The translations under genes were made by a program, and so were the position numbers. 64,000 nucleotides of DNA from Chiloscyllium plagiosum (taxonomy: Eukaryota), in contig NC_057718.1 in NCBI RefSeq assembly GCF_004010195.1, forward strand, positions 55,274,196 through 55,338,195, in the 5' to 3' direction. This document shows, in pieces, positions 1 to 64,000 of the stretch. Below the pieces are notes generated by a model. That model did no database searches. It saw only the letters and a program-made list of their open reading frames with translations, and had not been told where the DNA came from. Numbering within the stretch: position 1 is the first letter of the stretch; the number at the start of each line of letters is the position of its first letter.

Positions 1-149
1 TTCCTACCATCCACCCTATAAAATCCCCTCAGAATCTTATATTTTAATCTGATCACCTATCATTCTTTTAAAATCCAACTGGTATATGGTAAATCCAATC
101 TGATAATCTCTCATTAGAAAATAATCCTTTCATTCCAGGACCCTTTGTA

Positions 150-468
150 TCCCTAGTGTGGAGGCAGGCCATTCAGCCCAAAAAGTCCACACTGACCCTC
201 TGAAGAGCATTCCACTCCCCTAACCTATCCCTGTAACCTTGCATTTCCCATGGCTAATCTACCTAGCCTGTACATCCCTGGGCACTATGGGCAATTTAGC
301 ATGGCCAGTCCACCAAACCATTACATCTTTAGATTGTGGGAGGAAACTGGAGCACCGGAAGGAAACCCATGCAGAATGTGAAAATGCCACACAGACAGTT
401 GCCCAAGGCTGGAATCAAACCCAGGTTCCTGGCTTTATGAAGCTACAGTGCTAACCACTGAGCCACCA
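150..468 (-). mobile_element. tRNA-derived SINE (HE1/V-SINE-like)
   Basis: Reverse complement begins ggtggctcagtggttagcactg (A box), has a ggtttgattcc B box and the same body as the 715-1025 copy. Confidence 0.85.
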
Positions 469-713
469 TTAGTTAAGTGAACCTTCACTGAACAGCATCA
501 TTTTCAGTTATTTATTTTCTTAAGCAAGAAGACTAAATCTTTATATGGTACTCCAGATGTGTTCTGACTAAGGCCTGTTACAACTGTGTGATGGTCACTT
601 AGGTCAGCTGGCTGGATGGTTAGTTTGCGAATGCAGAGAAATGTTAACAAAGTGGGTTAAATTCCTGTACCCGCTGAGGTTACCATGAATCTCAACCTTA
701 TCCCTTGCATGAG

Positions 714-1025
714 GGCGGCATGGTGGCACAGTGGTTAGCACTGCTGCCTCACAGCGTCAGAGACCCGGGTTCAATTCCCGACTCAGGCGACTGACTGCGT
801 GGAGTTTGCACATTCTCCCCGTGTCTGCGTGGGTTTCCTCCGGGTGCTCCGGTTTCCTCCCACAGTCCAAAGATGTGCAGGTCAGGTGAATTGGCCATGC
901 TAAATTGCCCGTAGTGTTAGGTAAGGGGTAGATGTAGGGGTATGGGTGGGTTGCGCTTTGGTGGGGCGATGTGGACTTGTTGGGCCGAAGGGCCTGTTTC
1001 CACACTGTAAGTAATCTAATCTAAT
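714..1025 (+). mobile_element. tRNA-derived SINE (HE1/V-SINE-like), young full-length copy nested in an older SINE (about 590-1105)
   Basis: A box tggcacagtgg, B box ggttcaattcc, (ATCTA)n tail; flanked by ATGAG on both sides; near-identical to 31471-31808. Confidence 0.9.
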
Positions 1026-1940
1026 GAGAGTGGCGACCTTCAAGGTAAACCACTACCAGTTGTTTTTAATGAGAAAGCAACCCTATAGGACTGTGGTGAT
1101 TTGCCACAGCACATCTGTACATTTATACTGTATTTCCCTTGTAATAAATACCATCAGAGAGCTGTGGGGGCAGAGTCATTGTATATATTTAAGACTGAGA
1201 TAGATTCTTGCTCATTAGGGGAATTGAGGGTCGTGGGGAAAGGGCAGGCGGGTGGTTATGAGGAATCAGCCAGGATCCTATTAAATAGTGGAGCAGACTC
1301 ATGGGGCTGAACAGCCTATTTCTGTTTCTATTTCTTATGGTCTTATTCCATTTGCCTTCCTAATCGTTCATTGTGCCTGTGTACCAAATTTTGTGATTCT
1401 TTTACTAGGACATCTAATTACTCTGTATGTAACACTTGCAATCTCTCTCCATTAAAATATAATACAGTTTTTTTTATTCCTGCTACTTGAACAAATGTGT
1501 TGTACAAGAGACAGCCTAATCACAAATAATAATTTAAATTTTATGACATTGGATACTTAGCAAATGTTATTCAGTGTGGCCTTTCTCCTTTTATTGAACA
1601 GTTTAAAAAAACTTAATTAATTTAGCAATTTAAAATTGTTTTCTGTGGTATTTAGTTTCTCATTTGTGATACTTTAGGCAAAATATTTTGTCATTGGGAA
1701 ATTTATTCCATTCTTTTGCTGCATTGTATTGATGCACCTTTCTTATAGACCAGTTTACTTGTGCTGTCTATGACAGTTCTATTTACGTGCTGATCTGCCT
1801 TTGAGCAAGACAGAAATTTAAGATCTGCAATTTCAGATGTGCATTTACAACTTATGATCCTTTGTGTTCTGAAGTGCTGTTCTGATGTGTTTTCAGAATA
1901 TTTTATGAAAGGCAGCTCATGACGAGGGACATCTAAGAAG

Positions 1941-2085
1941 ATGACAGCAATAGCAACAGACTACGACAACATTGATATTCAACAGCAATATAGTGATGTC
2001 AACAATCGTTGGGATGTGGAAGAATGGGATAATGAAAACAGCTCTGCCAGACTGTTTGAAAGATCCCGTATCAAAGCTTTAGCAG
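1941..2085 (+). CDS. SPTBN1: Spectrin beta, non-erythrocytic 1: first coding exon of the long isoform (48 codons + 1 nt, phase-1 donor); whole exon 1897-2085
   Basis: Translation [48 protein letters not shown] closely matches the recalled vertebrate beta-II spectrin N-terminus ([49 protein letters not shown]). Acceptor tgtgttttcAG ends at 1896; donor CAG|GTATGT at 2085/2086; ATG context aagATGA. Confidence 0.96.
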
Positions 2086-5000
2086 GTATGTTTCATCAAT
2101 GCAAGACCCTTTTTAGTCGGGTCAAACTTACAATATAAAGAGAAGTGTACTTGTTATTTATTTTACAATGTAAGTTTGCCAGTTTGGTTGTTTTCTCATT
2201 TCTGGAAGACCATTTGTTATTCATATGGCATACAGTAATCCGGTTCTTACTGAAGCTTCTGTTTATTATTTGGAAGAGAATGAATGCTTGAATGTTATTC
2301 ACCTGCAGAGGACATCAGTCTTGTATTAGTGGTTTGTACACAAACCCAGCTTTCAGCCTGACCTCTTGCATAGTAATTAGGATTAGAAGTCCTCGTCTTT
2401 TTCACAAATATATTTTTCCTCCAGGTTCCCTTCCCTTCCCATGTAATGTGTGCTATTAATTATCTTGGAAACTGTGTAATGCCATTCTACTGTAAAGAGA
2501 GTATTTGTAACATATTTCTCATTACTATTGTGAAATTTATTTTAACTGAGTGAATGTCTTTGATTTTAATGTACAATAGTGAAAGGGACAATCACTTAGT
2601 AGTATAATGGCTGCAAGTGTGTTTTTGATTCTGAAGTGTTTACAAATTTGATGGAATAAATATTCACAATTTTTCTGCTGATCAGCTGCTTTTAAGATAG
2701 CACAATGCATCTTTAACAATACCATTCCTAATCAAATGATTGTTTACTTCTTGCATTCCTACCACAATCCCTTAACAGATACCTCATTTAGACTGCCACA
2801 AACTGGAGTGATCCAGTCAATAATGGGCAATATAAATAATGAGGCAAATGAAGTGGGATACTGACAAGGCACATTAGCACTCTATGAATTCTGTAAGTAT
2901 AGTTATGCCCTGAAGTAGGCTGCAGTCTTAAATATTAATTAGTAGACCTGTAAATGAACCAGCATCACAAACTTACAATATATTGTTTGATTCAGCCTTC
3001 CTAAAATAATACATTTGCAGAGCTCTGACGTTCAAGGCTCCACTGATGTTCAACTGGCTAGATGATGTGCACATGATGACGAGAAGCGTGTTAAGATCTT
3101 CACAAATAGGCATTAAAAAAATTGTTAACCAGGGAGAACGCAGTTTGTGATGTCTAATGAACAGGTCAAAGAAGAGTGATTTTGGGGAATTTTAAAAAGT
3201 CATATGAGGCAGCTAAGGACATTTTTCTTTTTCTAGTTCACTCTCTTTAATTTCTAATTTCTTTTCTATTGCTTGTTCTCTCCTTTTCTTCCCTTTATGT
3301 GCACCATTCCTCAGAAGAGAAGCTGTCTGTCCCTCACAACAGTGTTATTTTTCCTTCCCAGATACAACTGTGAAAATACTCTGCTTTCATCACCACAAAT
3401 CTGAAATATTAAAATTTATTTCACATATATTGAAAATAATTGAGAAAATATTTGTGGGAGGTGTTCAAAATTAACCAAACTAGTTAATACTCTTAAAGGG
3501 CTGGAGACCTACTTCCCAACAAAAAGACAACCATGCAAAATTAAAGTGGTAAGTGTTGTGATATTATATTTATTTGTGACCAAGCAAGCATTCACTTTTA
3601 AAAGGTGATTTGATGAGATCAGTATGACATCATGCCTTATGATAATCTTGTATGAAGGCATCAATTCCACTTTGAATAGCTACTGCTGTACTTTCAAGAA
3701 GAGATGCAAAATGAGAGCAAGCTGTGCAAGACTGCATTTTATTTCCTACCTTTGGCACATTTGGTGGCATCTTAACTCCTATTTAAGTCAAAGAGATTGT
3801 AATTCACCATCAACGATAACCACAAATTTGCTGCACTGTACCCAGTTTCAACTATTTCTCTCCCTGCGCACCAAGAATCTAAATAAATGTAGCCACAGCT
3901 GTAAAGTAAAGAAATGCAAAGCATTTTAGCTTGTGATAGTCCAGCAACAATTCTGCAGCAATTTCTGCAAATACAGTAAAGGTGCAGCAAGTGTTTAACT
4001 TACAAGTTACACTAGTGAACAAATTGTCAATATATATCGTCACAGAAATAGACAGCTGAACCAAATCAGCCTTTCTACCTCTGTATCTGCAGCACAGTAA
4101 AATCAAACCATCGAAGACCCCAGGTGGTCACTCTGGTAGTTCCTAACCAGATTTGTGAATAATCAGTCCCAGACTTTGCAAATGATTAATTTCCTGACAC
4201 TGTTTTTGTATCTACAATAAAAGACTTAATTATTTATTAAATACGCAATTTTAGCAGAGAAAATTAAACAACACAGTAAGCTGATTAATGTCTGTGCTTT
4301 ATCCCAAACATTTGTCTTTAGCTTCCATTTGCACAAAAGACACACAGTCAAACAAACATAGTCAAGAAATAAATAAAAGAAAATATCAAAACTGGCCAGA
4401 TTACTTAAATGGATTTCATAATGCGTTGTTATGAAGGCATGAACATGGACTCGTTGGCTGCTGTTTTTGAAACATTGATCAAGATCACCTCCTCAGTTCA
4501 CCCAAGTAAAGGCAGCAAAACTTCTAATTCAAATTTCTACTGTTTGAATTCTGGAGACTGCTGTGTCAGATTAGGCAGGAAGCATTCAAATATTCATGCT
4601 GTCTCAGCAGCAGCCCAGAACCATCTCAGAAAATATAGTTCAAATGAACAACTTTAATTCTAGTTCTGCTCTGCTAGACTTTTCTTGAGGCCTCAATTAC
4701 CATTCAGCAATTGCCACCTGCTTGAACATAGGGTCTCTTCTAGTCATGCTGCAATCAATTCCCAAGTACAGGCCTCATTAATAGCCAACTTCTGCTAACT
4801 GTTGAAACGTCCTGGGTCTCCCCATTAGTTAGAACTTTTTTGATCAAGACTCACCCTGCAATTTGCCTCTAGGCCTGGCCTCTCAAACAAAGCTTTTTTG
4901 GTTTGTTCTTTTGTGTTTCAAATGCATTTATCCCAGATAGTACTGTAGAAAGAACTACCACAAAGTTTCTGTGGAAGCTATGTCCCATCTTTATGTTGAG

Positions 5001-7139
5001 GAAACCCTCCACCATGTTGTATTGCAATGCCATCATGCTGAATGGAATAGATCTCAAACATACGTAGCACCTCAAACCTGGGCAGCCATCAGCAGCAGAA
5101 TTGTATTCAACCACAATCCACAACGTCATGGACTCATATGCAACTACTCCACAATTACCGTGAAGCATTTGAAACAGCAGAAACAGCTCACAATAGACAG
5201 AGCTAAGTAATCCCATAACCCATGGATCAGTTGAAAGCTCTGAAGTCCTGCCACGTTCAATTGTAAATGGTTGTAGCCAGTTAAACAAGTAACAACAGGA
5301 GGAGGCTTCCATAAATGCACTCAAGCTGTCTGATGAGTCAGCTCAACATATCAATTTCCAAATAAAGGCTAAAGTACAAACAAAGTTCTGGAGACGCTCA
5401 GCAGATCTGTCAGCATTTGTGGAGGGAGGAACACCGATAACATTTGAGTCCAAAATGATTGTTCTTCAGAACTACTAGGTGGGAAGAACTAGGTTGGAGT
5501 GAAAATCCCTTCTTGACCCCACCTGATGATATCTTATATGGGAAAGGTTGAGGACTGCCAATTAACGGCCACTTAAAGGCCTCATTTTGCTGTCCTTGTG
5601 GCAGGAACCCAATTGGACTTCTCGACCTGTATCTTTTGTCTAATGCAACATCCTCCCAACAACAAGAACTTCTTTTGTTGAAAGTAATTCTGCGCTCCAG
5701 AATTACTCCATTGCTTCTTAATCAGAAGTCTTCACTGCTACTTATTATTGAAACATGTATCTGTTATATATTCAAATGCTCAGCTCGCTCTTAATATCAC
5801 ATAGAATTATTAAAATTGGCTGAAGGTTTGCATCTGTCAGGAGGATGCCAAGATATAGCATCCATTCAAAGCTTTTGGCTCATGCTTCTGCCTTGAGCAA
5901 TTTAAAAAAAAGTTGTCTGATTAAAGACACTTCACATTATTATTTTTGTAAGATTCTACATGATGAGCTACTACACAAAACAATTACTTTCGGTGTTCAC
6001 CTCAGTGATCCATCATATATTTAGGAAGGAGCTAAAAAAAATTGCTAACTGAATAATCTAATTGTTCTTGAAATATGCAAGAGGAGACAGATGGTAATGA
6101 GTTTGTATAGAAGTAGATAACACAGGAATATAGTTCTTAGAAAGTATTTTTATTTCTCACCATCATTTATGAACATTTTATTTTGAACAATGTGTGCCTG
6201 TAATCTTGACTATTGTTACAATAGTGAACAAATTGGAAATGCAAGTGAAAATATTCAATGTTCTGTTTGCAGCCACTTCCGCTTTAAATGTTTAAAAAGT
6301 GTCCAATTGCACAGTGGAAGCAGATGGCAGATTATTTGTTGAAAACAATCTTGGAATTACATTAACTTAGTCTAAGGTTGATAGCACCACTAAATTACTG
6401 ACTTAAGGTAGGTATTGATATACCTGCAAGTTTCAAAGTAGTGTGAGAGATGGACTCAGAAAAACCTCTGGAGTTTTTGGAAATTGTAATTGCCTCGAAG
6501 TTTAGTCATGCAGCAACCATTGTTCAGATACAAACTGTGGTCTTCAGCTTTGAAAATGAAAGGAGAAGCATTTACTTCAGTGGAAAATGTGCTATTCATC
6601 TTAAATTACAAGTAAGAGTAGGAATAGGCCATTCGGACCCTGAAATCTGTTCTATTATTCTGAAAGATCACAGTTGATTTCTTTTCACCTCAGCCATACC
6701 CTCACACACTATCCCCAACCACATTCCTTGATCTCATAGAATCCAGAAGCCTTTTGGTCTCTGAATTGAATATACTTATACTGAGCATTTACATCTTTAA
6801 AGTTTGAAAATTCCAAGATTCCACTATCCTTTCAATGAGAATGTGTCTCCTTAATGCAGTAATAAATGGCAACCTTGTTCTGAGACTGGCCATTCGTTCT
6901 AGAATCTTAAACCAGGGTAGTCACCCTCAATGTTTATTTCAAGAAAATCCACTCTCCATACTTCAAAACTAGGGAGTATATAGTTTAGTCCATACAAATC
7001 TGTTCTCATTGCACAATCTCTTCATTCTAAGGCTGATATATTGTTCCATAGGTAATTTAAACCAATATTCTATATTTGTACACGCCAAAGATATCAGATA
7101 AGCAAATTGCTAATAGGAATAAGAATCTTGTAATAATCT

Positions 7140-10100
7140 CTATCACAAGGGGCAATATATTTGACAAAGTGTTGGGACTAAAAGTTTGTATCCAATTTTG
7201 AATAGGAAGTAGCTGCAGAGATAATGGAGGCATTAGCTGAAGTATTCCAGAACTTATTACATTCCAGGAGGGTTCCAGCAGATTGGAAAACCATTAATAT
7301 GATACCCCTATTCAAGAAGTGAGGGAGACAGAAAGCAGGAAATTATGGGCCAGTTAGCCTAATGTCTGTCATTGGAAAATGCTATTGTCCATTATTAAAG
7401 AAAATAGCAGAACATCTGGAAAAGGATAATGCAATCAAGCAGAGTCAACATGGCCTTATGAAGCAGAAGTAGTGTTTGACTAATTTGACGATATACCAGA
7501 CAGAATTGATAAAGGGAAACCCATCCATCAGGTGTATTTGAATTTGCAGAAGGTATTTGATAAGTTGCCACAAATATTTATTGCACAAAAATAGGAATTC
7601 ACGGTATTGGAGGTAATACATTAACATGGATTGAGGATTGGTTAACACAGACAAAACAGATTAATGGATCTTAATGGATTTAATGTATCTTTCAGGTTAG
7701 AAAGAAGAAAATAATGGAGTGCCACAAGGATCTGTCCTAGGGCTTCAAATATTTATGATCTGTATTCATGAAGAAGGAGACAGAGTGTAATGTTACCTAT
7801 ATTTGCTGATGATACAAAAATAGATGCAAGGACATGTTGTTATGAATCCATAAGGAATTTGAAAGGGATATCAGAAATTGAATGTGCTAATGGAGTTTAA
7901 TTGGCAGATGGAGTTTAATGTCACAAAATGTGAGGTCATGCACTTTGGTGTAAAAGATCAAAACAGAGACTATTATTTAAATGGAGAGTGATTCCAAACG
8001 ATTGCAATGTAGAGGGAAACACACAAGGTTGTCATGCAGGTACAGCAAATGATTAAGAAGGTAAATGGAACTTTGGCATTTATTGCTGGGAGTTTGGAGG
8101 GAAATCGTGTTACAACTGTACAACTATCCCCATGTTTGTGAACAGATGTACTTGCATTGGAGAAAATTGAAAACAGATTCACTAGGCTGATTCCTGGGAT
8201 GATGGAGTTGATTTATCGAGAATGACTAAACAGGTTGGGTCTTTATTCATTGGAGTTTAGAAGAATGAGGGATGATCTTATTGAAATAAGAAGTATTCTA
8301 AGGGGGTGTGAAGGGTAGATGTTGAGAGATATTTCTATTAGTGGGAGAATCTCAAACTAGGGGACATTGATATGAATAAGAGGACACTCATTTAAAACTG
8401 ACACAAAGGGCATTATTTTGAGGGTATTGAAATATCTGGAGAGTTGAGGCTAGATTACTGAAAATATTTTAAGAGGAAAGATTTTTTGAAAAATTAGCGA
8501 GTTTAGGCAATGAGGAGCTGAGACAAAAGCAGAGTTGAAACCTGTGGCAAATTAACAGTACTGTTATGGAATGGCAAGGCAGGCTTCAGGGGCTGAACGG
8601 CCTGCTCCTAATTCTGTTTATATTAAGAAATAGGTTCTTATGATTTTGGTTCAGGAGATTAGGATGTAGAATCTGTATTGGAGGAAATAAAGAATTGTAG
8701 GGAAAAGAAGTCATTCATGGAAGTGATCTACACCTGCCAATCAGTAACCATGATGTTGGAAGTAGAATATAAGAAGAAATATTAGGTGTTTGTGTTAAAG
8801 GGATTGCAATAATTATTGGTGATTTTAAATTCTAGACAAAGTGAAAAAAACAGATTTGTATTAGTAACCTAAGTGAGGAGTTCATAGGATGTCTTTGAGA
8901 TATCTCTTAGAGCAGCATGTTCTGGAACTGGCCAGAGAGCAATCTTTACGAGGCTTGGTATTGTGTAACATGGCAGGACTAATTCATGACCTCAGAATAA
9001 AGGCAACTCTCGATTGCAGCAACCATAATATGATAGAATTCTACATTGAGTTTGAATGGGCAAAGAGTGGATATGATACTATATTTTAAACTTAAAGGCA
9101 ACTATGTGGCGCAAAACCTGACCTAGCTGAAGTGAGTTGCGGTACTAAGCTATGAGATAGCTTAGTACCCCAATTCACTTCAGCTAGCTCAGGTTTTGCT
9201 ATGAGATGGCTTAGTAAAGAAGCAGTGACAGACATTTAAGGGATATTTCAGAATAAGTGTATTCCTACTCTTAAAAAAATTCCCAAGAGATGATCCTCAA
9301 TCCATGTTAACTAAATAAATGATGGAGAACATCAAACATAACGAAAAAGCATATGATTGCACAAAGGTCAGATGAGTGGACAGAATACAAAGAATAGCCA
9401 AAAAAATGGCTTTAAGGTTATCAGGACAAATAAATTAGATCATATGGGGATGAAATGTAAAACAGCAAGAATTTCTATAGGTATCCACAAAAGGGAAGAG
9501 CAAGTAAAATGAGTTGGCCATTTTAGAAGATGAAAATGGGAGTTGCCACATCTCATGAATGAATTAAAAAGCTAATAGATAATAAAGATTTGTAAGAAAT
9601 AAATATTTTGCTCCATCTTCTGTAACAAGGTACCCAAAAAGTCCAATAAGATACTTGTATGTCAGGAGTTTAAAGAAAGAGATTAACTTGATGAAATTAA
9701 AATCTCTAAGGAAGTGGTCTTCAGCAAAATGATGGAACTGTGGGTTAATAAGTCTCCAGGACCTGATGGACCTCGTCTTAAGGTGTGAGAAGAAGTAGCT
9801 AATGAAGTAGTAGATGCATTGGTGTTAATTTTCTAAAATTCCCTGTATTCAGGAACCTTCCATTAGATTGAAAAGTAGCAAATATAACTCCTTATAACAG
9901 GTAAGTGGAGGGTCAGTTAGTTTTGAGGAAGCAGAGAGATTGGAGAAGGCCATGGATGGGCTAGGAGAGTGGGCAAAGAATGGCAGATGGAATACAGCGT
10001 GGGAAAGTGTGAGGGAAGACTTTGGAAGTTTGAAGAACAAAGAAATGTACATGTCCTAGTTAAAGTTTCTCCAAAGGTTAACATGCAGGTTCAGTTGGCA

Positions 10101-10350
10101 GTTAGGAAGACAAATGCATTCATTCGAAGAAGTTTAGAATAGAAGAGCAGAGATGTATTGCTGAGGCTGTATAATTCTCTGGTAAAACCACATTTGGAAC
10201 GTTGTTAGCTGTTTTAAGACCGATATCAAAGGAAGGATACACTAGCATTGAAGCGGTCTGGAGGAGGTTTGCAAGATCTATTTATTCCTATTATTTTCTG
10301 GAATGGCAAGGCAGGCTTCAGGGGCTGAAAGGCCTCTTAATTCTGTTTAG
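7140..10350 (+). mobile_element. Two consecutive decayed CR1-type LINE remnants (about 7140-8630 and 8640-10350)
   Basis: Broken RT motifs (GVPQGSVLG at about 7717, FADDTK at about 7802, QMEFN); endonuclease remnant SNHNMIEF; CR1-type 3' ends ggggctgaa(c)ggcct at about 8590 and 10320. Confidence 0.8.
9111..9199. repeat. Near-perfect hairpin, 43-bp arms, 3-nt loop
   Basis: 9111-9153 is the reverse complement of 9157-9199 with 3 mismatches. Confidence 0.95.
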
Positions 10351-11689
10351 TACTTCATTTTTTTCTCTTCAGCCTTGGCAGACAGTGAGTTGGAGTGGGT
10401 TTTTTTTAAACTTTCCGAGTATAATCAGACTTTTTACATTCTCTGTTATGCAAATCTTCCTCTATTTATGTCTTCCTTTAAATCTCAAACTCAGCCATTT
10501 TGTTGCAGTAAATAGCTGTTGCAGGCCCAGAATCTTTCAAACTATTAGTGTACAACTTTAGCTAGATTGGTACTCATTCTCAATCTCAGTGAAACTGATT
10601 TCACTGATGCATGACAATTAGCCCCATCATAAATCAGTCCTCTCATTTCTATATATTAAATTATACAAATGAGCATCAACCCAAGTGATTTAAAATATTG
10701 ACAAAGTCTGGCATAAGTCTGTCAATCAGCATTAATGGGTGCACTCACCTCCACCAATCAGTGTCCACCAATAAGCATTTTCCTCTAATGCAATATAAAT
10801 GTTAGTTTTGGGGAAAAAATAAGCACTACCGCAGTTGGGTGGTAGTGTGGGGGTAAAAAGGGGAAAAAAAACAAGAGGGTCAGAAGTTCTAACAAAAATA
10901 TAAAAAATAAATGTTAGTTTTCTTCTTGTGAATTGTGCTGATGAGTGCACGACGAAGAGCTTTGACAAAATGCATATTGTTTTTAGCAATACTCAAGAAT
11001 TGTATTTTGTTCCGAATCAAAGGTTTTTTTTCTTGTGAGGAGAAAGTGCTAAGGTATTCCAATTATTGATCAGTGAGAAAAGTGTTCTTGCTCAAAAGTT
11101 TAAAACTTGTTTGCTGTTAGGTGCACTCAGCATTATCTAAATCTAGAAGATTTTCTTCCTATTGTGATGACCAAATAATATTACTTCAATGCCCTTCCTT
11201 GTATAGGAAATATTTTATACTATTCTATTAAATATGTTCTTACCGGAAGCTTTACATAAGCAGCTTTATCAGATCAAATCAAATAAAAAAATAAAAGTTC
11301 TGCAAAATTTTGGCAACTGTGCCATAAAACACGTGAGTTGTTGAAATTCTTACATGGTGATATAATTTGGCAAATAGGTAGGCAATTCTAGATTATTACT
11401 TTGAGTAGTGAATGAGATGTTGGCCATGTTGTTCCATGGTGTTTCCAACTGTTATTATGGAAAATATGAAATGATAAGTTCATTTACAAAAGTTGATACT
11501 GCGTCAACATTTCAAGATTTTATGCCGACACTTCATTTTCGCTCAAAGACATTGGAATGTTTCCTAAAAATACTTATTACTGGGCATGTTTGTGTATGCA
11601 TAAAACCAGTACAGGCATCATCTTGCATCATCAAAGCATGTGTTTCTTGGAATAGTGTAGATTTCTATAAAGGCATCCATGCCTATCTT

Positions 11690-14343
11690 TCCTAGAACTC
11701 CATGATTGAATTCTTCCAATCAGTTCTGCACCATTCTTACAGTACTGAAACAGATTTCATCAAAGTCACAAATTATATCCTGTGTAACAGTAATAAAGAT
11801 AGACATGCCATCCTCGTCCCTTCCTGTCTACAGCCTTTGCCACTGTTGGCTATTGTCCTCCTTTGTCCCTCTACTGTCCCTGTTCCCTGGTTTTATTCTT
11901 ACCTATCTAATTACAATCAGAGTATCTATTGAATTGAATTGAATTGAACTTATTGTCACGTGTACCGAGGCACCGTGGAAAGCTTTGTCTTGCGAGCAAT
12001 ACAGCCAGATCACATAGTTAAGCAGCATAGATAGTAAATAGTAGGTGAACAGTGGCAAAAACAAAAAAAAACAGTTAGAGGCGAATGTTAAGGGTTTGTG
12101 AGGCCATTCAGTATTCTAACATAAGTAGGGTAGAAACTGTTACGAAACTGGCTGATGCGTGTTCAGGTTTCTGTACCTTTTCCCCCAGTGGTAGAGGTTG
12201 TAGAAAAGCATTGCCAGGGTGGGATGGATCTTTGAGAATGCTGGTGGCCTTTCCTTGACAGCGGGCCTGGTAGATGGAATCTGTAGGTAGGACGTTGGCC
12301 TTTGTGATTGGCCGGGCTGAGTTCACCATTCTCTGTAACCGTCTCCGATCTTGAATAGTACAGTTCCCATACCAGGTAGTGATACATCCAGACAGAATGC
12401 TCGTGATGGCGCACCTATAAAAGTTGGCAAGGGTATTCGCCGTCATGCCAAATTTCCTCAGTTGCCTGAGGAAGAGATGTTGTTGGGCCTTTGTAACCAG
12501 TGCATCCACATGAAGAGTCCAAGAAAGCTTGTTGTGGATGACCATTCCCAGGAGCTTGAATACTCTCCACCCGTTCCACCTCTACTGTTATTGTGTAGAA
12601 GGGCATGAGTAGCATTCTGCCGAAAGTCAAAAATGAGTTCCTTGGTGTTGCATTGAGAGCTAGGTTGTTCTCAGTGCACCATTTTTCCAGATATTCCACC
12701 TCCCATCTGTAATCTGTTTCGTCACCATCTGAGATTCGACCGACTATGGTGGTGTCATCAGCGAACTTGTTATTGGCATTAGTCTGGTACTTGGCGACGC
12801 AGTCATGGGTATACAGGGAGTACAGTAGGGGGCTGAGTACACACCCCTGGGTGGCTCCAATGTTGAGTGTTAGTGAGGATGAAATATTGTCCTCAATCTT
12901 TACTGATTGTCGCCTGTGGGTCAGGAAACTGAGGATCCAACTGCAGAGATTGGGGCTTAGTCCAACATCACTAAGTTTAGTAATCAGTCTCGAGGGGATA
13001 ATAGTGTTGAAGACTGAACTGTAGTTAATGGGTAGGATTCTTACATAGCTGTTCTTAGTGTCAAGATGTTCAAGGGAGGAGTGATGGGCAAGTGATATGG
13101 CATCTGACATGGCATCTGTTGGTCCAATAGGCAAATTGGAGTGGGTCAAGAGTGATGGGGAGGCAGTAGTTGATTAATACCATGACCAGCCTTTCAAAGA
13201 ACTTCATGACCACCGATGTTAGGGCCACTAGGCGGTAGTCATTGAGACATGCTGTATGAGTCTTCTTAGGCACAGGGATGATGGCGGCCCTCCTGAAACA
13301 GGCAGGGATAGTGGCACAGTAGTTTCTCATCTGCTTCTGCACTGTTAACTCTGGTAATCCTTTAGGATCTATCTTTGGCGCTATTATATCACTCATTTAC
13401 ATGCATCCCTCTCAAAATTGTCATCTAAATGTGCTACTGTTATACCACTTCTCTTAACTCCATCACTGCTAAATTATTAAATAGCTTATTCAATATTTAG
13501 TGCTGAATGAGTAGAGATTTCCTCCAATTAAGAATTAGAAAAACTGACACTATTGTTTTCAGTCACTATGCCAAACTCTCTGTACTCCATCCATCAGCAT
13601 GACAACAGTCTGAGATTAAATGATTCTGTCAAAATTTCAGTGTGACATTTGAGCCTGAGATGACCAATTCGTCATGTAATTGTGCCACTACTAAGACTAT
13701 CTATTTTCACCACTGTAATATCATCTCTGACTTTGCCCTAACCTTGGCTTATCTGCTGCTGAAACCTTCATCCATTCTTTAATTATCTTTTAGACTTGAA
13801 TATTCAAACACCCTGCTGTCAGGTCTCTACATTCTACCTGCTGTAAACCTGATATCATCTAAAACTCTGCTAATTGTGTCTTACACTGCACCAAATCCTG
13901 TTCACCTTTTACTTCTACACTTAATAGCTCCTACACTGCTTCCCAATCAAGCAGTGCCTTCATTTTTGGTTCTCTTCCATGTTTTCAAATCTTTCCATTG
14001 CTTTACCCCATACTATGTCTCTAACCTCTCCAGCTCCATAACCTTCTGACATACCTGCGCTCATCTAATTCTGACCTATTCGATATCACGCCACCATTAA
14101 ACACTTCTCCATTTTGGCTTTTGCTTTCTGTTTCTTAGACCCTAAGCTGTGTAATTCTCTTCCCCCAGTCCCTCTGCTTCTCTATCTTGTTTCGACCTTT
14201 AAGTCTCTTATTAAAACCTACCTTTTTAAACAAGTATCCGGTCATTTGGCTTGTATTCTAATGTGACTCAGTATCATAATTTTGTTTTATAACTAATAGT
14301 TTTATTAAGCTAAATACACTAAATAAATATAAATTGTTGTTGT
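11690..14343 (+). mobile_element. Old L2-type LINE remnant split by the 11930-13320 insertion
   Basis: HSYSTETDFIKVTNYIL resembles L2 HSTETALIKVTNDIL; sequence resumes after 13320; tail aaatataaattgttgttgt at about 14325. Confidence 0.65.
11930..13320 (-). mobile_element. 5'-truncated Rex1/Babar-like LINE (frameshifted RT)
   Basis: Minus-strand ORFs with LNDYRLVALTSVVMK, GATQGCVLSPLLYSLYTHDC, KFADDTTIVG; (ATTCA)n tail at 11930-11948. Confidence 0.88.
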
Positions 14344-16047
14344 AAAACTTATTTTCTAAAGAGATTTCTTTTCACAGAAACACAATACTCCTAGAACTTG
14401 TGGACGGTAATACAATTTTTATTAACATAATAGGTTAAAAAAATGCTGATCGTGTGAACATAATATATTCAAATTCCAACCAAAGCAGATGAGATTTTTT
14501 TTCAGAATTCAGATTTAATTCACTTAACATCTAGGATATTACTCTTCCCAAATAATGTTCTAGGAAGGTAGTGGTCAACAATAGCCTTTGTGTGTCATAG
14601 TTGCTGCAAGTCTGTAGTTTGCTTTCTGTGATTCTTGAAAGCTGTGCTCTTCATTGAGGCCTTAAGGTTTGGCTTCAAGGAGAAAATGATCTTGTTTGAC
14701 TGCAGCAGTGAAATGTTTCAGGAATTTTTCATTCATGACCTTAAACAGACCTCAATAAAGAAAAATAAATGATTTTTTTACCATACATAAATCTTATTTT
14801 GTAATGGTGGGAACAGGCAAATTACTTTTAATGCTGCTGATGTTCTGCCAGTTATTGTGTCTCTGTTTTGTCAAATTAGCAAAGACAAAAATCTTCGGTC
14901 CTTGGGGCATTTTATTTGACAGGCCTAAAGTCCGACTGCTGTGTTCTGTATCTGAATCTGAATTTAATTTATCACCTTGACATTGGATCATTCTTTTGCA
15001 CAAATGATAGTAACACTATGTGGATTCTCTCCAAATTGCTTTCATAAATTGCAAGAATAGGGACAATTTCGGTCAGATTTCCAGAACCAGGACACCACTG
15101 AGTAATGTTTAAAAAAGCATGAAGAATTGCTGGAAATCAGAAACAAAATCAGAAATTGCTGGAAAATCTTAGCAGGCCTGACAGCAGCTGTGGAGAGAAA
15201 GCAAAGTTAACGTTTGGTTCCAGTTACCCTTCTTTAGAGCTGTTCTGATTATAAGCAGAGAACCTTCTTTAATGATATATCTTCCTGTCCCTATGCCATT
15301 ATATTTGGAGACCCCCAAGATCTTTACTTGGTTCAGTCTTATTTCTCATTAATATGCTTCCCCAACTAACTCTTTTAACCCTTGCATTGCTTATGTGGTG
15401 CCAGATTAATGAACCAACATCAAGTCCTGGATTAAACATTAGGAAGACAGGAATCATTATCTTCAGCAGTCCTGTGCAATTTCTATTTTCTGATTTCTAT
15501 CTCAGATTGAACCATAATGTTTGCAACTTTGACATCTTATTTTCCCCTGGACTAAACCTTCCAATTCCAAGGCTGCTCCATCACCAAGATCATAGATTTC
15601 CATCTCAGCAATATCACTAATTCTGCTGCTGTACTCCTAATCCATGTATTTATTACTTCTAGGCACAACCATTATATTGGATACCCTGGATTTTCTCCTG
15701 TTTTACAACCCCTTTAATCTAACCATAGATATCCTAATTTAGTACATTTAGTACTCCAATTAAGTACATCCATCTCTTGTACTTGTTAACCTGAGTTGTT
15801 TGCAAGTGAATAAATGGCTGATTTTAAAAATATTACCTTGTTTTCAAAGCTGTGCATGGTATTGCTGCTCCCATTTCTGATTTTCAGCAGCCATTCGCCT
15901 CTTTGAAAATTTTTAGTTCCTTCTTTTGACCATTTTGTACATCTCTTGTTTCTCACTTCCTTCACCCCAACAGTGGTGATGTCCTTATGTTTAGATCAGA
16001 GTGGTGCTGGAAAAGCACAGCAGGTCAGGCAGCATCCGAGGAGCAGG

Positions 16048-16086
16048 AAAATCGATGTTTCAGGCAAAAGCCCTTCATCAGGAATA
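16048..16086 (-). ncRNA. Minimal hammerhead ribozyme motif, antisense partner copy
   Basis: Reverse complement CTGATGA-A-GGGC-tttt-GCCT-GAAAC-ATC; ACGT palindrome broken by a CpG-type transition. Confidence 0.6.
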
Positions 16087-16473
16087 GAGGCAGGAAGCGT
16101 CCAGAGTGGAGAGATAAGTGGGGGGTGGGGAGAAGGTAGCAGAGAGTACAATAGGTGAATGGGAGTGGGGATGGAGGTGATAGGTCAGAGGGGAGGGTGG
16201 AGCGGATAGGTGGGAAGGGAGATTGGCAGGTAGGACATGTCATGAGGACAGTGCTCATTTCCTCTCCCCCCACCTTACCTCAGTTCCAACCTTCCAGCTC
16301 ATCACTGTTCTCATGACCTGTCCTACCTGCCAATCTCCCTTCCCACCTATCCGTTCCACCCTCCCATTGACCTATCACCTCCATCCTCACCCCCATTCAT
16401 CTATTGTACTCTTTGCTACCTTCGCCTCAGCACCACCCCCATTTATCTCTCCACTCTGGAGGCTTCCTGCCTC

Positions 16474-16512
16474 AATTCCTGATGAAGGGCTGTTGCCCGA
16501 AACGTCGATTTT
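16474..16512 (+). ncRNA. Minimal hammerhead ribozyme motif (Penelope type), intact core
   Basis: CTGATGA (16479-85), A-GGGC-tgtt-GCCC stem II, GAAAC (16499-503), GTC triplet (16504-06); palindromic ACGT in place of stem III. Confidence 0.75.
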
Positions 16513-16626
16513 CCTGCTCCTCGGATGCTGCCTGCTGTGCTTTTCCAGCACCACTCTGACCTAAACTCTGGTTTCCAGCATCTGCAGTCCTCAATTTTGC
16601 CTAGTGTTGTCTTTCTGTCAACTCTA

Positions 16627-16915
16627 GGTGGCATGGTGGCTCAATGGTGAGTGCCAGGGACCTGGATTTGATTCCAGCATCGGGTGACCGTCTGTATGGA
16701 GTTTGCACATTCTCCCCATGTCTGCATGGCTTTCCTTCAGGTAATCTGGCTTTGTCCCACAGTCCAAAGATGCGCAGGTTAGGTGGATTGGTTGTGCTAA
16801 ATTGGCCATAGTGTTTGGGAAGTGCGGGGTTACAGGATGAGGCTAAGTGGGATGCTCTTCGGAGAGTTAGTGTGGACTGAATGGGCCAAATGGCCTGCTT
16901 CCACTCTGTAGGGAT
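16627..16915 (+). mobile_element. HE1/V-SINE-like SINE
   Basis: ggtggcatggtggctca head; ggagtttgcacattctcccc body; ggcctgcttccac tail. Confidence 0.82.
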
Positions 16916-19857
16916 TCGATGAAGGTGAAGGGGCTTCTCCTTAAAGCTAGTTTCGATGCCCCCCTCCCTGCACAATTCCACCTTCTCCGTGAAGAAGCTC
17001 CTTCTGATCAAATGTCTGGTTTCATAGCTGAATATCTCCTTTTCCTCTGTGTAAATGTCAACGTAGTTATGCTCCTCTTAAGCACCTCGGAATGTTTCAC
17101 TAATAAATCTTGCATCGATAGTGTTTTCATAGTAAAGTTACTTGAATTAAGACATAGATATTGAAAATGGTATTAGTCCTAACACCATCCCAGCTCTAGT
17201 ACTGAAGACACACTCCAGAGATGGCTACACTCTTTGCTACGCTTTTCCAGTGCAGCCACAATACTGCCATTCACCTAATGATGTGGAACATTGCCTAGCT
17301 ATCTTCAGTGCACAAAAGAAAGGACAAATCCAATCTAGCTAATTACTATTCCATCAGTCTGTTCTCATTCAGCAGCAAAGTGACAGACAGAGTTATTGGC
17401 AGTACCACAAAAAGGCAATAATCTTCCCATTTATTCTGAGTTCGTCTTACCTGGACTACTCAGCTCAGACCCCTTTCTCAGTCTTATTCTGGTGAATGGT
17501 TCTGCATGACAAATCACAGTAGTGGATAAGTTGAAGAAGATAGGTTATCCCTCCTGAAATTGAAGAGTGCAAAGAAGTTTATGATGAAATTAAACTGAGT
17601 AAATATGGATAAACTAATTCATAACCTCAGGATGCAGATTTAAGCTAATTGGTTAAAAAGAAATCATCCATAACATGAGGGCAAACCATCTTGATACAGT
17701 GAGTGGTTTGGATTTGGAATGCACTGCTTGATAGGGTGGTGGAAACAGATTCAATTAGTGTCTTTCAAAGGGACAATTGGATAAAACCTTGAAGGTGGAA
17801 AAAATGTCGAGATAGTGGGGAAAAAGCCAGGATGTAAGCTCAGATAGATCACTGTTCAAAAGAATTGGCACAAACCCAGTGGAAAAAGAGCTCCACGCCT
17901 GTGTTGTAATTTTCTATGATTCTACATGAGAGAGTTTTTAATTTGAGGCATCTGTTCTAACTAGACCATTTAGAGCAGTTTGACAAAAATTGTACATTTG
18001 GTCGCTATAGTGGGGAACAAGGAATTAAACAATATGTATGGACGGATTCAAAAGCTTCTCAGATTGCATCGGAAAAGTTTCCCATCTGCAATGCACTAAT
18101 TTGTAGATTTTAATGATTGTCGTAGTAAGATACAGTGCCTCCAAGAAGAGAAGGGAAACAATGAGTATAGATACCACTCCTGATTGGCAATTGATAATTT
18201 ATCCTGGTATATTTGAATGGTCATAGGATTTGGCAAGGCAGTGGCACCTATGAGGAATGGAATTTGCAGACACACTCATTATTAAGATTATATGTTAAGT
18301 AAATGAAAGCATGCTGTAATTATAAGATGTGCATAGTTTCTGTATTCTCCTTTGAAAATCTGCCAGTATTCATACTATTGAATTAACAGCGTGCTTTCAT
18401 ACTGCATGGTGTAAAATATTAACTAGGGAGGTTTTATGTTCAGCAGTGAGGCCACTGGCTCCTGATGCATAGGTCTCAGATAGCTGTTTATAATCTCTAA
18501 ATCCCAGATTCATTAAAATTCTTAGTTATGTATATCAGTAGAACTCATCTCTAACCTTGGCTGTCATGAAAATGAATCTTTAGCCACAGAGTTATTTGAC
18601 AAGTTTTACTTTTAGTATTGCTACAAGCTAAATGAGACCCATCTTTGACAAGTCATCTCAGAAGCACTAATGCCTTTTTTCGAGTTTGTCCAAAATTTTG
18701 GAACTATATTATTCTTTTAATCTGTACATCCCATCCATAGTCAGTCTACTAGATGTAAGAAAGAAAAGTTTGTCCTTTATAACCCATTTTTCTTTGCTAA
18801 TGGACTTTTTAATTGCATGTGCCTCATTTGTTGTGCATAATTGTTCTTCAGCATGTACCTGCCTATATGTACTGCTTCAATAAATATTGACTGGGAGCCA
18901 AATCAATTTGATGCAGGAGAACAGTGGTGGGTTATGCTGAATCTGTTTTTATGTAATAATCTCAAATTAATACAAAGGAAGACAGTCGGATTGATATCTT
19001 CTTGGAAATATTTGACTGCTGTGTTGGGTGGTGACCTGAGTGCAAACTTTGCAAGTTCTGTCATTTATAATGGTTGGCAGTTGCAGTATAATCACTAATC
19101 ACTGAAATGACCCCAGCATCCTACTTGCTGTGATTCCTTTGCCTGTTCACTGTTATGAATTTTAGCCTTTTTCTGATGAATGAAATATGACGTCAACCAG
19201 AAGGAATCAAGTATGCATCTTATGTTCCAGTGACACAATTTGAGTTTGATCTCTAACTTTAACCTCAGGCCTGATTGCTGACAAACATTTCCAGAGGCAG
19301 AAGGAACCCGGATATTTATCTTTGTTTTCTTTTGACTTCCATGTCGGCCAGGAAGAGCAGGGATCCTTTGTTGGACTCCAAAAACAAATTGCATGTTTCC
19401 TCCACATTGAGTATTCCTTCCTCTACCATGATCACCATACCGTCAGTCCTTCTGCCTAGCCACATTCCTGTTCATCTAGGGCCATTCCTTAAGGACCCAA
19501 TAATGTCCAGCCTCTGAAATCCTACTCCCACTTGACCATAGGCTAATCATTCCCAGCAAGTGTGACATTTCATTTCTGCCCATTACAACCACCCAACTGT
19601 GTTTTCTTCACTCACCATCTGCTTCCAATTATGTCTGGAGTTTTCCTTTTAACATAAGAAGCGCTACAGAAAGCCAACTGGTAAGCAATTAAAATTGAGT
19701 CCTAAAATCCAGTGAAAAGTACTTTGGTTCTAGGTGTCACAGCACATCCTGTCAAAACGTTCTGTCCTTGTGTTCACACTCATCACTTATTCAGACAAGC
19801 TGCTGCTGCATCTTTGCGCAGTTGCAAAACTATCGATTATGCCTATGAAATGCTTAT

Positions 19858-22800
19858 AGAGTTATAAAGATGTATAGCATGGAAACAGATTCTTCAGTAC
19901 ATTTCGTCCATGCTAACCAGATATCCCAAATTAATTTTGTCCCATTTGCCAGCAATTTGTGCATATCCCTCTAAACCCTTCCTATCCATGTTCCCATCCA
20001 GATGCCTTTTTAAATGTTGTAACTGTATGAGTGTCCACTGCTTCCGCAGGCAGCTCATTCCATACACGTACCATCTTCTGCATGAAAATGTTGCCCCTTA
20101 GGTCCCTATTAAATATTTCTCCTTTCACCTTCAATCTGTGCCCTCTAGTTTTGGACTCCCCTACCCTGGGAAAAAAGATCTTGGCTGTTCACCCAATCCA
20201 TGACCCCTATGATTTTATAATCCTCTGTAAGGTCATCCCTCAGCCTGTAATGGTCCAGGGAAAATAGCCCCAGTCTATTCAGCCTCTCCCCATAGCTCAA
20301 ACATCCTTTATAAATCTTTTCTGAATCTTTTCAACTTTAACAACATCTTTCCTATAGCAGAGAGACCAGAATTGAATGCAGTATTACAAAAGTGTCTTAA
20401 TCAATCTCATGTCCGCAATATGACATCCAAATTCCTATACTCAGTGCACTGACCAATGAAGGCAAGCGTGCCAAATGCCGCCTTTACCACCACATCTACC
20501 TGCAACTCTACTTTTGAAGGAACTGCGAACCTATACTCTTTGTTCAGCAGCACTCCCCAGAACCTTACCATTAAGTTTGGAAGTCCTGCCCTGATTTGCC
20601 CTGAACACATCACAGTTATCGAAACACATCACTGAACACATTACATTTATCCCTCTGTCACTCCACAGCACATTGGCCCATTTGATCAAGGTCCCGTTGT
20701 ACTCCAAGATGACCTTCTTCATTGTGCACTACACCACCAATTTTGGTGTCTTCTGCAAAGTTACGAACCATAACTCCTGTATTCACATCAAAATCATTTA
20801 TATAAATGACAAAAATCAGTGAACAAGCATCGATCCTTGCGGCACACCACTGGTCACAGGCCTCCAGTCTGAAATGCAACCCTCCACCAACATCCTTTGT
20901 CTCCTGTCTTCAAACCAATTTTGTATCCAAACAGCTAGCTCTCCAGATATTCCAAGTGATCTAGCCTTGCTAACAGGTCTATCAAACAGAACCTTGTCAA
21001 ATGGCTTGCCGAAGTCCATCTAGACAATGTCCACCCCTTTGTCTTTGTTCATCTTCTTTATCACTTAGAGTCCTAGAGATGTACAGAATAGAAAAAGACC
21101 CTTCAGTCCAACCAGATGTCCTAAATTAATCTAGTCCCATTTAGCTTGGCCCAAATCCCTCTTAAATCCTTCCTATACGTATACCCATCCAGATGCCTAT
21201 TAAATATTGTAAGTGTACCAGCATTCACCACTTCCTCTGGCAGCTCATTCCATATACACACCACCCTCTGCTTGAAAACGTTGGCCCTTAGGTCTCTTTT
21301 CAATCTTTGCCCCTCACTCTAAACCTATTCCCTTTAGTTCTAGACTCCCCAAGTGCGAGTAAAAGGCCTTCTCTATTTACCCTATCCATGCCCCTCATGA
21401 TTTTATAAACCTCTATAAGGTCACCCCTCAGCCTCCAGCGCTCCTGGGGAAACAGCCCCAGCCTTATTCAGCCTCTCCCTATAGCTCAAATCCTTCAATC
21501 GTGGCAACATCCTTGTAAATCTTTTTTGAACCATTTCAAGTTTCACAACATCTTTCCTATAGAAAGGAGACTAGAACTGCACACAATATTCCAAAAAGGG
21601 CCTAACCAATGTCCTGTACAGCATGACCTCCCAACTCCTATATTGAGTGCTCTGACCAATAAAGGAAAGCATGCCAAGCATCTTCTTCACTATCCAGAGA
21701 AAGTATATTCCTGTTAGGGTGAAATGAAAGACTGATAGGAACAGGGAATGCTGGATGACTAAAGAAATTGAGGGTTTAGTTAAGAAAAAGAAGGAAGCAT
21801 AAGGTTTCGACAGGATAGATCGAGTGAATCCTTAGAGTATAAATAAAGTAGGAGTATGCTTAAGAGGGAAGTCAGGAGGGCAAAAATGGGACATGAGATA
21901 GCTTTGGCAAATAGAATTAAGGAGAATCCAAAGAGTTTTTACAAATACATAAAGGACAAAAGGGTAACTAGGGAGAGAAAAGGGCCCCTCAAAGATCAGC
22001 AAGGCAGCCTTTGATTGGAGCCACAGAAAATGGGGGAGATACTAAATGAGTATTTTTCATCAGTATTTACTGTGGAAAAGGATATGAAAGATATAGACTG
22101 TTGGGAAATACATGGTGACATCTTGCAAAATGTCCATATTACAGAGGAGGAAGTGCTGGATGCCTTGAAACGCATAAAAGTGGATAAATCCCCAGGACCT
22201 GATCAGGTGTACCCTTGACCTCTGTGGGAAACTAGAGAAGTGATTGGTGGGCCTCTTGCTGAGGTATTTGTATCATCGATAGTCACAGGTGAGGTGCCGA
22301 AAGACTGGAGGTTGGCTAACGTGGTGCCACTGTTTAAGAAGGGTGGTAAGGACAGCCAGGGAACTATAGACCAGTGAGCCTGACGTCGGTGGTGGGCAAG
22401 TTGTTGGAGGTATCCTGAAGGACAGGATGTACATGTATTTAGAAAGGCAAAGACTGATTAGGGATAGTCAACATGGCTTTGTGCGTGGGAAATCATGTCT
22501 CACAAACTTGATTGAGTTTTGAAGAAGTAACAAAGAGGATTGATGAGGGCAGAGCGGTAGGTGTGATCTATATGGACTTCAGTAAGGCGTTCGACAAGGT
22601 TCCCCATGGGAGACTGATTAGCAAGGTTAGATTTCACGGAATACAGGGAGAACTAGCCATTTGGATACAGAACTGGCTCAAAGGTAGAAGACAGAGGGTG
22701 GTGGTGGAGGGTTGTTTTCCATACTGGAGGCCTGTCACCAATGGAGTGCCACAAGGATCGGTGCTGGGTCCTCTACTTTTTGTCATTTACATAAATGACT

Positions 22801-23740
22801 TGGATGCGAGCATAAGAGGTACAGTTAGTAAGTTTGCAGATGACACCAAAATTGGAGGTGTAGTGGACAACGAAGAGGGTTATCTCGGATTACATCAGGA
22901 TCTGGACCAGATGAGCCAATGGGCTGAGGAGTGGCAGATGGAGTTTAATTCAGATAAATGCGAGGTGCTGCATTTTGGGAAAGCAAATCTTAGCACGACT
23001 TATATACTTAATGTACAGGACATTGGTTAGGCCACTGTTGGAATATTCGTGCAAATCTGGTCTTCTTCCTATCAGAAAGATGTTGTGAAACTTGAAAGGG
23101 TTCAGAAAAGATTGGGTATATGAATAGGAAGGGTTTGGAGGGATTTGGCCGGGTTTCACAGGTGGGACTAGATTGGGTTGGGAAATCTGGTCGGCTGAGA
23201 TGGTTTGGACCGAAGAGTCTGTTTCCATGCTGTACATCTCTACGACTCTATGACTCTATCTATCTTCAACTCCACTTTCAAGGAACTATGAACCTGCACT
23301 CCAAGGTCTCTTTGTTCAGCAACACTCACCAGGACCTTACTATTAAGGGTATAAGTCCTGCCCAAAATGCCTTTCCAAAATGCAGCACCTTACATTTATC
23401 GAAATTAAACTCCATCTGCCAGTCCTCGGTCCATTGGCCTATCTGATCAAGATCCCATTTAACTCTGAGGCAACCTTCTTCGCTATCCACTACACCTCCA
23501 ACTTTGATGTCATCCTCAAACTCACTAACTATACCTCCTATGTTCACATCCACATTATTTATATAAATGACGAAAAGCAGTGGACCCAGCACCAATGCTT
23601 GTGGCACACCACTGGTCACAGGCCTCCAGTCTGGAAAGCAACTCTCCACCATCACCCTCTGTATTCTACATTTGAGCCAGTTCTGTATCCTTTCTATATA
23701 TGAGATAAGCTCAGAGTCTCTATGACTCTAAGTCTATGAC
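19858..23740. mobile_element. Nested CR1 cluster: minus copy about 19858-21065; minus copy 21067-21695 resuming at about 23258-23690; plus copy 21696-23257 inserted between
   Basis: RT motifs YMDFSKAFDKVPH, GVPQGSVLGP, FADDTK on both strands; (CTATGACT)n tails at about 19858, 21067, 23240 and 23720. Confidence 0.88.
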
Positions 23741-24479
23741 TGGTTCAATAATTGGGTATTTATGGGTACAATTTGTGCTGTTGTGTAAACTCACGTCACA
23801 AAGAGAAATCTTTTAAGCTTGCTGTAAATTTTCTCGAAAGCACAGACAGCGCACACTTCCAGGAGTTCCCAAAGACAACTTCACTGTTAAGACTGGACAC
23901 ATTTTCTTTGTAGAATTATATTTACATATGTAACATGTTGGCTGTGGTTACTAATATTTAGTTGAAAAATGTACGCATGGTGCAATTTCATATTAAAGCA
24001 TGCCTTGGTGCCCTGCACTCTTTCTGCCAACCCTGGCCACCAGTATTTCTCACCACATCCTGAAATCTCTTGACCGATCTTCAGATTGGCAGGCCTGACT
24101 AGCCTTTCATAAAAGGAAATCACCCCCCACCCCCAGGACATTCAGAATGTATTGCGGATTTTCTTTTTCTTATACCAATGCTATTTTTGCACCAGACAAA
24201 AAGAGCTCCCTCCAATCGTACTTTTTTTTTGTCATTTGTGTATCCCCGTCTACAGTTTGAGGTTATCCAAGGTTAGGATGAGCTGGATTGGTGATTACCA
24301 CGGTCACCAATTCCCAATGATTGACTGAGTTCAGGTCAGTGTCTGTTTATATTGTATGAGGTTATTTTTTATTTCTGGTCTTTGGGATCATATTCTGTAA
24401 ATTGTAATTTTCTCAGAAAAATAGGATATCAGATTAAAAAAAAAATGTTCTTGTCAAAACCTTCCTTACCTCCTGGAAT

Positions 24480-25020
24480 TACGTAATAGGAGCATTAGCA
24501 GACCATTTCAGCCCCTCAAGCCATTCTGTAAGATCATGGCCAATCTGCCCCAGGCCTCAACTCCTCATAACTCCCCGATTTTTCAAAAATCTATCTCCTC
24601 TTTAAACATTTCAGTCATGTAACCTCAGCAACTCTCTGGGGTAGAAAATTCCTGACATTCATTATCCCTCAGGAGAAGAAAATCCTTCACCTCTCAAATC
24701 TAAGCGAGTGTCCCTTCGTTCTGTAACCAATCTCCGTGGTTTGAGACTCCCGCACTCGGGGAAACATCTGCCATGTCAAACCCCCTTGGCATCTTGTACA
24801 TTTCAAGAACATCACCCCATTCTTCTAACCTCTAACCAGTAATGGTCGAACCTGTTCAGTTTTTCAGAACATGTTAACCCTCTTCATCCCAGGAATTAGC
24901 CAGTGATTCTCTTTTTGAAAAGCCTCCGATGCCAGTATATTCTTTCTTCCAAAAACAATAGCAAAAGGTGTTCACTGTAGACCAGGTATGGCCTCACAAA
25001 CACCCTGTACAGTTCTTACA
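24480..25020 (-). mobile_element. Old CR1 3'-end remnant
   Basis: ccatttcagcccctcaagcc tail-side signature; catcccaggaattagcc (RLIPGM in reverse). Confidence 0.6.
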
Positions 25021-25199
25021 AGACTTAGACACCATCGATGTTGGTCTTCCCTTTAAATAATTCCTATATTGAATGAATCATTTTTTCAATTGTCTTCCAG
25101 TGGAAAGGTCTGTGGAGAATTGGGCTCCTAATCAATGTTGCTACTACAATGTAATGATATGCCACTCTTGCCTCATGTTCACTCCAGTCACCCCTTCAT

Positions 25200-25525
25200 G
25201 GGCGACACAGTGGCTCAGTGGTTAACACTGCTAACCTGCAGTGCTAGGGACCCAGGTTCGATTCCAGCCCTGGGTGACCTGTCTGGTGTTTGTGTGTTCT
25301 CTTTGTGTGGGTTTCCTCCCACAGTCCAAAGATTTGCAAGTTAGGTGGATTGGCCGTGCTAAATTGTCCATAGTGTCCAGGTATCTATGGGCTAGGCTGG
25401 TTAGCCATGAGCAATGGAAGGTTATAGGGTATGGGAGGTGGGTCTGAGTGGGATGCTGTTTGGAGGGTCAGTGTGGGCTCGATGGTCCGAATGGCTTGCT
25501 TCCACACTGTAGGGGTTTTGCCATT
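25200..25525 (+). mobile_element. HE1/V-SINE-like SINE
   Basis: A box tggctcagtgg, B box ggttcgattcc, shared body and tail. Confidence 0.82.
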
Positions 25526-25589
25526 CTAATCATCTGTGAAGCAGGTTGGGACAAGCTTGGCTCATGAGAGGCACTATACAGATGCAAAG

Positions 25590-26983
25590 CCCCATGGGAG
25601 ACTGGTTAGCAAAGTTAGATCTCACGGAATATAGGGAGAACTAGCCATTTGGATACAGAATTGGCTCAAAGGTAGAAGACAGAGAATGGTGGTGGAGGGT
25701 TGTTTTTCAGACTGGAGGTCTGTGACCAGTGGAGTGCCACAAGCATTGGTACTGGGTCCTCTACTTTTTGTAATTTACATAAATGATTTGGATGTGAGCA
25801 TAAGAGGTACAGTTAGTAAGTTTGCAGATGACACCAAAATTGGAGGTGTAGTGGACAGCGAAGAGGGTTACTTCAGATTACAACAGGATCTTGACCAGAT
25901 GGACCAATGGGCTGAGAAGTAGCAGATGAAGTTTAATTCAGATAAATGCGAGGTGCTGCATTTTGGGAAAGCAAATCTTAGCACGACTTATTCACTTAAT
26001 GGTAAGGTCCTAGGGAGTATTGCTGAACAAAGAGACCTTTGAGTGCAAGTTCATAACTCCTTGAAAGTGGAGTCCCAGTTAGATAGGATAGTGAAGAAGG
26101 CGTTTGGTATGCTTTCCTTTATTGGTCAGAGTATTGAGTATAGGAGTTGGGAGGTCATGTTGCGGCTGTACAGGACATTGGTTAGGCCACTGTTGGAATA
26201 TTGCGTGCAGTTCTGGCCTCCTTCCTATTGGAAAGATGTTGTGAAACTTGAAAGAGTTCATAAAAGATTTACAAGGATGTCACCAGTGTTGGAGGATTTG
26301 AGCTATAGGGAGATGCTGAACAGGCTGGGGTTGTTTTCCCTGGAGCGTCGGAGGCTAAGGGGTGACCTTATAGAGGTTTACAAAATTATGAGGAGCATGG
26401 ATAGGATAAATAGACAAAGTCTTTTCCCTGGGGTGGGGAAGTCCAGAACCAGAGGGCATAGGTTTAGGGTGAAAGGGGAAAGATATAAAAGAGACCTAAG
26501 GGGCAACTTTTTCACACAGAGAGTGGTACGTGTATGGAATGAGCTGCCAGAGGAGGCTGGTACAATTGCAACATTTAAGAGGCATTTGGATGGGTATATG
26601 AATAGGAAGGGTTTGGAGGGATTTGGCCGGGTTTCACAGGTGGGACTAGATTGGGTTGGGAAATCTGGTCGGCTTAGATGGTTTGGACCGAAGAGTCTGT
26701 TTCCATGCTGTACATCTCTACGACTCTATGACTCTATCTATCTTCAACTCCACTTTCAAGGAACTACGTGTATGGAATGAACTGCCAGAGGAAGTGGTTG
26801 AGACTGGTACAATTGCAGCATTTAAGAGGCATTTGGATGGGTATGTGAATAGGAAGGGTTTGGAGGGTTTGGGCCGAGTGCTGGCAGGTGGGACTAGATT
26901 AGGTTGGGATATCCGGTTGGCATGGATGGGTTGGACCGAAGTGTCTGTTTCCATGCTGTACATCTCTATGATTCTATGACTCT
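25590..26983 (+). mobile_element. Young 5'-truncated CR1 LINE with a duplicated 3' end
   Basis: GVPQALVLGP, FADDTKIGG, LYRTLVRPLLEYC, FFTQRVVRVWNELP; two successive tails at about 26717-26737 and 26965-26983. Confidence 0.92.
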
Positions 26984-26984
26984 A

Positions 26985-28620
26985 AATGGCTAGTTCTACC
27001 TGTTTTTATTTGTGATCTAACCTTGCTAACCAGTCTACGATGAGGAACCTTGTCAAACACCTTACTGAGGTCCATATAGATCACATCCACCGCGCTGCCC
27101 TCATCAATCCTCTTTGTTACTTCTTCAAAAAATGTAATCAAGTCAATGTGACACAATTTCCCACACCCAAAGCCATGTAGACTATTTCTAATCAGTCCTT
27201 ACCTTTCCAAATACATGTAAATCCTGTCCCTCAGAATCCACATCCACTCTTAACAACTTACTCACCATTGATGTTAGGCTCACTGGTCTATTATCCCTGG
27301 CTTTTCCTTACCATCTTCCTTGAATGAAGGCACCACATCAGCCAATCTTCAGTCTCCTGGCACTTCACCCGTGGCTATCGATGATACAGGTACCTTACCA
27401 AGGGGCCCAGCGATCACTTCCCTACATTTCCACAAAGGTGATGGGTATACTTGATCAGGTCCCAGGCATGATCCACCTTTATGCATTTTAAGATGTCCAG
27501 CTCCACACCTCTGTAATATAGAAACTTTTCAAGAACTCAATATTTATTTCTCCAAGTTCTCTAGCTCCCATATCCTTCTCCAAAGTAAATTCTGACAGAA
27601 AATACTCATTTAGTATCTCCTGCGGTTGAATACATGGATGGCCTTGTTGATCTTCAAGGGGCCTTATTTTCACCTGAGTTACTCTTTTCTCCTAATGTAT
27701 TTGTAGAATTTATTTGGATTCTCCAAAGCTATCTCATGTCCCCTTTTTGCCTTCCTGATTACCCTCTGAAGTGTACCCCTACTGCGTTTAGGGATTTACT
27801 CGATCACTACAGTCTATATGTCCTCCTTTTTCTTGATCAGAGCCTCAATTTCTGTGGTCGTCCAGCATTCCTGCACCTATCAGCCTTCTCCTCACACGAA
27901 CAAGAATATGTTGTCTCTGAACTCTGCTTATCTCAATTTTAAAAACCTCCCACTTTCCAGCTGTCCCTTTCCTGTGAATAGCCTCCCTCAATCAACTTTT
28001 GAAAGTTCTTGCCTAATACCATCAAAATTGGCTTTCCTCCAATTTAGAACTTTAACTTTTTGATCATGCCTATCCTTTTCCATAACTATTTTAAACCTAA
28101 CAGAATTTTGATCACTGGCCACAGAGTGTGTCCCCACTGATACCTCAGTCACTTGCCCTCCCTTATTTCCCAAGAGAAGGTCAAGTTTTGCTCCTTCTTG
28201 AGTGGGTACATTCACATTCAAAATGTGTGGTGCTGGAAAAGCACAGCTGGTCAGGCAGAATCTGAGGAGCAGCAGTGTTGACTTTTCAAGCATAATCTCA
28301 TCATCATTCCTGATGAAAAGCTTATGCTTGAAACGTCGACTCTCCTGCTCCTCGGATGCAGGCTGATTGTCTGTGCTTTTCCATCACCACACTTTTTGAC
28401 TCTGATCTTCAGCATCTGCAATCCTCACTTTCTCTTGATACATTCATGTACTGAATAAGGAAATTTTCTTGTACATATTTAAAACTTCCACTCCATCCAA
28501 GCCTTTAAGACTATGGTAGTCCCAGTCTACGTTTAGAAAGTTAAAATCCCTTCTATTACAACTGTATGTTTTCACAGATAACTGAGATCTCCATGCAAAT
28601 GTGCTACTCAATTTTTGTTT
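26985..28620 (-). mobile_element. CR1 LINE internal fragment (endonuclease to RT N-terminus), interrupted at 28215-28438
   Basis: VDVIYMDLSKVFDKVPH; PTQEGAKLDLLLGN; SDQNSVRF. Confidence 0.85.
28215..28438. mobile_element. Mini Penelope-derived fold-back with hammerhead motif (CTGATGA 28310-16, GAAAC 28330-34, GTC 28335-37 on +)
   Basis: About 85-bp inverted arms; stem II AAGC-ttat-GCTT; TACATTCA repeated at 28207-14 and 28439-46. Confidence 0.82.
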
Positions 28621-28892
28621 AATTTAAAATCTCTTTTGCACAAGCAATAATTATCTTGTACTGTTTTAACTCCTATTGTAATAATGACTTCAAAATACAG
28701 CGATTTAAAAAAATTATTTAATTATGTTTGGATATTTCTAAGGCATTTTCTTTCTTACTGCTTTTGCCCACTTAATTCAATTGTTTCCTTCACAACAATA
28801 ATTCAAGATACCATATTGTATACCTGTGTACAAAAAAAAACTAAAATTATTCCTTGCTTAGCAAATTGTTTGTCAAAGTATTTGATAAGGTA

Positions 28893-29196
28893 ATCATAGA
28901 ATCCCTACAGAGTGGAAACAGGCCATTTGGCCCAACAAAGAGTATCCCATCCAGACTCATTCCCCTACCCTATTACTCTACATTTCCCCTGACTAATGCA
29001 CCCTAACCTACACATCCCTGAACACACTGGCAATTTAGCATGGCCGTTCACCTAACCTTGACATCTTTGGACTGTGGGAGAAACCCATACAGACATGGGG
29101 AGAACATGCAAACTCCACACAGAGTCGCCCGAGACCGGAATTGAACCCAATTCCCTGGCTCTATGAGGCAGCAGTACTAACCATTGAGCCACCATG
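28893..29196 (-). mobile_element. HE1/V-SINE-like SINE
   Basis: Reverse-complement head catggtggctcaatggttagtactgctgcctca and B box gggttcaattcc. Confidence 0.82.
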
Positions 29197-29769
29197 CACG
29201 TTGCAAGTTCCTTGAATTTCAAAATATTATTTGAAAAAATTAAATCCCAAATCTATATTGGTATAAATGCTGAAAGAGTTCAATCATTTTTGAAATACAG
29301 TTCAATTAATGACCTATTCCCCCTCCTCTTAACAGTACAATGTAACATTCTCCATTCTTTGGGAATACAAGTGTCTCGTCTGTTGCCATCCATAATTATT
29401 GTTCCATAAACAACTTTACAGAACTGTATGTTGAAGCAATTTGTTACATATAGGAAAAAATAAATGTGACAGTTAGATTGTTCCACTTGGTTTTCTTTCA
29501 AGCATTCCAAACTTCACAGGTACTTGCATCAAGGTTTGTTAAGCTCAGTTTAGTTTATTAGTTCTGAGTCTAAATGTCAGTCCAGAGACTGAACACCTGA
29601 ATGTTGACTGATATTTCATTGCTCAACTATTGAAAATGCTATCATGAGAGTGTTACTATATACAGAGGTTCTACCTGTTCTAGATGTTGGACTATAATTG
29701 AACTGTTCTAAATCACCTGTCCCTCATGGAAAAATTTATAAAGGAAAACACCTTTGACCACAAGTCCAT

Positions 29770-30890
29770 AAGTCAATAGTAAGCACACAGCATCCTCGAG
29801 ACCCTGTGGGGAAAAAGGGAGAGTTGATCCTTGAGCAGACTGTCAGTTAATTGGCAGAATCTGTTATTGCCAGAAGTTTCCACCAAGCACCAAGATGTCA
29901 CTTGGCTAGTAGTGAGAAAGACACACCTGTGAGATCCTTCATGCACACCCACACTCTCTCTGTCACCACACGCTGCCTTGAAGCAGCCGGGGTGGTGGGT
30001 CGAGACTGTCATATATCTCCTTCTGGAATGCTTCTATGCAAACAACATCTGGAGAATAATGCAGTGGTTTTTGTCTAGATTCGTCCCAAGCAGCTCCATG
30101 ATGCAGGATTCTGTTCTACTGTCTGTTCCCTGGGATGCACAATGAGACAAACGTGGACAGTGGTTGGAAGGCTATCAACCCAATGAAAGACTCCAGTATA
30201 GAGAGTTGACCTCGACATAGGGTAAATAGATAAGGTCTTTTTCCTGGGGTGGAGAGCCCAGAACTAGAGGGTGTAGGTTTAGGGTGAGAGGGAAAAAATT
30301 AAAGAGGGATCCAAGGGGCAACTTTTTCACGCAGAGGGTGGTGCGTATATGGAATGAGCTGCCAGAGGAAGTGGTGGAGGCTAGTACAATTGCAACATTT
30401 AAAAGACATCTGGATGGGTATATGACGAGGAAGGATTTAGAGGGATATGGGCCAAATGCTGGAAAATGGGACTAGATTAATCTAGGTTATCTGGTCGACC
30501 TGGAAAAGTTGGACCAAAGGGTCTGTTTCTGTGATATACATCTCTATGACTCTTAAGTGTTTCAGAATGGCATGTTCCAAGGTACAGAACCTTGTGCTAA
30601 GAGATGCACTAAAGCTTTGGGCAATTACTGTCAAGATGCAGTGGAGAAAGACCACATTCTAATGTCTTTTGGCCAAAGTACACAGCGGTGATTTCAGTTA
30701 TCAGTCCCTCTCCTTGCCTCAATTTATGTAAATAGTGTCCCGCATGAGTAGGGAACGCCTTTGGCTTTTACAACTACAGGGAATATCAAATTCAATGTTT
30801 TCTTTTTGCTATATAAAGAATGTACAGAACTGCTTTAGTACCCATGTATGTACCTAAAAATTTTTATGAATAAAGCATGTTTTTGCATTT
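29770..30890 (+). mobile_element. Decayed L1/Tx1-type LINE 3' end, interrupted by a CR1 3' fragment (about 30215-30555)
   Basis: Frameshifted WLVVRK..PVRSFMHTHTLSVTTRC...ETVIYLLLECFYA resembles the L1/Tx1 C-terminal zinc-knuckle region; tttatgaataaag tail at about 30865; CR1 piece FFTQRVVRIWNELPEEVVEA. Confidence 0.6.
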
Positions 30891-31470
30891 AAAATATCAT
30901 GAGAGTTCAAATCAGCCGTTACCCAGCTTTTTGGGTAATAATTCAAGAAAGGTGAGGCAAGTGCTTTGATGTCCTGGCCAATGTTTAGCTCTTAACCAAC
31001 ATTAGTAAAAGAGGTTATTTGGACGTTGCTGGTTTTGAGACTATGCAGTGCACAAATTGGTCACCACGCATTACCCTCCATTATTAGCAGTAACTGCACT
31101 TCAAAAAGTACTTCATTAACAGTCAAGTACTTTGAAATACATTGAAGTTAAGAAAGAAGCTATAGAAATAAAGCTTTTTCTTTTATCCCTATTTAAAAAT
31201 AAAATTATACCACCATTCACATTAATAACACTCTTACCTCATCATGTGAAGGCCTTGAATTCAAGTCTCAATCCAGGCTTTAGACATGTAATCATAGCCA
31301 GTGTTTTAGTTCAGTATTGAGAATGTGCCACCTTGTCATTGTAGCTGTTTTCCAAATGAGGCATTCAGCAACAGCCTTAAAGAAGGTGACTGGACCCGAA
31401 ACTGCTTTCTGTCCATAGATGCTGCCAGACCTTCTGAGCATTTCCAGAAATTTCTGTTTTTATTTCAGAT

Positions 31471-31808
31471 TGGGCGGCACGGTGGCACAGTGGTTAGCAC
31501 TGCTGCCTCGCAGCGCCAGAGACCCGGGTTCAATTCCCGACTCAGGCGACTGACTGTGTGGAGTTTGCACGTTCTCCCCGTGTCTGCGTGGGTTTCCTCC
31601 GGGGGCTCCGGTTTCCTCCCACAGTCCAAAGATGTGCAAGTCAGGTGAATTGGCCATGCTAAATTGCCCGTAGTGTTAGGTAAAGGGGTAAATGTAGGGG
31701 TAGGGGTAGGGGTATGGGTGGGTTACGCTTCGGCGGGTCGGTTTGGACTTGTTGGGCCGAAGGGCCTGTTTCCACACTGAAATTAATCTAATCTAATCTA
31801 ATCTAATC
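31471..31808 (+). mobile_element. HE1/V-SINE-like SINE, young full-length
   Basis: CpG-rich intact A/B boxes; (TAATC)n tail; near-identical to 714-1025. Confidence 0.92.
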
Positions 31809-32040
31809 AAATTTCTAGTATCCGCAGTTCTTTGTTTTTTGTGTAGCATTGACGATTTGTTTGCTTAAATGTAAAATTTTCCATAATACTATCAGAAGAA
31901 AACCAGTGGTGTTCTCCCCAATCAGAGAGTAGCTGGTCATTTTGCTGTATTTTACACTTTCTAAAATAAAAGACAATTAATTGGTTTTGGAGCACTTTGA
32001 AATGTCCTGAGGGTGTAGAAGAATTATTTCTTTATTGTAT

Positions 32041-32382
32041 ATCATAGAAGCCCTGCAGTGTGGAAGCAGACCATTCAGTCCACACTGATGGTCTTGAGAG
32101 GGTCTCACCAGACCCATCCTTCCCTATCCCTGTAACCCTGCATTTCCCATGGCTAATCCACCTAGCCTGCACATCCCTAGATACTATGGGCAATTTAGCA
32201 TGGCTGATTCACCTAACCTGCACATCTCTGAACTGAGAGAGGAAACAGGAGCACCTGGAGGAAACCCATGCAGATGTCAGAGAATGTATGGAGTTTGCAC
32301 AGACAGTTGCCCGAGGCTGGAATCGGATCCAGGTCCCTGGTGCTATGAGGCAACAGTGCTAACCACTGAGCTACCATGCCAC
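32041..32382 (-). mobile_element. HE1/V-SINE-like SINE
   Basis: Reverse-complement head ggtggcatggtagctcagtggttagcactg. Confidence 0.82.
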
Positions 32383-33379
32383 CTATGCATCAAGTATTTA
32401 TTCAGGCTTAACAATTTTTTTTAATGGTGCAAGGCCTGTGAAATATTTTTATTTGCCCACATTTGTTCAGATTAATTATTCCTACATCATATGTGATTAA
32501 TTCTGTCTGTCACTTCCAAAATGAGGACAGGTTTTTGTGAGAGTTTGTACTCTTTCCGGGGTGAGGAATCTCAATGTTGAATCCTTTTCCACTGCTTCTA
32601 TATTTGATTTAAAATAAAACTTTTACTGCGGTATCTCGCCAATGTGTTGCAGGTCCAATCTTAACTCTATTGTGCCAAGGCCACGTCTGACATTTTCTAC
32701 TGTTCATCATTCATCCTATGATTTCTCAAGCTGTTTTTATGTTGTGCAAAATTCATTCTAAAGAACAGTCTTCCTGACAACTAGTTTCTCAGAAGGACCC
32801 TAAATTCAACTTCAGTCTTTCAGTGCGAATCCCACACTTCAGGAAATAGTGGGCAGGATGTTGATTTCATGCAATATGGAAACAATTTCTGAGTCACCTG
32901 TGCAATTAGCTTTTGTTTAGAAATATTCTTGTTTTGCCCATAACACAAGGAGTTAGATGGAAGCTGGCCAAAACTAATTTTCCTTGGAACATTTATGCCA
33001 TAGATATTCAAGATGCCCATCCTGTAGTTTGGGCATGCCTTTCAATCTGAAGACTGAGCTGAAATCCAACTGTACCCATCTAGTTTCTTGAAGTAAAATA
33101 AAATGCTTCTCAAATATTTGCAGACGGTGTAAGACAATAACTTAAACTTCAGAACATGGCAGCACTTGGTGAAAGTGCTGAAGGTGACAAGAGTGCACTG
33201 GTTAAGTCCCAAACGTATGAATTAAAGCAGAAGAAGATGGTTTGGCTCCTATGTCCTGCTCTGCCTGTCTATAAGATCATGATTTATCTGTGGCTCAATA
33301 TCACATTACCCACCTACTCCTAAACTCCCTTGTTATTCAAGAATCTAATTTTGCCTTAAAAGAATACAATGACCCCCAC

Positions 33380-36300
33380 TCCACTGTTGGAGAGCAGTCG
33401 TGAAAGGGGATTCTATTGTAAGGAAAACAGATGTTTCTGCAGCCACGGACAGGGAGGCAACAGCCTAGTGGTAGTTAATGTTCTGGGGACCCAGGTTTGA
33501 ATCCCGCCATGGCAGGTGGTGGAATGTGAACTCAATGAAAATGTGAAATTAAGAGTCTAGCAAACCATTACCAATTGTCAGTAAAAATCCATCTGGTTCA
33601 CTAATGTCCTTTAAGGAAGGAAACTGTCATGCTTACTTGGTCTGGTCTACATGTGACTCCAGACCCACAGTAATGTGCTTGACACTTAACTGCCCTCTGG
33701 GTATTAGGGATGGGCAATAAATGCTGCCCTAGCCAGCAGTGCCCACATCCCGTGAGTGAATAAACAATAAAAAAGTTTCTTTGTAAGTTTCTTCTCAGAT
33801 GCCAGGGTCAGGGATGTCACTGAATGGCTAGAGGACATTCCGAAGGGATGAAGAGAACAAATCGGATTATTGTCCATGTTTGTATAAATGGCATAGGTAA
33901 AAAGAGGGATGGGATCCCACAAGCAGAATATAAGGAACTCTGACATAAATTAGAAAGCAGGAACCCCTCAAAGATACTGAACAACTAATTTTGTTCTGTC
34001 TTTACAGAAGAAGACACAAGAAGTTCCCAGAAGTGTTAAGGAAGCAAAGGTAATTTAGAAAGGAGAAATTAAAAGAAGCTAATGTTAGTTTAAAAAAAAA
34101 GTGCTAGTGAAGCATTTGAAAGCTGATAAATCTCCAGGGTCTTATAATCTACATCCCAGGGTACTAAGGAGGTGGGCATGTAAACAGTGGATATATCAAT
34201 TACTATCTTTTAAAATTTTGTAGATTCTACAACAGTCCCAGCAGATTTGGAGGGTGGCAAATGTAATCCCATAGATTACAGAAGTAACCATAGAGTCATG
34301 TACAGCACGGAAACAGACCCTTCAGTCCAACTCGTCCACGCCAAACAGATATCCTAAATTAATCTTATCCCATTTGCCAGCACTTGGTCCATATCTGTCC
34401 AAACCTTTCCTATTCATATACCCATCCAGATACCTTTTAAATGTTTGCCCTCTCACTCTAAACCTATGCCCTCTAGTTCACTTGGAATTACCAGTTAGCC
34501 TAACATCATAAAATTCCAAAATATGTTATAAAGGATATGATAACAAAACAGTTAAAAGTAAAATCAGTGGTATTACACAAAGTCAGCATCGATTTATAAA
34601 AGGGAAATGGTATGTGACAAACTTATTGAAGTTTTCTTGAGGATGTAACAGAAAAGATGAAGGTGAAGCAATGAAAGTGGTGTGTTTAGATTTTCAGAAA
34701 GCTTTTGATGAAGTCATAGTCATAAATATCTAAAGCACAGAAAAAGATCCTTTGGCTCATCGAATTTGTGTCAAGCAAAGATAACCATTTATCTGTTCTG
34801 ATCCCAATTTCTAGTATTTGGTGCATATAAAGTCTCACATATGAAGTTATTGTGCAAAGCCAAATGGGATTGGTTGTAACACACTGGCATGAATTGAGAA
34901 TTGGTTAGCAGACAGGAAACAGTAGGAATATATGGGTTATTTTCAGTGTGGAAAATGGTAAAATGTGGTGTACTGCAGGGATCAGCACTTGGGCCACAGC
35001 TATTCACAATGTATAACAATTTGAATGAGGGACCTGAGTGTGATATCTCCAAGTTTGCTAATAACACGAAATTAGGTGGGAGTTTGAATGTGAGGAGGAC
35101 ATGGAGAGGTTCAGGTTGATTTAGAAAGGTGAGTGAGTGGGCAGATGTAGTATACAGTGGATAAATGTAAAGTTGTCCACACTGGTAGTTAAAACAAAAA
35201 GTAGAATGTTACTTAAATTATAGATTGGGAAAAGTTAATGCATAAAGGGACCTGGATGCCCATGTACACTGGTCATTGAAAGTAAGCACATAGATGCTGC
35301 AAACAGTTAGTAAGGCAAATATATTTGTTGCCCTTCATTGTACAAAAGTTTGAGTACAGGAGCAAGGGAGTCTTACTGCTGCTGAACAAGGCCTTGGTGA
35401 GATTATACCTGGTGTAGTGTATGTGGATTTTGCTCTCTTTACCTGAGAAAAGATAGACTAATCATTGAATGGGAGTGAATTCAGATTGTGAACCCATTTC
35501 TTTCTTTTATCTTTGCTTGTTGCATTCTCTGTCACCATGTCCTCACTCCCCTCCCCCAACTCCAGTGAGTCCAGCTGTTCTTTTCAGTTTGACAGTTGGA
35601 TATACCATTGATCTGCCATTCTCACATTCCAAAAACTTAATCTACACTATCACCACTCTTTCTCCCCGGCACACCACCTCCACACTCTTCCATAAATGCT
35701 GCCCCCTCCACACTTGACACCAGCTCTCATGAAGAGTCATCTAGACTTGAAATGTTAACTAGCTCTCTCTCCGTGGATGCTACTTGACCCGCTGTGATAT
35801 CCAGCATTTTTTGTTTGCAGTACAAATTCCAGCACCTGCAGTAATCTGCTCCTACAGTGGCTAATCCTACTCCTATTTTCTAAATTTCTATGTTAGCTAA
35901 TTCCTGTCTATGTCAATATATTATACCCTACACCATAATCTCTTCTTTTACCTTTTGAGGTCGCACTTTATCAGTTGTTTTCTGGAAATCTATGGGCAGT
36001 ACATCCATGGGTTATCATTTATCTACATTGCTTGTTACTTTGTCTCTAATAAATATCTAATAAATTAGTTAAACATGATTTATTTTTCACAAAATCAGGT
36101 TGGTTGTACCTGATTACATTAAGACATTCTAAGTGCTGTGCTATAACCTCATTAATAATAGATCTTTGTATTTCCCTATGATAATTGGTTAATTGGCCTG
36201 TGTTTTCCTACTTTGTCTCCCTCCTCCCTTGATTAGAGGAGTCTCATTTACTGTTCTGCAGTCTGGCAGGGCTTTTCCAGAATTTAGGGAAATTGGAAAA

Positions 36301-36500
36301 TTGAAACCAATGCATCCACTATCTCAGCAGCAATTTGTTTTAACATCTTTGGATCATGATCATCAGTGCCAGGGAATATATAAGATTTTGGATATAATAA
36401 TTTCCTCAGTACCTTTTCTAATAGTTTTAAGTTGTTCACTCCCTCTCATCTTGAGATTCCCAGTTATTTCTGGGATGTTATTTTTATCTTCAAGAATGAA
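33380..36500. mobile_element. Composite of old CR1 fragments with nested SINE (about 33455-33775), CR1 tail (34270-34480, -) and Penelope 3' fragment (about 35480-35855)
   Basis: GVLQGSALGPQLF and SKFANNTKLGG remnants; SINE B box ggtttgaatccc; degenerate hammerhead ctcatgaa-GAGTC-atcta-GACTT-gaaatgtt at about 35726. Confidence 0.7.
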
Positions 36501-36599
36501 AACAGAAGAATATATTCCTGATATTGGGCTTGCAGCAGATAGTAAGGGAACTAACAAGAGGGAAAAAACCTACTAAACCTAGCATTCACCAGACTACCT

Positions 36600-38950
36600 C
36601 TTGCAGATCCATCTGAACTTGGCAGCATATATGTGACCATAGCACAGTCCTTATTATTTGTAAAGACCAAACTCATCTTTGCAGTGAGCCAACCCTCCTT
36701 TGTGCTCTGTGACATTACCACCATGCTAACTGGGATAGATTTTGTAAAAAGCTGGCAGTTCAAACCTGGACAACCATAAAGCACAGTAGGTGACCAGCAG
36801 CAGCAGAATGATATCTATCAATGATCTGGAAACTTGTATCCCTAACTTTCCCATTAGCATCAAGCCAAAGGATCAACTGTAGTTCAGTGAAGAATGCAGG
36901 AACACATACATAAAGATGAGGTAATAACCTTGTAAAGCTACAACTCAAGACCACTTGTATGCTAAACAGCAGAAATAGCAATATTTGACAGAATGGAGCT
37001 ACCTCTCCAACAATGAACCTTGTCTAAGCTTTACATTCTTCTATATCCAATGATCAATGGTGACATTGTACAACTTAACCAATTAACTGGAGAAGGAGGC
37101 CATGCAAATATCTCCGTCCTCAATGAAGGGGAAGCCATAAAATTGGTGTAAAAGATAAAGCTGAACCATTTACCATCATCTTCTACTAAAACTGTTGGTG
37201 GAGATCCATTTTAGCCTTCTCCTAAAGTCCCCAGCATCATAGATGTCAGTATTCAGCCAATTTAATTCACACCACACAATATCAATAAATAGTTAATGCA
37301 GTATCCAATATTTCAAATATGTGCTCCCAAAACATTCCTGGCAATAGTACTGAAGATATGTGCACTAGAATTCTCTCTGAACCCTATCCAAGCAGTTTCA
37401 ATACATCTACGGCACTGACATCTACCTGATAATGTTGACTGCTCAGACATGTTGTGACACACACATATAAGACAGATAAGTCTTGAAACTAGACCTCCTA
37501 GTTTAGAGGTAGGGACACTACTGCTGTGCCTCAAGAGCCTTGCTGTGGAGACACCTTCCATAAATCAGTATTCACACTGCAAAGACCTGTTCAGTATGCA
37601 CCATCTAGGTCCCACGAGGTCAACTTACTTGATTCAAACATGGATAGTAATGCTGAGGTGAGAGTAATTGCCTGTCATATCAAGGTGGCTTTTGATTGGT
37701 CTGGCATCAAGGAGTCTGAACAAAACTGGAGTCTTTGGGAATCTGGAAAAGCTTCCATTGGTTGGATTTGTAATTAGTAAAAAGGAAGGTGGTTGTGTTG
37801 GAAGCCAATTGGATAGTCACCGGTGCATTGCTGCGTAAATTCTTCAGAAATATTTGAAGCCCAACCACCCTGAACTTTATCAGCTTATCAGTAACATTCC
37901 TTCCAACAAAGTGGAAATGTGCACTTCTAATTCATAACGTTCAGGACTATTTCCAACTTCTCTGATTCTGAAGCTGTGCATTCGTATATGCAGCAAGACC
38001 TGGACAACAGTTAGGTTGACAAGTACCCTTCACACCATGCAAATGCGAGGGAATGCCTATCTGCAACCAGAGACGTTCACCTGACATTCAACGGCATTAC
38101 TATTACTGAATCCCCACCCAAATATTGAACTGGTCCAGCCATATAAATACAAAAGCACCTCACAAACTTGGAGTAATCCTGTCCACCACCTATCAATCAC
38201 ATGATGGAATATTCTCAACTTGCCAAGATGAATGAAGCTCCAACCACCCAAGAAGGGTGGCATAGGGGCACAGTGGTTAGCACTGTTGCCTCACAGTACC
38301 AGGAACCCAGGTTCAATTCCAGCCTTGGGCGACTGTTTATGTGGAGTTTGCAAGTTCTCCCCCTGTCTGCGTGGGTTTCCTCCCACAATTAAAAAGATGT
38401 GCAAGTTAGGTGAATTGACCATGCCAAATTACCAGGTCAGAGGTAAATATAGGCCAGGGGATTGGCTCTGGGTGAGTTACTCTTTGGAGTGTTGGTGTGG
38501 ACTTGTTGGCAGAAGGGCCTGTTTCCATACTGTAGGTAATCTAATTAATAAACAAAAAAGATCAACACCATTCAGGTCAAAATAGCCTGCTTGTTTGGCA
38601 TTCCATTTATCAATTTAAACATCTATTCACTCCTCTATCAATTCACAGTGACAGCATTGTGCGTATAGAAAAGGTGCACTGCAGCAACTTAGCAAGGTTA
38701 CTTGCAAATCTATGACCCCAACAACTAGAAGATCAAGCACAGTGATGCATGAGACCAATACCATCTGTAAGTTCCCTTCCAAGCCACACAACATCCCAAC
38801 TTGGAATGATATCACTCTTCTCTTTGCGGTTGTAAGGTCAAAATTCTAGATCTCTGATCTAGATGTGTTTGCATATAGCAGCAGCTGATACCATTCTTTG
38901 AAGGACAGGACAATAAACATTGACACCACATCCCATGATGGAATAAAAAT
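36600..38950 (+). mobile_element. Highly decayed non-LTR retroelement with nested HE1-like SINE (38257-38548)
   Basis: Remnants resembling DIKxAFD (catatcaaggtggcttttgat) and MQQDLDN; tail ggacaataaa...ccacatcccatga shared with 33715-33760 and 45525-45555(-). Confidence 0.5.
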
Positions 38951-39259
38951 AAATTGCAAGTGGTATGTTAATATTTGCTTCTGTTCACATTGCTGTCACT
39001 GTATACAAAAACATGGATAGACCTTTTTTGTGATTGAGGCAGGATGGATGGGTCTAAAAATACCAAAACAGGGAAATGAGATGACTTCATAAAGAGAGAT
39101 GGATTTTGTGTGGAAGGAATAAAGGCGTTTTAATTTGTTTGGATTTAACTGGATCTTAAGAGCATTTAATTACACGGTTTGCTCCGGTTGTTGTTAATGA
39201 TAAGAAGAGTTGGAGGTCTAGACACTTGATCTGCAAATCCTGCTTTTTACTCTTCAGTA

Positions 39260-40227
39260 TCTGAGAGTCTCAACAAACTAAAGCAGTCTGGGAAGTATTG
39301 TTTTGTTTCTCAAGATTTTAAATTGCTGTCACTATTTTAAGGTTTAATAATCAATATTCACTAGAAACACAGACACGTGACTATGGTGTCTAATTCCACT
39401 TTTAAGTGATTCCATAAGTTTAAGGGTAATATTGAGATGTTTATACTGCCGTCCTATTGTGTATGGAATGCAACTAAAAGAAGAACATTATTCCTCTTTC
39501 CCTTGTGATGGAAATATGAGACTTTCCCGTTACGTGAGGTACTTAAACAAATGATTGTAATTCTTCCATATTTAAGGAGGGACTCTTACAGGAACTACTT
39601 AATTGTGCGTTTTTGTAGAAAACCCCTGTTCATTTAAAAATCGGAAACCTTAAAAATTTTAGTTAATCTCGTGTGTGCACAAAGAGCAACTGTTTTTTCT
39701 AGCAACTACTCGATTCTTTTTACCAATGCATACCTTTTGTAAACCCCTTTTTTTTGCAAGTGGTACATTCCCATTCCTTCCTACTCTTATGTTAATAGTG
39801 ACATCATTCAAACTGTGACTGCCTACTACTTAAATTACACTGCAGACTGGAGTAATGTGAAGGTGAGCTTATTGGCTTCAGAAAGAAGGAAGATAAGCTG
39901 CAGGCTTGTGTTTAGTGGGTGTGCCGTTCAGTCGTTCATTTCCTTGGAAATTTTAAAGCTGCTGGCTAAAATAGTCTGGAGATTTGCGAACTGAACAATC
40001 AAAAGGCGATATGATGCTGATCTATGGGTGATGCCTTTTTACACCATCAACCTACAGTGAATGGAGTATGCTGGATTTTCGTTCATTTAAGAAGCTTACT
40101 TGCAGGCCAGTTACACGAACGGTAACCAGCCACTCTTTTCTACCAGGGTTCTGTGGTGAACTGAGTCTGCAGGAGGATTACATTCCTCTTATTTTTACTG
40201 TTTTGCCCTTCATTGCATTGCTATCAA
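39260..40227 (+). promoter_or_regulatory. Putative internal promoter / 5' UTR of the short SPTBN1 isoform
   Basis: Repeat-free island directly upstream of the alternative ATG. CATTCC/GGAATG (MCAT/TEAD-type) hexamers at 39465, 39766, 39772 and 40181; CCAAT at 39723; ATTGG at 39871; TACGTG at 39531. TSS not determinable. Confidence 0.55.
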
Positions 40228-40336
40228 ATGGAAATACATAGGACATCTAGCATGTCAGGACCATTATCCACTGGCTTTCCTTCTCAGATACCATACAATT
40301 ATAATCAGCTGGAAGGAAGATTCAAGCAGCTTCAAG
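40228..40336 (+). CDS. SPTBN1: SPTBN1 alternative first coding exon of the short N-terminal isoform (36 codons + 1 nt, phase-1 donor)
   Basis: Manual translation MEIHRTSSMSGPLSTGFPSQIPYNYNQLEGRFKQLQ matches the recalled human isoform-2 start MELQRTSSISGPLSPAYTGQVPYNYNQLEGRFKQLQ in length and sequence. Strong Kozak aaaATGG; donor AAG|GTAAGC at 40336/40337; same phase as the 2085 donor. Confidence 0.95.
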
Positions 40337-41393
40337 GTAAGCATGCTAAGCCATTGTTAGTGCTGTTGTTGGAATCCCTATGAACTCGTTAGCAGGTGCA
40401 ATAACCATGTGGTGCCATAATATTTTTAAAACAAGTTGCACTTTTAAAGCTTTTTAAATAAATGATATGGTGCTAGGTAGAAAATAGCTAAATATTATTA
40501 ATAAGTTAAAACATTTTTATAACAGAAAACAGGCTGACAACAACCTTCTAGATGCAGTGATCAGATAATGCACCTTCCCTGTATTTAGCCTTAACTGAGT
40601 TAATAGAACATTTTGGTAGCTGAGTGAATGAGAACAATAGAGGAAGAAAAGAGGGAGTGGTCCTTTTTTTAGACTACTTATGAAATTGCTAAATTTTGTT
40701 TTGCCATTTAATCTTGTGGGAACAAAGCTTTGCTTTCTGCTTCAGACTGTGAAAGGACTCCCTTGTTCTTCAGCTATGCTTTGAAATATTTAACATTGGC
40801 ACATAAATTATAAACAGGAGATGGAAGATGACTGAAGCCATGATAATTGTGTTCCAGACAATTATGCCTTTGAGCTTGAAATGGCGAAAGGAGCTTTTAT
40901 TTGTAATTCATTTTTTTTAAGCTGAGAAAGAGGTGATCTTTCTCACTGATTGCAATTTAGTAGCTAACTGGTAGATTGCTTCAGCAGTATTATATTCTGG
41001 AAGGCTAGTATTGTATTAACTGAAAGAAAAAACTGCTTCATCGCTATTTAAAATGCGCGCAACCAACTACAACGTTATGTGCATGATTTAGCTGTAAAAA
41101 TGTTCTCAAACGTTTCCCTGTTAGCACCAAGTTTTTTCCACTATGTTGCCAAATCTTGCTGATCGGGAATGTCCCAGGGGTTTTCTGTGGTCTTGGAAAC
41201 AGAATAATCTAAGCTGGGTGTTTCTGTGCTTGCTAGTTGGAGACAGATAACTCAGGGTTCCCAACTTCTTGCTATGTAACAGTCAACAATCCCTTTCATT
41301 AATTGGGGTGCTGACTGCAGTGATTGATGTATTGTGGTCACATGCTGAGATACAGTGAAAAGTGGTATTTTGTGTGCTATACAGGCAGATCAT

Positions 41394-44300
41394 TGCAAGC
41401 CAGGCAGCATCAGGAGGTGGAGGTTGACATTCCAGGTGTTACCCTTCTTCAGGATTGAGGGAGCTGCAGATAAAGGGGGAGGTGGGAGCAGAGTGGTGAA
41501 GTGGGGTTAGGTGAAGACCGGTGGAGGGTACGACCTAGTTAGTCATTGGGAGGAATGGATCCGGTGGAATGGGGAAGGAGGTTATTTGAAATTGGAAAAC
41601 TCAATGTTGAGTCCTCCAGGGTGTAGGGTGCCCAGGCGAAAGATATGGTGTTGATCCTCCAATAGGCGCTGTGGTTTGGTTTGGCAATGGAGGAGGTCAA
41701 GGATCATCATGGCGGAAAGGGAGTGGTTGGGAGAATTGAAATGGGCGCTGACTGGGAGATCCAATCAGCCCCTGCAGACCTGACTGCAACGTTCTGTGAG
41801 CTGTTCCCTAAGTTTATGTTCGGTCTCCCTGATGTAGAGAAGACCACATCGGGAGCACCTGATGCAATAAACTAGGTTGGAAGAGAGGCAGGTGAACTTC
41901 TGTCTCACGTGGAAGGACTATTTGGGGCACTGGATGGAGGTGAGGGGGGTGGTGTACTGGCAAGTTTTGCATTTTTTCTAGTTACAGGGGAAGGTACCTG
42001 GGTATTTAGTGGCGGGGTGAGGACAAGAGGGGCTCTGCCCTTATTGTGTTAGTGGAGCGATGGAATGAGGAATGGAGGTGGTGCGACAGAGAGATGTCTA
42101 GATGATGGAGGGATGAATAGCGCATTGCTTAAAATAGGTGGACATCTGGGATACTTGCGAGTGGAGTGTCTCCTCATCCAAGCAGAGGCGGAGGAATTGG
42201 GAGAATGGGATGGAGTTTTTGCAGGATAGTGGATGGGAGGAGGTGTAGTCCGGGTAGTTATGGGAGTCTGTACATTTGTAGTAGACACCCATCTGCAAAC
42301 TATTGCCAGAGATGGAAAGGGAAGGGCGAGAAAGGGGAGGGAGGTGTCCGAGATGGACCAAGTGAATTTGAGGATGGAGTGGAAGTTGTGGGTGCAGTCA
42401 ATGAACTGCTCCAATTCAACCTGGGTGCAAGACACTGCACTGATGCAGTCAGTGATGTAACGGTGGAAGACTTTGGGTACAGTGCCTGTGCAGGTGCTGA
42501 AGAGGGACTGTTCGATGTGGCCGGCAAAGAGGCAGCGGAGCTGGGGCCCATCTGGGTACCCATGGCCACCCACTAGATTTGGAGGAAATGGGAGGAATTG
42601 AAGAAAATGCTATTGAGGGTGAGGACCAGATCAGCTTGGTGGAGGGGGACTGGATGGGTCTGTTGGAGAGGAAGAAGTTGAGGGCCTAGAGACCATCCTT
42701 GTGGGGTATGGACGTGTATAAGGACTGCACGGCCATAGTGAAAAGAAAGCCTGCAGGCCGGGGAAGTGGAAGTTGTTGAAGCTTTGGAGGTGTGGACATA
42801 AGTGGGAAGTGCCTGAACTAGGGGGGAGAGGATGGAGTCTAGGTAAGACGAGATGAGTTTGGTGGGGTAAGAGCATGCCGAGACAATGGGTTGTACATGA
42901 TAGTTGGGCTTGTAGGTCTTGGGGAGTAGGTAGAACCCGGTAGTGCAGGGCTGGGAGACTGAGTTTGGAGGCAGTACAGGTAAAGGGGAGATCACTAGAG
43001 GAAACAAAGGCACTGACTGTGTCGCTCATAGTCCCCCTGCCCCGCATGCCCGGTTCTACCTGCTCTCCAAAATCCATAAGCCCAACTACCATGCCCAACC
43101 CATTGTCTTGGCATGCTCCTGCCCCACCAAACTCATCTTGTCCTACCTTGACTGCTTCCTCTCCCCCCCAGTTCAGGCACTTCCCCACCTACGTCCACGC
43201 CCTCCATAGTTTCAACAACTTTCACTTCCCCAGCCCACAGCCTTTCTCTTCACTATGGCTGTGCTATCCTTATACCTGTCCGTACCCCACAAAGATGGCT
43301 TCCAGGCCCTCATCTTCTTCCTCTGGAACAGAGACCCATCCAGTTCCCCCTCCACCAAGAACCTCCTCTGCCTCACTGAACTGGTTGTCACCCTCAATAG
43401 CTTTTTCTTCAACTCCTCCCATTTCCTCCAAATCCAGTGGGTGGCCATTGGTACCCAGATGGGCCCAGCTCTACCTACCTTTTTGTCGGCCACATCAAAC
43501 AGTTTATCTTCACCTACACAGGCATTCTACCTCAACTTTTCCGCCGTTACGTCGATGACTGCATCAGTGCAGCATCCTGCACCCAGGCTGGACTGGAGCA
43601 GTTCATCGACTGCACCCACAACTTCTTCCCCTCCCTCAAATTCACTTGGTCCATCTCAGACACCTCCCTCCCCTTTCTCAACCTACCATTTCCATCTCCG
43701 GTGACAGTTTGCAGATGGAAGTCTACTGCAAACCTACAGACTCCCATAACTACCTGGACTACACCTCCTCCCACCTAGTATCCTGCAAAAACTTCATCTC
43801 ATTCTCCCAGTTCCTCTGCCGCATCTGCTCAGATGAGGAGACTCTCCACTTGCGAGTATCCCAGATGTCCACCTATTTTGAGCGACATGCTTTTCTGTCA
43901 TCCAGACATCCCACTGCCACACCACCTCCATTCCCTGTTCCACCACACTAAACTCCCCCCACCCCCCCCCCCCCCCAAACACAATAAGGACTGAATCCCC
44001 CCTTGTGCTCACCTACCACCCCACCAGTCTCCGCATCCAATGCATCATCCTCAAACAGTTCCGGCAACTCCAACTGGACCCCACCACCAAGAATATTTTC
44101 CCCTCCCCACCCCTCTCAGCCTCCGCAAGGATCATTCCCTCCAACAGTCCTTAGTTCGTGCCACCCCTGCCACCAAATGCTCAGGTACATTCCCCTGTAG
44201 CCAGAAAAAGTGCAAAACCTGCCAATATATCAACCCTCTCACCTCCATTCAGTGCCCTAAACAGTCCTTCTCGGTGAGACAGCGGTTCACCTCCCTCTCT

Positions 44301-44974
44301 TCCCATTTTAATTCTGCTAACCACTCCCTTTCCAACATGACCATACTTGATCTCCTCCATTGCTAACACAAACCAACAGGAGCAAAACCTTATCTTCCGT
44401 CTAGGCACCCTACAGCCTGGAGGACTCAACACTGGGTTCTCCAATATCAAATAATCTCCTTCCCCATCCCCCAGCTCCCTTCCCAGCCCCACCAGTTCAC
44501 TCTTATTGCTGCCTGCCACCAACCGGATCCATTCCTCCCATTAGGAGAAAGTGAGGACTGCAGATGCTGGAGATCAGTGTCATGAGTGTGGCGCTGGAAA
44601 AGCAGTTGCAGATCAGATAGCATCCAAGGAACAAGATAATCGACACTTCAGGCAAGAGTTTCTGATGAACGGCTCTTTCCCAAAACATCCATTCTCCTGT
44701 TCCTTGGATGCTGCCTGACCTGCTGTGCTTTTCCAGCACTACACTCACGACCCTCACCTCTCCCATTGACCAACCTGGTCGTACTCTCCACCTGTCTTCA
44801 CCTATCCCCATTTCACCACCCTGCCCCCATCTCCCCCTTCATTTGCAGCTTCCCCTACATCCAGGAGGGTTACGGGAGGACTTCTACACCTCCTGATGCT
44901 GTCTGGCTTGCTGTGTTCTTCTAGTGTTCTGCCTATCGACTATAGATCCAGCATCTGCAGGTTTTTTTTTGTCT
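41394..44974. mobile_element. Penelope-like element as a large inverted duplication (minus arm about 41394-43010, plus arm about 43025-44974); RT and GIY-YIG remnants
   Basis: AMGTQMGP and FRRYVDDCI RT motifs; FYLLSKIHKP; CKTCQYI and HFNSPNHSL...IFRLGTLHPGGLNIEF endonuclease C-terminus; 17-bp flanking repeat ctatacaggcaga(t/c)cat at 41377-93 and 44975-91. Confidence 0.9.
44543..44759. mobile_element. Mini Penelope-derived fold-back nested in the large Penelope element
   Basis: Inverted arms (gtgtggcgctggaaaagca / tgcttttccagcactacac); degenerate ctgatgaacggctctttcccaaaacatc core; CTCCCATT repeated at 44535-42 and 44760-67. Confidence 0.78.
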
Positions 44975-46424
44975 CTATACAGGCAGACCATACCATATAA
45001 AGTGCATCAGGGGAGCAGAACAAAGTGCAGAATGCAGTGTTAAAGCTGCAGAAAATGTTCAAAGAGATCAGAATTAACATTTGAGAAGTCTGTTCAAAAA
45101 TCTAATAACAGTGGGGAAGAGGCTGTTCTTCATTATATTCGTACATCTATTCAAATCTTTATACCTTCTGCCCAACAGAAGAGGGTGGAAGAGAATGTAA
45201 CCAGGGTGGAAGGGGCCTTTGATTATGTTGGTTACTTTCCCAAGGAGCGGGAGGTATGGATAAGGTGATAATATTACTGCATTTGGTTTAAAACATGTTA
45301 ACTGTTATACAGTTTTCAAGGATATACAATATGGTACACCATTAACCTAGGGAAATACTGGTACAAGTTGCAATATGGTATTTACATTACAAGTTTAATA
45401 AAATGTTTCTGTGGCAAGTGACAGTGTTCCACTGCATTATAAAATCTAGATAGGTCACTAGTTTACACCCAGAACTTTACCAAGACCTATCTGATTTAAT
45501 TTAAGGGCCTGATTTAGTTTTAATTCATTCATGGGACATAGGCATCGCTGGCCACCCTTGCTGCCCTTGAGAAGATGGTGATGAACTGCCTTATTGAGTC
45601 AGTGCATTCCATGTGCTAAAGGTAGACCCACAATTGATATTAATGGCAAATTCCAGGGTTTTGATCCATCAACAAGTGAAGGAATGGCAATGTTTTCAAA
45701 TCGGGATGTTGAGTAACTAGGAGGGAACTTGCAGGTAGTGGTGTTCTCATGTCTATGCTGCCTTGTCCTTCTCAATGGAAGTCGTCATGGATTTGGATGG
45801 TGTTGTATAAGGATCTTTGGTGAATTTCTGGAGTAGATAGATTTATTTTGTAATCGAGGTAAGATGGGTGGGTTGAAAAATAAGACAGGGAAACAGTGAC
45901 TTTGTAAAGCGAGGTAGAGATTATTTAGAAGGGAAAAATGAAGGTGGTTTTAATTTGTTTTGGAGTTAAATGGATCTTGAAGAGCATTAAGTATGTGTCG
46001 TTCTCACATTGTTATTAATGACAATAGTGGTTGGAGTGCTAGCCACTTGATCAAAAATCATGATTTACAACAGCAGCCTGTGAGAAATACTTTGTTCTGA
46101 CTGGGTACTGTAATACTTGTACAGATGCCAGAAAAATAGGGAGTAAATAGTATTGTAAGACACTACAAAAAGAGACAGATTAGACTAGGAAAATTGTGTG
46201 ACTTTTAATTTAAATAAATCTAAGATACATTTTTGGAGAAGCAACAAGTAGAATACACATTAAATTTCAAGAAGAGTGGTGAAACAGATTATTTGCAACC
46301 TGACATTGAAAGGGGATGCTTGATAGAAAATGGTTTCTTTAATAAAAGTGGTCCCTTTTGAAGAAGACACATGGTTTGATCTTATATAAAGCAACTGCTT
46401 CAATTTCCAAAAGATTTTTTAACA

Positions 46425-47140
46425 AGTCATAGAGTTATACAGCATGGAAACAGATCCTTCAGTCCAACCAGTCCATGCTGAACATAGTCCCAAATTTAAC
46501 TAGTCTCACCTGCCTGATCCTGGCCCATACCCTCCAAAGCTTTCCTATTCATGTATTTACCCAAATATTTGTTAGATGTTGTAACTGTACTCACATCAAC
46601 CACTTCCTAAAGAAGTTCATTCTACATTGGAACCACCCTCTGTTAATTTAAAAAAAACAATTGCTCTCTGTCTTTTTAAAATTTTTCTCCTTCCACCTGA
46701 AACATATACCCCCCTAGTCTTGAAATCCCCTATAGTAGGGAAAAGACAACTACCATTACTTTATCTTTACCTCTCATTATTTTATAAACTTCTATAAGGT
46801 CACCTCTCAATCTCATATCCTCCAGTGAAAAACATCCCAGCCTATCCAGTCTTTCCTTATAACTCATACCTTCTATACCCAGCAACATGCTTGGTGAATC
46901 TGTTCAGAACCCTCTCTAGCTTAATAATATCCTTCCCATACCTGAGTGACCAGAGCTGAGACAGGACTCCAGAAAAGACCTTGCTAATGTGCTGTACAAC
47001 CTTAAAAGGACTTCACAACTCCTTTACTCCAAGGACTGAACAATGAAGGCAAGCATGTGAAATGCCTTTTTGAACTACCTTGTTTATATGTGATACAAAC
47101 TTTAAAGAATTATGTACCTGCATTCCTAGGTGTATCATGT
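46425..47140 (-). mobile_element. CR1 3' fragment
   Basis: gtcatagagttatacagcatggaaacag tail signature; body matches the other CR1 3' ends. Confidence 0.78.
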
Positions 47141-48249
47141 CTTATTTTACCCAAAGTTTCACTGGTTTGCCTGTTTTGCATTTTTAAAAATAAATTGGAA
47201 ATGGTGATGATTAGCACAACTATAAAATTTGTGAATATTTTATAACAAAGACTCTGGGAAATAAAATAAATTGTAGACTATGATTCGTAGTTAATTTGAT
47301 GCTTGTTTGATGTCTCTCTTTGTTCCTTTTAAAGTATCAAGAGTAAAATTGTGTAAGCAGATTCAAGATAATGGAAAGGAGTCTTGAGAATAATGTTGAC
47401 AACTTGATAATGGTTCAATTTCTTGCTGAACAGCTGCCACCAAAACAAACCTGTTTCTAGGATGCAGTGCCCAAACTGAATAGTACTTTAGTAAAGTTTT
47501 TGGAGACCTCATCAGAGAACTGTATCATTGCAATTCCTATAATGGGAACTATGTTGACTTCAAAGAAGATACGATGACGGGCATAGATTCTGACTGTATC
47601 ATCCACACTTCCTGTCTAGTATATTGAAATCCTGCTATGATTTTGGATTCAAGTGATTTAAAAAATTGTGGGGATCTTGAAGTTATTGCTCTTGAAGTTA
47701 TTGCTGGAATCACTACTATACAGGTGGTCAGTTTGTTTGTTGTTGTGATGTAGCCAAAAAGAACTAGACATCGACTAAATAGAGAAAGCAGGGAATCTAG
47801 TTTCATATGAGGAAGACTGATATTGCTCAGTGATTCATTTGTGGAACTATACTGCATTGCTGCTGGTGAAGACTAACACCACCACAGCCCTCCAGGAATA
47901 TGAAACTTCATTTCTGAAATATTACAGAATCCGAGCAGAAAAGAAATATTTTGCACAAAAAGTAACAAGTTATGAATCCTTATCCATTTGTCTTCAAGGG
48001 GTAAGACAGAAAGTATTGAGAGGGGTTTATGAAATATTGCCATTTTTAGAAGGTGGTGATGAAAAAAAGGTGTGTTACAGAATGAGAGCAGTAAGACATT
48101 GATCTTGTGTGTCATACTTGTTTTTCTTATCCTGAGTACATAACCCTTTAAGACAGATTTAAAGATTCTGAGATGTTGATTTTTGAAACTAGGCTGAAGT
48201 ATTGATAAAGTGAATTTTAAAAGTCTAGGAAGATAGACATTATAAATAG

Positions 48250-48474
48250 GTTCTGGATGTAGGTTTGCTCGCTGAGCTGGAAGGTTCGTTTTCAAACGTT
48301 TTGTTACCATACTAGGTAACATCAGTAAGCCTCCAGAAGAAGCTTCATACAGAAGCTCACTGATGATGTTACCTAGCATGGTGACAAAATGTCTGAAAAC
48401 TAACCTTCCAGCTCAGTGAGCAAATCTACATCCAGAACTTCAACCTGAGCTACAAATTTTCTCAAAACCCGCTA
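48250..48474. mobile_element. Mini fold-back from a second Penelope-like family with degenerate hammerhead (CTGATGA 48360-66)
   Basis: 48250-48330 is the reverse complement of about 48356-48438; stem II GTTACC-tagcat-GGTGAC; flanking attataaa(t/c)aggt at 48239-51 and 48475-87. Confidence 0.75.
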
Positions 48475-49269
48475 ATTATAAACAGGTACATAAAATGTAA
48501 AATGTAAAATCAATAAGATAATGCTAAATCTGTACAAATCATTGTCTTAAATCACTATTATAGTTAAGATACAGAAGAAATTCACTAAGATTACACCAGG
48601 TCTCAGTTGCTTCATTTGAGGGAAAAAAAAATGGGTTATTTCCATCAGCACAATAAAGATTAGAGCAGATCTGATTGAGAGGTAAATATTTGTTTCCATT
48701 TTTGTAGTTGCTATCCAGAGAGTATAAATTTACAAAAAGGATAAAAGGAGAAATCCAAAGAATATTTAGTCAGAATTGGTAGGATGTGAAATGGCCGGGC
48801 ACAAATAACGGTGGAACCAGAATTCATAATCACTTTTCAAAAAACAGCAGAGAAGCACATAAAAAAAGTAAAATGACTGGGGGCAGGATGGAATGGGAAT
48901 AGCTACATAGTTCTTTTATAATCAGTGCAGATGCAATGGGTTAAATGGCACATTCTGTGTGTGATACTCTTTATTCTAATGGCCTTTTCTATCTTCTTCC
49001 AGATCTCCTCTGTCTCATGCACATTCATTCTCTCACTTTCACTTCCACTTGTATTCTCCCTGCTGCCATGAAGTGACTGCAAGAAAGAAACTGTGTATTT
49101 TACATATGCATAACCTCCACAAAAGGCTGTGCAATCAGTTAAGTACTTTTAGACAGTACCTATTTATCATATGCATACATACTCTGATGTGAGGTTCCCA
49201 TCTACTTCAAAAAGAGCACTGTCATCTCAGTGCCAAAGAGAAATCAGGCATTGTTCCATAATGACTACC

Positions 49270-49497
49270 TTCTTCTGGATCAGTGGTGCTGGAAGAGCAC
49301 AGCAATTCAGGCAGCATCCGACGAGCAGCAAAATCGACGTTTCGGGCAAAAGCCCTTAATCAGGAATAAAGCTGATGAAGGGCTTTTGCCCGAAACGTCG
49401 ATTTTGCTGCTCATCGGATGCTGCCTGAATTGCTGTGCTCTTCCAGCACCAGTGATCCAGAATCTGGTTTCCAGCATCTGCAGTCATTGTTTTTACT
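49270..49497. mobile_element. Young mini Penelope-derived fold-back (91-bp arms, 8-nt loop) with hammerhead pair
   Basis: 49273-49363 is the reverse complement of 49372-49462 (3 mismatches); exact 12-bp TSD ATAATGACTACC at 49258-69 and 49498-509. Confidence 0.92.
49368..49405 (+). ncRNA. Minimal hammerhead ribozyme motif, intact core (stem I 5' strand truncated)
   Basis: CTGATGA (49372-78), A-GGGC-tttt-GCCC, GAAAC (49392-96), GTC (49397-99). Confidence 0.68.
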
Positions 49498-52159
49498 ATA
49501 ATGACTACCGCCCAGTGAATCTGACATCCATGGTTATGAAATACTTTAAGAGGTTAGTAATGGCACACGTCAATTCCAGTCTCCCAGATTGCCATGGTTC
49601 ATTACAATTCAACTGCTATATCCATGGCAGACACCATTTCCCAGGACCTACACTCATCCCTGGTACATCTGGAACAAGAACCCCACCTACGTCAGAGTCC
49701 CTATTTATTGATTTTAGCTTTGCCTTCAACACTATAATTCCAACAAACACATCTCCAAACTCCCCTCTCAACAACTGGATCCTCGACTTCCTGACCTGCA
49801 GACCACAATCAGTAAGGATAGGTGACAACACCTCCTCCATAATAATTGTCAACACCAGTGCCCCAGAAGGCTGCGTACTCAGCACATTACTTCACTCCTT
49901 TTATACTCATGACTGTGTGGCCAAATTCAGCTCTAACTGATGTACAAATTTGCGAATACCACCACCATAGTGGGTTGGATCTCAAACAACAAATAAGACA
50001 GGCAGTTTAATGACATGGTATAAAGACAACAATCTCTCTCTCAATGTCAGCAAAACAAAACAGCTGGTCATTGACTTTAGGAAGCAGAATAGAGGACACA
50101 CCCCTGTCCATCAATGGTGCTGACGTGGAGATGGTTGAGAGCTTCAAGTTCCTAGGAGTAAATCTCACCAACCCACTGTCCTGACCCATCCATGTTGTTG
50201 CGGCAGTCAAGAAAGCACACCAATACCTCTACTTCATCAGAAGGCTAAGGATATTTGGCATGTTCACAATGACTCATGAATTTTTATAGATGCACCACAG
50301 AAAACGTCCTATCCAAATGCAGTATAGCCTTGTATGGCAGCTGCTGTGCCAGAGACCGCAAGAAATTACGGAGAGCTGTGAACGCAGCCCAATCTGACAC
50401 AAAAGCAGCCTTCCTTCCATTGAATCTGTCTATACTTTCCACTGCCTCAGGAAGGCAACCAACATAATCAAAGACCCCTTCCACCCCAATCTCTTCCAAC
50501 CTTTTCCATTGAGTATAAGATAGAAAAATTTGAAAATACAAACCAACAGATCCAAGAACAGCTTCTTTCCTGCTGTTATCATACTTATGAACGGACCTCT
50601 CCTATATTAGAGTTGATCGTGCTGTGCACCTTATCTGTAGTAACACAATATTCTGAATTCTGATCTATTACTCTGACATACCTATGTAAGGTACAATTTG
50701 TTTTGAAAATATGCAAAACAATATTTTTCACTGTATCTCAGTATAATAAATCAAGTAAAAGAAAAAGGACCAAACCTAAGAATCAGTTCGAACATTGCAA
50801 AGTCCCACAAATAGCAAATAAGATCAATGGCAAATAAGACTTGACCTTGTTAAGTCCTGTCAAAAGCAATATTTCTGACAAGCAGTACTGTCTTCATACT
50901 ACATTAAAATGTTAATCTTAATAGTGTGCTCCAGTTCTGGAGTAGATCGCGACACACAAATGGCTATTGCCATTATGTCAGACTAGCAGGATATTTGAAA
51001 GTCTAGGATGAGACTGTGCTATGTTGAGTTAGATAAAATAATGAATGGAAGTTATAACTGAAAATGAACCAAAACCGCATGGAAAATGCAGCATTAACAA
51101 AACCTTAAAGACTTAAACCTAGAATAGGAGGGGGAAGGAAATCAATTTATTTCATGCATATGCTGTGGGATATTTTAAAAAAGGATGATTTTAAAAAGCT
51201 ATTGTTAAGTTTCTAAATAACGAATGAAAACTCATCTCATCAGCTTTGTTTTTTGTATCAATGTTAGTAACCTGAAGATTTTGAAATGGGATTTGAGCAG
51301 AGAATCAATCTTGGGAATTGCTGTTCTTCCACATTAATTTATTGGCATTTGTATGGTTTATGTTTATGTTCATAGATCACAAATATGTCAGTCAAGACTT
51401 AGGTACATTTAAGTCCTCACTTTCTCCTTAAATACATCAAAGGCAGTTGAACTTAGTGATTTGGAACCAGAACACTTAAATCTCAGAATCTTTACTCATA
51501 GTAGTTTTAATTTGAGTCACCTAGTCTTTTCCCAGTCTCACTAATCGATCATTCAAATAAATCTTCTTCTCACTGAACTGGATTACCTACTTTCTTAATT
51601 CTCTGCTTCTTGCCAATTCACTGCAAATAATCTGATCATGTCTATATTATTGATTTCTTTAAAAATTACATAAATATTCCCTTCTTAGCCTTTTACTCAC
51701 TACTGAATCCAAAACATTGCATGATTTCTGTCTTCATAAGCTCAATCAACTGGCATGGAAGAGAGTGATTAGAATATGGAGTTTGCTGTAACAAGAATTC
51801 GACAAACCGTGTAAATGCATTTAAGGGGAAGTTAGATATACACATGAGGAAGAAAGGAATGGAAGATTACGCTAGGTAAGTGGAATGATGTAAGATGGAA
51901 GCGGCTCAAGTGAAGGACAAATATGAAATCAGACTAAGTGAATTAAATTGCTTATTTCTATTGTGCACATTCAGCTTCTAGTTGCCAGTAGAATTATTCC
52001 AAATGAATGACAAACATGTGAACAGTGTCAGCTTGAGCTCCACTTTCTTGAGTCATTGGTTTTGGTTTCAATTCCCACTCCTGGACTTGAGCATAAAAAT
52101 GAAATCTGATACTCAAGTGTAGTAATACTATGGATGTAGTGCTCCATCATTCGTGGTGT

Positions 52160-52680
52160 CATAAGAACTTGGAGAAGGAGTAGACAGTTAGCCCTTGAGC
52201 CTGCTCAGCTATTTAATGCCTGATCTCATCTGAGCCCCAATTCCACTTTCCTCCCTACTCCCCATAACCTTCTGACCCATGACTGATAAAAATCCAACTG
52301 TTGTTTCCTCAAATTTATTCTGTGCCCTTGCATCCATACTTTTGAGAGAAGCAATTCATCCTCATCTCTGATTAAATTTTCCAGCCCTTAGCTTAATGAC
52401 ATCTCATTTTTGATTGCCCCACATTGGAACTATCCACTCTACATGTATTTTGCCAATACCTGTTAGCATCTTATATGTCGCTATAAGGTCTCCTCTCAAG
52501 TCATCTAGATTTTAGCAGTTATAGACCTAAACTGCTCGATCTCTCGTCATAAGACAAGCCTTTCATCTCTGGAATTAATCCAGTGAACCTTCTCTGAATT
52601 GTCTCCAATGAATTACATCCTTTCTCAAGTAAGGACACCATAACTGTATGCGCTACTCCAGATGCAGTCTCACTAATGCT
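52160..52680 (-). mobile_element. Old CR1 3' remnant inserted in a DeuSINE-like element (about 52030-52970)
   Basis: cataagaacttggagaaggagtag tail signature; flanks have ggtttcaattccc B box and L2-type tail gcaatataagtgcacgtttctttc. Confidence 0.55.
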
Positions 52681-53132
52681 GTGGAGGTTTCTTTCAGAAG
52701 TGATCTTAAACTGTCTCCTCCTGCGTCTCCAGGTGGACCTAAAAATCCAATAGAAGAACTTGTGTGTTATCTTGATGTCCTAACCAAAATTTATCCTTGA
52801 TTTAAAAAACAAAAAAGCAGACTATTTGGTCGTTCTCATATTCCTATTTCTGAGAGTTTGCTGGTTTTTTCTGCATGCGCGAACATGTCTTCTATTAACA
52901 ATAAGTGCTTTGAGATATCAGGTAGTGATGCAGAGTGCAATATAAGTGCACGTTTCTTTCTTTTTCTAACTGTGACAAATAAGCTTTTTACTTGGTTTCA
53001 GCATTGATCATTTTCAATAGGGAACAATGTGTCGTCACATGGCTGGAGTGTCAGTTTGTTTTAAGTTTTATACCCTTCTCCCTTTGACTAGTCAATCTGT
53101 ATTTGCTTAAAACTGTCCATCCGGTGTTTGGT

Positions 53133-53790
53133 TTGAATTGAATTGAATTGAATTTATTGTCATGTGTACTGAGGCGCAGTGAAAAGCTTTGTCCTTTGGA
53201 CAATACAGGCAGATCACATAGTTGAGCAGGATAGATAAGTAAATAACAGGCAAACAGTGGCAAAACAAAAACACAGGTATAGGCAAATGCTAAGAGTTTG
53301 AGTCCATTCAGTATTCTAACAACAGTTGGGGAAAAACTGTTTCGAAACCCACTGGTGCATATGTTCAGGCTTCTGTACCTTCTCCCCATTGGTAGAGGTT
53401 GGAGAAAAACACTGCCAGGGTGGGATGGCAGCCTATCCTTGACAGCGGGTCTAATAGATGGATTCTGTAGATGGGAGGTTGTCCTTTGTGATTGTCTGGG
53501 CCAAGTTCACCACTCTCTGTAACTGTCTCTGATCTTGAATAGTACAGTTGCCATACTAGGGAGTGATACATCCAGACTGAATGCACACCTATAAAAGTTG
53601 GCAAGGGTATTCGCCGTCATGCCAAATTTCCTCAGCTACCTGAGGAAAAAGAGACGTTGGGCCTTTGTAACCAGTGTGTCCACATGAAGAGTCCAAGAAA
53701 GCTTGTGGATGACCACTACCTACTCCCAGGAGCTTGACATTCTCCACTCATTCCACTTCTGCGCTGCTAATGTGTAGGGAGGCATGAGTT
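53133..53790 (-). mobile_element. Rex1/Babar-like LINE 3' fragment
   Basis: Same sequence as 11930-12610; (ATTCA)n tail. Confidence 0.88.
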
Positions 53791-56700
53791 TGAAACAAAC
53801 TGTTAAATATCACAGCAGTCAGTGTGTACTTTGAGGTTGGAAAAGATAGGTTGAAAAAATTGCTTTTGGATAAAACTTTGTTGTAATCTAATTAACTCCA
53901 TTTATAGTCATCTGTGTAATAAGCTGAAATAGGATATTTCTGAGCTGAATTTAAGAGCCAATTTTGAATAAGTTAGAGCATATTCATTATCAACACCTCG
54001 TTGATTTTAACATGTAGAAAAGCCTGTCAATATCCTACACTGTGTATTTTTAGAAGTGGCATACAAATGATGCCCTGTAAAGAAATGTACATCATTTTTA
54101 TTAGTTCAATATATCAACAAGGGGCTTGGGTATTATGGATGAAGGTTGCTGGTTTATAGTCTTTAGCCATTGCAATGTTTCTAATTGGTTATATTTCTGA
54201 GTTTCCTTCTCCTCTAACCTATCAAATATATTTTTAAAAATACAGAAGACTCTATTCTCATTCAGGAAAATCTAGAGAGTCCTACCCAGATGGTATCAAT
54301 GCAGTCAGGAAATTGCCTCAGTAAAAAAAGGAAGGAAACTGAACCTACTTCCGGGGATTGATGTATTACCATATTGAGAATCCGGATACTTTTCTAATTA
54401 GACAGAAATCCAGACTTGAGTTAACAACAAAACTACACCAAAATGGTCATGTTTGGTCTTATAGAGATTTAGTTTATGTTCCAGATTCAAATGTCTATCA
54501 AATTGTATAATGTTGGGAATTTTACAATGATTCAATTTAGCAAATTTAGCACCAGTGCAAAGCTAGAATCTTGTTCTGAAGAAGGGTTACTGGACTCATT
54601 AACTCAGCTTTCTCTCCACAGATGCCAGACATACTGAGTTTCTTCAGCAATTTCTGTTCTTGTTTCAGATATTGAACATCTGCAAGGTTTTCTGATTTTT
54701 TTTATATTTGATCTTTTGTATGAAAGCTATGTGAAAGCATTGCTTTGAAAATATGCTGTACAGAGGATCTCTTGACATACAGACCATAAAATTTCACTCT
54801 ACAGCATCTGTAGTTTTGGTGCTGCAACTATTGCTTGGGAACCAAAATGACTCCTGTGCTACATGTACATGCACTGGATACCATCTGAGGCTGTTAGCCT
54901 GGACGTTAGGAGCTTATGTCAAAAATGCAGAGTAGGCAGGCTTTGACATACGTGTGCAATGTTTCTTTCCTAGCTTTATCACTTTTTTGACTTAATTACT
55001 CCAAGCTAATATCCTGTCTCAAGTATCACAGATGACCATGTGTTCAATAGCTGAAAGGACTAGCCTAAGGCAGTATTTAAAGAGCTCATAGATGTGGTTA
55101 GTTTTTAATGGACCTCAGCTGTCTCTGTATGAACTTATAGAAGAGTTGGTGATACTTTGTACCCACAAGAATTGTCAACTTTGTGGACATGCCTTGGCTT
55201 TGACCTTGAGGGCTCTTGGCATTAAGAGGAAGATGGAGCAGAAGCAGCAAAGACACAAACACATTACTTTCAGAGGGATGGAAAGAAAGGGAAGGACTCT
55301 GAGCAAAAGGCTTTATTTACCAATGCCTTTTAGTACTTTTCTCTACTTTTTTTTTAAACAACTTTTAAGTCTACATGTTTAGTTGTTGAGTTGCTTTAGT
55401 TTTGCGCTAATATTAAATTTCGAATGTGACTTCTTGGATGTGAAGCTTAACTGACTGACAAAGTGAAGTAACACTACGCTTCGGGAGATTTCAGTTTCCT
55501 GTATGTTTCAACTGCAGCAATTGTTCTGACACTAAAATGTATTGTGGAAATGCACCTTAAAAGAAATGGATCAGTACGAAATAGACAATTTGCCACAGCA
55601 AAATATTGTATAAGCTCTTGGACATCTGAAATAAAAGAAATTTCTGGAAATAGTGAGATCAGGCAGTATCTGTAGTCTGAAGTGATTTGATTTCAGCTGC
55701 CTGATTTTCAGAAGATAGGATCTTTACTAATGTTCATTCGGCCTAATTGTTAGCACTCTTGATTCTTAAATCATAATATTGTGTCTTTTGAATTACACAT
55801 TGGGACTTAGACCAGAAATGCTGACAAAATCCTGAGCTACAGCATCTTGGAATGATTTAGGAAGGTAGCCGTGAGTTATCATGCTGAAGGGTAATATTGT
55901 TAAGAATTATTTTTTTAAAAATAAAATACAACCTGTGTTCTGATTTGGCACAAAATCTGCTGAATTAGGCAGTTCCCAATTTTGGTGTCCTGTTTGATCT
56001 TTAAGCTGATATTCCCACCCAATATCCTATCCATAATGAAATATTACCTTTTTGCCATCAAGTGTCTCTGGTTATGGTGTGCTGCAGTTCTCATGCATAC
56101 AATTCAACTTGATTCTTCCAATGATTTTCTGGGTGGCCTTCTCATCTTGGACCCTTCGTAAACTCAACATCAACTAAAATGTCACCCACAATGCCATCCT
56201 AGCTCATGCCAATTCCCATTTGTTTGTCATATCTGGTCTTGCTCCCAGTCAACCAGTACCATGGTTTTTAAAATACTTAAAATGGTGTTCAAATCACTGC
56301 TTTTCCTTTCCCTAGCTCTGTATCTTCTGCATCTCTATTACCTTGAGATGTTCTCACTCAGTCCTCTTGTGCATTCTCAGCTTGCTTCATCCCATCATTG
56401 CTAGTATTAAGCTGTTTGATCCTGAACTCTATAATATTCTTAACCTCACTCCGTCTCTGTCTTTGAAGACATTCCTCTCTACCTGTTTAACCAATGCATC
56501 AGTTACACATCCTACTTTCTTCTTGGGCGGAATGTAAATATTTATCTTGTCCTCTTATTAGTTAGAGAAGTTGTGTACATTTTAAATAATGTAAGTATTT
56601 TTCCAAACCAGCACCTGTGCTTTTGGAAAAAAAATTGTTTAATTTTGTGGCAAGGGAGTGAAATAAATATATAGTTAGTAATGCTACACTATTGCTCAAA

Positions 56701-57235
56701 TACAATTCATTTTTGAATGTAATTCAGTGTCCTTGCACAACGAAGCACAGGAATTCCTGCAAATCAGTTACCCAATGACATTGCTAACTGTCACCGTTAT
56801 AGTCATAGGGTCATACTGCATGGAAACTGACCCTTCAGCCTAACTCGTCCATGCCAACCAGGTGTCCCAAATTGACCTAATTCCATTTGCCTGTATTTAG
56901 CCCGTATCCATCTACTAGGAAAATAATGTACCCATAAATGAGAGAATACATTTAGTCCTAAAATGCTCGCGGGATGAATGTGGCTGATAGTGTAACATTT
57001 CATGAATCACTGGCAGTAGTCAAATTTAGGACAAAGGTCATATCAGAATAAAATTTTCTATGCCTGTCCTCAAAATTATAATTTTGTGTGAGAATCTAAA
57101 ATCTAGGAATACAAATTTTTCAGTTGGCTCCGTAATACAGATTCCAGTTGGAAATAAATTGTGTAGATTTTGTATTAACTCATTCGAACTAGGGACTGAA
57201 TTTAAATCATTTGAGTGAATTGAACATACTGCATA

Positions 57236-57453
57236 TAGTCGGTTCTGATATAACGCGATAGTTCCGTTCTCATGCGATCTCATGTTATGAGAAAATTGCG
57301 CAATAGCCACACCATTTAAACTAATGGGGGCCAGAATCGCGCTATAGTCAATAAAGGTAAGGAAGGTTTGCGTTCTATAAATAAGTCTAAATTCTTCAAT
57401 CATGTTGAAGCTTATTCATGTTGAAGAAACATGCGTTATAGCAGAACCGACTA
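57236..57453. mobile_element. MITE with about 21-bp terminal inverted repeats (Tc1/mariner-Tigger-like)
   Basis: tagtcggttctgatataacgc ... gcgttatagcagaaccgacta; TA on the left flank; CpG-rich relative to surroundings. Confidence 0.75.
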
Positions 57454-57496
57454 CTGCCATTGTTGTTTCAGATGTTCATAACTTTTTTTGTACTGA

Positions 57497-59655
57497 TGAA
57501 TTGAATTGAATTTATTGTCACATGTACTGAGGTACAGTGAAAAGCTTTGTCTTGAAGCAATACAGGCAGATCACATAGTTAAGTAGCATAGGTAAGTAAA
57601 TAATAGGTAAATAGCAGTAAAAACAAAAACACAGTTGCAGGCGAATGCTAAGAGTTTGAGTCCATTCAGTATTCTAACAACAGTAGGGTAGAAACTGTTA
57701 TGAAACTGGCTGGTACATGTGTTAAGGCTTCTCTACCTTCTCCCCGATGGTAGAGGTCATGGAAAAGCATTGCCAGGGTGGGATGGATCATTGAGAGTGC
57801 TGGCGGCCTTTCCTTGACAGCATGCCTGGTAGATGGCTTTGTGATTGTCCAGGCCAAGTTAACCACTCTCTGTAATCGTCTCTGATCTTGCATGGTACAG
57901 ATGCCATGCCAGGTAGTGATGCATCCAGAAAGCTTGTTGTGGATGACCACTCCCAGGAGCTTGACACTCTCCAATTGTTCCACTTTGTGCTGTTAATGTG
58001 AAAGGGGGCACGAGTAACATCCCGCCAAAAGTCAATAATGAATTCCTTGGTTTTGCCAGCATTGAGAGCTAGGTTGTTCTCAGTGCACCATTTTTCCAGG
58101 TCTTTCACCTCCTGTCTGTAGTCTGTTTCGTCGCCATCTGAGATTTGACCGACTATGGTGGTGTCATCACCGAACTTGTAAGTGGCATTAGTCTGGTATT
58201 TGGCGACGCAGTATGGGTATACAGGGAATACAGTAGGGGGCTGAGTATGCATCCCTGAGGGGCTTCCGTGTTGCATGTTAATAAGGATGAAATATTGCCC
58301 CCAGTCTTCACTGATTGTGGCCTGTGGGTCAGGAAACTGAGGATCCAGTTGCAGAGAGTGGGGCTTAGTCCGAGATCACTAAGTTCAGTAGTCATTCTCA
58401 AGGGGATAATAATGTTGAAGGCTGAACTGTAGTCAATAATTAGGATTTTTACATAGCTGTTCTTGGTGTCAAGATGTTCTAGGAAGGAGTGAAGGGCAAG
58501 TGATATTGCATCTGATGTGGATCTGTTGGTCTGATAGGCAAATTAGAGTGGGTCAAGATTGGTGGGGAGGCTGAAGTTGATTAATGCCATGACAAGCCTT
58601 TCAAAGAACTGCATGACCACCGAAGTTAAGGCCACTGGGGGGGTAGTAATTGAGACATGCTGTATGAGCCTTCTTAGGCACAGGGATGATGTTGGCCCTC
58701 TTGAAAAAGGTAGGGACAGTGGCCTGCTGCAGGGAGAGGTTGAAGATGTCTGAGAAGACCTCTGCCAGTTGATCTGCATATGCTCTGAGTGCACAGCCTG
58801 GTACTCCATCCAGTCCCATCGCTTTCCTTGGATTCACACGAAGGAAAACTGATCTGACCTCTGATGCAGTGACTGTTAGGATAGGTTTGTCAGGACTCGT
58901 CAGAAAAGGTGTTATCTCTTCGCCGAAATTCTGCTTAAAGTGAGCACAGAAGGCATTGAGACGATCTGGGAGGTATATGTCATCGTCTGCTATCTTGTAC
59001 CGTCTCTTTTTTAGATCCTGGGATATCATTCAGTCCTTGTCGCTGGGTGTATGTTTAGGTCTCTAGTTTGGATTGGTATTGGTCATTGGCTGTCTTAATG
59101 GCTCTGTGAAGGTCATACTTGGATTCCTTTATATTTGAGTGGGTCTCCTGAAGGCCTCATGCCTGATTTTTAGCAAGTTCTGTATGTCCTCATTCATCCA
59201 GGGTTTCCTATTTGGGAACAGCTGGATTGACTTCATCGGTATGCAGTCCTCCACACACTTGCTGATAGATTCTGTGACAGTGGTGATGTACTCATCCAAG
59301 GTACCTGCGGACTGTTTGAACATGGCCCAGCCAGCCGATTCCAGACATCAGAGTTGATCCTCTGCCTCCGACCAGCACTGGACCTGTATCTGCAAGGGGT
59401 ATCCTGCTTGAGCTTTTGCCTATAAGCCTGGAGAAGAAACACTGCATTGTGGTCAGAGTTCCCGAAATTAGGGCGGGGATGGAGCGGTAGGCATCCTTCA
59501 CATTCGTGTAACAGTGGTCTAAAATGTTCGGGTCCCTTGTAGGGCAGGTACGTGGACAACACCTTCCTTAGATTGGCTTGATTGAAGTCGCCAGTTATAG
59601 TAAACAGTGCCTCGGGGTGTTCCGTCTCCAGGGTGTTAGTGGTGCAGTACAGCAC
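57497..59655 (-). mobile_element. Rex1/Babar-like LINE, longest copy (endonuclease end through RT, frameshifted)
   Basis: ITGDFNQANL, FGNSDHNAVFL, VNPRKAMGLDGVPG, APQGCILSPLLYSLYTH, KFGDDTTIVG; (ATTCA)n tail at 57498-57512. Confidence 0.9.
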
Positions 59656-60329
59656 ATGATGATGGAATTTATTCCAGTAAGCAGAAAACATAATGTGCTG
59701 TTCATAATTGCTCACTTTTTGAATTTCACAATTAAAAGAAAAGCTAATTTTTGATTCTTCAATTGTGCTGCAAGAAGCTGAATGAGTTTATATGACTGTG
59801 TTGGTTTGTGAATTGTAATTTGTAGTAATAACCTTGAAAATGTCGCAGATATTTTATAATCAAACTGTTTAGAGATGTTATGACATCTCTCTGGGGCAGG
59901 TGGGACTTGAACCCAGGCCTCCTGGTTCAGAGGTAGAGATATAAACATTGTGCCACAAAAGCCTTGAGAAGATATCATAGACACCACCTCTCATTAAACA
60001 TGTGAAATAGGCAATTGACTTTATTCATTTAAGTAATCAAAAGTATGTATAAATGACATTGAAGTATCACTGTACTGTTCCCACTGATTCATTGTGGAAA
60101 TTTTATAATCTACTTGTTCAGAGAGATTATGACAACATATGGCATTTGAATCCAGACCTTTTGGCCTACAGGCAGGGACGAGTTCATTGTAAGATTTGTT
60201 ATTTGTGTATAAGAAAATTACCTGATTCAGTATGTGGATGTACCTACTAGAGAAGCTACAGTGTGGACTTGATGGGCCAAATAGCCTGTTTCCACACTGT
60301 AGGGATTCTGTGAAAAAAATACTTGACGT

Positions 60330-62635
60330 ACGCTTGGGACATAAGATCGGGCAAGTGACTGAGGTGTCAGTGAGGAAGCATTTTAGGGCCAATGATCATA
60401 ATTCTATTAGTTTTAAGATAGTGATGGAAAAGGATAGACTGGATCTAAAAGTTGACGTTTTAAATTGAAGGAAGGCCAATTTTGACGGCATTAGGCAAGA
60501 GGATTCCCAGAACTAGAGGGCCATAGGTTTAAGGTGAGAGGAGAAGGATTTAAAAGGGACCTGAGATAGCTTTGGCAAATAGAGTTAAGGAGAATCCAAA
60601 GGGATTTTATAAATACATTAAGGACAAAAGGGTAACTAGGGGGAGAATAGGGCCTCTCAAAACTCAGCAAGACAGCCTATTTGTGGAGCCGCAGGAGATG
60701 GGGCAGATAATAAATGAGTATTTTGCATCCGTATTTACTGTGGAGAAGGACATTGAAGCTATAGACTGTGGGGAAATAGATGGTGACCTCTTGAAAAATG
60801 TTCATATTGTAGAGGAGATGGTGCTGGATGTCTTTAAAATGCATAAATGTGGATAAATCCCTAGAATCTGATCAGGTGTACCCTAGAACTCTGTGGAAGG
60901 CTGGGGAAGTGATTGCTGTGCCCTTGCTGAGATATTTGTACCTTCGATAGTAACAACTGAGGTGCTGGAAGGCTGGAGATTGGCTAAAGTGGTGCCACTA
61001 TTTAAGATGGTAAGGAAAAGCCAGGTAACAATAGACTGGTGAGCCTGACATTGGTAGTGGGCAAATTGTTGGAGAGATTCCTGAGGGACAGGATTTACAT
61101 GTATTTGGAAAGGCAAAGACTGATTAGGGATAGTCAACATGGCTTTGTGTGTGGGAAATCACATGCTTGAGTTTTTGAAGAAGTAATGAGAACTGATGAA
61201 GGCAAAGCAGTGGACGTGACCTATGTGGACTTCAGTTCGGCTAGGTTCCTCGTAGTAGACTGATTTTCAAGGTTAGATTTCATGGAATACAGAGAGAACT
61301 AGCCATTTGGATACAGAACTGGCTCGAAGGTAGAAGACAGGGTGGTGGTTGAGGATTTCTTGTCAATCTGGAGGCCTGTGACCAGTGGTGTGCCACAAAG
61401 ATTGGTGCTAGGTCCACTGCTTTTTGTCATCTATATAAATGATGTGGATGTAAACATAAGAGGTATAATAAGTAATTTTGGGGATGACACCAAACTTGGA
61501 GGTGTAGTGGACAGTGAAGAAGGTTACCTGAGAGTACAATGGGATCTTGACTGTATGGGCCAATGGGCCACGGAATGGCAAATGGAGATTAATTTAGATA
61601 AATATGAGGTGCTACATTTTGGAAAGGCAAATCAGGGTAGGACTTACATACTTAATGGTAAGGTCCTGGGGAGTGTTGCTGAACAAAGAGACCTTGGAGT
61701 GTAGATTCACAGTTCCATGAAAGTGGAGTTGCAGGTATGCAAGACAGTGAAGAAAGCATTTGATATGCTTTCCATTATTGTTCAGAGCATTAAGAATAGG
61801 AATTGGGAGGTCATGTTGGGACTGTACAGGACATTGGTAAGGCCACTTTTAGAATATTGTATGCAATTCTTGTCTCTGTGAAACTTTAAAAGAGTTCAGA
61901 AAAGATTTACAAGGATGTTACCAGGGTTGGAGCAGTAGGGAGAGGCTGAATCGGCTGTTTTCTCTAGCATTTCGGAGGCTGAGGGATGACCTTCTAGAGG
62001 TTTTTAAAATCATGAGGGGCATGGATAGGGTTAATAAACAAGGCCTTTTTCCTGCAGTGTGGGAGTACAGGATGAGAGGGCATAGGTTTAGGGTGAGAGG
62101 GAAAAGATTTAAAAGGGACCCAGGGGAAAACTTCTTCACACAGAGGGTAGTGTGTGTATGGAATGAGCTGCCAGAGGAAGTGGTGGAGGTTGGTACAATT
62201 ACAACATTTTTTTTTAAAAGGCATCTGGATGAGTATATGAATAGGGAAGGTTTAGAGGGATATGGGCCAAGTTCTGGCAAATGGAACCAGATTAATTTAG
62301 GATATCAGGTCGGTATGAATGAGTTAGGCCAAAGGGTCTGTTTCCATGCTGTACACCTCTTAAGACTCCATAAGCTTTACCAACTAGTTGCACTCCAAGG
62401 CGTACTTTCCTCTCCCTTCTTGGTTGATTTTGTCATTAGTCCTGTTTTAGAGCCTTGCCTAATGCCGTCAAGATTGGCCTTGCTCCAATTTAGAACTTTA
62501 ACTTTTAGTTCCAGTCTGTCCTTTTCCATCACTACTTTAAAACTAATAGAATTATGGTTGCTGGCCCCAAAGTGCTCCCCCATTGATCCCTCAGTCACTT
62601 GCCCTACCTTATTTCCCAAGAAAAGGTTCTGTTTT
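60330..62635. mobile_element. CR1 composite: plus-strand RT-to-tail copy (about 60560-62370) flanked by inverted CR1 endonuclease fragments
   Basis: GVPQRLVLGP, FGDDTKLGG, FFTQRVVCVWNELP; NDHNSISFKIVMEK (+) and SNHNSISFKVVMEK (-). Confidence 0.85.
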
Positions 62636-63639
62636 GTTTCATAGTATAATTTAACTTTTGTTGTTTTTCAAAAATTGACTTCGATATAGGATGTTAATAA
62701 ATTGATTGAGCACTAAATTGAAATTTGTCACCTCAGTACCATTTCAGAGCATCGGAAAGAGATTCTTTTTCTCTGAAAACTGCTAATTCCTTTAAATATT
62801 AACCAAGGTGGAAACCCTGTTGGAAATAGGTAATGGGAGAGTGAAACTGAGCTGATTACTGTGGCATACTCTGTAATCCAGTACTTTAATTGGACAGGTT
62901 TGTAGTATCACAGATCACTTGACAGTTGATTGGCCAACTTTATTTATGGCTCTGTGATTCATTTCCTTCTGTTCTAGGTAAACCAACAAATTGATGATTA
63001 AATTAGTCATCTGATTCTAGCAACCAAAACAGGCACCTTATTGATGTTGTATTCTAGATTTTTTTCTGAGTAAGTAAGTTGGATTAGAAGCAATGAATAG
63101 TAGCACTGGGTTGCCAACTAACCAAAAAATTGGTAGTTTTAGCATCTAGTTAAATTGCATCCAGTTATTGAACACTGATACAGCCAAAAGAAGGGAGAGC
63201 TTCCTGCATACTTGGGTGTCCTTGTTAATTTGATTCTGGAAATGTTCAGTTGACTTTGCTTCAGGCAGTGGTTAACCCCAATATTCTTAAATTAGGGATT
63301 TTTTGAAAAATAATAATTTCTTAAATAATGATGTCAAATAAACCCTGCTAAATTGCTGCAAAGTATGACAATGTATTGTGTAAGTCCTTGTTTCACCCCA
63401 TAGCCTCCTACGGGGTAAATGCTGAGATAATGTGAAGCAACATTGCTAATCAAACTAATGTGCCTTTTTTTTCTTTAAAAATGCAGATGGGATTACTAAT
63501 GGAATCTGTCAGTCATGTTTCAGTAGCTCTTACTATAATAAGCCCTTGTGTGCCATTTGTAATCAATAGCATAAAGAGCAAAAGCATTGCATAGGTTTCC
63601 TGTCACCTGTGTCTTTACCAAATTCTATTGATTTCCAAC

Positions 63640-64000
63640 ACCTCAGTGTATTGATTGTAAATCCTAGTCTACAGTTCTCTGAAATGTTCCACAGGTACGC
63701 ATTCACTAAACAGCCCCACAGCCCTGTGGCCGACACTTTAACTCCCCCTCCCACTCTGCCAAGGATATGCAAGTCCTGGGCCTCATCCACTGCCAAACTC
63801 TAGCCATCTGACGCCTGGAGGAAGAATGCCTCATCTTTCACCTTGGGACCCTCCAACCATATGGGATCAATGTCAATTTCATCAGTTTCCTCATTACTCC
63901 TCTTCTCCCCCCCACCCCCCTCCTCCCTTGGGCCACCCCCGATTCCTCACGAAGAGCTCATGCTTGAAATGTTGACTCTCCTGCTCCTCGGATGCTGCCT
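63640..64000 (+). mobile_element. Penelope-like element 3' end (GIY-YIG C-terminus plus degenerate hammerhead), runs off the window
   Basis: RLEEECLIFHLGTLQPYGINVNFISF read manually from about 63812; then ctcacgaa-GAGC-tcat-GCTT-gaaatgttgactctcctgctcctcggatgctgcct. Confidence 0.82.

Follow-up and report, generated by a model that had tools for sequence, protein, structure and literature searches.

Previous studies have described insertions of EN+ Penelope-like elements such as Pen2a_Av in which a truncated copy lies head to head beside a direct copy, with a one-sided tail of 30-40 bp, a flanking duplication and strong 5′ truncation (PMC3846280; PMC8557442), and the hairpins reported here repeat this published layout of a terminal repeat in inverted orientation, a tail on one side and a duplication. 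Hammerhead motifs are also known from such elements: in Schistosoma, paired motifs lie 100-700 bp apart on opposite strands (PMC4209133), and single minimal hammerheads do not cleave on their own (PMC4209133; PMC11167929). With the green anole Poseidon element PAc, both strands of the target were cut and extended in vitro, from two reverse transcription (RT) starts that flank the tail (PMC11167929). The origin of mirror insertions and cutting by weak hammerheads in vivo are both stated to be open (PMC8557442; PMC4209133; PMC11167929).

The window (the whole 64,000-nucleotide stretch of Chiloscyllium plagiosum DNA analysed here) contains five inverted arm pairs with diverging arms, E1 to E5. 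The sequence-only reading had assigned them one shared architecture, and this holds for the inverted pairs as such; E3, however, has the opposite orientation, its tail lying on the left side, and E4 comes from an unrelated family. E1 is a Neptune-type fold-back (15989-16604, + strand; core at 16479) with a tail-less arm at 15989-16253 (-) and a tail-bearing arm at about 16254-16604 (+). The aligned pair, 15989-16253 and 16303-16566, is identical at 242 of 258 positions, and the 49-nt "spacer" is more terminal-repeat sequence that belongs to the right arm; a search of the E1 flanks found no target-site duplication. The other four do have flanking duplications, as had been claimed. E2 (28207-28446, +; right-arm core at 28310) is an older Neptune-type fold-back with arms at 28212-28306 and 28311-28405 (80% identity) and an 8-bp duplication (28207-28214 and 28439-28446). 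E3 (44535-44767, -) is a decayed Neptune-type fold-back with arms at about 44570-44658 and 44659-44760 (~80% identity) and an 8-bp duplication (44535-44542 and 44760-44767). E4 (48239-48487, +; core at 48360 decayed) is a Poseidon-type fold-back whose arms, 48250-48324 and 48364-48438, are 91% identical, and its duplication is 8 bp if exact and 13 bp with one mismatch (48239-48251 and 48475-48487). E5 (49258-49509, +) is a young Neptune-type fold-back with a 12-bp duplication, arms at 49273-49363 and 49372-49462 (97% identity) and a 35-nt tail (49463-49497); its folding energy is -191 kcal/mol (z = -27), which none of 200 shuffles equalled.

E3 is nested in the 3′ part of a long, decayed Neptune-type fold-back (41395-44976) that has remnants of the RT and endonuclease regions. 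Its left arm (41395-42975, -) and right arm (43026 to ~44976, +) are each longer than 1.5 kb and are laid out as in the short hairpins; arm lengths in the window form a continuum of ~100 nt, 290 nt and >1.5 kb. A direct, tail-less Neptune-type 3′ end is also present at 63704-64000 (+) and extends ~30 nt beyond the window edge. By extrapolation the genome holds ~160,000 such hairpins. A Pfam scan for a host gene, covering 148 of the 165 non-repeat open frames, gave no match above cut-off and one below it. Another frame had given a weak match to Pecanex_C (E 5.8e-4, below cut-off), for which homologues were not found, and it was rejected as a host gene.

Each arm is a terminal repeat from a Penelope-like retroelement, of Neptune type in E1, E2, E3 and E5 and of Poseidon type in E4, which has no sequence match to the other four. 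Like EN+ Penelope-like elements, in which the tail is 30-40 bp, they combine a one-sided tail (35 nt in E5) with an inverted, shortened copy. In long copies the arm comes after RT and GIY-YIG-type frames: RVT_1 was matched in five of seven frames, all below cut-off (E 3.5e-6 to 1.5e-4), and endonuclease-like IYCIRC..C..LYIGETGR frames (a motif recognized by eye) directly precede the arm in L087 and L098. The terminal repeat and tail overlap the 5′ end of the element and run on into an ORF start at +165, and this tail-to-ORF junction has 500 exact matches. L087, L098 and the long element of the window have a CX2-5CxxC linker motif before the endonuclease, a mark of the Neptune/Nematis clade (PMC8557442), and the linker places E1, E2, E3 and E5 in that clade, Neptune and Nematis being taken together. 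The L096 frame has an endonuclease that lacks the motif, as in Penelope/Poseidon, and the 3′ end of L096, a single decayed copy, matches E4.

The hammerheads of the window fit the minimal type I form: CUGAUGA, an extra base, stem II, GAAA-C/G-UC and a short stem I. They share the core, the additional base ahead of stem II and the palindromic 15.2-16.2 pair with the minimal hammerheads of metazoan pLTRs (PMC4209133). In E5 the motif occupies 49372-49404 of the right arm (+), with the cut predicted, from established hammerhead numbering, after the GUC at 49397-49399. The suggestion that most arms carry an intact or decayed motif, arranged as head-to-head pairs, needs correction, as the full CUGAUGA-stem II-GAAAC-GUC motif is intact in only three of ten arms (E1R, E2R and E5R) and none of the five elements has two intact cores. 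An Rfam cmscan returned no hammerhead family; what it matched were microRNA models, as generic hairpins and short of the gathering scores. The motif is therefore called from the pattern match and the fit to the published minimal form. The physics of the proposal that the ribozyme is locked in a long duplex is right: stem II of E5 pairs with a probability of ~0.995 in one arm and of 0.00 in the complete element. This locking is nevertheless likely to be an incidental by-product.

To describe where the stumps end, positions are numbered with 0 at the C of CUGAUGA. Outer ends lie at +125 in the arm with the tail and between about +87 and +93 in the arm without it. Inner ends cluster between -10 and +10, at the 5′ edge of the hammerhead, and a second, lower but sharp peak coincides with the predicted cut. 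Below -10 there is a cliff (29 ends in 1273 nt vs. 3 in 685 nt, p = 0.001), which recurs in a second set (80 in 2163 vs. 5 in 558, p = 1.6e-4) and may correspond to the 5′ end of the element RNA. A cap-G check of ends near -8 gave 2/3, on three ends only. Contigs and single-cell reads yielded neither an empty site nor a usable transcription start, and the drop in depth that they show upstream of the core is confounded by subfamily divergence. Duplications flank 22 of the 27 sampled fold-backs and are 13-20 bp long in young copies.

The peak at the cut was counted for Neptune at +24, +26, +28 and +30, with 22, 13, 88 and 29 matches, respectively; the excess at +28 is 1.7- to 7-fold after composition correction (p = 2e-10). 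The 88 are the purine-preceded matches among 539 to a loose +28 pattern. C-preceded matches were discarded as junctions, 15 of the 17 inspected having an inherited 17-nt internal duplication. For Poseidon, 19 of 50 junction calls made by eye fall at the cut, and 30 scripted loci give a weak peak (5 at the cut, 3 at -1 and 3 at +2). Such a peak would arise if some template RNA had been cut earlier by the hammerhead, and the junctions suggest that the ribozyme likely cuts in the living animal in both Neptune and Poseidon. We regard it as rather unlikely that the RNA is uncut and that this second peak alone reflects RT pausing at the hammerhead fold or joining favoured by microhomology. Many +28 junctions do share one G with the partner, as microhomology would have it, and this makes +28 inseparable from +29; minimal hammerheads cleave weakly in vitro (PMC4209133), and in the anole study RNA-seq reads ending at the cut were not found and cleavage was not needed in vitro (PMC11167929). 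However, in two families whose surrounding sequences are unrelated, the peak falls at the bond predicted to be cut, and each of the 30 Neptune +28 loci inspected is an event of its own, with partners that vary, while about one-third of 41 control matches inspected by eye are not junctions at all.

With regard to the mirror layout itself, the hairpins are extremely 5′-truncated Neptune/Poseidon-type insertions, each with its own junction, probably formed by priming at both ends and head-to-head joining. Both ends of a staggered DNA cut would prime reverse transcription on element RNA, the outer ends (+125 and ~+87 to +93) would mark the two places inside the RNA where RT starts, and the resulting pair of short copies, mostly from one source variant and sometimes perhaps from two, would then be joined head to head. 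The inserted copies are likely dead on arrival. In support of two-ended priming, exactly one tail is present in 31 of 35 sampled pairs; the other four, with none or two, count against it. A different origin, in which a single cDNA folds back and is copied by self-priming, with later deletions at the centre varying the junction, has been proposed for such palindromes (PMC3846280), and we consider it improbable here. The arms are highly concordant (discordance 13% vs. 42% for random pairing, and 12 rare changes common to both arms), which weakens the case for two-ended priming because a single fold-back cDNA also predicts concordant arms. In L032 and L063 the inversion continues into the flanks, by 30 and 61 nt, a snap-back signature, and short centre-only inverted pieces lie next to some solo stumps. 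Against this, in 12 of 27 fold-backs it is the tail-less arm that extends further 5′, which rules out fold-back copying of the tail arm as its source, and a strand that has no tail cannot template one. Unequal arms could be mimicked by later asymmetric deletion at palindrome centres. The outer end of the tail-less arm also keeps a fixed position, within +87 to +93 in 22 of 27 cases, solo stumps share the same end positions, and arms differ in subfamily allele at 13 of 290 diagnostic comparisons (1.7% background, p = 0.0014), with chimeric arms in, e.g., L015 and L022.

Sampling of the genome shows that the fold-backs are one-off events. The sequence-only reading had offered two options, a self-silenced MITE/retrozyme-like class or repeated extreme Penelope truncation, and had proposed clustering by inversion breakpoint, with a unique breakpoint at every locus counting against the former. 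This was done on samples: junctions are all different in 27/27 unbiased fold-backs of the E5 subfamily and distinct in 28/28 pairs scored in samples taken at even spacing, and among 50 listed centres 46 are distinct (counted by eye), all of which supports the truncation option. In a MITE, a single invariant structure bounded by TIRs on both sides would be present in many copies; here one end has an unpaired tail, and the duplications are 13-20 bp. Solo stumps outnumber paired ones, the ends of paired and solo stumps are alike (56 vs. 53, KS p = 0.91), and both cores are complete in only 3/27 and 7/28 sampled fold-backs. A fixed-size family had appeared among the top genome matches to E5 and was set aside as query bias after unbiased sampling. 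That the fold-backs are transcribed, self-silenced, non-autonomous units that move whole is therefore largely refuted and very improbable: the best E5 matches are indeed full-length, same-sized hairpins with duplications, the duplex abolishes stem II, and some perfectly palindromic centres recur (58 loci for the commonest tested; 3, 2 and 2 among the 50), but the first of these observations carries the bias of the E5 query, the perfect centre occurs in 0/27 unbiased fold-backs and at 58 loci, compared with 15,192 exact tails of the subfamily (with at least six variant backgrounds among 15 inspected), the core decays like background (5/346 vs. 34/1986), and tandem repeats of the unit were not seen. 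The hairpins are ordinary retrotransposon debris, not a new self-copying element.

Their very high copy number makes end statistics possible, the stumps being numerous enough in the genome for base-by-base counting of end points. On balance we lean slightly towards reading them as a base-resolution fossil record in which one complex uses two fixed positions in the RNA to prime both ends, at times on two separate RNAs, with part of the template cut by the hammerhead in the germ line in both Neptune and Poseidon. If so, reverse transcription should begin at about +90 and at about +125, the RNA should have its 5′ end close to -10, and cleaved template should start at the cut bond.

In the literature covered, which was incomplete, we found no report of truncation ends at a hammerhead cut or of two-ended priming for Penelope-like elements. 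The non-LTR retrozymes (bioRxiv 10.64898/2026.07.22.740005) are likewise non-coding and pLTR-related with a type I hammerhead; they are head-to-tail tandem repeats, whereas each window element is a lone head-to-head stump that has a tail and a junction of its own, and only single divergent arms occur in the window and the samples. It has been stated that there is no evidence of in vivo cleavage (PMC4209133), and the junction peak would be an indirect genomic record of it. The main PAc start, 111-118 nt into the ORF beginning at stem II, would correspond to about +118 to +125 here, matching the tail end; by comparison, the ORF start is at +165 in the E5 subfamily and four of the five window elements are Neptune-type, and the PAc paper, in the part consulted, leaves mirror insertions unexplained (PMC11167929). 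Compared with insertions of the Pen2a_Av type (PMC3846280), those described here are mostly stubs of 100-250 nt at very high copy number, with 13-20 bp duplications when young, and they favour priming at both ends over the self-priming proposed there.

All five inverted arm pairs reported by the sequence-only reading are present in the window (C9:55274196-55338195 of a 3.56 Gb genome); here they are called E1 to E5, of which E4 is Poseidon-type and the others are Neptune-type. Flanking target-site duplications were found at four of them (8, 8, 8-13 and 12 bp), the number given before, and one was looked for at E1 and not found. The common architecture proposed for the five holds in that all have inverted arms, but E3 has its tail (the unpaired 3' extension of one arm) on the left and E4 has no match to the other four. 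The hammerhead motif, said to be intact or decayed in most arms, is kept in full in three of the ten (by eye). E5 folds as a single long hairpin (z = -27) with a modeled stem II pairing probability of 0.00, compared with ~0.995 for a single arm, and so the physical part of the earlier proposal, a ribozyme locked in duplex, is upheld by prediction. E3 is nested in a larger, decayed Neptune-type fold-back at about 41395-44976, towards its 3' end; the arms of this long element are each over 1.5 kb, and both contain reverse transcriptase (RT) and endonuclease remnants. The insertions had also been placed inside a gene, and no host exon was found among the open frames scanned; a 125-aa open frame at 57038-57415 (minus strand) has a sub-threshold Pecanex_C match and no homologues, and is probably not an exon.

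Other inverted structures lie in or near the window. A sixth such fold-back lies 1.2 kb beyond its end (L101:2196-2408) and has an 8-bp duplication. At 9111-9199 there is a palindrome with 43-nt arms and, to the right of it, a short direct repeat; it has no match to the Penelope references and resembles an inversion made locally by template switching. Repeats of other types form inverted pairs at 283-916, 22663-23690, 26058-26762 and 31473-32383, the second and third within frames that resemble LINE reverse transcriptase.

The window's RT fragment, used as a protein query, gives 20,121 candidates in the genome. Among 19 long loci, picked for long open frames, several (e.g., L087, L096, L097 and L098) have an arm downstream of RT in sense orientation, and Pfam RVT_1 matches five of seven frames below the cut-off. 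In L087 and L098 the endonuclease frame has ahead of it a CX4CxxC motif, the type of motif given as a Neptune/Nematis mark in the available part of PMC8557442, and L096, a relative of E4, is without it. With the C of CUGAUGA as position 0, the ORF of the E5 subfamily starts at +165 and the tail continues into it, a junction that is exact at 500 matches. Because RT lies upstream of the arms and the tail leads into the ORF, the arms are, judged from sequence, pseudo-LTRs. At several loci (L292:1000-1760, L146, L147, L223, L268, L270, L289 and L291) partial tandem copies pass from the ORF-start region to the terminal repeat at points that vary, which suggests frequent template switching. Around position 1500 of L327 a Neptune-type stump is joined directly to a Poseidon-type arm, which probably reflects nesting of one insertion in another.

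A sample of 80 stretches of 10 kb, taken at even spacing (776,474 bases other than N), contains 173 arms, among them 35 adjacent divergent pairs, which extrapolates to roughly 160,000 hairpins genome-wide; a 40-nt tail motif of the E5 subfamily alone has 15,192 exact matches. In the first 90 of these, all on contig C1 and chosen without regard to the centre (the point where the arms meet), 27 have a short inverted arm next to them, and no two of the 27 share a junction pair; the junctions of the 28 scorable pairs among the 35 are likewise all distinct. A pattern demanding that both arms extend to -1 matches 1,264 loci, and among the 50 of these listed there are 46 different centres, the two commonest recurring ones being perfect palindromes (both by eye). 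The perfect centre present among E5's top genome matches occurs at 58 loci, with at least six variant backgrounds in the 15 inspected, so it arises repeatedly. Core changes in inserted copies (5/346) resemble background decay (34/1986). Units transposing whole, for which identical breakpoints had been proposed as the sign, are largely contradicted by junctions that differ from locus to locus, and with these and a core decaying like background a new self-silenced class is not borne out. The fold-backs are real, very abundant insertions of a known kind.

One tail is present in 31 of the 35 pairs, none in three and two in one. The tail-less outer end falls at +87 to +93 in 22/27, and duplications of 13-20 bp flank 22/27 fold-backs versus 14/37 short solos (unpaired stumps). 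In the favoured model both cut ends would prime copying at two internal sites, which fits the anole enzyme, for which the accessible portion of PMC11167929 describes cutting and extension of both strands and two start sites bounding the tail. Alternatively, one arm folds back and the mirror is copied from it (snap-back). At L032:1389-1652 and L063:514-660 the inverted sequence continues past the element into its flanks, by 30 and 61 nt, and there are two tails or none. These two are possible products of snap-back, which therefore happens in at least some cases. However, fold-back of the tail arm cannot yield a tail-less arm that reaches further 5', as in 12/27 (the tail arm does so in 10/27), and fold-back of the tail-less arm cannot provide a tail. 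Arm discordance is 13% within pairs versus 42% for random pairs, and in 97 nonredundant fold-backs (a sample that earlier queries bias in part) 13/290 diagnostic comparisons are discordant versus a 1.7% background. This suggests two source RNAs in about one case in eight, with gene conversion an alternative source of the discordance.

At the 90 loci (16 censored), 5' ends number 29/1273 nt at -10 to +19 versus 3/685 nt at -40 to -11 (p = 0.001); in the sampled stretches the same comparison gives 80/2163 versus 5/558 (p = 1.6e-4) with 128 of 149 arms, the 21 excluded for identity <78% probably being biased to long copies. Paired and solo arms have similar short-end positions (KS p = 0.91), so insertion itself, rather than processing of the palindrome, sets where the ends fall. 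The most likely reading of the cliff near -10 is a putative 5' end of the element RNA, though read alignments and a cap-G test did not reveal such an end.

A further peak of ends lies at the predicted cut, which in Neptune-type arms falls between +27 and +28. Exact patterns in which the copy had to be preceded by two non-consensus bases found, for one Neptune-type variant, 88 matches at +28, 13 at +26, 29 at +30 and 22 at +24, a common G blurring +28 and +29; partner-composition-corrected estimates are 210-356 at +28 versus 44-125 (p = 2e-10, conservative weights). The inspected +28 loci are separate events in 30/30, two internal to an element, and about a third of 41 inspected control matches are point or slippage variants or duplicates (by eye). 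A Poseidon-type pattern across the cut has 432 matches; among the 100 listed, 50 were excluded (internal deletions, ambiguous overlaps, further-downstream ends), and of the rest 19 start at the cut, seven at -1 and a mean of 2.7 at each of nine other positions (by eye). Thirty scripted Poseidon loci have the same peak, weaker. The likely source of these peaks is template RNA already cleaved by the ribozyme, with an RT pause a less likely one. An inherited 17-nt internal duplication (L295-L312) has its left edge at the predicted cut site and could reflect a jump off cleaved RNA or slippage at a GAT repeat. In a small tandem array (C16:30315871-30316020) five matches about 30 nt apart each start at that site.

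The value of these observations lies in the junction statistics, by which two open questions on Penelope-like elements become testable. Our literature search found no paper on the end statistics of these elements, and supplements may bear on the point. The layout, a fold-back with a tail, is already described in the available parts of PMC3846280 and PMC8557442, and the part of PMC4209133 available reports minimal hammerhead pairs on opposite strands and no cleavage by a single minimal motif. Retrozymes, as presented in the accessible portion of bioRxiv 10.64898/2026.07.22.740005, are tandem, whereas the fold-backs here are not.
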